Under the pieces are notes generated by a model. It searched no databases, had not been told where the DNA came from, and saw only the letters and a program-made list of their open reading frames with translations. From Macrostomum lignano (Eukaryota): a DNA stretch of 64,000 nt. The DNA lies in the NCBI GenBank assembly GCA_002269645.1, contig NIVC01002678.1, positions 62,001 to 126,000 on the forward strand, in the 5' to 3' direction. Below are positions 1-64,000 of the stretch, piece by piece. Numbering within the stretch: the stretch's first letter is position 1; every line of letters begins with the position of its first letter. A program made the position numbers and the translations under genes.

Positions 1-557
1 TCTATAGAGGCAGTTGGTATATGAGCGTAACTTGTGCTTGAAATAGATTAGTACTTTTATATTGAGCTCTAGGTTGCTTTTTTACTACGCGCGTACCGTA
101 GTGATTTGGCGGCGGCTAAAGAGAGCTGCGGCATGAAGACACAAATATAGCAGACCGAGAGATCGGCTAGAAAGAGAGCCAGCAACTCATCGTGTCGATT
201 TACTCAAGAGCAGGGCCTTTGAGTTCTTTTTTGGACCTAACAGAAGTCTAAAAGTGACCGGATTAAAAGCACCATGCCAACAGAAAAAAAGGGGCAACCC
301 AATAGGGTCAAGTGGTCAGGGGCTGTCGGACTGGTGCAGAAGTTCTCCTTAGCTGGTGGCGGCGTGTCTAGCCGGAGCGGGAAGTTGTTTCGTTCACGGG
401 GCTTGTTGCCGCTCGTCCAGTGAGCGCACGTAAGCTTCCTAAAGCCATTTGTATTTGCAGTCCGAGAGATTCTGCGACAAAATTTTTAATAACCCTGCAT
501 TATTTGAGGCTCTTTATTGTGTCCAAGTAGTAGGAAAATTGTACAGTCTGGCCCACG

Positions 558-620
558 TCGCTGATTGGCCAGCGAGGGGAAGCCAATCAGCGATAAGGAG
601 GCCCCGGAGGCGGGGCGGAG
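558..620. promoter_or_regulatory. Inverted pair of CCAAT boxes plus GC box
   Basis: 12-bp inverted repeat TCGCTGATTGGC (558-569) / GCCAATCAGCGA (582-593), each arm containing a CCAAT box, followed by GGGGCGGAG near 612-620. Function is inferred only. Confidence 0.3.
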
Positions 621-789
621 CAGGCCAGAGGAAGGGGTGGGGCAAGCCTGGGTGGGGTCGGGCAAGCCCAGTAGAGGGTTCGGGCAGGCCGGATTAGGGG
701 GTCGAGAGCAGGCCCAGGGGCAGGGTCGAGAAGGCCAAGGGTGGGATCGGGCAGGCCGGTCGAGCAGGTTGGATAAGGGTCACACAGCT

Positions 790-875
790 GAGTGTCCAAG
801 GGTGAGTTTCGAGATGTGAGGGAGTGTCCAAGGGTGAGTTTCGAGATGTGAGGGAGTGTCCATCGGTGAGTGTCC
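790..875. repeat. 32-bp tandem repeat, about 2.7 copies
   Basis: GAGTGTCCAAGGGTGAGTTTCGAGATGTGAGG starts at 790 and 822, with a partial copy at 854. Confidence 0.85.
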
Positions 876-1176
876 TTTACCGCGTGTGGTGACACGCAAG
901 ATAGAGTTTCAATGTGATCGTTCAACGGTTAGAGGGCCCGATTGCTTGGAATTTCCGAGTAGAGGGGAAGGAGAGTCTATTGGTCAAGCTAGAATTTGAA
1001 GTGATTTCCTCGGAATTACCGAGTATAATGTGGAGAAGGGATTCTATTGGTCGAGAGATACATGGTGCACGATTTGGTTTGGACCCCGTGGGAGAAGGGC
1101 TCCAGTACCCTTTATGAGCAAAGAACCTTGCGCTCGCTAAGCTTCATGTAATTTTTTAAAGTTATAAATATTTCTG

Positions 1177-1761
1177 ATGGCGTTCAAAGAGCTACTACAT
1201 GGTTATCGCATCAGCCTGGTGCCGGACATACGGAGCATCAGTATTCGAAAGTGGTTCAAGTCTGGCGAGGATCATCGGCCAGGTCTGCCCGGCATGGAGC
1301 TCACCATCCATCAATTCCGACACCTGGCCAGCTTGAAAGAGCGCTTGGAGGAGTTCGCTGACAGGAAACTCGATGCGCAATGCCTTCTGGGTGGCAACAG
1401 GCAAGTGGTGGTCAAAGATGGTGCATTCTCTATCTGGCGCCTTCCAACAGTGCTCGGGCCCGTGCTGCACTTGAGACACGCCCTGCCGCTACAAACTGAG
1501 CAATGGCGACAGCTGTGGCAACACAGACAATGGATATTGGAAGAACTCTCGATAGACCCACCAACCCGTGGTTACTCGGCAACTACACCTCGGAGCCCGA
1601 AGAGTGCGCGGACTGGGCGTCAAAACTCTCGAAAGTCTCGATGGACCAGCTGGCGATGTGGCCAGAGACACAGCCAGCAGAGTGGGATGACCATTGGGAG
1701 GCATGGCAGGCAGTTCAGACTGAGTTCCAAAGACGCAGCAGTGCAGCATGATATCCTATAA
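1177..1761 (+). CDS. Tandem PC4/Sub1-like (p15) ssDNA-binding domain protein
   Basis: SISIRKWFKSGEDHRPGLPGMELTIHQFRHL and LGGNRQVVVK...FSIWRL...LPLQTEQWRQLWQHRQWILEEL each resemble the PC4 core (LGKMRYVSV...IDIREYW...KPGRKGISLNPEQWSQL). The C-terminus after about 1560 may continue in the overlapping frame (ORF 1503-1751). Confidence 0.55.
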   Translation: MAFKELLHGYRISLVPDIRSISIRKWFKSGEDHRPGLPGMELTIHQFRHLASLKERLEEFADRKLDAQCLLGGNRQVVVKDGAFSIWRLPTVLGPVLHLRHALPLQTEQWRQLWQHRQWILEELSIDPPTRGYSATTPRSPKSARTGRQNSRKSRWTSWRCGQRHSQQSGMTIGRHGRQFRLSSKDAAVQHDIL

Positions 1762-2261
1762 TTCTAGCTTAGAGCACCAAGCAGACAAGAGCAAACAGCT
1801 AACTTCTTTTCGTTCTCGGAATCTCGGAATCTCAGCTGGACCAGAGCTACGCATTATGGCTATTTTTTACTATTTAAGAAGTTACTACTGCCTTATATTC
1901 CAGATTTGTGTTATACTCTGCAACTACGAATTGCACCTTTGGTTGAAAAATTAAAAATGCAAATTCGCATACTTAACCAAAACTGGCGGAAAAATGGATG
2001 CAAATACCCTCGAAAAGCCCGAAAAACGAGGCAGCCTGGCGCCTTACCTCTAGTGGGGCATCCTGGGAAGAGATGGGGTCGTCTCTAGTGGGTGTCTTTG
2101 TGAGGGGCGCCGTCTATAGTGGGTGTCCTGGGTGTTGTGAGTGGCTATTGTGTGCTAATATCCCTATTCTATTGACTCTACTAGTTTCATGGACTTCAGC
2201 GTACACGGCTAGCTCACACCGCTTCTATGTACATTAGTGTTCTTGCAAAAATCCTCGACGA

Positions 2262-3090
2262 TTGAGGCCGCCAGAGCCGACGGTTTTTGACAGCAATAGG
2301 GCGGACAACTGGAGAAGATGGATCAAATCGTTCGACGCTGAGCTGATCTCATGGACAGACAGACAGCTTGAAATTTCTGCAGGAGTAAGCTTTAGATGGA
2401 CACAAGTGTGGGCTGTAGAGCGGTACTTCAGTGGTGACCGCGAGATCCTGGACATGATTGAGAAGGCCACTGCAGCAGATCAGACAAGTCAGCGTCTATA
2501 GAGCGTTATACTAGCAGGCTGGCCAGAGCAAAGAGCGCGGTTGCCTCAATATTTGAAGGCCTTTTGGGACCGATCTGGCTCTTGTATCAGGACTGCTGTG
2601 CCTGAACCGCATCTACGTACCAGCTGGCAGTGCCAAAAGCTCCGTTCTCAGCATCCTGCACACTGGACACCCATGGTATCGTCAAGATGGACCTTAAAGC
2701 CAAAGACTACTTCTATTGGCCAGGAATGCTCAACTGCATTGAGCGGACTGTTGGCTGGTGCGAGGCCTGTCATCTGAATATGAAGGTTCAGTCGAAGGAG
2801 ACTCTGATGACCGTTGAAATGCCTGAGTTCCCGTTTCAAGTTTGTTCTACCGACCTGTTCGAGTACCGCGGTGCAACCTATCTGGCGTACGTGGACGCCT
2901 ACAGCCACTGGATGAGCGTCACCCGACTGCACTCAACGACCAGCACCGCCGTGGTGCAGGTGCTCCAAGACCATTTCTAGAACTTTGGTGTGCCCGAGAA
3001 GCTCATCAGTGATAACGTTTCGCAGTTCTCGGCCGGGGAATTCCGCCAGTTCATCAAAAGATTTCAAGTGGAGCACCGCACTTCGAGTCC
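2262..3090 (+). mobile_element. Degenerate, internally deleted Ty3/Gypsy fragment (gag N-terminus fused to RNaseH-integrase linker, then integrase)
   Basis: RPPEPTVFDSNRADNWRRWIKSF is gag N-terminus-like. Integrase shows KDYFYWPGM...CEAC, TDLFEY...VDAYSHW, PEKLISDN and HRTSSP. There are frameshifts and an in-frame TAG at 2978-2980. No LTR was found. Confidence 0.8.
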
Positions 3091-3374
3091 AATCGGCCGC
3101 AAACTGCGTTCGGCCGCAAACTCAGGTGTGATTTGCTTACAGCTGTGCAGGATCTGCAGTCTCGAGAGACCACACGGCCTGCGCCAGCATTGGTCACGCT
3201 TTTGAGAAGCAACGGACAGAAGCAGCTCAACTCTACAACTCGAATACGAATACGAATTGGTCGCGTAGTCGCTCACTTCCAGCAGAAAAATTACAGTATT
3301 CCACCATGAACCGTAGGCTCAGATTATAAGCTGATGCGTCTTCGTTGCCATCCTGCTTGAAGGCGTACCCGATG

Positions 3375-3547
3375 TGCGATAAGCGACTTGGTTAAGTAGG
3401 CGTAGCTCTTGTCTTCAGGCTTTTCTGGAAGCGTTACATCTGCATGCGAGCCTTCTTGCCTAATTGAGCAATTAGAGCATACGTTTTGATGTCATCATCC
3501 CACCTGTTAACTTTGGCTATAAACTCGAAGCGTTCGCTTGGAGCCAT
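3375..3547 (-). pseudogene. Gypsy gag N-terminal remnant
   Basis: Manual minus-strand translation gives MAPSERFEFIAKVNRWDDDIKTYALIAQLG and, after a frameshift, LPEKPEDKSYAYLTKSL, typical of gag starts in invertebrate Gypsy elements. Confidence 0.45.
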
Positions 3548-4004
3548 CACTTGATTTCAACGGCTGACCGAGTTTTCAGGGGCTCGATCTGACCAGTGCT
3601 CGTCACCTTGGCTTTCTGATCGTACCAGATTTACAAAACGAGACAGAGTCTTAAGCTCTGTTAGTAAAGTATTTACTTGCTTATCCACTGTTCGCGGTGG
3701 GCATCTGAGCTTTCTCTTTCTTTTATTTTATTTCTACGTGCGGGTTTCTTTTCAACAGCACTGGTTGTTTGCGCTACCGTACAGAAATAAAACAACAGAG
3801 AAAAATGCATGCGGCAATAAATATTAGGCACCGAACTGCTCACATGTAGCATGGATGGTTTAAGCAGCGGTGTTTCGGGACGCGACTCAATGCCTGGTAT
3901 TCTATTAGCGTGGCAGGCAGGCAGTGCATGCGCAGGTAGAAGGTGCGCCAGGATAAATCTGTAATATAAAGTATTCATAATGACGTTATTTCAACTCAAG
4001 AGTA

Positions 4005-4187
4005 TGTAGCGTTAGGTTACCGCTACAAGCTTACGAGTGTATGTGGCACTTCGAAGATAGCTAGCAAAAGCGGGAGGCTTTTTAGTATATTTTGTCATTG
4101 CGTTGGGGGCTATTTAGCGCTGGGGCGAACGAATAGTACAGAAGTGTCTATGGGTGAACTAAAGCGATTGGAATATAGAATAAGAAA
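4005..4187 (-). repeat. 3' LTR of Gypsy A, left piece (183 bp)
   Basis: Matches 45370-45552 with no difference seen by eye. Confidence 0.95.
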
Positions 4188-4800
4188 CTAGCAATAGTTG
4201 ACCCCCCTTCGGGGAGAGTATTTAGTACAGTTATTTATCGCAATTGATTAACTAATATTCATAATAATCTCTCTTATTCACCGTATCTATAATTCAATAT
4301 CTCAATAATTCAATATGAATATTCATAAATCAATTTTTATATTCATTCTTATTCATAGGTCTCATTCATTTAGTCATTAATATTTTATTACACTACAATA
4401 CACCACAGAAAGAAAGAACTCAAGCTATCTCCATTACAGAATAGAGGATCGAAAAGTAAGAAGGAGAATGTTGGCTATAGACAATTATAGCAATTTTAGC
4501 CCCCTCCGGGGAGATGCTCAGGTTCAGAGCAATGAATTGATTATATTATTTATTTGAAAACAATAGTTATTTTTTTTGTATTATTCTCTTATTTTTTACT
4601 GAATCAGATGCATACAGCGTTTATTGTATTATTTTTTTTAGTATCAACAATCAATCAGAATTATTATCAGAATAACATTGCTGCTTCTGCAACACCCAAC
4701 CCCGGAGATTGACAGTGTGCACTTTATTGTTATTAAACTTAGCAGCTGCAACACCCAACACCAGAGATTGACTGTGTTGCTTTATCAATGACAATTCTTT

Positions 4801-5340
4801 TTAATCGTCCTCATTGATAGTAGAATGCGACGGTCCAGCGATTGGAATAGACTCCATTTGGCCCAGTGACACGTCGCCTCCGCGTTTGTCTCGCGAAAAA
4901 ATAATTTCGTCTCCGCAGCGTACTTGCATTATTTGTACATTGCGGAATGATGCGAACATTTCAGGAGAGCACTGGAACACAAATGTGTCCCTCCGAACTT
5001 CCTGGTTATCAGGCGGTCTCGCAGTCGATTGGGTCTTTTGGACTGGCTCAAAGATTTGCTGACTCGACTGAGCCCTTTCAAACCACTCCGTCAAGTCAGA
5101 GTCATTGGCAGGATATTGGCGAACATTGGCCCTGGTACAATTTAGCGAAATATCATTGCCATATTCTTGCACTTGGGCTCCTTGAACCTCTAGGGTGTCG
5201 CCCACAGTCCAGTGATTCACCAGACTTGCACTGTCGGCCCAGAATGTGCAGGAGACAGACGATGCCGAGTCATCGACCAGTGTCACCTTGGCCAAGTTAG
5301 TGGTAGTTCCTCGTTTTGTTTGGATTTCCCTTTGCGCCAT
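4801..5340 (-). CDS. RPA70-like OB-fold ssDNA-binding protein (Helitron-encoded)
   Basis: In-frame upstream KVDIRGVISST, then KVTLVDDSASSVSCTFW...LEVQGAQVQEYGNDISLN, resembling RPA70 DBD-B. Confidence 0.7.
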   Translation of the reverse strand: MAQREIQTKRGTTTNLAKVTLVDDSASSVSCTFWADSASLVNHWTVGDTLEVQGAQVQEYGNDISLNCTRANVRQYPANDSDLTEWFERAQSSQQIFEPVQKTQSTARPPDNQEVRRDTFVFQCSPEMFASFRNVQIMQVRCGDEIIFSRDKRGGDVSLGQMESIPIAGPSHSTINEDD

Positions 5341-5465
5341 AGTACTGGAAATGACGCCTCGAATGTCAACCTTCCTACATGACCATTGAAGAATTTTGCC
5401 ATTAATTGTTAATCACATCCAAAACGAATGTTGCTTAGAATGAATGGTACGAGTACGACTTTAAC

Positions 5466-7392
5466 TTACTTTCTCAGTGTAAAGGTTGAGAGAACGCCAA
5501 TTTTTATGTACTGGGCTTTGCGCTGCTGGACAATTTCGTTGCTAGCAACAAGGACTCCATCTTTATCCACTGACAGAGTCATTTCGAGCTCGTTGTCGGT
5601 TGAGTTGTACATAGAATTTGAGGCTTTCAACCAACCACCAGATACGCGCACGGCCGTAGCGTTTTTTGCCAGGTCGATGCCCACGGTGTCGAGCGACTGG
5701 CCCTGTGACTTGTGGATCGTCAGGCAAAAGCTCGGCTTAACTGGGAACTGCAGCCGCTTGAAGCAGACTGGCAGGTCAGCATTGTTAGGCTGCAGCGGAA
5801 TCCTCGGCAGTAAGATTTCATCACCCGAGAACTGGCCGGCAGCGACCTTGCAGCGCAGCACGTTCTCGCCCAGCTCCAGGATGATCAGCCGGGTGCCGTT
5901 GCACAGCCTTGGCGGATTCAGATTCCGCAGCAGAACCAGCGGCATGCCCACCTTGAGCTTAAGCAGGTGAGTAGGAAAGTTCGGAGCATCCAGCTGGTTC
6001 AGCAGCTCCGGAGGAAAGTGCGTGGCCGCTTCCTCGTCAGCCACGCTGTCCACTGAGCGATACTCTCGCAGTTGGCCTGGGAACATTGCCAGGCACTCGC
6101 TGTTGATCGCGTCAACCGCATCGTTGTAGGGCGCCAGGATTGCCCGGCTTGAAAAGTAGCCGTCACGCTCCGCTGACGCCTCGAACGAAGGGTACACGAA
6201 CTGGATCAGCGCGGAGAGCGGCGCCTCTGCCGGAATGACGATCTCGGCAGGAAGGCGGACTGTGTCATCCGACTGATCAGCCGGCCCTGAGCCGATCTGT
6301 GCGGGATGTGCAGAAAATGCATGAGAATCTCATGTTGCCACGCTCATATAAGCAGCAAGAGAAATATTCACCTGCATGAGCAGTTGCATATAGCGATTGT
6401 ACAGCTCAGCATCAGCACAGCGTTGCAGCCGGATGTTCTTAGAAAGTCTGTGCCTGTGGAATAAAGGCCACAGATTAGATTTGCTTACACAAGCTAAAAT
6501 GTTGTTTGCCCTGGTGCCATTCTGCACCACCGGCAGCAGCTGGCGAAAGTCTCCAGCGCAGACCAAAACGATGCCGCCGAATGGACGGTCTTGCTTCCGT
6601 AGGTCTCGGAGACTGCGGTCGACAGCCTCCAGATCCTTCCGATTCGTCATGGAGATTTCATCCCAGACTATAAGCCGCACGGTGCGAAACACTGCGGCCT
6701 GTCTTGATTGGGCTCGGACAGAACACACGTCCTTGTCGGTGCGAACCAGCCGCACTGGGATCTTGAATGTCGAATGCGCCGTCTGTCCACCCGGCAGCAG
6801 GGTGGCTGCGATGCCAGACGACGCAACGGCGAGTGCGACTTCCCCTCGACTACGCACAAGCGCCAGCAGAACCTCAAGCAAGAAGGTCTTGCCGGTGCCT
6901 GCGGGAGCGTCAAGGAAATGCAGCCCACCTGAGCCATTGTAAATATCCTCAGTCACGGCCTCATAGATGACCCGCTGCTCAGCCGTCAGCATTGGCAGCC
7001 GCGTCTCTGTGATCTCCGCCTGCTCGACCGTGTCGAACTGCTGCGGCCCGACTTGCGGCATAGCGGAGGCAGCAGGAAGTCCGTACTCTGGCAGACTGTT
7101 GCCGCCCATTGACGTCAGCATGCTCTGCAGCTCTCGCAGAGCCAAGTCGCTGACTTCCTCGGCGCTCAGGTCCGGGTTGTGGAATCGCAGGTCTTCGCAG
7201 AGATCCTCTGCAAAGCTGCTCCACAGGTTGGCGCCATCGTCTGGCTCTCCCCAGATGAGGACGACAGCCAGCAGGTGCCTCAGAGCTCGCGGCATTCGGG
7301 CAGTGGTGCCAGTGGTCATCGCGTTGCAGCAGGCCGAGAGCCATGCAGGCAGCCTTGGCGCTGACGAAATGAACACCGGCCACGGTCTGCAA
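5466..7392 (-). pseudogene. Helitron PIF1-like SF1B helicase, two exons (intron 6297-6371), motif VI damaged
   Basis: FLDAPAGTGKTFLL (Walker A), LIVWDEISM (Walker B), GDFRQLLPVV, AILAPYN, RNLNPPRLCNGTRL and TIHKSQGQSL. A GT-AG intron joins LLMQ to IGSG in frame. The expected FSHGQLYVALSR is reduced to TAVRVS. Confidence 0.92.
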
Positions 7393-7399
7393 CGACTCG

Positions 7400-7909
7400 A
7401 CAGGCTAACTCGTGCCGAAGGGTAGCGGCATCGGTTTCATGCGGTGTGCCACGTAGCTGGTCGCACACGGCATGAAAAAAGCAGTTGCCATCGCCAATGG
7501 TGGTATTGACCTGCAACTGACTAAAGGGCACAATAGATTCGACACAAGGTAACCTGGTGACAGATTCACCGCGCCGACAATCAGCCTGTCTCTGCCGCTG
7601 CTCTTCCAGACGGGTAATCCGCTCAGCCTCGTCCTCAGCAGCGCGAAACTCAGCCTGTCTCTGCCGCTGCTCTTCCAGACGGGCAATCCGCTCAGCCTCG
7701 TCTTCAGCAACGCGACACTCAGCCTGTCTCTGCCGCTGTTCCTCCAGACGGGCAATCCGCTCAGCCTCGTCTTCAGCAACGCGACATTCAGCCTGTCTCT
7801 GCCGCTGCTCTTCCAGACGGGCATCGCGCTCTCCAGCAGACTCGGCCAGTCGTCTTTTCTTTGCGTCACGGCTTCTCTTCAAATGGCTTGCGCCACGGCG
7901 CACCATCAT
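7400..7909 (-). pseudogene. Helitron N-terminal coiled-coil repeats plus truncated OTU protease
   Basis: About four 23-aa (69-bp) repeats AEDEAERIARLEEQRQRQAECRV, then TIGDGNCFFHAVCDQL (OTU catalytic Cys motif), then a jump into the pre-helicase linker (ACMALGLLQRDDHW). Confidence 0.8.
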
Positions 7910-8990
7910 ACAGTGGGGCTAAATAGATAAAGCACTATTAGAGGGTTCAAAAACCAAAGAAAAGAAAGAAGGAAAGGAAGCAGTGGGCTACATAAAAACC
8001 AAGCAGCCTACAGCTATTAGCATTATAATCTATGGCCAAAACCGTTTGCAAGCTCTCACTGCCGAAAAAATACATTAGCGAGATGGGCAAAAACCTGTTT
8101 TCTGACAATTGAGAGGCCTCTTTAATTTGGATAGCTTATTAAAAATACGTGTACCGATTCCGGACAATTTGCCATCTAATGGTGCAAAAACGGAGAAAAT
8201 CGGTCATTCCGTTCGCAAGATTTTCTGTTACAAGCAAACAAACAAACAAACAAACTCAACTTTAGTATATATATTAGTATATAAGACTAGCAATAGTTGA
8301 CCCCCCTTCGGGAGAGTATTTAGTACAGTTATTTATCGCAATTGATTAACTAATATTCATAATAATCTCTCTTATTCACCGTATCTATAATTCAATATGA
8401 ATATTCATAAATCAATTTTTATATTCATTCTTATTCATAGGTCTCATTCATTTAGTCATTAATATTTTATTACACTACAATACACCACAGAAAGAAAGAA
8501 CTCAAGCTATCTCCATTACAGAATAGAGGATCGAAAAGTAAGAAGGAGAATGTTGGCTATAGACAATTATAGCAATTTTAGCCCCCCTCCGGGGAGATGC
8601 TCAGGTTCAGAGCAATGAATTGATTATATTATTTATTTGAAAACAATAGTTATTTTTTCTTGTATTATTCTCTTATTTTTTACTGAATCAGATGCATACA
8701 GCGTTTATTGTATTATTTTTTTAGTATCAACAATCAATCAGAATTATTATCAGAATAACATTGCTGCTTCTGCAACACCCAACCCCGGAGATTGACAGTG
8801 TGCACTTTATTGTTATTAAACTTAGCAGCTGCAACACCCAACACCAGAGATTGACTGTGTTGCTTTATCAATGACAATTCTTTTTAATCGTCCTCATTGA
8901 TAGTAGAATGCGACGGTCCAGCGATTGGAGTAGACTCCATTTGGCCCAGTGACACGTCGCCTCCGCGTTTGTCTCGCGAAAAAATAAAAT

Positions 8991-9516
8991 GACAGACTTG
9001 ACGGTGGCACAAACTTCAACGTTCAAGTGGCATGCGAACTGGAGCAGCAGGTCAGGGTTGTATGACACAACCCACCTAGAGAAAGAAGAAGAAGAAGAAG
9101 ATAGGAAAGATAGGAAGATAGGATTTAACTGTATAGTACAGAAATGCTATGGCTAAGCATCTGCAGACTCACCTGTTGTCCATTCGGATGCTGCGGCCCT
9201 TGAACAGTTTGTCCACCGTGAAGCCTCCCATCTCGGGAGAGCGCCTCCTGTAGAACGGGTACCCGGTGTCGCTGGTCAGCGTCTCCGGCTGAAAGTCCTT
9301 CGGGAAGGCCTTGCTGCACTTGCCGTTCTCCATGCAAGGGCAGGCCGGGTTCAGCTCGCCACACGGTCCGTGGATCATGTGGATCTTGACCAGCTCGTAC
9401 AGCACTGGCTGCCGCTGTGGGTCTGGGATCTCCGCAGACACGATGGCATCGTAGCGATCCGGAGTGACTCGACTTCCGTTTGCCAGCCACAGCAGAAAGT
9501 GCACATGGGGAAGGCC
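8991..9516 (-). pseudogene. Helitron HUH Rep fragment (intron 9076-9172)
   Basis: GLPHVHFLLW (HUH), SAEIPD, HMIHGPCG, CSKAFPK, GYPFYRRR and DNR|WVVSYNPDLLLQFACHLNVEVCATVKSV. It ends just before the catalytic YxxKY motif. Confidence 0.9.
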
Positions 9517-9529
9517 TGTGTTGAATGTT

Positions 9530-10036
9530 TTATAAATAAGTAATGTCTATAGCGGCATCGGTTTCATGCGGTGTGCCACGTAGCTGGTCGCACACGGCAT
9601 GAAAAAAGCAGTTGCCATCGCCAATGGTGGTATTGACCTGCAACTGACTAAAGGGCACAATAGATTCGACACAAGGTAACCTGGTGACAGATTCACCGCG
9701 CCGACAATCAGCCTGTCTCTGCCGCTGCTCTTCCAGACGGGTAATCCGCTCAGCCTCGTCCTCAGCAGCGCGAAACTCAGCCTGTCTCTGCCGCTGCTCT
9801 TCCAGACGGGCAATCCGCTCAGCCTCGTCTTCAGCAACGCGACACTCAGCCTGTCTCTGCCGCTGTTCCTCCAGACGGGCAATCCGCTCAGCCTCGTCTT
9901 CAGCAACGCGACATTCAGCCTGTCTCTGCCGCTGCTCTTCCAGACGGGCATCGCGCTCTCCAGCAGACTCGGCCAGTCGTCTTTTCTTTGCGTCACGGAT
10001 TCTCTTCAAATGGCTTGCGCCACGGCGCACCATCAT
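9530..10036 (-). pseudogene. Coiled-coil repeats plus truncated OTU (copy 2)
   Basis: Near-identical to 7430-7909 and diverges after ETDAA. Confidence 0.8.
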
Positions 10037-10413
10037 ACAGTGGGGCTAAATAGATAAAGCACTATTAGAGGGTTCAAAAACCAAAGAAAAGAAAGAAGGA
10101 AAGGAAGCAGTGGGCTACATAAAAACCAAGCAGCCTACAGCTATTAGCATTATAATCTATGGCCAAAACCGTTTGCAAGCTCTCACTGCCGAAAAAATAC
10201 ATTAGCGAGATGGGCAAAAACCTGTTTTCTGACAATTGAGAGGCCTCTTTAATTTGGATAGCTTATTAAAAATACGTGTACCGATTCCGGACAATTTGCC
10301 ATCTAATGGTGCAAAAACGGAGAAAATCGGTCATTCCGTTCGCAAGATTTTCTGTTACAAGCAAACAAACAAACAAACAAACTCAACTTTAGTATATATA
10401 TTAGTATATAAGA

Positions 10414-12540
10414 CTAGCAATAGTTGACCCCCCTTCGGGGAGAGTATTTAGTACAGTTATTTATCGCAATTGATTAACTAATATTCATAATAATCTCTCT
10501 TATTCACCGTATCTATAATTCAATATGAATATTCATAAATCAATTTTTATATTCATTCTTATTCATAGGTCTCATTCATTTAGTCATTAATATTTTATTA
10601 CACTACAATACACCACAGAAAGAAAGAACTCAAGCTATCTCCATTACAGAATAGAGGATCGAAAAGTAAGAAGGAGAATGTTGGCTATAGACAATTATAG
10701 CAATTTTAGCCCCCCTCCGGGGAGATGCTCAGGTTCAGAGCAATGAATTGATTATATTATTTATTTGAAAACAATAGTTATTTTTTCTTGTATTATTCTC
10801 TTATTTTTTACTGAATCAGATGCATACAGCGTTTATTGTATTATTTTTTTAGTATCAACAATCAATCAGAATTATTATCAGAATAACATTGCTGCTTCTG
10901 CAACACCCAACCCCGGAGATTGACAGTGTGCACTTTATTGTTATTAAACTTAGCAGCTGCAACACCCAACACCAGAGATTGACTGTGTTGCTTTATCAAT
11001 GACAATTCTTTTTAATCGTCCTCATTGATAGTAGAATGCGACGGTCCAGCGATTGGAGTAGACTCCATTTGGCCCAGTGACACGTCGCCTCCGCGTTTGT
11101 CTCGCGAAAAAATAAAATGACAGACTTGACGGTGGCACAAACTTCAACGTTCAAGTGGCATGCGAACTGGAGCAGCAGGTCAGGGTTGTATGACACAACC
11201 CACCTAGAGAAAGAAGAAGAAGAAGAAGATAGGAAAGATAGGAAGATAGGATTTAACTGTATAGTACAGAAATGCTATGGCTAAGCATCTGCAGACTCAC
11301 CTGTTGTCCATTCGGATGCTGCGGCCCTTGAACAGTTTGTCCACCGTGAAGCCTCCCATCTCGGGAGAGCGCCTCCTGTAGAACGGGTACCCGGTGTCGC
11401 TGGTCAGCGTCTCCGGCTGAAAGTCCTTCGGGAAGGCCTTGCTGCACTTGCCGTTCTCCATGCAAGGGCAGGCCGGGTTCAGCTCGCCACACGGTCCGTG
11501 GATCATGTGGATCTTGACCAGCTCGTACAGCACTGGCTGCCGCTGTGGGTCTGGGATCTCCGCAGACACGATGGCATCGTAGCGATCCGGAGTGACTCGA
11601 CTTCCGTTTGCCAGCCACAGCAGAAAGTGCACATGGGGAAGGCCTGTGTTGAATGTTTTATAAATAAGTAATGTCTATAGCGGCATCGGTTTCATGCGGT
11701 GTGCCACGTAGCTGGTCGCACACGGCATGAAAAAAGCAGTTGCCATCGCCAATGGTGGTATTGACCTGCAACTGACTAAAGGGCACAATAGATTCGACAC
11801 AAGGTAACCTGGTGACAGATTCACCGCGCCGACAATCAGCCTGTCTCTGCCGCTGCTCTTCCAGACGGGTAATCCGCTCAGCCTCGTCCTCAGCAGCGCG
11901 AAACTCAGCCTGTCTCTGCCGCTGCTCTTCCAGACGGGCAATCCGCTCAGCCTCGTCTTCAGCAACGCGACACTCAGCCTGTCTCTGCCGCTGTTCCTCC
12001 AGACGGGCAATCCGCTCAGCCTCGTCTTCAGCAACGCGACATTCAGCCTGTCTCTGCCGCTGCTCTTCCAGACGGGCATCGCGCTCTCCAGCAGACTCGG
12101 CCAGTCGTCTTTTCTTTGCGTCACGGCTTCTCTTCAAATGGCTTGCGCCACGGCGCACCATCATACAGTGGGGCTAAATAGATAAAGCACTATTAGATGG
12201 TTCAAAAACCAAAGAAAAGAAAGAAGGAAAGGAAGCAGTGGGCTACATAAAAACCAAGCAGCCTACAGCTATTAGCATTATAATCTATGGCCAAAACCGT
12301 TTGCAAGCTCTCACTGCCGAAAAAATACATTAGCGAGATGGGCAAAAACCTGTTTTCTGACAATTGAGAGGCCTCTTTAATTTGGATAGCTTATTAAAAA
12401 TACGTGTACCGATTCCGGACAATTTGCCATCTAATGGTGCAAAAACGGAGAAAATCGGTCATTCCGTTCGCAAGATTTTCTGTTACAAGCAAACAAACAA
12501 ACAAACAAACTCAACTTTAGTATATATTTAGTATATAAGA
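10414..12540 (-). mobile_element. Helitron family A deletion derivative, unit 3 (near-identical tandem copy of unit 2)
   Basis: Offset 2127-2128 bp with only a few SNPs/indels. Rep fragment at 11119-11644; coiled-coil/OTU at 11658-12164. Confidence 0.92.
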
Positions 12541-14981
12541 CTAGCAATTTAAGCCCCCCGTTGGGGGACGCAAGAATGATGCCAAATGGTTTTTATTCTG
12601 GCCTATGAGTAATAACCTTACTTATTATTCAAAATCCATTAATCAAAACTTACTTTTCATTATTCAAAATTCTTATCCTTACTTATCCTTAATCCTTACT
12701 TATTTAATCAAAACTTACTTTTTCTCATTTTTAGCAAAAATAAATTGCCATGAATCAAAACCTTCACCAGCCAAAGTTTCCTTCATCAGCTCAAAAGCCT
12801 TTCTCATTCAGCAAATAGTACTTATCCTTTCAAGCACAAACTCTTAGTGCATATCGTCATTGGCCTGGGCATATTCTGGTCCGCAGCAGGAGCTCAATAT
12901 GCCATAAGCCTTGATGACATCTCAATAATTTCCCCAGTAAGCCTTGACATCTCAGCAATTACCCCAGTAAGCCTTGAAATCTCAGCAATTCCCCGAGTAA
13001 GCCTTGAAATCTCAGCAATTCCCCAGTAAGCCTTGACATCTCAGCAATTCCCCCAGTTAGCCTTGACAACTCAGCAATTCTCCCCAGTAAGCCTTGACAT
13101 CTCAGCAATTCCCCAAAGTAAGCCTTGACATCTCAGCGATTCCCCCAGTAAGCCTTGACATCTCAGCAATTCCCCCAGTTAGCCTTGACATCTCAGTAAT
13201 TCCCCCGGTTAGCCTTGACATCTCAGAATTCCCCCAGTAAGCCTTGAAATCTCAGCAATTCCCCGAGTAAGCCTTGAAATCTCAGAAATTCCCCCAGTAA
13301 GCCTTGAAGTCTCAGCAATTCCCCCAAGTAAGCCTTGACATCTCAGAAATTCCCCCAGTAAGCCTCGAAGTCTCAGCGATTCCCCCAAGTAAGCCTTGAC
13401 ATCTCAGCAATTCCCCCAGTAAACATTGACAATTCAACAATTCCTCCTAGTAAGCCTTGACATCTCAGCAATTCCCCCCAGCAAGCCTTGAAATCTCAGC
13501 AATTCCCCGAGTAAGCCTTGAAATCTCAGAAATTCCCCCAGTAAGCCTTGAAGTCTCAGCAATTCCCCCAAGTAAGCCTTGACATCTCAGAAATTCCCCC
13601 AGTAAGCCTCGAAGTCTCAGCGATTCCCCCAAGTAAGCCTTGACATCTCAGCAATTCCCCTAGTTAGCCTTGACATCTCAGTAATTCCCCCAGTTAGCCT
13701 TGACATCTCAACAATTCTTCCAGTTGCCATGAATCAAAACCTTCACAAGCCAAAGTTTCCTTCATCAGCTCAAAACCCTTTCTCATTCACGTAATTATCC
13801 TTTCAAGCACAAACTCTTTGGGCATATCGTCATTGGCCTGGGCATATTCTGGTCTGCAGCAGAAGCTCAATATGCCATAAGCCTTGATGACATCTCAGCA
13901 ATTTCCCCAGTAAGCCTTGACATCGCAGCAACGCGAAGTCGAGCCTTGGCATCTACGCAATTCTCCCAGCCCAGTAAGCCTCGAGATTGCAGCAATTACC
14001 CCAGTAAGCCTTGACATCTCAACAATTCCCCCAGTAAGCCAGATAAATTTGCTGCTTAAATGCAGACTCCAACTGCCGACCATCTGCTTAGCCTATGCCT
14101 GTTATTGCTTGTCTACAGTAATTCAGTAATTCGTGTAGCTTGTAGCTTCTCTTCTAATCCCGCAAAACAGAATGCAGTCATACTATTAACAGCCTGCAGA
14201 TATCCACTTTGCCGTCTACAACTTTCATTTACATCAGCAAACTACAAGCAGAATACAGTTATCCCATCAATAAACTTGCAATTAATCATTCACAGTTATT
14301 ATCCACTAAAACTCTGTAGATAGTTATCCCATCGGCAGTTTGCAGCTATACACTACACTCATAAGTCTGGAGGAACTACCTCAGCAGTTTTTCGTTTTTC
14401 AACTTTGCAATCTTTTGCACAACACAGCTTTTAGCAATACTTTCAGCAGTTTAGCAACATCGTCTGCTTTTTAGCGATTTAGTTTAGCGATTTCTTAGAC
14501 CTAGGCAATAACAAATATTGATGGGATAACTGATAGTGGAAGCTAATTATTACTAATTAATAAAAAATAGTTGCTTTTAATCAAAAAATGTTCGATTAGT
14601 CCAGGCACAAGCTACAAATAAAGAAAATTAATTAATTATATTTTCATCTCTCTCGTGCATACTCTGAAGCTTTCGAATATTTAATTATTTATAGCTCGCA
14701 GCATCAGCTCAAGAAGTTAAAGTTTAGTCTATGGCCATAGACGTATTATCATTTTTCGAGCTCTCACTGCGAGAAAAATACACTAATTAGATAGGGAAAA
14801 TACAGTTTTTTTAATATTTAAGACCTTTAGAATTGAAGCAGATAAAAGAAATGTTAACCATACAATCCTTGGCTGAGTTGCAATCTTTTGGTGAAAACGC
14901 GATCGAAATTGGTCAAGAATTGCAGTCTGTAGAGCGTTTTACACGGACAGACATAGATTAGAGATTTAGTATATAAGAAGA
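12541..14981 (-). mobile_element. Non-autonomous Helitron family B, unit 4, with 30-bp minisatellite
   Basis: Plus-strand CTAGCAATTTAAGCCCCCC-GTT-GGGGG end; 5' TCTTCTTATATACTAAATC. AGTAAGCCTTGACATCTCAGCAATTCCCCC arrays at about 12905-13730 and 13880-14040. Confidence 0.85.
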
Positions 14982-16891
14982 CTAGCAATTTAAGCCCCCC
15001 GTTGGGGGACGCAAGAATGACGCCAAATGGTTTTTATTTTGTCCAATGAGTAATAACCTTACTTATTATTCAAAATCCATTCATCAAAACTTACTTTTTC
15101 TCATTTTTAGCAAAAATAAATTGCCATGAATAAAAACCTTAACCAGCCAAAGTTTCCTTCATCAGCTCAAAAGCCTTTCTCATTCAGCAAATAGTACTTA
15201 TCCTTTCAAGCACAAACTCTTAGTGCATATCGTCATTGGCCTGGGCATATTCTGGTCCGCAGCAGGAGCTCAATATGCCATAAGCCTTGATGACATCTCA
15301 ATAATTTCCCCAGTAAGCCTTGACATCTCAGCAATTACCCCAGTAAGCCTTGACAACTCAGCAATTCCCCCAGTAAGCCTTGACAACTCAGCAATTCCCC
15401 CCAGTAAGCCTTGAAATCTTAGCAATACCCCCAGTTAGCCTTGACATCTCAGCAATTCCCCCAGTAAGCCTTGACAACTCAGAGATTCCCCCAGTAAGCC
15501 TTGACATCTCAGCAATTCCCCCAGTAAGCCTTGACATCTCAGCAATTACCCCAGTAAGCCTTGACATCTCAGCAATTCCCCCAGTAAGCCTTGACAACTC
15601 AGAAATTCCCCCAGTAAGCCTTGAAATCTCAGTAATTCCCCCCAGCAAGCCTTGAAATCTCAGTAATTTCCCAGTAAGTCTCGAATCTCAGTAATTCCAC
15701 CAGTAAGTCTTGACTTCTTACAATTCCCCTAAGTAAGCCTTGACATTTCAGTAATTCCCTCAGTAAGCCTTGACATCTCAGTAATTCCCCCAGTAAGCCT
15801 TGACATCTCAGCAATTCCCCCCAGTAAACCTTGACATCGCAGCAATTAAACTCGAGCCATGGCATCTACGCAATTCTCCCAGTCCAGTAAGCCTCGAGAT
15901 TGCAGCAATTACCCCAGTAAGCCTTGACCCTTGACATCTCAGCAATTCCCCCCAGTAAGCCAGATAAATTTGCTGCTTCAATGCAGACTCCAACTGCCTA
16001 CCATCTGCTTAGCCTATGCCTGTTATTGCTTGTCTACAGTAATTCAGTAATTCTTGAAAGTAGCTATCCCTTCTAATCCCGCAAAACAGAATGCAGTCAT
16101 ACTATTAACAGCCTGCAGATATCCACTTTGCCGTCTACAACTTTCATTAACATCAGCAAACTACAATAATTCACTCAGCAGAATACAGTTATCCCCTCAA
16201 TAAACTTGCAATTAATCATTCACAGTTATTATCCACTAAAACTCTGTAGATAGTTATCCCATCGGCAGTTTGCAGCTATACACTACACTCATAAGTCTGG
16301 AGGAACTACCTCAGCAGTTTTTCGTTTTTCAACTTTGCAATCTTTTGCACAACACAGCTTTTAGCAATACTTTCAGCAGTTTAGCAACATCGTCTGCTTT
16401 TTAGCGATTTCTTAGACCTAGGCAATAACAATTCATGGGATAACTGATAGTCGAAGCTAATTATTACTAATTAAAAAAAATAGTTGCTTTTAATCAAAAA
16501 TGTTCGATTAGTCCAGGCACAAGCTACAAATAAAGAAAATTAATTTAATATATTTTTATCTCCCTCGTGCATACTCTGAAGCTTGCGAATAATTTAATTA
16601 TTTATAGCTCGTAGCATCAGCTCAAGAAGTTAAAGTTTAGTCTATGGCCATAGACGTATTATTATTTTTCGAGCTCTCACTGCGAGAAAAATACACTAAT
16701 TAGATAGGGAAAATACAGTTTTTTGAATATTTAAGACCTTTAGAATTGAAGCAGATAAAAAAAATGTTAACCATACAATCCTTGGTTGAGTTGCAATTGT
16801 TTGGTGAAAACGCAATCAAAATTGGTCAAGAATTGCAGTCTGTAGAGCGTTTTACACGGACAGACATAGATTAGAGATTTAGTATATAAGA
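14982..16891 (-). mobile_element. Non-autonomous Helitron family B, unit 5, with 30-bp minisatellite
   Basis: Same termini as unit 4, with a shorter array at about 15255-15960. Confidence 0.85.
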
Positions 16892-19546
16892 CTAGAGAAT
16901 TTGCCCCCCTTCGGGGGGGGGGGAGACTGTACAGTTCTCTTTGGATTAGACGCAATCTTCCATTGGATTTTTAAGGCCTAAATTAACAATCAAATAAAAC
17001 CGACGTCCATTTTGTACTCAAAAGTATGCTGATATACAGAACAAGTAAGAAAAGCATCCGACCATGGACATGTTGAAGTTATTGCGGGCAAACTTATCAC
17101 TTTTTATTTCAGAGACTCGCTTTAAATTATTACTTTTAGCATGTGGCATAAGGTTACAATTGTATTTTTGCGGGTGAATTTAGTTAGTTAGTATAGTTTA
17201 GTTAGTTGGGTTAGTTTAGTTTTATTCGATTAAAAATTCTGGAACAAATTTAAGTAGTAGTTAATTTGCTTGAAAGTTTGAGAACAAAAGTTTGATCTAG
17301 CAAATTGAAATTTTCAGCAGCATTGAATCTTAACGTAATCTCAAAGAAGCTTAAAATATCGAAAGTTGCCTTAAGACTGCGAGCATAATTGTTCGTTTCA
17401 TGAAGTAGTGTCTGTAAAATCTGCAACAGCTCTGGTTTCAAGCCTCGATGAAATTGTAGGCGCGTGTCCAACTCCTTGTCCAAGAAGTACACTTGCCATC
17501 CATCAGACCTCGTGGAGTCATCGGGAATTAATGGTCAGATATGGTGATGCACTTGGCCATTGATGATTAAACTTGGATTCCAGCCTTTCATTTGGTTAAG
17601 CCGCGCACCAAATGAGGTCAGATGAAGAGCAAAGTTGTAAGTGCGAACATGAGACAAAAATTCTTTGCTTAGCCTATGACTGCCGTTATACAGATCTACT
17701 AAAAGTTGTGGAACTGTCCGTGAATCGAGATGTACTTTATTTTTGGCGCAGCAAATTCCGATCGACTCAGATTTCCAACGAAGGCCAGAGCACCATTCAC
17801 ACTGTATGTTCATGCGTCCAAGATCGTGAACTGTTTTTTGATCATGAAGAGTATTAGCATTTGGACAGAGTTCTTCCTCAGGTTCGTCGAAGTCTATTGA
17901 TATCATAACAGGAGAATCAGGCCGAGAAGCTTCAATCAAATTGACCTGATCGTCATTCAGACGCAATGACTCATAATGCTCCATATGCCGATTATAGAGC
18001 AGCCTCACAGTGGCAAGAGGTGGCCTGGTGGCTGATAGTGAACCCTGAAAAAGGTTCATCTTGTTGGTGTCGCAATCGTCAAGTTGATAAATTTCAAAGT
18101 CTACACCAAAGATTCTGTCGAGTAGAGGCATTACGAAATTGTTCACATAGATTTGATCTTGTCATGTTTCAAAAACAATCTCGTTAACTGTGAGGCCTTG
18201 TGACTGCAGTAGCTCGGTCTGCCCCTTCAACAAACTGGACGCACCAGTAGCCATTAAGCTTCGAATTTTGCGATGATCAAGATATTGCAACGGCGTTCCT
18301 GCAAACTGATCAGATACTGCCCGAAAAAAAGCAATTGCCATCGCCTCTGATAGGAGTGATTTTTACCCCATCTTTCAGTAGAAATGGAACATTTTCCTTA
18401 ATGGAAGCATCACCTGAGCCTTGAATATTATTGCGTCTTAGGTCTGCGCGCTTCCGATTGTTCGCGAGTCGGATATGCCGTACAACATCAGTCTCTGTAG
18501 CGCGTTTATTAGCGACATGAATACCAATTGCGTCCCGTCTGTCTGCGCGCACTGCGTCAGTCTCTGTGGCACGTTGTTTCGAAGCGCGAACACGCGCAGC
18601 ATCCAATCTTGAGGCGCGTGCTGCGTCTGTCTCAGTAGCTCGCATATCGGCGTCGTGGGCACGTGCGGCGTTCAATCGAGAGACACGCCCTGCGTCTGAC
18701 TCAGTAGCTCGCCTTTCAGCCGCGCGAACACGCGCGGCATCTAACCTGTCAGACCGTGCACTTATGGATTCGTTCTGTATACGCTTCCGACCATACTCTA
18801 GTTGTTTCTCAAGCCGCGAATTACGCTCCTCCGCTGTTTCCTGCCGACGACGCAATTTTGCTTCCCGACTCTTTACTAACTCACTCTTTCGCTTCCTCTT
18901 CGGCATGAGCGACAGCACACCCGCGCCCAGGTATCAAAAACTAAGAGACACATTCACATGAAATTGTTGAGACCGGTCGACCGGTTCAGGCCGACAAATA
19001 ATTGAACAACAAACAGAAGATCAGACAGGTCGACCGGTTCAGGCCGACAAACAAACAAACAGAAGATCAGACAAATCACTCCAATCCAGCACGAATACGA
19101 ATGAATCGAAGTTGAACAGACTCACCGGTTGAACTCACCGGTTGAACTCACCTTAAAGAACTTCAAGGTTATAAAATCAATGCGAGAAAAATACACTATA
19201 TAATTAGCTTTATATATTGAAAGACTTTATTTAGACTCGAGCCGCCGCTGCTGGTGCTGCTGATGCTGCGGCCGCGTAGTCAACTTCACGGACCACCATA
19301 GATATAAAATTGAAAATTTAACTCTGACTGCGAGAAAAATACACTAATTAGATAGGCGAAATACAGTATTTCTCCAATTTGAGAGGCTTCACACTACGAC
19401 ATCAAAATGAAAATTAGACCACATGGTCCCAGTAGAATTCCACATCGAATGAAACAAATTTGACGAAAATCTACCAAGTGGTTCAAGAGGAGATGCGAAA
19501 CTTATAAACAAAGTTACAAACATTTTCAGATTTAGTATATAAGAGA
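16892..19546 (-). mobile_element. Helitron family C deletion derivative, unit 6
   Basis: CTAG followed by a CCCCCC-TTC-GGGGGG hairpin at 16892-16925; 5' TCTCTTATATACTAAATC; carries RepHel N-terminal coding remnants. Confidence 0.88.
17250..18918 (-). pseudogene. Helitron RepHel N-terminus: coiled-coil repeats, OTU protease, Cys-rich Zn region
   Basis: Repeats ATETDAARASRLDAARVRA; PIRGDGNCFF (frameshift at a T-run near 18325); LLYNRHMEHYESL (OTU His box); LGRMNIQCEWC...CCAKNKV, YNFALHLTSFGA and INGQVHHHI*PLIP (nonsense codon where Gly is expected). Confidence 0.85.
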
Positions 19547-22164
19547 CGAGGCCAACTCTTCCGATGGAGGAGAAAGGGGAAGAACTCCCATCATCGGAAT
19601 TCCATTCCCTGAAATCCATCAGCTGAATCCCATTATCCAAATAAGCTCCGCGAAACTGAAAACCATCGAAATTCTCTCCGTGAAAGAGAAATCCTCTCCG
19701 TGAAACTGAAAACCATCGAAATTCTCTCCGTGAAAGAGAAATCCTCTCCGTAAAACTGAAAACCATCGAAATTCTCTCCGTGAAACTGGACTGAATCAAA
19801 ATTTTCTCCGTCAAAAAGAACTCAACACTCAGGATTCAGTGGTTAGGGTTAGGGTTAGAGCTGCACAGAGCTGCCTAACCTTTAAAAGGCGCCGATAAGT
19901 AAAAATTGAACCAATTGAATTAATTGACTGCGCAATTTATTTCTCAGTCAGTCAGTATCACTCTCAGTTAAAGTTAACAAAATGATTGCGCAATTTAAAT
20001 CAACCATCCAACACACAGTGACCGAGCCCCTCCAATACACAGCGGCAAGTAAAAGTTGAACCCCCCCCCCAACTTTATATCCGACCTATCGCAAAAATAA
20101 GTACACTCTGCAAAAAGTTCAAAGTATGGAAGTCGTTTTTAAATGCCCTGCTATAGTTTTAATATTTAAAGCAAACAACTTTTATCCCCGAACTCAGCGT
20201 TGGAAAATATTTCCAGCAATGTAAGTCTCTCCTCTCAGAGTTTAAAACTTAAGGAACAGTTAGCATTTGAAATTTTCCGATTCCCTAACTGCTTGCTGCA
20301 TTGAGCTGAGACAGAGGCTTGCAAGTTTATTTCATTGAATTTCACTGCCCAGCAAATACACAGGGCTGCGTCTTGAAAGGCGCCGATAATAAAACCAATT
20401 GAATCTCGACCCGTCCTAACTATTGCTATTTACACTCAGCCCAAGCCCAACCCCCCCATTCTGATTAAATTAACTGCACCCCCAACACGCGGAGGTTTTA
20501 TTTGCATTTGCACCCACCCCCCCCCTTCCCCCCAAATACACAGCGACCCGCGGGCGGAGGTTGGGGTGGCTATTTTTACAAACAGACTGCAACCCCTCTA
20601 CTGGAGAGACAGAGTGGCCACAGGAGGGCCAAAGAAGGTTAGGAAATTAGTTTTCTGCTTTTTTAGGGATCTCAAAATGAGAAAATGAAATATTAAAATA
20701 GCTATAAACCCAGTCCGGAAAATTTGCAGTTTTCCCATATAAGTTTCAACGCTGACTTGCCAGTAGTTTAGGAGAAAAATTGCAACACACATACATACAG
20801 ACAAACAAACAAACATCGCAGCAGTTTTAGTATTAACGAGGCCAACTCCTCCGCTGGAGGAGAAAGGGGAAGAACTCCCATCACCGGAATTCCATTCCCT
20901 GAAATCCACCAACTGAATCCCATCATCCAACTCCTCACCGCAAAACTGAACACCATCGAAATCCTCTCCGCGAAACAGAAATCCTCTCCGTGAAACTGAA
21001 CTCCAAGGAAATCCTCTGCGTGAAACTAAAATCCATCAAAATTGTCTCCGTAAAACAGAAATACATCAAAATTCTCTCCACGAAACAGAAATCGTCTCCG
21101 GGAAACTGAAAACCATCGAAATCCTCTCCGCAAGACAGAAATCCTCTCCAAGAAACTGAAAACCATTGAAATTCCCTCCGTGAAACTGGATTCAATCGAA
21201 ATTTTCTCCGTCAAAGGGAATTAACTCCCAGGATTCAATGGTTAGGGTTAGGGTTAGGGTTATGGTTAGAGCTACACACAGCAGCGTGTTGAAAGGCGCC
21301 GATAAAAAAATTGAACCAATTGAATCAGTTGAATGCGCAACCAATTTCATAGTCATTCAGTATCAGTCTCGGTAAAATTAGGAAAAAAAATTGCGCAATC
21401 TAAATCAACCCTCCAATACACAGCGACCGACCCCTTCCAATACGCAGTGAAGGTTAGAAATTCAACCCCCCCCCCTAACTGTTGGGGTGTCGGTCGAACC
21501 CCCATTGAACCCGTAAAATGAGTACAATCTTTGCAGAGAGTTAAAAGTATTGAAATATCGTCTTTGCTTTTGCTTTGCTTTTTGCTTTCATATTTAAAGC
21601 AAACAACTTATATCCTCGAAGTCAGCATTGAAAGATCTTTCCAGCAATATAAGTCTCTTCTCTCAGAGTTCAAAACTCGAGGAACAGTTGGCGTTTGAAA
21701 TATCCCAATTTAAAGCATTGAACTATCGAGTGTACGCATACGTGCACTGCCTGCTAAAAAGGCTTGCAAGTTTATTCATTGAATTCCACTGCCGCCCCAG
21801 CACCCTCAACACAGGGGGGTTTGGTTAAGTTCTCAGTGCACACAGTTGTGGCGCAATCGCTAAAAATTGATGTCAACCGGCCCAGCTTACACCCCTTCAG
21901 TTGAAAGAATACACTGCACAGATAGGCCGGCTGTTGTGGCGCAATCATTGCAAATTACGCAAGATGTTCATATTCCCCTATTGTTCTACGATTTCTGCTT
22001 TTTTAGGGATCTTAAAATTTGAAAATAAAAAATTTAAATAGCCCACTGCCATCCTCGGAAAATTTGCAGTTTTCCCATATAAGTTTCAACGCTGACTTGC
22101 AAGTCGTCTAGGAGGAGATGTGTATCACACAAACAGACAAACAACGCACCAACTTTAGTATTAA
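19547..22164 (-). mobile_element. Non-autonomous Helitron family D, short units 7 (19547-20836) and 8 (20837-22164)
   Basis: 3' end CTCG with a CTC(C/T)TCC-N3-GGAGGAG hairpin. GAAACTGAAAACCATCGAAATCCTCTCCGT-type minisatellite, TTAGGG repeats, and (TTTG)n near the 5' end. Confidence 0.75.
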
Positions 22165-24750
22165 CGAGTGGAACTCCTCCTTCGGAGGAGAAAGGGGAAG
22201 AACTCCCATCACCGGAATTCTATTCCCTGAAATATCCATCAACTGAAATTCCATGTCTTTAACCCTATCTTCCAAATCGTCTCCAAATTCTTTACAAAAT
22301 CTTTCAAAGACCATAGCTCAAAGACTCTCAAGTCTCTCATATCTCCTCTCTCCTCTCTCTCATCTCATCTCTACCCCTGCTCCCTTATTTATCTCTTCTC
22401 CCTCGTCTTTCGTCTGTACCTTCTCCTGTCTTCTGTCTCCTCTCTTCACTCTTATCTCTCCCTCTTCTCTCCTCTCTCATATGTCATCTCTACTCACTTA
22501 TCTATCGTCTCTCTTAACCCTCTCTCTCTCTCTTCTCTTTTCTCTTCTCTCTGCTCTCATTTCTCATATTTCATATACGCTCTGACACTACTTTCTTGTC
22601 TCCCATCTTTCTTCCTCCTTTTCACTATCCCCTGTCTCTTCTCTTCTCTCTTTTCTATTCTCTCCATTCTCTCTTTTCTCCTTTCCTTGCTCCTTTCATC
22701 TCTCTCCTCTCTCCTCACTCTCTTCTCCTTTCGCTTCTCTCTCCTCTCTCTCCTCTCATCTTTACTACCTTATTTATATCTTCTCCCTAGTCTTTCGTCT
22801 GTACTCTCTCCTGTCTCCTCTCTCCCCTGCTCTCTCATCCCTCATCTCCTCATCTCACTCTTTCTTTCTCCTCTACTCTCCCCTCTCTTCTATTGCCTCT
22901 GTACGCTCTTATCCCTCATCTATTCTCTCTCCTATCATCTCCAATCTGTCATGTCTAATCTCTCCACTCAATTATACTCTGTTTTCTATCATCTCTTCTC
23001 TCTTCTCTTTTCAGTCTTCTCTTTACACTCTCTTCTCTGACTGATTGAAGATGCCAAATCCATCAAGATCCTCTCCGCGAAGCAAAAATCCTGTCTGTGC
23101 AACTAAAAACCATCGAAATCCTCTCAGTGAAACTGGACTCCTTCGAAATCCTCTCCTTGAAACTTAAATCCATCAAAATTGTTTCCATAAAACAGAAATC
23201 AATCATAAATTATCTCCGCGAAACAGAAAGCCTCTCCGTGAAGCTGAACATGATCGAAATCCTCTCCGCGAAACAGAAATCCTCTCCGTGAAACTGAAAA
23301 CCATCGAAATTATCTCTTTAAAACTGGACTCAATCGAAATTTTCTCCGTCAAAAAGAATAAAGTATTAGGATTCATTGGTTAGGGTTATTGTTAGGGTTA
23401 GGGTTAGGGTTAGAGCTACACACAGCTGCGTGTTTAAATAAAAAATTGAGCCAATTGAATCAATTGATTGCGCAACCGATTTCAAAGTCAGTCAGTATCA
23501 GTCTCGGGTAAAGTGAACAAAAAGATTGCGCAATTTAAATCAACCCTCCAGTACACAGAGACCGGCCCCTTTTCAATACGCAGTGGCAGTTAGAAATTGA
23601 ACCCGGGTGTTGGGGGCATTGAACTAAAAATGAGTACAATCTTTGCAGAAAGCTAAAAGTATGGAAATAGTTTTTGTATGCTGTGCTTTTAGTCTTTATA
23701 TTTAAAGCAAACAATTTATATCCTCGAACTCAGCGTTGCAAGATCTTTTCAGCAGTATAAGTCTCTTCTCTTAAAGTTTAGAACTCGAAGAGCAGTTAGC
23801 GTTTGAAAGTTCCCGTTTTAAAGCATTGAAATATCGAGTGTACGTTCACTGCCTGCCAAAGAGGCTCGCAAGTTTATTCATTCATTACACAGGCCGGCTA
23901 TTACACAGGGCAGCCTATTAAAAGGCACAGATAATGAAACAAATTGATGTCGCAACCGATTTCACAGTCAGTCAGTATCAGTCTCAGTTAAAGTTAACAA
24001 AAACATTGCGCAATATAAATCAACCCTCCAATCCACAGCAGTAGTGAGAAGTTGAACCCTCCCCCCAACTTTATCTATTTCGTCTCGCAAAACTGAGTAC
24101 AATATTTGCAAAAAGTTAAAGTATGGAAATAGTTTTTCAAATGCTGTGCTTTTTCTTTTCATATTTAAAGCAAACAACTTATATCCCCGAACTCAGCGTT
24201 GCAAGATCTTTCCAGCAATATAAGTTTTTCTTTTCAAAGTTTAAAACTCGAGGAACAGTTAGCGTTTGAAACTGTCTGATTTATAGCATTGAAGTATGGA
24301 GTGTACGTTCACTGCCTGCTTGCAAGTTGATGCATTGAATTTCAATGTCCAACAAATACACAGGGCTGCCCATTGAGAGGCAGGAAAACTTATCAGTAGC
24401 CATATCATTGCGCAATTATCTATACAGTCAGCCAGTGAGCCAGGGTCCAAGTGTACACACGCAGCCACTGAGAACGCTCCCACCCCCCACTGGAAAGAAA
24501 ATACACTACAGAGATAGGGAAAAGTTGTGGCGCAATCACTAAAAATTCGTGCATTTTTTCAACTCCAAGCAGAAAGAGGGGACAATTAAGATTATCAAAG
24601 GTCAAGATTCAAGTTTTCTGCTTTTTTGAGGATCTTAGAAATTAAAATTTCAGAATTAAAATAGCCTATAGCCGACCTCGGATAATTTCCAATCTTCCCA
24701 TATAAGTTTCAACGCTGAGTTGCCACTATTCAAGGAGGAGTTGTCGAAAT

Positions 24751-24782
<32 letters not shown>

Positions 24783-27700
24783 ACACGTCAACTTTAGTAT
24801 ATATAAGTGGAACTCCTCCTTCGGAGGAGAAAGGGGAAGAACTCCCATCACCGGAATTCCATTCCCTGAAATATCCATCAACTGAAATTCCATGTCTTGA
24901 ACCCTATCTTCCAAATCGTCTCCAAATTCTTTAGAAAACCTTTCAAAGACCATAGCTCAAAGACTCTCAAGTCTCTCATATCTCCTCTCTCCACTCTGTG
25001 CTATTATCGTGACTCTCTTCTCTCTCCTCTCTCTCATCTCATCTCTACCCGTACTCCCTTATTTATGTTTTCTCCCTCGTCTTTCGTCTGTACCCTCTCC
25101 TGTCTCTTGTCTCCTCTCTTCTCTCATATCTCTCCTCTTCACTTCTGTCTCCTGTCTTCTCTCTTCTCTCTTATCTCTCCCTCTTCTCTCCTCTTTTATA
25201 TGTCATCCCTATTCACTTATCTATCGTCTCTCTTAACCCTCTCTCTCTTCTCTTTTCTTTCCTCTCTGCTCTCATTTCTCATATCTCATATACGCTCTCA
25301 CACTCCACTTACTTGTCTCCAATCTTTCTTTCCTCCTTTCCACTTTTCCCTGTCTCTTCTCTTCTCTCTTTTCTATCCTCTCCATTCTCTCTTTTCTCCT
25401 CCCCTTGCTCCTTTTATCTTCTCCCCTCTCTTCTCTAATCTCTTCTCTCTTCTCTCTTATGTTCTCACTCATCTCTTATCATCGCATCTCTCATCTCTCC
25501 TCTCCTCACTACTTTCCTCTCTTAACTCTCTTATCTATTTCATCTCTCTCCTCTCTCCTCTTTCTCTTCTCCTCTCGCTTCTTCTCTCGCTTCTCTCTCC
25601 TATCTCTCCTCTCATCTCTACTACCGTATTTATATCTTCTAACTGGTCCTTCGTCTCTACTCTCTCCTTTCTCCTTTCTCCCCTCTTTTCTCCTTTCTTG
25701 TCTCTCCTGTCTCCCCTCCTCTCTCATCCCTCATCCCCTCATCTCACTCTTTCTTTCTCCTCTACTCTCCCCTCTCTTCTATTTTCTCTGTACGCTCTTA
25801 TCCCTAATCTATTTTCTCTCCTCTCTCCTCTTTTCTTCTCTCTCCCTCTTCGTTCCCGCCTAAATCCCCTCTTCTCTCCAATCTGTCATGTCTAATATCT
25901 CCACTTATTTCTACTCTGTTTTCTATCATCTCATCTCTCTTCTGCTTTCATTCTTCTCTTTACTCTTTTCTCTGACTGATTGAAGATGCCAAATCCATCA
26001 AGATCCTCTCCGCGAAGCAGAAATCCTGTCCGTGCAACTGAAAACCATCGAAATCCTCTCCGTGAAACTGGACTCCTTCGAAATCCTTTCCGTGAAACTG
26101 AAAACCATCGAAATTCTCTCTTTTAAACTGGACTCAATCGAAATTTTCTCCGTCAAAAAAATAAATATCAGGATTCATTGGTTAGGGTTATTGTTAGGGT
26201 TAGGGTTAGGGTTAAAGCTACACACAGCTGCGTGTTCAAATAAAAATTGAACCAATTGAATCAATTGATTGCGCAACCGATTTCTCAGTCAGTCAGTATC
26301 AGTCTCAGTTAAAGTTAACAAAAAGATTGCGCAAACTAAATCAACCCTCCAGTACACAGAGACCGACCCCTTTTCAATACGCAGTAGCAGTTAGAAATTG
26401 AACGCCGAACTGTTGGGGGCATTGAACCAAAAAATGAGTACAATCTTTGCATAAAGCTAAAAGTATGGAAATAGTTTTTTTGATGCTGCTCTTTTAGTCT
26501 TTATATTTATAGCAAACAATTTATATCCTCGAACTCAGCGTTGCAAGATCTTTTCAGCAGGATAAGTATCTTCTCTTAAAGTTTAGAACTCGAAGAGCAG
26601 TTAGCGTTTGAAAGTTCCCGTTTTAAGGCATTGAAATATCGCGTGTACGTTCACTGCCTGCCAAAGAGGCTCGCAAATTTATTCATTCATTAAACAGGCT
26701 GGCTATTACACAGGGCAGCCTATTGAAAGGCACAGATAATAAAACAAATTGATGGCGCAACCGATTTCACAGTCAGTCAGTATCAGTCTCAGTTAAAGTT
26801 AACAAAAACATTGCGCAATCTAAATCAACCCTCCAATCCACAGCAGTAGTGAGAAGTTGAACCCTCCCCCCAACTTTATCTATTACGTCTCGCAAAACTG
26901 AGTACAATTTTTGCAAAAAGTTAAAGTATGGAAATAGTTTTTCAAATGCTGTGCTTTTTCTTTTCATATTTAAAGCAAACAATTTATATCCCTGAAATCA
27001 GCTTTGCAAGTTCTTTCCAGCAATATTAATTTTTTCTCTCAAAGTTAAAAACTCGAGCAACAGTTTGCGTTTGAAAGTTTCTGATTTAAAGCATTGAAAT
27101 ATCAATTGTACGTTCACTGCCTGCTAAAGAGGCCCGCAAGTTTATGCATTGAATTTCAAGGTTCAACAAAACACAGGGCTGCCTATTGAAAATTAGAACA
27201 CAAATCTTTGCGCAATTGTCTATAAAGTCAGCCGGTGAGCCAGGGTCCGATTGTACACATGCAGCCATTTAGAACGCCCCATCCCCCCACTGGAGAGAAA
27301 ATACACTGCCAAGGTAGCAAAATTTTATGGCGCAATCACTTAAAATTCATGCAAATTTTCAGCTCCGAGCAGAAAGAGGGGACAATTAAGATTATCAAAG
27401 GTCAAGACCGCCGTTTTCTGCTTTTTTGAGGATCTTAGAAATTAAAATTTCAGAATTAAAATAGCCTATAGCCGACCTCGGATAATTTCCAATCTTCCCA
27501 TATAAGTTTCAACGCTGAGTTGCCACTATTCAAGGAGGAGTTGTCGAAATGACAGACACACAGACAGACAGACAAACAAACAACACGTGAACTTTAGTAT
27601 ATGTACGAGTGGAACTCCTCCTTCGGAGGAGAAAGGGGAAGAACTCCCATCACCGGAATTCCATTCCCTGAATTATCCATCAACTGAAATTCCATGTCTT

Positions 27701-30700
27701 GAACCCCATCTTCCAAATCGTCTCCAAATTCTTTACAAACCTTTCAAAGACCATAGCTCAAAGACTCTTACGTCTCTCATATCTACTCTCTCCTCTCTTC
27801 GCTATTATCGTGACTCGCTTCTCTCTCCTCTCTCTCATCTCATCTCTACCCCTACTCTCTTTTTTATCTCTACTCCCTTATTTATCTCTTCTCCCTCGTC
27901 TTTCGTCTGTACCCTCTCCTGTCTACTCTCCTATCTTCTCTATTATCTCTCCCCTTTTCTCTCCTCTCTCATATCTCATCTCTACTTACTTATCTATTGT
28001 CTCCGCTCTACTTTCTCTCTTCTCTCTGCTCTCATTTCTCGTATCTCTTATACGCTCTCACCCTCTCTCTTTCTTATCTACCATCTTTCTTCCCTTTCTA
28101 CTGCATCACCTGTCTCCTCTCCTCTCTTTTCTCTCCTCTCCATACTCTCTTCTCTCGTCTCATCTCCCCTCATCTCTTCTCTAATCTCGAATCTCTCCTC
28201 TCTCATATCTCTTCTCTACTCACTTATCTATTCTCTCTCCTCTGCTCCCCTTTTACACTTTCCTATATGCTCTCACTCCCATCCTCTCCTTTCTTATCTC
28301 CTGTTTTTTACACTCCTTTCTACCACCTGTCTCCTCTCGTTTCTCTCCTCTCTGCACTCTCATCTTTACCCTCTTCTTTCTCCTCACTACTTTCTTCTCT
28401 TAAATCTCTGATTTCTGATCTTTCATCTCTCTCCTCTCACCTCTCACCTCTCTCCTCTCTTTCCTCTCTTCTATTGCCTCTGTACGCTCTTATCCCTCCT
28501 TTCTTCTCTCTCCTGTCTCCTCTCTGCTATCTCATATCTCCTCTCTCATATCCTCTCCCTTCATCTCCTCTCTCCTCTTCTCTTCTCTCTCCTTCGTTCC
28601 CGCCTTACTCCCCTCTTCTCTCTCATCTGTCATGTCTAATCTCTCCACTCATTTCTACTCTGTTTTCTATCATCTCATCTCTCTTCTCTTTTCATTCTTC
28701 TCTTTACTCTCTTCTCTGACTGATTGAAGATGCCAAATCCATCAAGATCCTCTCCGCGAAGCAGAAATCCTGTCCGTGCAACTGAAAACCATCGAAATCC
28801 TCTCCGTGAAACTGGACTCCTTCGAAACCCTCTCCTTGAAACTTAAATCCATCAAAATGGTCTCCATAAAACATAAATCAATCATAATTTATCTCCGCGA
28901 AACAGAAATCCTCTCCGTGAAGCTGAACATCATCGAAATTCTCTCCGTGAAACTGAACATCATCGAAATCCTTTCCACGAAACTGAACACCATTGAAATC
29001 CTCTCCACGAAACTGAACACCATTGAAATCCTCTCCACGAAACTGAACACCATCGAAATCCTCTCCACGAAACTGAACACCATTGAAATCCTCTCCACGA
29101 AACTGAACACCATCGAATCCTCTCCACGAAACAGAAATCCTCTTCGTCAGAATTTAAACATTGAAATCGTCTCCGCTAAACTTGACTTAATCGAATTTTT
29201 TCCGTCAAACAACTCAACTCGCCAGATTCATTAGGGTTAGGGTTAGGGTTAGGGTTAGGGTTAGAACTACGCACAGCTTCGTGTTAAAAGGCACAGATAA
29301 AAATATTGAACTAATTGAATCAATTCATTGCGCAACCGATTTCACAGTCAGTCAGTATCAGCCTCAGGTAAAGTTAACAAAAACATTGCGCAATCTAAGT
29401 CAACCCTCTAATACACAGCAGCAGTGAGAAGTTCAACCCTCCCCCAACAATCTTTGCAGATTAAAGTACAATCTTTGCAGAAAGTTAAAAGTATGGAAAT
29501 AGTTTTTCAAATGCTGTGCTTTTTCTTTTCATATTTAAAGCAAACAACTTATATCCCCGAACTCAGCGTTGCAAGATCTTGCCAGCAATATAAGTATCTC
29601 CTCTCAAAGTTTAAAACTCGAGGAACAGTTGCCGTTTCTAATTTCCCAATTTCCCGACTGCTTGCCTGAGAGGCTCGCAATTTTGTACATTGAATTTCAC
29701 TGCCAAGCTAATACACAGGGCCGATAATAAAAAAGTGAACCAATTGAATCAATTGATTGCGCAATATATTTCTGTGTTAGTCAGTATAAGTCTCAGTTAA
29801 AGTTAACAAAAAGTTTGCGCAATCTAATCAACCCTCCAATACAAAGCAACTGACCCCCTTCCTATACACAGCGCCAGTTAGAAGTCGAAACCCCAACTTT
29901 ATCTCTCACCTCTCGCCAAAATGAGTACAATCTTTGCAGAAAGTTTAAAGTATGGAAATAGTTTTTGCAATGCAGAGCTTTTAGTTTTCATATTTAAAGC
30001 AAACAATTTATATCCCTGAAATCAGCTTTGCAAGTTCTTTCCAGCAATATAAATTTTTTCTCTCAAAGTTAAAAACTCGAGCAACAGTTTGCGTTTGAAA
30101 CTTTCTGATTTAAAGCATTGAAATATCGATTGTACGTTCACTGCCTGCTAAAGAGGCTCGCAAGTTTATGCATTGAATTTCAAGGTTCAACAAAATCACA
30201 GGGCTGCCTATTGAAAATTAGAACACAAATCTTTGCGCAATTGTCTATACAGTCAGCCAGTGAGCCAGGGTCCGATTGTACACAGGCAGCCATTTAGAAC
30301 GCCCCATCCCCCCACTGGAGAGAAAATACACTGCAGAGATAGGGAAAAGTTGTGGCGCAATCACTTGAAATTCATGCAAATTTTCAGCTCCAAGCAGAAA
30401 GAGGGGACAATTAAGATTATCAAAGGTCAAGACCGCCGTTTTCTGCTTTTTTGAGGATCTTAGAAATTAAAATTTCAGAATTAAAATAGCCTATAGCCGA
30501 CCTCGGATAATTTCCAATCTTCCCATATAAGTTTCAACGCTGAGTTGCCACTATTCAAGGAGGAGTTGTCGAAATGACAGACACACAGACAGACATACAG
30601 ACAAACAACACGTCAACTTTAGTATTAAGATTCTCTCAAAGTTAAAAACTCGAGCAACAGTTTGCGTTTGAAACTTTCTGATTTAAAGCATTGAAATATC

Positions 30701-31633
30701 GATTGTACGTTCACTGCCTGCTAAAGAGGCTCGCAAGTTTATGCATTGAATTTCAAGGTTCAACAAAATCACAGGGCTGCCTATTGAAAATTAGAACACA
30801 AATCTTTGCGCAATTGTCTATACAGTCAGCCAGTGAGCCAGGGTCCGATTGTACACAGGCAGCCATTTAGAACGCCCCATCCCCCACTGGAGAGAAAATA
30901 CACTGCAGAGATAGGGAAAAGTTGTGGCGCAATCACTTGAAATTCATGCAAATTTTCAGCTCCAAGCAGAAAGAGGGGACAATTAAGATTATCAAAGGTC
31001 AAGACCGCCGTTTTCTGCTTTTTTGAGGATCTTAGAAATTAAAATTTCAGAATTAAAATAGCCTATAGCCGACCTCGGATAATTTCCAATCTTCCCATAT
31101 AAGTTTCAACGCTGAGTTGCCACTATTCAAGGAGGAGTTGTCGAAATGACAGACACACAGACAGACATACAGACAAACAACACGTCAACTTTAGTATTAA
31201 GACGAGTGGAACTCCTCCTTCGGAGGAGAAAGGGGAAGAACTCCCATCACCGGAATTCCATTCCCTGAATTATCCATCAACTGAAATTCCATGTCTTGAA
31301 CCCCATCTTCCAAATCATCTCCAAATTCTTTACAAACCTTTCAAAGACCATAGCTCAAAGACTCTTACGTCTCTCATATCTACTCTCTCCTCTCTTCGCT
31401 ATTATCGTGACTCTCTTCTCTCTCCTCTCTCTCATCTCATCTCTACCCCTACTTCCTTATTTATCTCTTCTCCCTCGTCTTTCGTCTGTACCCCCTCCTG
31501 TCTCCTCTGTTCTCTGTTCTATCACATCTCTATTCTTCACTTCTGTCTCCTGTCTCCTCTCTTCTCTCTTATCTCTCCTTCTTCTCTTCTCTCTCATATG
31601 TCATCTCTACTCACTTATCTATCGTCTCTCTTA

Positions 31634-31710
<77 letters not shown>

Positions 31711-34462
31711 TCTCATTTCTTATATCTCATATACGGTCTCAGACTCTACTTTCTTGTCTCCCATCTTTCTTTCCTCCTTTCCACTACCCCCGTCTCTTCT
31801 CTTCTCTCTTTTCTAATCTCTAATCTCTTCTCTCTTATGTTCTCACTCATCTCTTCTCCTCGCATCTCTCATCTCTCCTCTCCTCACTACTTCCCTCTCT
31901 TAACTCTCTCATCTCTGATTTTTCATCTCTCTCCTCTCTCCTCTCGCTCTTTTCCTTTCGCTTCTCTCTCCTCCCTCTCCTCTCATCTCTACTACTTTAT
32001 TTATATCTTCTCCCTCGTCTTTCGTCTCTACTCTCGTCTGTCTCCTTTCTCCCCTTTTTTCTCCTCTTTTCTCTCTTCTCTCTCCGCTCCTCTCTCATCT
32101 CTCATCCCTCATCTCACTCTTTCTTTCTCCTATTATCTCTCTTGTCTCCCTTTGCTATCTCATATATCCACTCTTATCTCCTCTCTCCTCTTCGCTTTTC
32201 TGTCCTTCGTTCCCGCCTTAATCCCCTCTTCTCTCCAATCTGTCATGTCTAATCTCTCCACTCATTTCTACTCTGTTTTCTACCATCTCATATCTCTTCT
32301 CTTTTCATTCTTCTTTTTATTCTCTTCTCTGACTGATTGAAGATGCCAAATCAATCAAGATCCTCTCCGCGAAGCAGAAATCCTGTCCGTGCAACTGAAA
32401 ACCATCGAAATCCTCTCCGTGAAACTGAAGAGAATCGAAATCCTCTCCGCGAAACAGAAATCCTCTCCGTGAAACTGAAAACCATCGAAATTCTTTCTTT
32501 TAAACTGGACTCAATCGAAATTTTCTCCGTCAAAAAGAATAAATATCAGGATTCATTGGTTATTGTTAAGGGTTAGGGTTAGAGCTACACACAGCTGCGT
32601 GTTCAAATAAAAAATGAACCAATTGAATCAATTGATTGCGCAACCGATTTCACAGTCAGTCAGTATCAGTCTCAGTTAAAGTTAGCAAAAAAATTGCGCA
32701 ATCTAAATCAACCCTCCAGTACACAGAGACCGACCCCTTTTCAATACGCAGTGGCAGTTAGAAATTGAACCTCAAACTTTTGGGGGCATTGAACAAAAAA
32801 ATGAGTACAATCTTTGCATAAAGCTAAAAGTATGGAAATGGTTTTTTGAAACATTTTATATCCTCGAACTCAGCGTTGCAAGATCTTTTCAGCAGTATAA
32901 GTCTCTTCTCTTAAAGTTTAGAACTCGAAGAGCAGTTAGCGTTTGAAAGTTCCCGTTTTAAAGCATTGAAATGTCGCGTGTACGTTCACTGCCTGCCAAA
33001 GAGGCTCGCAAGTTTATTCATTTACTACACAGGCCGGCTATTACACAGGGCAGCCTATTGAAAGGCACAGATAATAAAACAAAATTGATGGCGCAACTGA
33101 TTTCACAGTATGTCAGTATCAGTCTCAGTTACAGTTAACAAAAAGATTGCGCAATCTAAATCAACCCTCCAATACACAGCGCCCGACCGCCTTCCACTAC
33201 GCAGTGGCAATTAGCAATTGAACCCCCCAAATTTATCTCTGACCTATCGCAAAAATAAGTACAATCTTTGCAGCAAGTTAAAAGTAAAAGTAATAAAATC
33301 GTTTTTTGAATGCTGTGCTTTTAATTTTTACAGTTAAAGCAAACAACTTATATCCCTGAACTCAGCGTTGCAAGATCTTTCCAGCAATATAAGTCTCTCC
33401 TCTCAAAGTTCAAAAATCGAGCAACAGTTAGCATTTGAAACTTTCTGATTTAAAGCATTGAAATATCGAGTGTACGTTCACTGCCTGCTAGAGAGGCTCG
33501 CAAATTGATGCATTGAATTTCACTGTCCGCCAGTTAGCTAGGGTCCAAGTGTACACACGCCGCCACTGAGAACGCTCCTATCCCCCCACTGGAGAGAAAA
33601 TACACTGCCAAGTTAGCAAAATTTTATGGCGCAATCACTTAAAATTCATGCAAATTTTCAGCTCCAAGCAGAAAGAGGGGACAATTAAGATTATCAAAGG
33701 TCAAGACCGCCGTTTTCTGCTTTTTTGAGGATCTTAGAAATTAAAATTTCAGAATTAAAATAGCCTATAGCCGACCTCGGATAATTTCCAATCTTCCCAT
33801 ATAAGTTTCAACGCTGAGTTGGCACTATTCAAGGAGGAGTTGTCGAAATGACAGACAGACATACAGACAGACATACAGACAGACATACAGACAGACAAAC
33901 AACGCGTCAACTTTAGTATATATAGAGATAGATAGATTTTCTTTTCAAAGTTTAAAACTCGAGGAACAGTTAGCGTTTGAAACTGTCTGATTTATAGCAT
34001 TGAAGTATGGAGTGTACGTTCACTGCCTGCTTGCAAGTTGATGCATTGAATTTCAATGTCCAACAAATACACAGGGCTGCCCATTGAGAGGCAGGAAAAC
34101 TTATCAGTAGCCATATCATTGCGCAATTATCTATACAGTCAGCCAGTGAGCCAGGGTCCAAGTGTACACACGCAGCCACTGAGAACGCTCCCACCCCCCC
34201 ACTGGAAAGAAAATACACTACAGAGATAGGGAAAAGTTGTGGCGCAATCACTAAAAATTCGTGCATTTTTTCAGCTCCAAGCAGAAAGAGGGGACAATTA
34301 AGATTATCAAAGGTCAAGATTCAAGTTTTCTGCTTTTTTAAGGATCTTAGAAATTAAAATTTCAGAATTAAAATAGCCTATAGCCGACCTCGGATAATTT
34401 CCAATCTTCCCATATAAGTTTCAACGCTGAGTTGCCACTATTCAAGGAGGAGTTGTCGAAAT

Positions 34463-34494
<32 letters not shown>

Positions 34495-34946
34495 ACGCGT
34501 CAACTTTAGTATATACGAGTGGAACTCCTCCTTCGGAGGAGAAAGGGGAAGAACTCCCATCACCGGAATTCCATTCCCTGAATTATCCATCAACTGAAAT
34601 TCCATGTCTTGAACCCCATCTTCCAAATCGTCTCCAAATTCTTTACAAACCTTTCAAAGACCATAGCTCAAAGACTCTTACGTCTCTCATATCTACTCTC
34701 TCCTCTCTTCGCTATTATCGTGACTCTCTTCTCTCTCCTCTCTCTCATCTCATCTCTACCCCTACTTCCTTATTTATCTCTTCTTCCTCGTCTTTCGTCT
34801 GTACCCCCTCCTGTCTCCTCTGTTCTCTGTTCTATCACATCTCTATTCTTCACTTCTGTCTCCTGTCTCCTCTCTTCTCTCTTATCTCTCCTTCTTCTCT
34901 TCTCTCTCATATGTCATCTCTACTCACTTATCTATCGTCTCTCTTA

Positions 34947-35016
<70 letters not shown>

Positions 35017-37838
35017 CTGCTCTCATTTCTTATATCTCATATACGGTCTCAGACTCTACTTTCTTGTCTCCCATCTTTCTTTCCTCCTTTCCACTACCCC
35101 CCGTCTCTTCTCTTCTCTCTTTTCTAATCTCTAATCTCTTCTCTCTTATGTTCTCACTCATCTCTTCTCCTCGCATCTCTCATCTCTCCTCTCCTCACTA
35201 CTTCCCTCTCTTAACTCTCTCATCTCTGATTTTTCATCTCTCTCCTCTCTCCTCTCGCTCTTTTCCTTTCGCTTCTCTCTCCTCCCTCTCCTCTCATCTC
35301 TACTACTTTATTTATATCTTCTCCCTCGTCTTTCGTCTCTACTCTCGTCTGTCTCCTTTCTCCCCTTTTTTCTCCTCTTTTCTCTCTTCTCTCTCCGCTC
35401 CTCTCTCATCTCTCATCCCTCATCTCACTCTTTCTTTCTCCTCTACTCTCCCCTCTCTTCTATTTCCTCTGTACGCTCTTATCCTTCATCTATTCTCTCT
35501 CCTATTATCTCTCTTGTCTCCCTTTGCTATCTCATATATCCACTCTTATCTCCTCTCTCCTCTTCGCTTTTCTGTCCTTCGTTCCCGCCTTAATCCCCTC
35601 TTCTCTCCCATCTGTCATGTCTAATCTCTCCACTCATTTCTACTCTGTTTTCTACCATCTCATATCTCTTCTCTTTTCATTCTTCTTTTTATTCTCTTCT
35701 CTGACTGATTGAAGATGCCAAATCAATCAAGATCCTCTCCGCGAAGCAGAAATCCTGTCCGTGCAACTGAAAACCATCGAAATCCTCTCCGTGAAACTGA
35801 AGAGAATCGAAATCCTCTCCGCGAAACAGAAATCCTCTCCGTGAAACTGAAAACCATCGAAATTCTTTCTTTTAAACTGGACTCAATCGAAATTTTCTCC
35901 GTCAAAAAGAATAAATATCAGGATTCATTGGTTATTGTTAAGGGTTAGGGTTAGGGTTAGAGCTACACACAGCTGCGTGTTCAAATAAAAAATGAACCAA
36001 TTGAATCAATTGATTGCGCAACCGATTTCACAGTCAGTCAGTATCAGTCTCAGTTAAAGTTAGCAAAAAAATTGCGCAATCTAAATCAACCCTCCAGTAC
36101 ACAGAGACCGACCCCTTTTCAATACGCAGTGGCAGTTAGAAATTGAACCTCAAACTTTTGGGGGCATTGAACAAAAAAATGAGTACAATCTTTGCATAAA
36201 GCTAAAAGTATGGAAATGGTTTTTTGAAACATTTTATATCCTCGAACTCAGCGTTGCAAGATCTTTTCAGCAGTATAAGTCTCTTCTCTTAAAGTTTAGA
36301 ACTCGAAGAGCAGTTAGCGTTTGAAAGTTCCCGTTTTAAAGCATTGAAATGTCGCGTGTACGTTCACTGCCTGCCAAAGAGGCTCGCAAGTTTATTCATT
36401 TACTACACAGGCCGGCTATTACACAGGGCAGCCTATTGAAAGGCACAGATAATAAAACAAAATTGATGGCGCAACTGATTTCACAGTATGTCAGTATCAG
36501 TCTCAGTTACAGTTAACAAAAAGATTGCGCAATCTAAATCAACCCTCCAATACACAGCGCCCGACCGCCTTCCACTACGCAGTGGCAATTAGCAATTGAA
36601 CCCCCCAAATTTATCTCTGACCTATCGCAAAAATAAGTACAATCTTTGCAGCAAGTTAAAAGTAAAAGTAATAAAATCGTTTTTTGAATGCTGTGCTTTT
36701 AATTTTTACAGTTAAAGCAAACAACTTATATCCCTGAACTCAGCGTTGCAAGATCTTTCCAGCAATATAAGTCTCTCCTCTCAAAGTTCAAAAATCGAGC
36801 AACAGTTAGCATTTGAAACTTTCTGATTTAAAGCATTGAAATATCGAGTGTACGTTCACTGCCTGCTAGAGAGGCTCGCAAATTGATGCATTGAATTTCA
36901 CTGTCCGCCAGTTAGCTAGGGTCCAAGTGTACACACGCCGCCACTGAGAACGCTCCTATCCCCCCACTGGAGAGAAAATACACTGCCAAGTTAGCAAAAT
37001 TTTATGGCGCAATCACTTAAAATTCATGCAAATTTTCAGCTCCAAGCAGAAAGAGGGGACAATTAAGATTATCAAAGGTCAAGACCGCCGTTTTCTGCTT
37101 TTTTGAGGATCTTAGAAATTAAAATTTCAGAATTAAAATAGCCTATAGCCGACCTCGGATAATTTCCAATCTTCCCATATAAGTTTCAACGCTGAGTTGG
37201 CACTATTCAAGGAGGAGTTGTCGAAATGACAGACAGACATACAGACAGACATACAGACAGACATACAGACAGACAAACAACGCGTCAACTTTAGTATATA
37301 TAGAGATAGATAGATTTTCTTTTCAAAGTTTAAAACTCGAGGAACAGTTAGCGTTTGAAACTGTCTGATTTATAGCATTGAAGTATGGAGTGTACGTTCA
37401 CTGCCTGCTTGCAAGTTGATGCATTGAATTTCAATGTCCAACAAATACACAGGGCTGCCCATTGAGAGGCAGGAAAACTTATCAGTAGCCATATCATTGC
37501 GCAATTATCTATACAGTCAGCCAGTGAGCCAGGGTCCAAGTGTACACACGCAGCCACTGAGAACGCTCCCACCCCCCCTGGAAAGAAAATACACTACAGA
37601 GATAGGGAAAAGTTGTGGCGCAATCACTAAAAATTCGTGCATTTTTTCAGCTCCAAGCAGAAAGAGGGGACAATTAAGATTATCAAAGGTCAAGATTCAA
37701 GTTTTCTGCTTTTTTAAGGATCTTAGAAATTAAAATTTCAGAATTAAAATAGCCTATAGCCGACCTCGGATAATTTCCAATCTTCCCATATAAGTTTCAA
37801 CGCTGAGTTGCCACTATTCAAGGAGGAGTTGTCGAAAT

Positions 37839-37870
<32 letters not shown>

Positions 37871-38322
37871 ACGCGTCAACTTTAGTATATACGAGTGGAA
37901 CTCCTCCTTCGGAGGAGAAAGGGGAAGAACTCCCATCACCGGAATTCCATTCCCTGAATTATCCATCAACTGAAATTCCATGTCTTGAACCCCATCTTCC
38001 AAATCGTCTCCAAATTCTTTACAAACCTTTCAAAGACCATAGCTCAAAGACTCTTACGTCTCTCATATCTACTCTCTCCTCTCTTCGCTATTATCGTGAC
38101 TCTCTTCTCTCTCCTCTCTCTCATCTCATCTCTACCCCTACTTCCTTATTTATCTCTTCTTCCTCGTCTTTCGTCTGTACCCCCTCCTGTCTCCTCTGTT
38201 CTCTGTTCTATCACATCTCTATTCTTCACTTCTGTCTCCTGTCTCCTCTCTTCTCTCTTATCTCTCCTTCTTCTCTTCTCTCTCATATGTCATCTCTACT
38301 CACTTATCTATCGTCTCTCTTA

Positions 38323-38405
<83 letters not shown>

Positions 38406-40670
38406 TCTCATTTCTTATATCTCATATACGGTCTCAGACTCTACTTTCTTGTCTCCCATCTTTCTTTCCTCCTTTCCACTACCCCCCGTCTCTTCTCTTC
38501 TCTCTTTTCTAATCTCTAATCTCTTCTCTCTTATGTTCTCACTCATCTCTTCTCCTCGCATCTCTCATCTCTCCTCTCCTCACTACTTCCCTCTCTTAAC
38601 TCTCTCATCTCTGATTTTTCATCTCTCTCCTCTCTCCTCTCGCTCTTTTCCTTTCGCTTCTCTCTCCTCCCTCTCCTCTCATCTCTACTACTTTATTTAT
38701 ATCTTCTCCCTCGTCTTTCGTCTCTACTCTCGTCTGTCTCCTTTCTCCCCTTTTTTCTCCTCTTTTCTCTCTTCTCTCTCCGCTCCTCTCTCATCTCTCA
38801 TCCCTCATCTCACTCTTTCTTTCTCCTATTATCTCTCTTGTCTCCCTTTGCTATCTCATATATCCACTCTTATCTCCTCTCTCCTCTTCGCTTTTCTGTC
38901 CTTCGTTCCCGCCTTAATCCCCTCTTCTCTCCAATCTGTCATGTCTAATCTCTCCACTCATTTCTACTCTGTTTTCTACCATCTCATATCTCTTCTCTTT
39001 TCATTCTTCTTTTTATTCTCTTCTCTGACTGATTGAAGATGCCAAATCAATCAAGATCCTCTCCGCGAAGCAGAAATCCTGTCCGTGCAACTGAAAACCA
39101 TCGAAATCCTCTCCGTGAAACTGAAGAGAATCGAAATCCTCTCCGCGAAACAGAAATCCTCTCCGTGAAACTGAAAACCATCGAAATTCTTTCTTTTAAA
39201 CTGGACTCAATCGAAATTTTCTCCGTCAAAAAGAATAAATATCAGGATTCATTGGTTATTGTTAAGGGTTAGGGTTAGGGTTAGAGCTACACACAGCTGC
39301 GTGTTCAAATAAAAAATGAACCAATTGAATCAATTGATTGCGCAACCGATTTCACAGTCAGTCAGTATCAGTCTCAGTTAAAGTTAGCAAAAAAATTGCG
39401 CAATCTAAATCAACCCTCCAGTACACAGAGACCGACCCCTTTTCAATACGCAGTGGCAGTTAGAAATTGAACCTCAAACTTTTGGGGGCATTGAACAAAA
39501 AAATGAGTACAATCTTTGCATAAAGCTAAAAGTATGGAAATGGTTTTTTGAAACATTTTATATCCTCGAACTCAGCGTTGCAAGATCTTTTCAGCAGTAT
39601 AAGTCTCTTCTCTTAAAGTTTAGAACTCGAAGAGCAGTTAGCGTTTGAAAGTTCCCGTTTTAAAGCATTGAAATGTCGCGTGTACGTTCACTGCCTGCCA
39701 AAGAGGCTCGCAAGTTTATTCATTTACTACACAGGCCGGCTATTACACAGGGCAGCCTATTGAAAGGCACAGATAATAAAACAAAATTGATGGCGCAACT
39801 GATTTCACAGTATGTCAGTATCAGTCTCAGTTACAGTTAACAAAAAGATTGCGCAATCTAAATCAACCCTCCAATACACAGCGCCCGACCGCCTTCCACT
39901 ACGCAGTGGCAATTAGCAATTGAACCCCCCAAATTTATCTCTGACCTATCGCAAAAATAAGTACAATCTTTGCAGCAAGTTAAAAGTAAAAGTAATAAAA
40001 TCGTTTTTTGAATGCTGTGCTTTTAATTTTTACAGTTAAAGCAAACAACTTATATCCCTGAACTCAGCGTTGCAAGATCTTTCCAGCAATATAAGTCTCT
40101 CCTCTCAAAGTTCAAAAATCGAGCAACAGTTAGCATTTGAAACTTTCTGATTTAAAGCATTGAAATATCGAGTGTACGTTCACTGCCTGCTAGAGAGGCT
40201 CGCAAATTGATGCATTGAATTTCACTGTCCGCCAGTTAGCTAGGGTCCAAGTGTACACACGCCGCCACTGAGAACGCTCCTATCCCCCACTGGAGAGAAA
40301 ATACACTGCCAAGTTAGCAAAATTTTATGGCGCAATCACTTAAAATTCATGCAAATTTTCAGCTCCAAGCAGAAAGAGGGGACAATTAAGATTATCAAAG
40401 GTCAAGACCGCCGTTTTCTGCTTTTTTGAGGATCTTAGAAATTAAAATTTCAGAATTAAAATAGCCTATAGCCGACCTCGGATAATTTCCAATCTTCCCA
40501 TATAAGTTTCAACGCTGAGTTGGCACTATTCAAGGAGGAGTTGTCGAAATGACAGACAGACATACAGACAGACATACAGACAGACATACAGACAGACAAA
40601 CAACGCGTCAACTTTAGTATATATAGATAGATAGATAGATAGAGATAGATATAGATAGAGAGAAAGAAGA
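22165..40670 (-). mobile_element. Non-autonomous Helitron family D, long units (2.6-3.0 kb) interspersed with three 3'-truncated units of about 575 bp
   Basis: Long units: 22165-24803, 24804-27605, 27606-30630, 31203-33936, 34516-37314, 37892-40670. Short units: 30631-31202, 33937-34515, 37315-37891. Each long unit runs hairpin, CT-rich block, GAAACTGAA minisatellite, (TTAGGG)n, 2-3 copies of a module of about 490 bp, (GACA)n, then the 5' end. Confidence 0.8.
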
Positions 40671-41184
40671 TTGAATCTCGACCCGTCCTAACTATTGCTA
40701 TTTACACTCAGCCCAAGCCCAACCCCCCCATTCTGATTAAATTAACTGCACCCCCAACACGCGGAGGTTTTATTTGCATTTGCACCCACCCCCCCCCCTC
40801 CCCCCAAATACACAGCGACCCGCGGGCGGAGGTTGGGGTGGCTATTTTTACAAACAGACTGCAACCCCTCTACTGGAGAGACAGAGTGGCCACAGGAGGG
40901 CCAAAGAAGGTTAGGAAATTAGTTTTCTGCTTTTTTAGGGATCTCAAAATGAGAAAATGAAATATTAAAATAGCTATAAACCCAGTCCGGAAAATTTGCA
41001 GTTTTCCCATATAAGTTTCAACGCTGACTTGCCAGTAGTTTAGGAGAAAAATTGCAACACACATACATACAGACAAACAAACAAACATCGCACCACTTTT
41101 AGTATTAAGAAGAAAATTGCAACACACATACATACATACAAACAAACAAACATCGCACCACTTTTAGTATTAAGAAGAAGAAGA
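40671..41184 (-). mobile_element. 3'-truncated family D unit plus a duplicated 5' terminus of about 70 bp
   Basis: 40671-41110 repeats 20399-20836; 41114-41184 re-duplicates the terminal segment; ends in TCTTCTTCTTCTTAATACTAAAAG. Confidence 0.8.
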
Positions 41185-41222
41185 TAATTAGAATAAATGA
41201 TGAATGCTTTGGTGCTGCTACA
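41185..41222 (-). repeat. 3' LTR of Gypsy A, right piece (38 bp)
   Basis: TAATTAGAATAAATGATGAATGCTTTGGTGCTGCTACA equals 45553-45590. Confidence 0.95.
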
Positions 41223-41240
41223 AGATACTCCCCCTTCCCC
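41223..41240 (-). other. Polypurine tract of Gypsy A
   Basis: Minus strand GGGGAAGGGGGAGTATCT immediately before the 3' LTR. Confidence 0.8.
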
Positions 41241-41383
41241 ATAACGGAGTACTTCTAGGATTAAAACAACGAATTAACAGGAGGGAAATTTGGGGTAACA
41301 GATTCATGGCGCTACTTCTCTAGAATCAAATTGTCAAGTGTAATCAAGGAGTGTAGAATCAAGTCAAGTCAAGAAGTGTAGTA

Positions 41384-44300
41384 TCAAGGTGTAAAATATT
41401 TTATCGACGGCTGAGAGGCAAATCGAACATGGCGAAAACTTCTTGAACGAGTATTAGCGGCTGGTGAATCATTAGGCGGAGCAGTAGGCTCTGGAAGGGT
41501 CTCCGGTGGCGGCGGCGGTAGCGTAGCTGGTTTAAGTCGGTCGATTGACACTGTGGTGGGCCGGCCGTTGATCTCTAGCGTCATTGTTGTTTCATGTCTG
41601 CTAAGAACAGCGAACGGGCCTTGATAAGGTGCTTCAAGCGGACGCCTCACGCGATCTAACCGTAGCCACACGTGTGTGCAGGAGTCCAGCGCGGTCGGCA
41701 TATGGGTGGGGACCGGACGAGTTCGCGGTAGGCGGTAGGGGAAAAAAAATTGGTGGAGCTTGGTCGATAGCTCTGTCAGAGTCGAAGTGTCGGCCACTAC
41801 TTGCGGAACCATGGGTTGCTCTCCAGTAACAAGTGAGAAAGGTGATGATCCGGTTTCGTCCGCAAAGATACGCATTCCAAGAAGAACGAGAGGCAGTTGG
41901 CTCAACCAGTATTTTCCGCGTGCTTTTAGGCCCGTCTTCAACGTTCTATGAGCGCGTTCGACGATGCCGTTGGCTCGCGGATTGTATGAAGAAGTTCGGA
42001 TATGGTGAATCCCCAGGTGCTGCGTCAGGTTTTTCATGAGCTCGGCTCGGAACTGCGTCCCTTGGTCGCTAATCAATGTAAGCGGTGGTCCGAAGCGGGC
42101 AATCCAGGATGCTAGGAAAGTCCGCGCGACGGTCTCAGCCGTGGTGTCCATGACGGGAGTAGCCTCGATCCAGCGTGTGTATGAATCCACCATGGTCAGC
42201 AGGTATCGGGGTTTTGGTCCAACCGCGTCGGATTCGGGCGGCGTCAATGGTCCGACTAGGTCGATGTGCACCGTCGTGAATCGTTGCGATGGTACTGGTA
42301 ACTGGTGGAGCGGCCGGTGAATATGCTTGCTAACTTTGCATTGCTGGCAGCGCTCACATTCAGTGACCCACTTCTTGATGTCGGCGAACATATTAGGCCA
42401 GAAAAAACGGTATCCGACAAGCCTCTGTGTCGCTTTTACTCCCGGGTGCGCCAAAGTGTGTAGCGAATCAAACACTTTTCGGCGAAGCGGTCCTGGTACT
42501 TCAGGGCGTGGGTTGGCTTGTGAAGTCTCGCAGCGAAGCGGGCACTCTGGGATTCCGATGTCAAAGTGCTTGAACTGGCCGGCCGGAGTGTCTTCAGGCG
42601 TTAGATCTTTCTGAGCTCTTGCAATAGCCGGAAGGTCAACGGCTGTTGGGACATCTTCTAAGAGTCGCACGTTGTTGGTCTGGGTAACTGAGGATGGTTC
42701 TGGACGAGACAGTGCGTCGGCTACTACGTTGTCTTTACCGGCGATGTATACAATGTCGAGAACGTACTCAGTTATCGCTGAAAGTTGGCGCTGTTGGCGG
42801 TCAGAGAAACGCTGTTTCCGATTCTTGAAAGCTCCCACGATTGGCTTGTGGTCACAGAACACCGTGACAGGGCGACCTTGGACCATGTGCTTCCAGGTTT
42901 TGACGGCGGCGAAAATAGCCAGTAGTTCTCTGTCGAACGTGCTGTAGGCTCTCTCGGTATCCGACAGTTTGTGCGAGTAAAAAGCTAGGGGTGCAGACTT
43001 GTCGTCTACCACTTGATGTAGGGCTGCGCCTAAGGCCGTTGAGCTTGCGTCCGTAGTGATAGTGAGCGTTGCGCTAGGTTCGGGGAACGCTAAAGTTACG
43101 GCCTCAGCCAGGCTGTTTTGAAGCAGTTTCCAAGCTTCGTCATGCTGGTTCGTCCAGACGAACTGACTCGAACTGACGAGTTGGCGAAGAGGCTGTACTA
43201 CTTGGGCGTATGCGGGGATGCAACGTTGGTAGAAACCAAACATTCCCAGATAGCGCTGGAGCGTCTTTTGATCGGTCGGGGCCTGCAGTTTGCGAAGGGC
43301 CTCCACTCGAGTGGGAAGTGGCTTGATTCCCTCGGCTGATACGAGGTATCCCAGAAATTCCACTGAGTCTCGGAAGAACTGACACTTCGCTGCGTTAACC
43401 CTCAGACCTTTGTCCGTTAGACGCTGAAGGATGGCTTGCAGATGTTGCTCGTGTTCTTGTCGAGAAGTGCTGTGCACTAGGATGTCGTCGATGTATGAAA
43501 CGACAAAGGGGAAATCTCGAAAGATTGCGTCGACGAACCTCTGGAACGTGCTAGCTGCGTTGCGCAGTCCGAAGGGCATTCGAAGGTATTCGAAAGATCC
43601 AAAAGGGGTGCAGATTGCGGTCTTTTCTATCGCGTCTTCAGCCATGGGGACGAAGGGATAGGCCTTGACGAGGTCAAGGGTGCTGAATACTTTCGACCCA
43701 TGCAGCTGGTTGTGGAAGTGGTTAATGTTCGGTATGGGGTACCGATCGGGCTTGGTCACGGCGTTCAAAGCTCGATAGTCACCACAAGGGCGCCAAGATC
43801 CGTCTTTTTTTCTCACCATATGAAGGGGCGATGCCCACGGGCTGGAAGATGGTCGGACGATTCCGAGTCGAAGCAGCTTGTCAAACTCTTCCTTTGCAAC
43901 ATTGAACTTTTCCGGTGACAGTGGTCGTGGTCGGCAGAAGATCGGCTCGCCTTCCGTTTCGATCGGATGTCGGACGCCTGTTGCGGATGGGGTCGTGTAG
44001 TCGGGCGCCTCTAGTACGCGTGGAAACTGGGTGAGCGGGTTTGATGGTTCCATTTCCGTTGTCACGTTGATTTGTGGAACTGGATCGGAAGAGCAGTTCA
44101 GGGCTGTGGATAATTCCGTTACTGGGTCTGTGATGCGTCTCGACTTAAGGTCGATGATCAAACCGAACTTTACGAAGAAATCCGCTCCGAGAATCGGTGC
44201 CGTATTAGTGACGATGAATGTTGCTGGGTATGGTCGCCGGAGCCCCGGAATAGAGAGAGTCAGGCAGCATTGTCCAAAGGTACGGATCTCGTGTCCACCA

Positions 44301-44599
44301 ATGCTGCGCAACTTCACGGGTGTCGGAGTAAGCAGATTTTGAGGGACGTACTGTAGAGGCAGGAGTGACCGTTCGGCTCCAGTGTCAACAATAAATGAAA
44401 CCATGGTGCGAAGAACGTTGCAACGGAGTAACAAAGTGGTGGCCTTGCTCTGGTCACGGGTCGGCCAGGGCACGTGACCGACTAGTTTGAAGCACTTTCT
44501 AGAGTTGGGCTGTTTGCACGCGAGTGATCTGGTGTTGTCTGGCGGCTGCTGAGCATCGTTGTGGGTTTGGGACCGGGCCATTTGCACCAAGGTCGGCAC
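41384..44599 (-). CDS. pol: Gypsy Pol (protease, RT, RNase H, integrase), intact, in the -1 frame relative to gag
   Basis: IVDTGAERSLL; WRPCGDYRALN; YIDDILV; TTDASS...DHKPI; HPGVKAT...CERC; DLVGP, ISDQGTQF, NGIVERAH; PYQGPF. Confidence 0.97.
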   Translation of the reverse strand: MPTLVQMARSQTHNDAQQPPDNTRSLACKQPNSRKCFKLVGHVPWPTRDQSKATTLLLRCNVLRTMVSFIVDTGAERSLLPLQYVPQNLLTPTPVKLRSIGGHEIRTFGQCCLTLSIPGLRRPYPATFIVTNTAPILGADFFVKFGLIIDLKSRRITDPVTELSTALNCSSDPVPQINVTTEMEPSNPLTQFPRVLEAPDYTTPSATGVRHPIETEGEPIFCRPRPLSPEKFNVAKEEFDKLLRLGIVRPSSSPWASPLHMVRKKDGSWRPCGDYRALNAVTKPDRYPIPNINHFHNQLHGSKVFSTLDLVKAYPFVPMAEDAIEKTAICTPFGSFEYLRMPFGLRNAASTFQRFVDAIFRDFPFVVSYIDDILVHSTSRQEHEQHLQAILQRLTDKGLRVNAAKCQFFRDSVEFLGYLVSAEGIKPLPTRVEALRKLQAPTDQKTLQRYLGMFGFYQRCIPAYAQVVQPLRQLVSSSQFVWTNQHDEAWKLLQNSLAEAVTLAFPEPSATLTITTDASSTALGAALHQVVDDKSAPLAFYSHKLSDTERAYSTFDRELLAIFAAVKTWKHMVQGRPVTVFCDHKPIVGAFKNRKQRFSDRQQRQLSAITEYVLDIVYIAGKDNVVADALSRPEPSSVTQTNNVRLLEDVPTAVDLPAIARAQKDLTPEDTPAGQFKHFDIGIPECPLRCETSQANPRPEVPGPLRRKVFDSLHTLAHPGVKATQRLVGYRFFWPNMFADIKKWVTECERCQQCKVSKHIHRPLHQLPVPSQRFTTVHIDLVGPLTPPESDAVGPKPRYLLTMVDSYTRWIEATPVMDTTAETVARTFLASWIARFGPPLTLISDQGTQFRAELMKNLTQHLGIHHIRTSSYNPRANGIVERAHRTLKTGLKARGKYWLSQLPLVLLGMRIFADETGSSPFSLVTGEQPMVPQVVADTSTLTELSTKLHQFFFPYRLPRTRPVPTHMPTALDSCTHVWLRLDRVRRPLEAPYQGPFAVLSRHETTMTLEINGRPTTVSIDRLKPATLPPPPPETLPEPTAPPNDSPAANTRSRSFRHVRFASQPSIKYFTP

Positions 44600-45324
44600 G
44601 TACGGGCTTGTGAAGCGTAGAATAGATGGCCATTACAGATCTTAGGTCTCTTACGATAGGATCGCTGTTGCCGGTGATCTCCTTCGTACGCCTGCCTAGG
44701 CTTGAACGCGCCGTGCGGTCTTGAATCCCTGGCTTCGGACGTGCGCTGAATGGGTAAAAACGGAGTTCGGCTGCCCGCGACGGCTAACATGCTGTCGGCG
44801 ATTTTGGCGAAGTCTTCTAGCGGAGATTTTTCATGACCGACCAACGCAGAACGGATGTGCGTTGGGAGCGCCGTGAGCAGGCGTGACTTGATGATAGACT
44901 CGTCGGCTGCTAAACCCACTTCGATGAAGCGGCGCTTAATGTCAGTTACCAATTGCGAAGGGCGTTTGTCGCCGAGTTCTACTGCTGCAAGGGCTTCCTC
45001 GATACGCTGGTGGCGGTTGGCGCGCAGTGAGTCTAGAACAGCTGTTTTGAGTCGGTTGTATTCGACGATGTCTATGTCGATGTAGCAGGCAACATCCTCC
45101 GGGAGAGCGGCCAGTGCGTGGTGGAATTTGGTGCTGGCAGAGCTGATTCCAGCCAGGGTAAATTGTGATTCGAGTTGGCGGAACCAAATCTCGGGTGCTT
45201 GACGGTAGAACGGCGGTGGTCTAATTGTGGCGCGTTGTACCGACGCTACCGGTTCCGGTATGGCGTTCTCCGAAGAAGCTGCTGGAGTGTCTGATGTAGG
45301 TTGTTGACGTTGGGTGTCTTCCAT
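44482..45324 (-). CDS. gag: Gypsy Gag
   Basis: PPPFYRQAPEIWFRQLESQF...KFHHALAAL, LGDKRPSQL and a C-terminal CxxHxxY...C..WC motif. First ATG is at 45324; the ORF track uses an upstream GTG. Confidence 0.9.
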   Translation of the reverse strand: MEDTQRQQPTSDTPAASSENAIPEPVASVQRATIRPPPFYRQAPEIWFRQLESQFTLAGISSASTKFHHALAALPEDVACYIDIDIVEYNRLKTAVLDSLRANRHQRIEEALAAVELGDKRPSQLVTDIKRRFIEVGLAADESIIKSRLLTALPTHIRSALVGHEKSPLEDFAKIADSMLAVAGSRTPFLPIQRTSEARDSRPHGAFKPRQAYEGDHRQQRSYRKRPKICNGHLFYASQARTCRPWCKWPGPKPTTMLSSRQTTPDHSRANSPTLESASN

Positions 45325-45355
45325 TGTCGTAGTCGTCGAGTGTTGGGATTGCACG

Positions 45356-45366
45356 CTCTGCTACCA
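45356..45366 (-). other. Primer-binding site (initiator tRNA-Met type)
   Basis: TGGTAGCAGAG lies 3 nt inside the 5' LTR and is complementary to the CUCUGCUACCA 3' end of animal tRNA-iMet. Confidence 0.75.
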
Positions 45367-45369
45367 ATT

Positions 45370-45590
45370 TGTAGCGTTAGGTTACCGCTACAAGCTTACG
45401 AGTGTATGTGGCACTTCGAAGATAGCTAGCAAAAGCGGGAGGCTTTTTAGTATATTTTGTCATTGCGTTGGGGGCTATTTAGCGCTGGGGCGAACGAATA
45501 GTACAGAAGTGTCTATGGGTGAACTAAAGCGATTGGAATATAGAATAAGAAATAATTAGAATAAATGATGAATGCTTTGGTGCTGCTACA
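45370..45590 (-). repeat. 5' LTR of Gypsy A (221 bp)
   Basis: TGTAGC...GCTACA inverted termini, adjacent to the PBS. Confidence 0.95.
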
Positions 45591-45645
45591 AGTAATTTTC
45601 CAACTCCAAAGTAAATGTAATCTGACAAAACGACTGACATTCTGT

Positions 45646-46145
45646 TTCATATTACATGCTACTTCATAGGGCATGCTATTTCTTGACATGCTATTTCATA
45701 TAACATGCTATTTCATGACATGCTATTTCTTATAAAATGCTACTTCATGACATGCTATTTCATATAAAATGCTATTTCATGACATGCTATTTCATATAAA
45801 ATGCTATTTCATGACATGCTATTTAATGACATGCTATTTCATGACATGCTATTTAATGACATGCTATTTCATGACATGCTATTTCATATAAAATGCTATT
45901 TCATGACATGCTATTTAATGACATGCTATTTCATGACATGCTATTTCATGACGTGCTTTTTTATGACGTGCTATTTTATGACGTGCTATTTTATGACGTG
46001 CTATTTCATGACGTGCTATTTCATATAAACTGCTATTTCATGACATGCTATTTATTGACATGCTATTTCATATGACATGCTATTTCATGACATGCTATTT
46101 CAAATGACATGCTATTTCATATGACATGCTATTTCATTACATGCT
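45646..46145. repeat. 15-bp minisatellite GACATGCTATTTCAT, resuming at 50533-50565
   Basis: Dozens of variant copies, interrupted by Gypsy B. Confidence 0.92.
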
Positions 46146-46331
46146 TGTGGTATCCCCAGACTAATTGTTCATTTCATTTATCTATGCTTGTACCATAGAG
46201 TATTCTATTCTTTATATTACACGCGACCGCCAAGAGAAACTTTATATTGCTTGGCCACACGAACACCACATTGGTGGCAGCGGTGAAAAGAGAAAAGCTA
46301 CGGATGTACTATTGAGAAAATACCTCGCAGG

Positions 46332-48188
46332 ATGGCCTCAGCACAGTTCTACAGCATTGGGCATTTCGATCCAGACGAAGATCCGCTCAACAATGCAGAT
46401 AAGTGGAACGAGTATGTGCAGGAAGTCGAGCTGTTCATGGAAGTGCAAGGAATAGCCGACGAAAAGAAGCAAGCTACATTCTTGCTTCTAGCAGGGCCGA
46501 AAATCCGAAAGCTGTTGCAAACCGTAAGCTATGAACAAGGCTACGAAGCAACGAAGGAAGCGCTCAGCTCTCTATTCCAAGGTGCAACCAATAGCGTCCA
46601 TGAGACTTACAAGCTGCTGTCAGTTAGCCAGATAGAGGGAGAAACGTTTGATTCCTTCTACAGTCGTCTAAAAAGTGCAGCAAAGTACTGCAACTTGCAC
46701 GTCGAGTACAAGCCTGGAGGAAACGAGAGTACAGTGAAGCTTAGCTTCGAGGATCGCCTGCTACGCGATCTGATAGTCCTAAAGAGTACATCAAAGCCGC
46801 TAAGGACTCTGCTGCTAAAGGAAGGCTCTGACCTCACCTTAAAGAAGGCAGTAGAAATCAGCAAGAATTTCGAAGCAACAAAAACGCAGGCTAAAGACAT
46901 TGAAAAACCAACCAATGAGGCGCGCAACACAGTCAGCAAAATCGACAACAGACCAACTAACAAGCTACAGTTCAAACAGACTGACAAGCGGACATCAACT
47001 CCAAACACCAACAAGTGCGATCGAGTCTGCTACAGATGCAACAGAACAGGTCACCGTCCCTGGGATTGCTTCGCTCGTAACATGGAATGCAAAGTTTGCC
47101 ATAAGAAAGGGCACATCAAGCAAGCATGTAGACTATGTCTAAAGACAGGGAGCAGAATAAAAACCAGAAATATTCAGATATCTGAGCAACCGGAAGAGCA
47201 AAATGGCAACGACGAATCGAATGGTGAAGAGATCAACACTGTCGCTATGACTGAATCGAAGGAATCAGCAGGCGCAAGAGCCAAAGTGAAGATCAATGGT
47301 ATTGAGAGTACAGTGCTCATTGACTCCGGATCTTCAGCAAGTTTGATAAGTATGAAATCGTGGGAGTTAGTGAAGTCAAAGGATACCGTCCTAAACAGAT
47401 CAGAAAAGCCAAGACTATATGCCTATATGTCGAAAAAGGCGCTGGAAGTCTTGGGAACAACAACACTGGTTGTGATGGCTGGAGACTCAGTGAAGCGAAT
47501 CAAATTTATCGTGACGTGCGGTATCAACGCTGAGACAATACTCGGATGTCAAGACAGCATCGATTTGAATTTGCTGCAGATAACGATCAATCAGATTGAG
47601 AAGAAAAACGAAGAAATCGAACGAATTCTGAAAGATCATCAGGAGGTATTTCAGGGAGTTGGTAGATTGACCACGCAGCCAGCAGTGACCATTGCTCTGA
47701 AGGAAGGAAGCACGCCGACATCACAATCGATAACAAGAGTAGCTGCCCATCTCAGAGAAGCACTCCTACAAGAACTGGAAGAGCAGGAAAACTCAGGAAT
47801 CATAGAGAAAGTTGATGGTCCCAGTGCATGGCTTTCGCCGCTAGTTGTCGTCCCAAAAGGAAAGACTGGTAATGTACGACTGACCGTTGACTTTCGAAAC
47901 TTAAACGAGGCAACGGAAAAGCTACAATTTCCTATCCCATCTCTGGATGATCAGCTCACCAATATGGGAGAAGCAAGCTGCTTCAGCTACATTGATGGCA
48001 AGAAAATGTTCCATCAAATTGAACTGGACAGTGAATCTAGACATCTGACAACGTTCTCAACAGGAATCCCTGGACAACCGCTGTACAGGTACAAACGATT
48101 GCCGATGGGTTGGGCCAACTCGTCATTCTATCTTCAAGCCTACATGACAAAAGTTTTGGCTGGTTTACTAGGGCTACTAAAATACTAA
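46332..48188 (+). pseudogene. Gag-protease-RT (N-terminal part) of Gypsy B
   Basis: Two CCHC knuckles (CYRCNRTGHRPWDC, CKVCHKKGHIKQAC), LIDSGSSASLI, VRLTVDFRNLN and RYKRLPMG. The frame stops just before YLDD. Confidence 0.92.
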
Positions 48189-48208
48189 ATATTTAGGATG
48201 ATATAATT

Positions 48209-49024
48209 GTGTATGGAAAGGACGTCATGGAACACAACAACAGGCTAAAGCAGGTCTTAGCAAGGCTCGTGGAGAACGGCATGACCGTTGGAAAGGAAAA
48301 ATGCAAATTTGGAATGAGTAAAGCTACTTTTATGGGATTTATTCTAACCGAGAAGGGAATAACCATCCACGAGAAGAAAACGGAAGCTATTCAAATGTTC
48401 AAACCACCGTGCAATCCAAGTGAAGTTAAATCGTTTCTTGGTCTAGCACAATTTGTTGCTCGATTCGTACCAAACCTAGCAACCTTGTCGAAGCCTCTGA
48501 ATGACCTCACAAAGAAAGGAAAAACTTGGGAATGGGGTCCAGAACAAGAAAATTCTTTCAACAGCATCAAAGCAGCGATCAGCTCAACGGAAACGCTCGC
48601 GTACTTTGTAACAGGGCGAGAAACTCAGCTGCGAGTAGACGCTAGTCCTGTCGGTCTTGGTGCGATCTTGGTTCAGAGGCAGAAAGGTGGAAATCTACAG
48701 CCAGTTTGCTATGCCAGTAGAACTCTCACAGACGTGGAGACTCGATACAGTCAAATCGAGCGAGAAGCATTTGCAATTAAATGGGGATGCGAGAAAATTT
48801 CTCACTTTCTCAAAGGAGCAGCCGAATTTACGGTAATAACGGATCATAAACCTCTACTCGGATGTTTTGCATCGAACTCAAAACCACCACCAAGAATTGA
48901 GCGTTGGGCAATGAGATTGCAGCCATTCAACTTTAAGATAAAATATGAACCAGGCGACACCAACGAGGCAGATATTTTGTCGAGACAACCGGTGAAAACA
49001 CCAAACGACACACTCTGCAATTGA
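48209..49024 (+). pseudogene. RT C-terminus and RNase H of Gypsy B
   Basis: KCKF...FMGF, VKSFLGLAQF, VDASPVGLGAIL, YSQIERE and TDHKPL. Confidence 0.92.
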
Positions 49025-49244
49025 TGCAACATCGCATTCGTTAACAGCAAACTTGAAAGCGCAGTAAGCACAGCTCTGAGCTTAAGAGCAGATCCGAAAA
49101 GATTCTGCGATTGATGATGAAATTGTCGAGGCACTGGAATCAATAGTATCAGGAGGAACATGGAAAAAGCACAACAAACTATTTGCAGAAAGAAATAAAC
49201 TATCGGAGCAGAATGGAATTCTCCTGTACTAAGACCGCATTGTC

Positions 49245-50387
49245 TTGCCGAAGAGTCTGCGACAAAAAGCTCTGTTAATTGCCCATGAAGGACATCAAGG
49301 CATTTCCAAAGCCAAAGAACGACTGCGAAGTACCGTATTTTGGCCTGGTATAAGCAAAGACGTGGAGATCTTTTGCAAGAAATGCAATGTGTGCATCCAC
49401 ACAACGAAAAAAGGAAGTCGGATCCCAATTGTGCCAACGGAAATTCCGGATAAGCCGTGGGACAAAGTGGCAATGGACTTCAAAGGACCACTTCCGAATG
49501 GTAGCAACCTGCTAGTTTTCATCTACTACCACTCGAGATTTCCTCTAGTGTTCATCATGAAGCGCACAGAAGCGAGCGACGTAGTGCGAATTCTAAAGAA
49601 AGTGATTTCACTATTTGGACCATTGAAAGAACTCGTCTCAGACAACGGAACAAATTTCTGTTCGAAAGTCGTTGACGAATACCTTAACAGTCAAGGCGTC
49701 ATTCACTCTCGGATAATTCCGCGTCACCCAGCAGCAAATGGGGAGGTGGAAAGATTCAATGAAACATTGAACAAAGTCATCAGAAGATCCAGAATTTTGA
49801 ATGGATCAAGTTTTGAAGAGGAATTTCAAATCTTTTTGCACGCCTATAGAACAACACCGATGAGAGCAACAGGCGTAGCGCCAGCAAACCTTTTCTTTCG
49901 GTGGAGCGCGCGGACAAAACTTCCTCAAATGAACGACGAGACAATAGATCCTTTGATTAAGCAGAAAGATAAAGACGCCGACTACAAAAGAAAAATGTCC
50001 AACTACGCTAATCGGAACGCTCGTGACTGCGACATCAAAACAGGTGACACAGTAGTGATTGAAAGGGAAGCAAGGAACAAGTACGATAGTATTTTTGGTA
50101 CAGAGCAATACTACGTAAGGAAGCGAGTCGGAGGACTGTTGATCCTGGAGAACAAAAGTGGCACAATCAAGAAGCGCCACGTTAATAAGGCCAGAAAGAT
50201 ATTCCCAGACTCAGAATCGGACGAGGATCTGGTAACGTTTTCTGGTGGAGGAGGAATGAGCGACAGTCAGCGAGAAAAGAGGGACGCATCCGAAATACCA
50301 CAGTGTGATCCAAGAACAATGCGCAGAAGTGGACTCCGACCACAGACTGTACTGAGGAGGCCAATTCGTTTCCCTACAATGAACTGA
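49245..50387 (+). pseudogene. Integrase of Gypsy B
   Basis: AHEGHQGI...FWPG...CNVC, MDFKGP, LVSDNG and NGEVERFN; preceded by a frameshifted linker. Confidence 0.92.
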
Positions 50388-51276
50388 TTTTACTAAAGGT
50401 GGAGGGATGTGGAATCCCCAGACTGATTGTTCATTTCATTTATCTATGCTTGTACCATAGAGTATTCTATTCTTTATATTACACGCGACCGCCAAGAGAA
50501 ACTTTATATTGCTTGGCCACACGAACACCACAATGATATTTCATGACATGCTATTTCATGACACGCCGATTCTTATGAAAAGCTAGCAGCATCTCCAGCC
50601 CACACCAGTCGCAGCTTCTGGCAGCAACCGGCCTGCAGCCAAGATGGCTGCCCATCAATCTGACCAACATCCCCAGCCCGTTGCCTCGCATTGCTGAGAT
50701 AACAATTGAGCACATAAGGCCCGAATTTCTTGCATAACTTCATACAGCAAGCAGTCAGTTTTGCTGACTTGGGCTTTGCACCAATGGAGAAAATTCACTT
50801 CAGAAATTTAGTGCAAATATTAAAAATTAAATTAAAATTTTTATTGAATAAAAAATAATAAAATTCATTCACATTCTTTCAGTTAAAGTTTAAAAAATTT
50901 TAGTTGATAAAGTTTCAAAAAAAGCAAAAACATTTTTTTTGAATTTCAGTTTAAACAATATCGATTTACTAATTGCAATTCATTTCAAACTAAAAACTTA
51001 AAATGACATGTTCGGTCTGTTGTTCGATCTCTCAATAAAACTTCATGCCGCTGTATCGAAATAAAAATTATCTCGAATTCCAGCCGCAGCAACCAGGAAT
51101 TCGAAAAACTCGAAAATTCCTCGCTCTGCAGTGGCTCTATAAATATGGCTCGCCATCTCGGCAAGTTTTGCGACTCTTCGACAGCTAAGCGAGGCGGAGG
51201 AATCTCATCAGAAGACCAACTCAGCATTCAGGTCTGGTGAGTCATTTTCTCAGACCTGTGCCGTGAAGTGTCAGTC

Positions 51277-54200
51277 CTCACTGAGCCTCTCTTCATCTGC
51301 TCTCGTGTCTGCCCTCACTGAGCCGCTCTTCATCTGCTCTCGTGTCTGCCCTCACTGAGCCGCTCTTCCTCTGCTCTCGTGTCTGCCTTTCTTAGCCGCT
51401 CTTCATCTGCTCTCGTGTCTGCCCTCACTGAGCCGCTCTTCATCTGCTCTCGTGTCTGCCTTTCTTAGCCGCTCTTCATCTGCTCTCGTGTCTGCCTTTC
51501 TTAGCCGCTCTTCATCTGCTCTCGTGTCTGCCTTTCTTCGCCGCTCTTCATCTGCTCTCGTGTCTGCCTTTCTTAGCCGCTCTTCATCTGCTCTCGTGTC
51601 TGCCTTCACTGAGCCGCTCTTCATCTGCTCTCGTGTCTGCCCTCACTGAGCCGCTCTTCATCTGCTCTCGTGTCTGCCCTCACTGAGCCGCTCTTCATCT
51701 GCTCTCGTGTCTGCCCTCACTGAGCCGCTCTTCCTCTGCTCTCGTGTCTGCCTTTCTTAGCCGCTCTTCATCTGCTCTCGTGTCTGCCCTCACTGAGCCT
51801 CTCTTCATCTGCTCTCGTGTCTGCCTTTCTTAGCCGCTCTTCATCTGCTCTCGTGTCTGCCCTCACTGAGCCTCTCTTCATCTGCTCTCGTGTCTGCCTT
51901 TCTTAGCCTCTCTTCATCTGCTCTCGTGTCTGCCTTTCTTAGCCGCTCTTCATCTGCTCTCGTGTCTGCCTTTCTTAGCCGCTCTTCATCTGCTCTCGTG
52001 TCTGCCCTCACTGAGCCGCTCTTCATCTGCTCTCGTGTCTGCCTTTCTTAGCCGCTCTTCATCTGCTCTCGTGTCTGCCCTCACTGAGCCGCTCTTCATC
52101 TGCTCTCGTGTCTGCCCTCACTGAGCCGCTCTTCATCTGCTCTCGTGTCTGCCTTTCTTAGCCGCTCTTCATCTGCTCTCGTGTCTGCCTTTCTTAGCCG
52201 CTCTTCATCTGCTCTCGTGTCTGCCTTTCTTAGCCGCTCTTCATCTGCTCTCGTGTCTGCCTTTCTTAGCCGCTCTTCATCTGCTCTCGTGTCTGCCTTC
52301 ACTGAGCCGCTCTTCATCTGCTCTCGTGTCTGCCCTCACTGAGCCGCTCTTCATCTGCTCTCGTGTCTGCCCTCACTGAGCCGCTCTTCATCTGCTCTCG
52401 TGTCTGCCCTCACTGAGCCGCTCTTCATCTGCTCTCGTGTCTGCCCTCACTGAGCCGCTCTTCATCTGCTCTCGTATCTGCCTTTCTGTTCTCAGGCTGT
52501 GCCGTGAAGTATCATTCCTCACTGAGCCGCTCTTCATCTGCTCTCGTGTCTGCCCTCACTGAGCCGCTCTTCATCTGCTCTCGTGTCTGCCCTCACTGAG
52601 CCGCTCTTCATCTGCTCTCGTGTCTGCCCTCACTGAGCCGCTCTTCATCTGCTCTCGTGTCTGCCTTTCTTAGCCGCTCTTCATCTGCTCTCGTGTCTGC
52701 CCTCACTGAGCCGCTCTTCATCTGCTCTCGTGTCTGCCCTCACTGAGCCGCTCTTCATCTGCTCTCATGTCTGCCTTTCTTAGCCGCTCTTCATCTGCTC
52801 TCGTGTCTGCCCTCACTGAGCCTCTCTTCATCTGCTCTCGTGTCTGCCTTTCTTAGCCGCTCTTCATCTGCTCTCGTGTCTGCCCTCACTGAGCCGCTCT
52901 TCATCTGCTCTCGTGTCTGCCCTCACTGAGCCGCTCTTCATCTGCTCTCGTGTCTGCCTTTCTTAGCCGCTCTTCCTCTGCTCTCGTGTCTGCCTTTCTT
53001 AGCCGCTCTTCATCTGCTCTCGTGTCTGCCCTCACTGAGCCTCTCTTCATCTGCTCTCGTGTCTGCCTTTCTTAGCCGCTCTTCATCTGCTCTCGTGTCT
53101 GCCCTCACTGAGCCGCTCTTCATCTGCTCTCGTGTCTGCCCTCACTGAGCCGCTCTTCATCTGCTCTCGTGTCTGCCTTTCTTAGCCGCTCTTCCTCTGC
53201 TCTCGTGTCTGCCTTTCTTAGCCGCTCTTCATCTGCTCTCGTGTCTGCCCTCACTGAGCCTCTCTTCATCTGCTCTCGTGTCTGCCTTTCTTAGCCGCTC
53301 TTCATCTGCTCTCGTGTCTGCCCTCACTGAGCCTCTCTTCATCTGCTCTCGTGTCTGCCTTTCTTAGCCTCTCTTCATCTGCTCTCGTGTCTGCCTTTCT
53401 TAGCCGCTCTTCATCTGCTCTCGTGTCTGCCTTTCTTAGCCGCTCTTCATCTGCTCTCGTGTCTGCCCTCACTGAGCCGCTCTTCATCTGCTCTCGTGTC
53501 TGCCTTTCTTAGCCGCTCTTCATCTGCTCTCGTGTCTGCCCTCACTGAGCCGCTCTTCATCTGCTCTCGTGTCTGCCTTTCTTAGCCGCTCTTCATCTGC
53601 TCTCGTGTCTGCCTTTCTTAGCCGCTCTTCATCTGCTCTCGTGTCTGCCTTTCTTAACCGCTCTTCATCTGCTCTCGTGTCTGCCCTCACTGAGCCGCTC
53701 TTCCTCTGCTCTCGTGTCTGCCTTTCTTAGCCGCTCTTCATCTGCTCTCGTGTCTGCCCTCACTGAGCCGCTCTTCATCTGCTCTCGTGTCTGCCTTTCT
53801 TAGCCGCTCTTCATCTGCTCTCGTGTCTGCCCTCACTGAGCCGCTCTTCATCTGCTCTCGTATCTGCCTTTCTGTTCTCAGGCTGTGCCGTGAAGTATCA
53901 TTCCTCACTGAGCCGCTCTTCATCTGCTCTCGTGTCTGCCCTCACTAAGCCGCTCTTCATCTGCTCTCGTGTCTGCCCTCACTGAGCCGCTCTTCCTCTG
54001 CTCTCGCGTCTGCCCTCACTAAGCCGCTCTTCATCTGCTCTCGTGTCTGCCCTCACTGAGCCGCTCTTCATCTGCTCTCGTGTCTGCCCTCACTGAGCCG
54101 CTCTTCATCTGCTCTCGTATCTGCCTTTCTGTTCTCAGGCTGTGCCGTGAAGTATCATTCCTCACTGAGCCGCTCTTCCTCTGCTCTCGTGTCTGCCCTC

Positions 54201-57200
54201 ACTAAGCCGCTCTTCATCTGCTCTCGTGTCTGCCCTCACTGAGCCGCTCTTCATCTGCTCTCGTATCTGCCTTTCTGTTCTCAGGCTGTGCCGTGAAGTA
54301 TCAGTCCTCACTGAGCCGCTCTTCCTCTGCTCTCGTGTCTGCCCTCACTGAGCCGCTCTTCCTCTGCTCTCGTGTCTGCCCTCACTGAGCCGCTCTTCCT
54401 CTGCTCTCGTGTCTGCCTTTCTTAGCCGCTCTTCATCTGCTCTCGTGTCTGCCCTCACTGAGCCGCTCTTCATCTGCTCTCGTGTCTGCCCTCACTGAGC
54501 CGCTCTTCATCTGCTCTCGTGTCTGCCTTTCTTAGCCGCTCTTCATCTGCTCTCGTGTCTGCCTTTCTTAGCCGCTCTTCATCTGCTCTCGTGTCTGCCT
54601 TTCTTAGCCGCTCTTCATCTGCTCTCGTGTCTGCCCTCACTGAGCCGCTCTTCATCTGCTCTCGTGTCTGCCCTCACTGAGCCGCTCTTCATCTGCTCTC
54701 GTGTCTGCCTTTCTTAGCCGCTCTTCCTCTGCTCTCGTGTCTGCCTTTCTTAGCCGCTCTTCATCTGCTCTCGTGTCTGCCCTCACTGAGCCTCTCTTCA
54801 TCTGCTCTCGTGTCTGCCTTTCTTAGCCGCTCTTCATCTGCTCTCGTGTCTGCCCTCACTGAGCCTCTCTTCATCTGCTCTCGTGTCTGCCTTTCTTAGC
54901 CTCTCTTCATCTGCTCTCGTGTCTGCCCTCACTGAGCCGCTCTTCATCTGCTCTCGTGTCTGCCCTCACTGAGCCGCTCTTCATCTGCTCTCGTGTCTGC
55001 CCTCACTGAGCCGCTCTTCATCTGCTCTCGTGTCTGCCCTCACTGAGCCGCTCTTCATCTGCTCTCGTGTCTGCCCTCACTGAGCCGCTCTTCATCTGCT
55101 CTCGTGTCTGCCTTTCTTAGCCGCTCTTCCTCTGCTCTCGTGTCTGCCTTTCTTAGCCGCTCTTCATCTGCTCTCGTGTCTGCCCTCACTGAGCCTCTCT
55201 TCATCTGCTCTCGTGTCTGCCTTTCTTAGCCGCTCTTCATCTGCTCTCGTGTCTGCCCTCACTGAGCCGCTCTTCATCTGCTCTCGTGTCTGCCCTCACT
55301 GAGCCGCTCTTCATCTGCTCTCGTGTCTGCCTTTCTTAGCCGCTCTTCCTCTGCTCTCGTGTCTGCCTTTCTTAGCCGCTCTTCATCTGCTCTCGTGTCT
55401 GCCCTCACTGAGCCTCTCTTCATCTGCTCTCGTGTCTGCCTTTCTTAGCCGCTCTTCATCTGCTCTCGTGTCTGCCCTCACTGAGCCTCTCTTCATCTGC
55501 TCTCGTGTCTGCCTTTCTTAGCCTCTCTTCATCTGCTCTCGTGTCTGCCTTTCTTAGCCGCTCTTCATCTGCTCTCGTGTCTGCCTTTCTTAGCCGCTCT
55601 TCATCTGCTCTCGTGTCTGCCCTCACTGAGCCGCTCTTCATCTGCTCTCGTGTCTGCCTTTCTTAGCCGCTCTTCATCTGCTCTCGTGTCTGCCCTCACT
55701 GAGCCGCTCTTCATCTGCTCTCGTGTCTGCCTTTCTTAGCCGCTCTTCATCTGCTCTCGTGTCTGCCTTTCTTAGCCGCTCTTCATCTGCTCTCGTGTCT
55801 GCCTTTCTTAACCGCTCTTCATCTGCTCTCGTGTCTGCCCTCACTGAGCCGCTCTTCCTCTGCTCTCGTGTCTGCCTTTCTTAGCCGCTCTTCATCTGCT
55901 CTCGTGTCTGCCCTCACTGAGCCGCTCTTCATCTGCTCTCGTGTCTGCCTTTCTTAGCCGCTCTTCATCTGCTCTCGTGTCTGCCCTCACTGAGCCGCTC
56001 TTCATCTGCTCTCGTATCTGCCTTTCTGTTCTCAGGCTGTGCCGTGAAGTATCATTCCTCACTGAGCCGCTCTTCATCTGCTCTCGTGTCTGCCCTCACT
56101 AAGCCGCTCTTCATCTGCTCTCGTGTCTGCCCTCACTGAGCCGCTCTTCCTCTGCTCTCGCGTCTGCCCTCACTAAGCCGCTCTTCATCTGCTCTCGTGT
56201 CTGCCCTCACTGAGCCGCTCTTCATCTGCTCTCGTGTCTGCCCTCACTGAGCCGCTCTTCATCTGCTCTCGTATCTGCCTTTCTGTTCTCAGGCTGTGCC
56301 GTGAAGTATCATTCCTCACTGAGCCGCTCTTCCTCTGCTCTCGTGTCTGCCCTCACTAAGCCGCTCTTCATCTGCTCTCGTGTCTGCCCTCACTGAGCCG
56401 CTCTTCATCTGCTCTCGTATCTGCCTTTCTGTTCTCAGGCTGTGCCGTGAAGTATCAGTCCTCACTGAGCCGCTCTTCCTCTGCTCTCGTGTCTGCCCTC
56501 ACTGAGCCGCTCTTCCTCTGCTCTCGTGTCTGCCCTCACTGAGCCGCTCTTCCTCTGCTCTCGTGTCTGCCTTTCTTAGCCGCTCTTCATCTGCTCTCGT
56601 GTCTGCCCTCACTGAGCCGCTCTTCATCTGCTCTCGTGTCTGCCCTCACTGAGCCGCTCTTCATCTGCTCTCGTGTCTGCCTTTCTTAGCCGCTCTTCAT
56701 CTGCTCTCGTGTCTGCCTTTCTTAGCCGCTCTTCATCTGCTCTCGTGTCTGCCTTTCTTAGCCGCTCTTCATCTGCTCTCGTGTCTGCCCTCACTGAGCC
56801 GCTCTTCATCTGCTCTCGTGTCTGCCCTCACTGAGCCGCTCTTCATCTGCTCTCGTGTCTGCCTTTCTTAGCCGCTCTTCCTCTGCTCTCGTGTCTGCCT
56901 TTCTTAGCCGCTCTTCATCTGCTCTCGTGTCTGCCCTCACTGAGCCTCTCTTCATCTGCTCTCGTGTCTGCCTTTCTTAGCCGCTCTTCATCTGCTCTCG
57001 TGTCTGCCCTCACTGAGCCTCTCTTCATCTGCTCTCGTGTCTGCCTTTCTTAGCCTCTCTTCATCTGCTCTCGTGTCTGCCCTCACTGAGCCGCTCTTCA
57101 TCTGCTCTCGTGTCTGCCCTCACTGAGCCGCTCTTCATCTGCTCTCGTGTCTGCCCTCACTGAGCCGCTCTTCATCTGCTCTCGTGTCTGCCCTCACTGA

Positions 57201-57297
57201 GCCGCTCTTCATCTGCTCTCGTGTCTGCCCTCACTGAGCCGCTCTTCATCTGCTCTCGTGTCTGCCCTCACTGAGCCGCTCTTCATCTGCTCTCGTG
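51277..57297. repeat. Satellite of alternating 36/37-bp monomers (about 6 kb) with a 2154-bp higher-order duplication
   Basis: Core AGCCGCTCTTCATCTGCTCTCGTGTCTGCC is preceded by either TTTCTT or CTCACTG. Rare long variants at about 53860, 54118 and 54264 recur at +2154. Confidence 0.95.
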
Positions 57298-57471
57298 CCT
57301 TTGTTGATGCGTCCATAGACATGGCTGGAAATGCGGACTCTTCTTTGTCGGAACTTTCAATTTCCTCGCAACCGTCTTCAATTGTCAGCCACGTCGTATT
57401 TTTGCTTAATGCCCTCTGACAGATTTCTTTTACAGGAGGGAGAATAGTGAGTTCTAAGAGAGAATAGTTTG

Positions 57472-58536
57472 CTACACCCCGAAAGCAAAGATGAAGAGAC
57501 CAGCTGCAGTACCAACGCTTGAGCATGCAGCGTAAAGTTGGCCATGTGAGAAGCAGGGTGACTCCAAGTTGATTCTGGCCAGCGAATTTTTCTTAAGCGA
57601 CTGTCCCTGGGCTTCATGGTCTGGGCAAACCTTCGGATGGGATGACAGTAAGGATAGAAAATAAAAAAGAAAGAAGGGCGGGCAGAGAAGGCGGAGAGAA
57701 GAGATAAGGAGAGCAGAGGGAAAAGGGAAGTGAGAGGTGAGATGGGGAGAGAAAGGAACAGAAAAGAGAAAGGAGGGGAGAGAAGAGGGAGAAAGGAGAG
57801 CGGGAGGAGAGATGGGGAGAGAGGGGAGAAAGGAGAGAATAGAGAGAAGCAAAAAGGCGAGAAAGAAAAGATAGAAAAATTAGTGAGGAATAATATAGAC
57901 GGAAAGGGGAGAGAAATAAACAAAGGAGAGAAGAGGGAAAAGAGAGTACAGAGAAAGTGGTAGAGGTGGAGAGAGAGGAGAGAAGAGAGAGAAAGAGAGG
58001 AGATATGGGGAAAGATTGGAGAAAAAATAGAAAAAAGAGAAAGAGAGGAGATATGGGGAAAGATTGGAGAAAGAAGAGAAAAGAGAGGAGAAAAGATAGG
58101 AGACAAAAAAAGATAAATAAGTGAGAGATGGTACAAAAGAAGAGGGGAGGGTGGAGAGAAAGGAGAGGAGAGAAAAGGGGAAAGAAGAGAAAGGAAAAAG
58201 GGATGAGAGTTGAGATGGGGAGAGAGGGGAGAGAGGGGAGAAAAGTTAGGATAGGAGAAATTGGAGTGGGAAGAGAATTAGGGGAGAGAGGAGGGGGAGA
58301 GGGGAGAAACCGGGAGGGAGAAGCGTGGAGAGAGGAGAGATGAGAGACAGAGGGCTGAAAAAAGACACCAACTTGAGCGGGCCGGAGTTTGCCGACCCCT
58401 GCTCCAGAGTCAAGAACTCGATCGGAACCTGTTGGTGCCACTTGCTGGTGTCAATGATCTTGTCTGTGGCTTGTTTTCCTTCTGCCGCACTTGCACTGTG
58501 CAGAGCTATCTGTGTTGCCTGCTTCCTCTCTGCCAT
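57472..58536 (-). pseudogene. Decayed Helitron PIF1 helicase C-terminal remnant, interrupted by a GA-rich insert
   Basis: QQVPIEFL (compare YPxEFLNSL) near 58410-58440, and AQGQSLK...INLESPCFSHGQLYAACSSVG (helicase motifs V/VI) at about 57500-57614. Confidence 0.7.
57615..58401. mobile_element. Possible hAT-type MITE with GA-rich interior
   Basis: The right end reverse-complements to CAGGGGTCGGCAAACTCCGGCCCGC (hAT MITE-like TIR). The left end CATGGTCTGGGCAAAC is only a partial match, and no 8-bp TSD was found. Confidence 0.3.
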
Positions 58537-59321
58537 GTGATGTTACTGCGCCAGCATAATATGCTTATCTTTTGAGGCATTTAAATTTTAAGACGCCTTT
58601 AAGTACAACTAATATGAGTATTACTAGCTCGTATTTCCATTTTGAGTGATTAAATTAGTAGGATTGTACCGTATCCCTTCTCATTATTTTTAACATTTTG
58701 CAGTGTCTAAGCTGCCCTTTATCTGATGTCGTGTCTGCCTTTCCCTTCTCAGACTGTGCCGTATGGAATTCAGCTGTATTCAAATCGTAGACTATTAATT
58801 ATGGATCTAAACGATTATTTGTTGAATATAGATTTTTATATTTGAATCATTCAATAGATTCGCAGAAAATAATTTGTTTTTTTGTGACGTGTTAATTGCA
58901 TAAATTTAGCACATTTAAATCATTTCTTATTCTTTATTTCGAATGAGGTCAGTTTTGTGTTGACGCGAGCGAAAGTTGAGGGCATTGCTCACCTTGCGAT
59001 TGACTGAACACAGACATCTGCACAATTTCTCCCACTCCTCATCCCTCTCCTGCCCCTCCCTCTCCTTCCCATCCCTCTCTCCCATACATTTACTTCTCAT
59101 TCCACTTCTTCCATCGTCTCCTTCTTTTAAAGCACCTCACGTAATCACCCACCCACCTGTTTGAATGATTTTTGCACCTAAAATATTAGTATATTTGTGT
59201 GGACATTGCACACTTTCATATTTTCTATCAAAACCCCTCCAGAACCGACTCGAACTGATTCAAGAAGCGTCAAAACCAATCGAATTTTACTCCCGTCTGA
59301 AGCAACTTGCTAGCTTCGAAA

Positions 59322-62300
59322 ATGCACGCCTGTCTGGCTGCAGTGATCGCAATTGCATTGCTTGGATTTCAAGTTGAAGCTGCAGAAAAAGACACCAGCA
59401 AGACTGTCGATGCCAACGCCCTGGAGCAGTACGGTCCGGCTGTAGACGCGATTGCAGACGCAATCAGCAACTCAGACAAGAAGACCAAGGACTTGCTGGA
59501 TGATCTCACGCAATCAACTGACGGTCAAGCCACCCCACTAATCACCAAGGAAATTCTAAAGAACATGCTAAACGAGCGCTCGGCAAAGACGCAGAAAGCG
59601 GGCACTAGATCCATCAGTCTGCAGGCCGAGCAGGGCTTCAACGGATTCTCCAACTATCAGCCTTCGGGTTGGGTGATGACGGAGACTGTGGGCGAGCCTG
59701 ACAAGGTGACGGAAGACGCAGAAGACAAGATGCCCGTCTATGTCTATCCGATGGGAGTTGGTCCGGTGTTGATGAATGGGTGCACAGGTGCATCCTATCC
59801 CAAGACTAGCAAATGCTACTCCAGCAAGGTTCCTGGCAATGGCAATACAATCTGCATGAAGCTCCTGGATGCTGCCGCGTACATCGGCGTCGGCTTCGAC
59901 GGACGAGGATTCTACAAGATCGAGAGCCGCAAAGCCAGTCTGGTGCAACGCTACTGCTCCAACATGGCTAAATTCCTGGGCAAGGACGTACCCGACACGA
60001 TGAACGTGTTTGGTATCTTCGAGACCACAGCTGAGACCAAGTCGTTCCGGTCTGCGGACGAGTACATGAGCTACATCAGGGACAAAGCCGGTCTATCAGA
60101 GCAGCGAAATTTGTTCTTGAGCGAGGCTCGCCAGCACGGCACTTCTGAGGCGTCTGGGTTCAATCTCGGTGCGATAGGTGGAATCGTCGGTGGTGCTATT
60201 GGAGCCATAGCGGGTGGGCCTGCGGGAGCGGCCTTGGGAGCGACGCTTGGTGGCGCGGTGGGTGGCTCAATTTCATCTGGATCAGGAGAAAGCTCTGGCG
60301 ACTCATCATCAACCACTAGCAGCCAATCGGCCTCAAAAAATTCACAGTATTCCCAGGCTGCAAGAAAACAAGGTTCTACTGAGGATTTCTTTGCCATCAT
60401 GTATGTGAGTGTAATCATGTACGAAATTTCACTGGATGATGTGAAGCCCAATGACATCAACTTCGCTGCGCTCAGAGACTACATGAGTCTTCCAGAGTCC
60501 TACTTTTCAGTGGGCGCTGCCAGCAAATTTCAAGACTTTCTGCTACGCTGGGGCACGCATTTTATCCGGTCTGGAAAGTTCGGCGGTCAGCTAAAAATCA
60601 CAAAGAGAGCAAAGACAAACAAGTTTGCGTCGTCGGAAGAGTTTGCCAGTCTGGCTGAGACCGAGTTCCAGTCAATGTTTTCATCGCTGCAGTCAAAGTA
60701 TTCTCAGCAAACCACTCGTACAGGCTTTTTGGGTTTTGGCGGAAAGAAAACTACTACAACGAAATCGAGCAGTGCAAAGTCGGAGAGCCAGTACAGGAGC
60801 ACAAGAAATGAACGTAATCAAGAGTCGCACAGTTCTAGCGGGTCCGAGTTTACCCAGACCACCGTCGAGGCTCAGGGAGGAACTCCGGAAATCGCAGAAG
60901 CCCTCGTTGACTTTTACACTCCGGCATTCAAGCAGCTGTACCACAGGTGGATCGCCTCCATCAATGACTATGTGAAGCCGTTCGAGTTCAAGCTGAAGCC
61001 CATCGATCAGCTGTTCGACATGAACATGGACGACCTGTTTCCGGCTGGAAACCGCGACTTTGGCTGTGTTGGAAGTGCGGGGAGCAAAGTGAATATTTTG
61101 ACAGAGCCCAAAACTCGTCGTCGCTACTACCTCGATGAGGAGACTTACTTTGCTAACAATAAGACTAAAACTAAATTGGTTAAGATTTACTGCAAATACA
61201 AGAACCAACAAGACTTTCAGAACGCTCTAAAGAGACGAAGACTCTCACTGGAGAAGGCCGTAGCTGCGTACATGACGGAAGGTCCTTTCCCAACCTCCTC
61301 ACACGAGTTGAAAGCAGGACAACCCGGTTGCGAGAGCTCTACACTGGCCAAGATCGACGTGTTCAACTCAAATAACAACACACTGACGTTTCTGCAGCTC
61401 AAGAAATCCCCGTTTTTAATAGCTTTCGATCTGCCTCAGGATATTCCGAACTTGTTGAAATCGCAAGCCAAGTATGTGATGACGTATCTAAAAGACAGGT
61501 GGTTTGCGACAGAGCCAGGACACCATCATGCGCACTTGTACGAAGGCTGTCAGCTCGAAGGCTTCAAGCCAGCTGAGACTAAGATCTGTATCTGGAGCAT
61601 CATCCTCACCTATGAGGAGGAGACGGGCTTCTTCCATATCGATCCGCTTGACTTTATTGCATCAAAGCGCCGCAACCCAAACCTTCCAGACTGGATAGAG
61701 GGTACCACGTTTGCTAGGGCTTCTCGGATAGAAGGGCAAAAAGGCGCAAACTCCACTGCTGCGGCATCAATTCCGTGCAACGTTCGGTGGTTGAACTCTC
61801 ACAGACTGGACCCTGATCGGGAAGAAAACTGTCTTTACTTTACGGCTGCGACTGCTGGAGACATCTTTGTTATATTCGCGTCCATACCAAGAGACCACAC
61901 AACATGGTACTACCTGCAGATCAATATGGATGGAGTGACATTCTACAAAGCAATGAAACCGCAAAAGAGAGACTATCAGAAGGGAATGGGGACACTTGGT
62001 GACAAGAACCTGTACCAGTCCTACTTCTTGTGTGCGAATCAGGCCAATGGATCAATTCTAATGCAGTTCGGTAAGGCGGGCTCGAACAGCGAGATCGGCA
62101 CTGTCTACTCTGGGTACAAGTTCCGATCGGACAGTCAGTACAGCCGCCTGTCTTTCTACACATTCGGAGCGGGCTCGAAGTCTGTGTCACTGATGGACAT
62201 TCACCTCACCAAGGACATGCCGCAAGTGGAGTGTTTGAACAATAACTACAAGATGGTTGATGGTCACTGCATCCTGGATTGTCACAAAGAGTGCATTGAC

Positions 62301-63666
62301 TGTAATCTAGCAAAAGATGACACCAGCTGCTTCCAGTGTCGCAATGTGCGCGTTGAATTGTGGAATTCTATTGGGGGCAGAAGAGTCAGGACAGTGCAGT
62401 GCTTGCCAGAGTGTCCGGTTGGCTACCAACTGAGTGACAGCAAGGAAAACCTGTGCGTGCCCTGCCAACCAGGTACTTTCAAGAACACAACGGGAAATCA
62501 TAACTGCTTGGCATGCGCTCCTGGATGTTTTTCTGCATCACAAGCGACTGTGAATTGCATGCTCTGCAGTCCAGGAAATTTCGCTTCCAAGCCAGGATCG
62601 GTACAGTGCCAGCAGTGCCATGTTGGAACAGCGAGCAGTTTTAACGGATCAACTTCGTGCGGGGCCTGCAGTGCCGGCTTGTTCGCAGCTCAGCGAGGTC
62701 AAACGGAGTGCACACCATGTCCAGTCGGACAGTTCAATAAAGCAGAGAGACAGACGCAGTGCCAGTTGTGCTCTGCGGGGTTCTTCGCCGACAAGCCAGG
62801 TCAGAAATCTTGCAGTGCTTGCCCTGCTGGAACATCGAGTGCTGAGGGCTCAGTGAGCTGCGCCAACAACTGCAAGAGGGGCGAGTTCAGTCCAGCCGAG
62901 GGCATCCCTTGCGCCAAGTGCCCTGCAGGCTCGTTTACTCCCAGCGCGGGATCGGTAAACTGCACTTCGTGTGCCGAAGGCAGCTATTCCAGTAGCGCTA
63001 GGTCAGCGTCTTGCATCCCGTGCCCTGCTGGGAGCTTTGCTGACCAAATATCCTCAACAAACTGTAGCCAGTGCCCTGCAGGCTCGTTCAGTCCCAGCGC
63101 GGGATCGGTAAATTGCACTTTTTGTGCCAAAGGCAGCTATTCCAGTCGCGCCGGATCAGCTTCTTGCACCCCGTGTCCCCGGGGATTCTACCAGCCACTG
63201 GCAAACCAGACGCACTGTAAGAGCGCCATGCCAGGGTGGTACGTCGACACGGAAGACCGTTCGGAGCAGAGAATGTGTCCGCTGGGGAAGTATTCCGGTG
63301 CTGCTGCATCAGAATGCACCGTTTGTCCTTCTGGGACCTTTGCTGACCGAGTGGGCTCAACCAACTGCAGCCAGTGCCCTGCTGGAAGCTGGAGTAACGC
63401 TGGCTCTGCATCTTGCCAGCTGTGCAAAGGAGGCTCATTCTCAGTTGGAAACGCTGCTAACTGCACTCTGTGCCCAGCAGGCACTTTCTCAAACAGCTCA
63501 GGCAGCAGCGAGTGCTCGAAATGTCCCGCTGGCACCTACGCCAGCGAATCCGGTTCCCAAAAATGCGAATATTGTAATTTGTTTTCCCTTAGTCGTCACA
63601 GCGGAATGACGCATTGTGACCAATGCCCTGACTCTGGGAGTACCTTTGGCACGGATACATGTTACC
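59322..63666 (+). CDS. Secreted MACPF-domain pore-forming-like protein with glycine-zipper insert, furin-like Cys repeat and long GCC2/GCC3 (ephrin-receptor-like) Cys-repeat tail; probably one large exon
   Basis: Signal peptide MHACLAAVIAIALLGFQVEA; IGVGFDGRG; MACPF signature W-G-T-H-F-x6-GG (WGTHFIRSGKFGG, 60549-60587); LKPIDQLF; CHKECIDC; more than 20 CxxCxxG(S/T)(F/Y) units. The ORF runs to a stop at 63674, but GTAAGT at 63667 suggests splicing. Confidence 0.88.
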
Positions 63667-64000
63667 GTAAGTAGGAGCGTAATTGCATTTTCAATATTCT
63701 GTTTGTTGCTTTTATATGGCCTTTATTATCAATAACTCTAAAATTCTTCAGCCAATTTGCGCATGAGGTGTTGGATAAGTTTTGGCGAATGTGAAAAAAC
63801 TATTGATGGCGATTTGGACACATATGGAACAGCAATTATGAGTGACCATGTACCAAAGGGCGCTGAAATATTCCGGACCTATTTCGGGTACAAACTCGAC
63901 CGAGTTTCATCTGTGAAAGGGTTTCTAATCTGGCGGAACAAAAAGTCACGCATGTCATTCAAGAATCTGATGCTGAAACTACTTAATTCTGGTCGGAAAG

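What the first reader, a model, noticed from the sequence alone, without database searches (positions are those of the whole stretch)
4188..41184. A 37-kb polarised stack of Helitrons from at least four families, joined head-to-tail with no spacer, inserted at one A|T inside an LTR
Seen: removing 4188-41184 restores the Gypsy LTR exactly (...taagaaa|taattag...). The insert begins TC and ends hairpin-CTAG on the minus strand. All of the roughly 19 units share one orientation, and 3' CTAG/CTCG ends directly abut the next 5' end (for example tataaga|ctag at 8286, 12540 and 16891; ttaaga|cgag at 31202). Established: Helitron1 elements insert at A|T without TSD, and same-family tandem arrays from rolling-circle replication are known. 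Inference: precise junctions between unrelated families suggest that a resident Helitron terminus is itself the preferred target, building an ordered cassette-like array reminiscent of an integron but driven by an HUH Rep. The alternative is one giant read-through transposon.
Basis: partly seen in the sequence, partly recalled or inferred. Interest (0 to 1): 0.85.

Follow-up and report, generated by a model that had tools for sequence, protein, structure and literature searches.

The report
Head-to-tail Helitron array inside an LTR
A 37-kb one-directional stack of rolling-circle transposons (Helitrons) from four families sits at a single A|T site inside a very young flatworm retrotransposon LTR, and most likely arrived already assembled; this is a large, cleanly dated example of a known Helitron behaviour, not a new kind of element.

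Summary
Removing 4188-41184 (36,997 bp) restores the LTR exactly, as shown by the intact sister LTR at 45370-45590. The insert lies on the minus strand, starts with TC and ends with hairpin-CTAG. It contains 14 Helitron 3' ends and 19 5' ends, all in one orientation, grouped as D×8, C, B×2, A×3.

All 13 internal 3'|5' junctions lack a spacer, and seven read exactly CT[AC]G|TC. The four families share no internal sequence, but they share one 5' terminal motif (TAWATACTAAA). They are therefore probably partners of one transposase rather than unrelated elements.

The two LTRs are identical (221/221) and gag-pol is intact, so the insertion is recent. Most units differ from their relatives by 5-30%, and families sit in blocks. 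Only U2/U3 and U12-14 (about 0.1% divergence) could have arisen here.

At least five independent precise junctions still require end-directed joining somewhere. Heterologous CTAG|TC junctions, tandem arrays, 3'-end bypass and multi-terminus composites are all published. The host is Macrostomum.

The parts
4001..4004 (.). AGTA target-site duplication of the Gypsy element (left copy). The right copy is at 45591-45594.
   Evidence: Read directly from the sequence.
4005..4187 (-). Distal 183 bp of the interrupted Gypsy LTR. This is the 3' LTR in the element's own (minus-strand) orientation.
   Evidence: 183/183 identical to 45370-45552.
4188..41184 (-). The whole Helitron array, 36,997 bp. The outer 5' end (TC...) is at 41184 and the outer 3' end (hairpin-CTAG) is at 4188. 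It lies between a host A and a host T.
4188..8286 (-). U1, family A, 4099 bp. An internally deleted autonomous Helitron that keeps the PIF1 helicase, the Pif1 2B domain and an RPA-like OB domain but has lost Rep.
   Evidence: Pfam hits. 98.6-99.5% nucleotide identity to the Logan contig L001, with L001 283-3461 and 5215-5966 missing.
8287..10413 (-). U2, family A, 2127 bp. A different internal-deletion derivative, made of L001 1-257 + 2275-2837 + 6732-end.
10414..12540 (-). U3, family A, 2127 bp. A near-identical tandem copy of U2 (2 mismatches in 2126).
12541..14981 (-). U4, family B, 2441 bp, non-autonomous, carrying a 30-bp minisatellite. Its 3' CTAG abuts the 5' TC of U3, giving the B|A hetero-family junction.
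14982..16891 (-). U5, family B, 1910 bp. K2P distance to U4 is 0.049.
16892..19546 (-). U6, family C, 2655 bp. It is the N-terminal part (STPR repeats, OTU-like GDGNCFF motif, Cys-rich region) of a second RepHel lineage, about 50% amino-acid identity to family A. It forms the C|B junction at 16892 and the D|C junction at 19547.
19547..20836 (-). U7, short D' element, 1290 bp. Its 5' 439 bp (20398-20836) is 99.3% identical to 40670-41108.
20837..22164 (-). U8, short D' element, 1328 bp.
22165..24805 (-). U9, full-length D element, 2641 bp.
24806..27605 (-). U10, D element, 2800 bp. Its 3' end is degenerate (CACT instead of CACTCG).
27606..31202 (-). U11, composite D unit. It consists of a 3'-truncated D fragment d1 (30632-31202), then A|TC, then a full D element (27606-30631).
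31203..34515 (-). U12, composite D unit: d1 at 33928-34515 plus body at 31203-33927.
34516..37891 (-). U13, composite D unit: d1 at 37306-37891 plus body at 34516-37305. It differs from U12 by 3 mismatches in 3308.
37892..41184 (-). U14. It consists of a D body (37892-40628, 2-3 mismatches from the U12 and U13 bodies), a TCT/CTAT microsatellite, a truncated D' 5' segment (40672-41108) and a repeat of the 5' terminus with a 65-bp period (TRF 41048-41179; the extra copy occupies 41109-41184) that carries the outer TC end.
41185..41222 (-). Proximal 38 bp of the interrupted LTR.
   Evidence: 38/38 identical to 45553-45590.
41223..45369 (-). Internal region of the Gypsy element. It holds intact pol (41384-44599: PR-RT-RNaseH-integrase, 1071 aa) and gag (44482-45354, DUF7041). 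A PPT-like GGGGAAGGGGGAG lies next to the interrupted LTR, and the PBS TGGTAGCAGAGC lies next to the intact LTR.
   Evidence: sequence.
45370..45590 (-). Intact sister LTR (221 bp), which serves as the empty-site reference.

Best explanation
The insert is a composite, multi-terminus array of canonical (A|T-inserting, TC...CTRR) Helitrons in a Macrostomum genome. Its units belong to four sequence families that share one left-terminal motif, so one RepHel transposase probably mobilises all of them. That transposase is most likely the one encoded by the family-A autonomous element, which is present at about 99% identity in sequencing runs of the same or a very close organism.

The array was built up elsewhere over a long period by three processes:
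(i) end-directed head-to-tail joining of a Helitron 3' end to a resident Helitron 5' end. The likeliest route is that RepHel uses its normal nick at host-A|TC of a resident element as the target cut (inferred);
(ii) nested insertions at A|T inside the 5' part of resident D elements;
(iii) tandem duplication and divergence of units.

The whole stack was then copied as one transposon. Copying started at the outermost D'-type 5' end and ran through the internal 3' ends (3'-end bypass) to the family-A 3' end. The product integrated at one A|T in the U3 part of the 3' LTR of a freshly inserted Gypsy element. At or after arrival, two unit-level tandem amplifications occurred (U2 to U3, and the U12-U13-U14 bodies).

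Shown: the anatomy, the empty site, the relative ages and the shared termini. Inferred: the donor copy, the read-through and the target-nick mechanism.
For: - Exact empty site and canonical outer ends.
- All 14 3' ends and 19 5' ends lie on one strand. There is no Helitron-like sequence in the other 27 kb of the window.
- The LTRs are 221/221 identical and gag and pol are intact, so K is at most 0.0136 at 95%.
- Unit divergences: U4/U5 0.049, U9/U10 0.073, U9 and U10 vs U12 0.085-0.094, U11 vs the U12-U14 bodies 0.17 (0.16-0.17 against U10 and U12 as whole units), U7/U8 above 0.3. The probability of seeing no LTR difference is 0.012 at K=0.02 and 1.6e-5 at K=0.05.
- U11 and U12/13 share the same d1/body breakpoint, so they descend from one composite ancestor, yet they differ by 10-17%.
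- Families are contiguous (p=0.0017 after collapsing recent duplicates).
- Six of seven D|D junctions are non-canonical and fall into repeated types, as expected for old, duplicated junctions.
- The left-terminal core is shared across families, and the 3' design is shared across A, B and C.
- The autonomous family-A element carries Helitron_like_N with HUH and Tyr motifs, PIF1 and RPA. It is 98.6-99.5% identical to U1-U3.
- 3'-end bypass and precise CTAG|TC joints have been shown experimentally for Helraiser (PMC4778049).
Against: - No donor copy or second copy of the hetero-family junctions could be looked for.
- En bloc movement needs bypass of about 10-12 internal 3' ends. At least four of these are canonical hairpin-CTAG ends much like the one finally used.
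- By my recollection, 37 kb is at the upper end of reported Helitron sizes.
- Diverged units could instead be independent insertions from diverged source copies. The composite d1+body unit could itself be a dispersed family.
- Within family D, adjacency does not track similarity once recent duplicates are collapsed (p=0.03 for six units, 0.5 for four).
- The dating rests on a 221-bp LTR and assumes equal neutral rates.
Confidence: 0.58

Rival explanations
1. Stepwise growth in place. A first Helitron landed at the LTR A|T. Later Helitrons, or a few multi-unit chunks, were then inserted one after another exactly at the resident element's terminus, because RepHel prefers a resident end as its target.
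For: - At least five independent exact CT[AC]G|TC junctions need end-directed joining.
- All families share the left-terminal motif that a common RepHel would recognise at a resident 5' end.
- The same orientation throughout and the retained outer host A and T are as predicted.
- Maize lines carry one or both of two abutting unrelated Helitrons (PMC2267711).
- No 3'-end bypass is required.
- The U7 and U14 5' segments, 99.3% identical and 20 kb apart, could be two recent arrivals of one subfamily.
Against: - It needs about 11 separate events (or at least 4 chunk events) at one phosphodiester bond within the time in which a 221-bp LTR pair collected no change.
- It does not explain the family blocks without invoking four successive waves.
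- It does not explain the shared composite breakpoint of U11 and U12/13 at 10-17% divergence, unless that composite is itself a dispersed family.
- It does not explain the non-canonical D|D junctions.
Confidence: 0.22
2. A fresh hetero-concatemer. During a burst, RepHel joined the 3'-OH of one excised Helitron strand to the 5'-phosphotyrosine-linked end of another. This made a multi-family concatemer or circle, which then integrated once.
For: - Helraiser makes circles with exactly this CTAG|TC joint (PMC4778049).
- It needs one integration event, no donor array and no bypass.
- It would explain the near-identical tandem copies U2/U3 and U12-14.
Against: - Random joining would not sort units into family blocks (p=0.0017).
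- It would not yield diverged same-family neighbours or decayed junctions.
- I found no published evidence for trans-joining.
Confidence: 0.07
3. One small Helitron inserted, and the rest arose here by unequal crossing-over or replication slippage.
For: U2/U3 (2 mismatches in 2126) and the U12/13/14 bodies (2-3 mismatches in about 2720) are young enough to have arisen this way.
Against: - It cannot create four families with no shared internal sequence.
- It cannot produce 5-30% divergence inside an LTR pair with 0/221 differences.
Confidence: 0.03
4. Assembly artefact. The array, or its copy numbers, is a mis-join or an over-expansion of repeats.
For: - The region is highly repetitive.
- Two near-identical unit amplifications are the kind of feature assemblers get wrong.
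- No reads are available to check.
Against: - Both LTR halves flank the insert to the base, with canonical Helitron ends.
- Most units are distinct enough (5-30%) to assemble unambiguously.
- Junction sequences are internally consistent.
Confidence: 0.05

Closest known systems
Two abutting unrelated Helitrons in the maize r1 region (Du, Caronna, He and Dooner 2008, PMC2267711)
   Same: Head-to-tail orientation. The 3' CTAG is joined directly to the 5' TC of a different Helitron, with no intervening host A. The authors interpreted it as one Helitron inserting immediately next to a resident one, possibly between the host A and the T of the resident 5' end.
   Different: The maize case has two elements. 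This array has 14 3' ends from four families in 37 kb. Maize has presence/absence alleles proving separate events, whereas here the dating argues that most of the stack arrived together.
Same-family tandem Helitron arrays and rolling-circle concatemers (bat Helibat; plants; Xenopus; Hydractinia)
   Same: Precise head-to-tail junctions and unidirectional arrays (as cited in PMC2267711, PMC5876387, PMC12001565 and PMC11934779). U2/U3 and U12-14 fit this pattern.
   Different: Those arrays are mono-family. This array also has three hetero-family junctions and units of very different ages.
Helraiser circles and 3'-end bypass (Grabundzija et al. 2016, PMC4778049)
   Same: The circle joint is exactly CTAG|TC. 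The 3' hairpin acts as a leaky terminator, and read-through transduces downstream DNA. This supplies the mechanism invoked for en bloc movement.
   Different: The experiments show bypass of a single 3' end. Bypass of ten or more has not been shown.
Composite FoHeli Helitrons with multiple 5' termini (Chellapan et al. 2016, PMC5148889)
   Same: Repeats of the first 73-85 nt of the 5' terminus. Composites made by self-insertion and then mobilised from the outer 5' end. A tandem triple in Metarhizium is explained either by insertion into the 5' end or by rolling-circle replication. The terminus repeat with a 65-bp period at 41048-41179 and the d1+body units look the same.
   Different: Those are fungal, non-canonical Helitrons, and the composites are small.
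Integron cassette arrays
   Same: The only shared feature is the picture of an ordered, unidirectional stack added at one recombination point.
   Different: There is no tyrosine-recombinase integrase, no attI/attC and no promoter-driven cassette expression. The units are transposons rather than gene cassettes. Nothing shows that the order reflects order of acquisition.

Membership tests
Canonical Helitron (Helitron1 type) | Insertion between host 5'-A and T-3' without target-site duplication | tested here: met
   The paralogous empty site in the sister LTR reads AAGAAA|TAATTAG.
Canonical Helitron (Helitron1 type) | 5' terminus TC | tested here: met
   The outer end at 41184 is A|TCTTC.... Seven internal junctions and three nested 5' ends also start with TC. 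Six D-family internal 5' ends lack TC.
Canonical Helitron (Helitron1 type) | 3' terminus CTRR | tested here: met
   CTAG in families A, B and C, including the outer end. Family D ends in CTCG, which departs from CTRR. No D-type 3' end is seen at a host junction here.
Canonical Helitron (Helitron1 type) | GC-rich hairpin about 10 nt upstream of the 3' end | tested here: met
   Stems of 4-7 bp lie 9-15 nt from the end in all families. Stem sequences differ between families but remain paired. Single-sequence z-scores are weak (-0.9 to -2.0; about 0 for the U7 D' variant).
Canonical Helitron (Helitron1 type) | RepHel protein (HUH Rep with two Tyr, plus a Pif1-type helicase) | tested here: inconclusive
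   Inside the window only the helicase, 2B and RPA-OB domains (U1) and an N-terminal OTU/Cys-rich part (U6) survive, and no Rep is present. Logan contigs 98.6-99.5% identical to U1 carry Helitron_like_N with LPHVHFLL and KYxxKY motifs plus PIF1.
Canonical Helitron (Helitron1 type) | No terminal inverted repeats | tested here: met
   No inverted self-hits anywhere in the window.
Helentron / Helitron2 | T|T target, asymmetric terminal inverted repeats, APE endonuclease | tested here: not met
   The target is A|T, there are no inverted repeats, and Pfam finds no endonuclease domain in the ORFs scanned.
Rolling-circle concatemer (same-family tandem array) | Near-identical units joined 3' end to 5' end with a constant junction | tested here: met
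   This holds only for U2/U3 (2 mismatches in 2126) and U12/U13/U14 (2-3 mismatches in about 2720). The other units differ by 5-30%.
Integron-like cassette system | Dedicated integrase, an attachment site, and cassettes added in order at one end | tested here: not met
   No integrase or att-like sites are present. The family blocks and the dating argue against in-place ordered acquisition. The order of acquisition itself is not testable here.
Ty3/Gypsy LTR retrotransposon (the host of the insert) | LTR pair with TG...CA ends, TSD, PBS and PPT, and gag plus PR-RT-RNaseH-integrase in that order | tested here: met
   221-bp LTRs (TGTAG...CTACA), an AGTA target-site duplication, the domain order from Pfam, and gag DUF7041.

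The most novel reading that the evidence does not exclude
The boundary host-A|TC of a resident Helitron is a preferred target that RepHel recognises. The transposase's ordinary initiation nick would double as the target cut. Helitrons that share a left-terminal motif would then stack head-to-tail into multi-family arrays, and those arrays could themselves move as giant composite transposons. If so, the Macrostomum arrays would be a natural system showing target choice by an HUH transposase in a eukaryote.
Probability: 0.25. Interest if true: 0.65.

Novelty: new member of a known kind. Interest (0 to 1): 0.42.

Why it matters
The identical LTR pair gives this locus a time stamp, which Helitron arrays rarely have. 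It shows that a 37-kb array with 14 3' ends from four families came to occupy one A|T bond very recently.

If the array arrived as one piece, Helitron read-through can move tens of kilobases across many internal terminators. That would bear on how Helitrons capture and shuffle DNA and how they seed satellite-like arrays.

If the array grew in place, resident Helitron ends would be strong insertion targets. Either outcome can be tested with the genome and reads of this species. The locus also documents an apparently intact, recently active RepHel family in Macrostomum, a transgenic laboratory flatworm.

Tried and rejected
- A protein search with a concatenation of stop-free translations spanning the hetero-family and outer junctions found nothing. 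No external copies of the junctions could be recovered.
- Exact-product look-ups of window ORFs (RPA-OB ORF, second Gypsy ORF, two D-unit ORFs) returned nothing on record.
- A metagenome scan for the family-A 3' end gave 0 hits. A viral-contig scan for the D 3' end gave three hits that I take to be chance 17-mer matches and did not examine.
- The M. lignano loci L011 and L012 were scanned for the same termini and for generic hairpin-CTRR|T sites. No comparable array was found. L011 has 4.1-kb tandem units upstream of an autonomous Helitron, but I could not recognise Helitron ends in them.
- The Logan contig L013 (P0004) comes from another sample and has almost no nucleotide similarity to the window (a 228-bp stretch at 71% in the helicase region and a short low-complexity repeat).
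- The 90 nt upstream of the family-A 5' region in L002 does not match any 3' end in the window.
- Rfam found no RNA family in the window.
- The adjacency-similarity permutation test within family D looked significant (p=0.0028). The signal vanished once the near-identical U12-14 copies were collapsed, so I do not use it as evidence.
- My first estimate of 2-6% divergence for U14 against U12/13 was an artefact of the non-homologous 5' segment. The bodies differ by only 0.1%.


Full report

Yes. Window 4005-4187 is 183/183 identical to 45370-45552, and 41185-41222 is 38/38 identical to 45553-45590. The intact LTR reads ...GAATAAGAAA|TAATTAGAATAAATG.... The 36,997-bp stretch 4188-41184 therefore sits exactly between an A and a T, with no duplication or loss.

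The LTRs (221 bp, TGTAG...CTACA) belong to a minus-strand Ty3/Gypsy element spanning 4005-45590. It has an AGTA target-site duplication at 4001-4004 and 45591-45594. A tRNA-type primer-binding site lies next to the intact LTR and a purine tract lies next to the interrupted one. Its gag ORF (DUF7041) is 290 aa and its PR-RT-RNaseH-integrase ORF is 1071 aa. The insert lies 38 bp into the element's 3' LTR (U3). It must therefore postdate integration of this copy; otherwise both LTRs would carry it (inference from the retrotransposon replication scheme).

**2. Anatomy of the insert**

Read on the minus strand, the insert starts A|TCTTCTTCTTCTTAATACTAAAAG at 41184. It ends ...CTCCCCGAAGGGGGGTCAACTATTGCTAG|T at 4188.

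Exact-string searches find 14 3' ends of the form GC-hairpin, 9-15 nt, CT[AC]G. They lie at 4188, 8287, 10414, 12541, 14982, 16892, 19547, 20837, 22165, 24806 (degenerate), 27606, 31203, 34516 and 37892. There are 19 copies of a 5' motif. All are on the minus strand, and self-BLAST gives no inverted hit in the whole window.

A family-agnostic scan for a GC hairpin followed by CT[AC]G and T finds 11 sites. All are inside the insert and on the minus strand. Markov resamples give 0.36 expected, and none occurs in the other 27 kb.

All 13 internal 3' ends touch the next 5' motif without a spacer. Seven are exactly CT[AC]G|TC.

The 14 units sum to 36,997 bp. All-against-all BLAST sorts them into four groups with no internal similarity:
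- A: U1-U3 (4188-12540)
- B: U4-U5 (12541-16891)
- C: U6 (16892-19546)
- D: U7-U14 (19547-41184)

On the minus strand the order is D×8, C, B×2, A×3. Only three junctions are hetero-family.

**3. What the units are**

- **U1** carries PIF1, Pif1-2B and RPA-like OB domains but no Rep.
- **Family-A autonomous element.** Logan contigs from several runs (L001-L007) are 98.6-99.5% identical to U1-U3. They encode Helitron_like_N, PIF1 and RPA. The Rep has LPHVHFLL (HUH) and KYxxKY motifs, split by short introns.
- **U1 versus U2/U3.** They are different internal-deletion derivatives of that autonomous element.
- **U6** holds STPR repeats, an OTU-like motif and the Cys-rich N-terminus of a second RepHel lineage. 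It is about 50% identical at the amino-acid level to family A and 44% to an M. lignano protein.
- **B and D** are non-coding and rich in minisatellites.
- **U11-U13** are composites. Each has a 3'-truncated 580-bp D fragment (d1), then A|TC, then a full D element.
- **U14** has a truncated D' 5' segment in place of d1, plus a repeat of the 5' terminus with a 65-bp period (TRF 41048-41179).

**4. The families are not unrelated**

An alignment of the 5' ends shows an invariant core, TA(T/A)ATACTAAA, followed by a GT-rich leader in all four families. A, B and C also share the 3' design of C4-6 N4 G5-6, then 8-10 nt, then CTAG. D has a different hairpin and ends in CTCG. The simplest reading is that all are partners of the same or closely related RepHel (inference).

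**5. Dating**

The LTRs show 0 differences in 221 bp, which bounds their divergence at 1.36% (95%).

| Comparison | Mismatches / aligned | K2P |
|---|---|---|
| U2 vs U3 | 2 / 2126 | 0.0009 |
| U12, U13, U14 bodies | 2-3 / about 2720 | about 0.001 |
| U7 vs U14 5' segments | 3 / 439 | 0.007 |
| U4 vs U5 | | 0.049 |
| U9 vs U10 | | 0.073 |
| U9, U10 vs U12 | | 0.085-0.094 |
| U11 vs the U12-U14 bodies | | 0.17 |
| U7 vs U8 | | above 0.3 |

The chance of seeing no LTR difference is 0.012 at K=0.02 and 1.6e-5 at K=0.05.

U11 and U12/13 have the same d1/body breakpoint, so they descend from one composite ancestor, yet they differ by 10-17%. Families are contiguous, with p=0.0017 after collapsing the recent duplicates. 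Six of seven D|D junctions are non-canonical and fall into repeated types: CTCG|TTAATAC twice, CTCG|TATATAC twice, CTCG|TACATATAC once and CACT|TATATATAC once.

Together these results say that most of the array is older than its present site.

**6. Best explanation**

A long-lived composite array was assembled elsewhere. Three processes built it: end-directed head-to-tail joining, nested A|T insertions, and tandem duplication with divergence. It was then mobilised once, from its outer D'-type 5' end to the family-A 3' end, and integrated at one A|T in a young LTR. Two unit-level amplifications (K about 0.001) occurred at or after arrival.

The steps needed have experimental precedent. The 3' hairpin is a leaky terminator, and the CTAG|TC joint is the circle junction (PMC4778049).

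The weak points are these:
- About 10-12 internal 3' ends must have been bypassed, at least four of them canonical.
- No donor copy could be searched for.
- The diverged units could be separate arrivals from diverged sources.

I put this explanation at about 0.58.

**7.

The array has 2648 AT sites, about 72 per kb. At least five independently formed exact junctions exist: U2|U1, B|A, B|B, C|B and D'|C. At roughly 1 in 200 per event, random A|T insertion cannot explain them. Some end-directed process made them, here or at a donor site.

The most economical mechanism is that RepHel's normal nick at host-A|TC of a resident element serves as the target cut. This also explains the single orientation, the retained outer A and T, and the need for a shared left-terminal motif (inference). 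Du et al. raised the same possibility for maize.

Stepwise growth at this very site remains possible (about 0.22) but needs many events in a very short time. A freshly joined hetero-concatemer (0.07), in-place amplification alone (0.03) and misassembly (0.05) are less likely.

**8. Comparison with what is known**

- Precise CTAG|TC joints between two unrelated Helitrons, with alleles showing separate insertion: maize (PMC2267711).
- Same-family tandem arrays: bats, plants, Xenopus and Hydractinia.
- Multiple 5' termini, self-insertion composites and a tandem triple: Fusarium and Metarhizium (PMC5148889).

This locus combines all of these at unusual scale, in a flatworm, with a built-in clock. 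It is a new member of a known kind. The integron comparison is only pictorial.

**9. Organism**

The intronless MACPF/ephrin-receptor-like ORF at 59307-63674 is 95% identical to M. lignano BOX15_Mlig021963g3. It is 94.8% identical at the nucleotide level to contig NIVC01004190.1. The window therefore comes from Macrostomum lignano (another haplotype or subgenome) or a close congener.

**10. Limits**

No reads and no access to the rest of this genome were available. All attempts to reach other copies failed. The en bloc versus stepwise question is therefore argued from internal dating only.

Noticed in passing
window 20398-20836 and 40670-41108: The 5' 439 bp of U7 and the 5' segment of U14 are 99.3% identical (3 mismatches) although they lie 20.3 kb apart and the rest of the two units is unrelated or only about 80% similar. 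In U14 the segment stops at an A|T, where a TC-starting D element follows. In U7 the sequence continues as TTGGTTTT.... This could be a recent D' subfamily copy or a recombination event; I could not resolve which.
   Followed up: partly
window 41048-41179: A repeat of the outermost 5' terminus with a 65-bp period (2 copies, 98%). It resembles the 'multiple 5' termini' (73- and 85-nt repeats) described for Fusarium Helitrons.
   Followed up: partly
window 51268-57297: A 6-kb satellite with a 37-bp unit (about 165 copies, 88% matches; 73-bp higher-order period) and strong strand asymmetry (GC skew -0.37, AT skew -0.67). The paralogous M. lignano contig L012 has only a short, different repeat block at the matching place.
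   Followed up: partly
window 45635-46145: A 15/32/47-bp minisatellite (ACATGCTATTTCATG) begins about 45 bp after the Gypsy's right LTR, between that element and a second Gypsy-like element.
   Followed up: no
window 46332-50387: A second Gypsy-like element on the plus strand. Its protease/RT, RNaseH and integrase are split over three ORFs, so it is degenerate. No LTR pair for it was found in the window.
   Followed up: no
window 59307-63674: An intronless 1455-codon ORF encoding a MACPF domain followed by many ephrin-receptor-like/TNFR-type Cys repeats. It is 95% identical to an M. lignano protein, which identified the host genus.
   Followed up: partly
window 12915-13724 and 15291-15928; L012 3472-3849; L011 about 3484-3610 and 7539-7665: The 30-bp minisatellite carried by family-B Helitrons (TGACATCTCAGCAATTCCCCCAGTAAGCCT) also occurs in two unrelated M. 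lignano contigs at 80-87% identity. This suggests the family, or its satellite, is dispersed in the genus.
   Followed up: partly
L011 999-4906 and 5096-9023: Upstream of an autonomous Helitron gene in M. lignano contig NIVC01002606.1 there are two tandem units of about 4.1 kb (87.5% identical). They carry a 23-bp satellite and fragments resembling families B and D. I could not recognise Helitron termini at their borders.
   Followed up: partly
window 7575-7831, 9702-9958, 11830-12086: A 69-bp tandem repeat (3.7 copies) sits in the 5' region of every family-A unit, and the Logan contigs break there. It overlaps a minus-strand ORF that has no Pfam hit.
   Followed up: no
L002 1-90: In one Logan contig the family-A 5' region is joined at CTAAAGTTGAG to an unrelated 90-nt sequence instead of TCTTATATACTAATATATATA. 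The autonomous copy may therefore have a different or rearranged 5' terminus.
   Followed up: partly
window 1-4000: A GC-rich (about 50%) region to the left of the Gypsy element. Its 194-aa ORF (1177-1761) has no Pfam hit. I did not examine it further.
   Followed up: no
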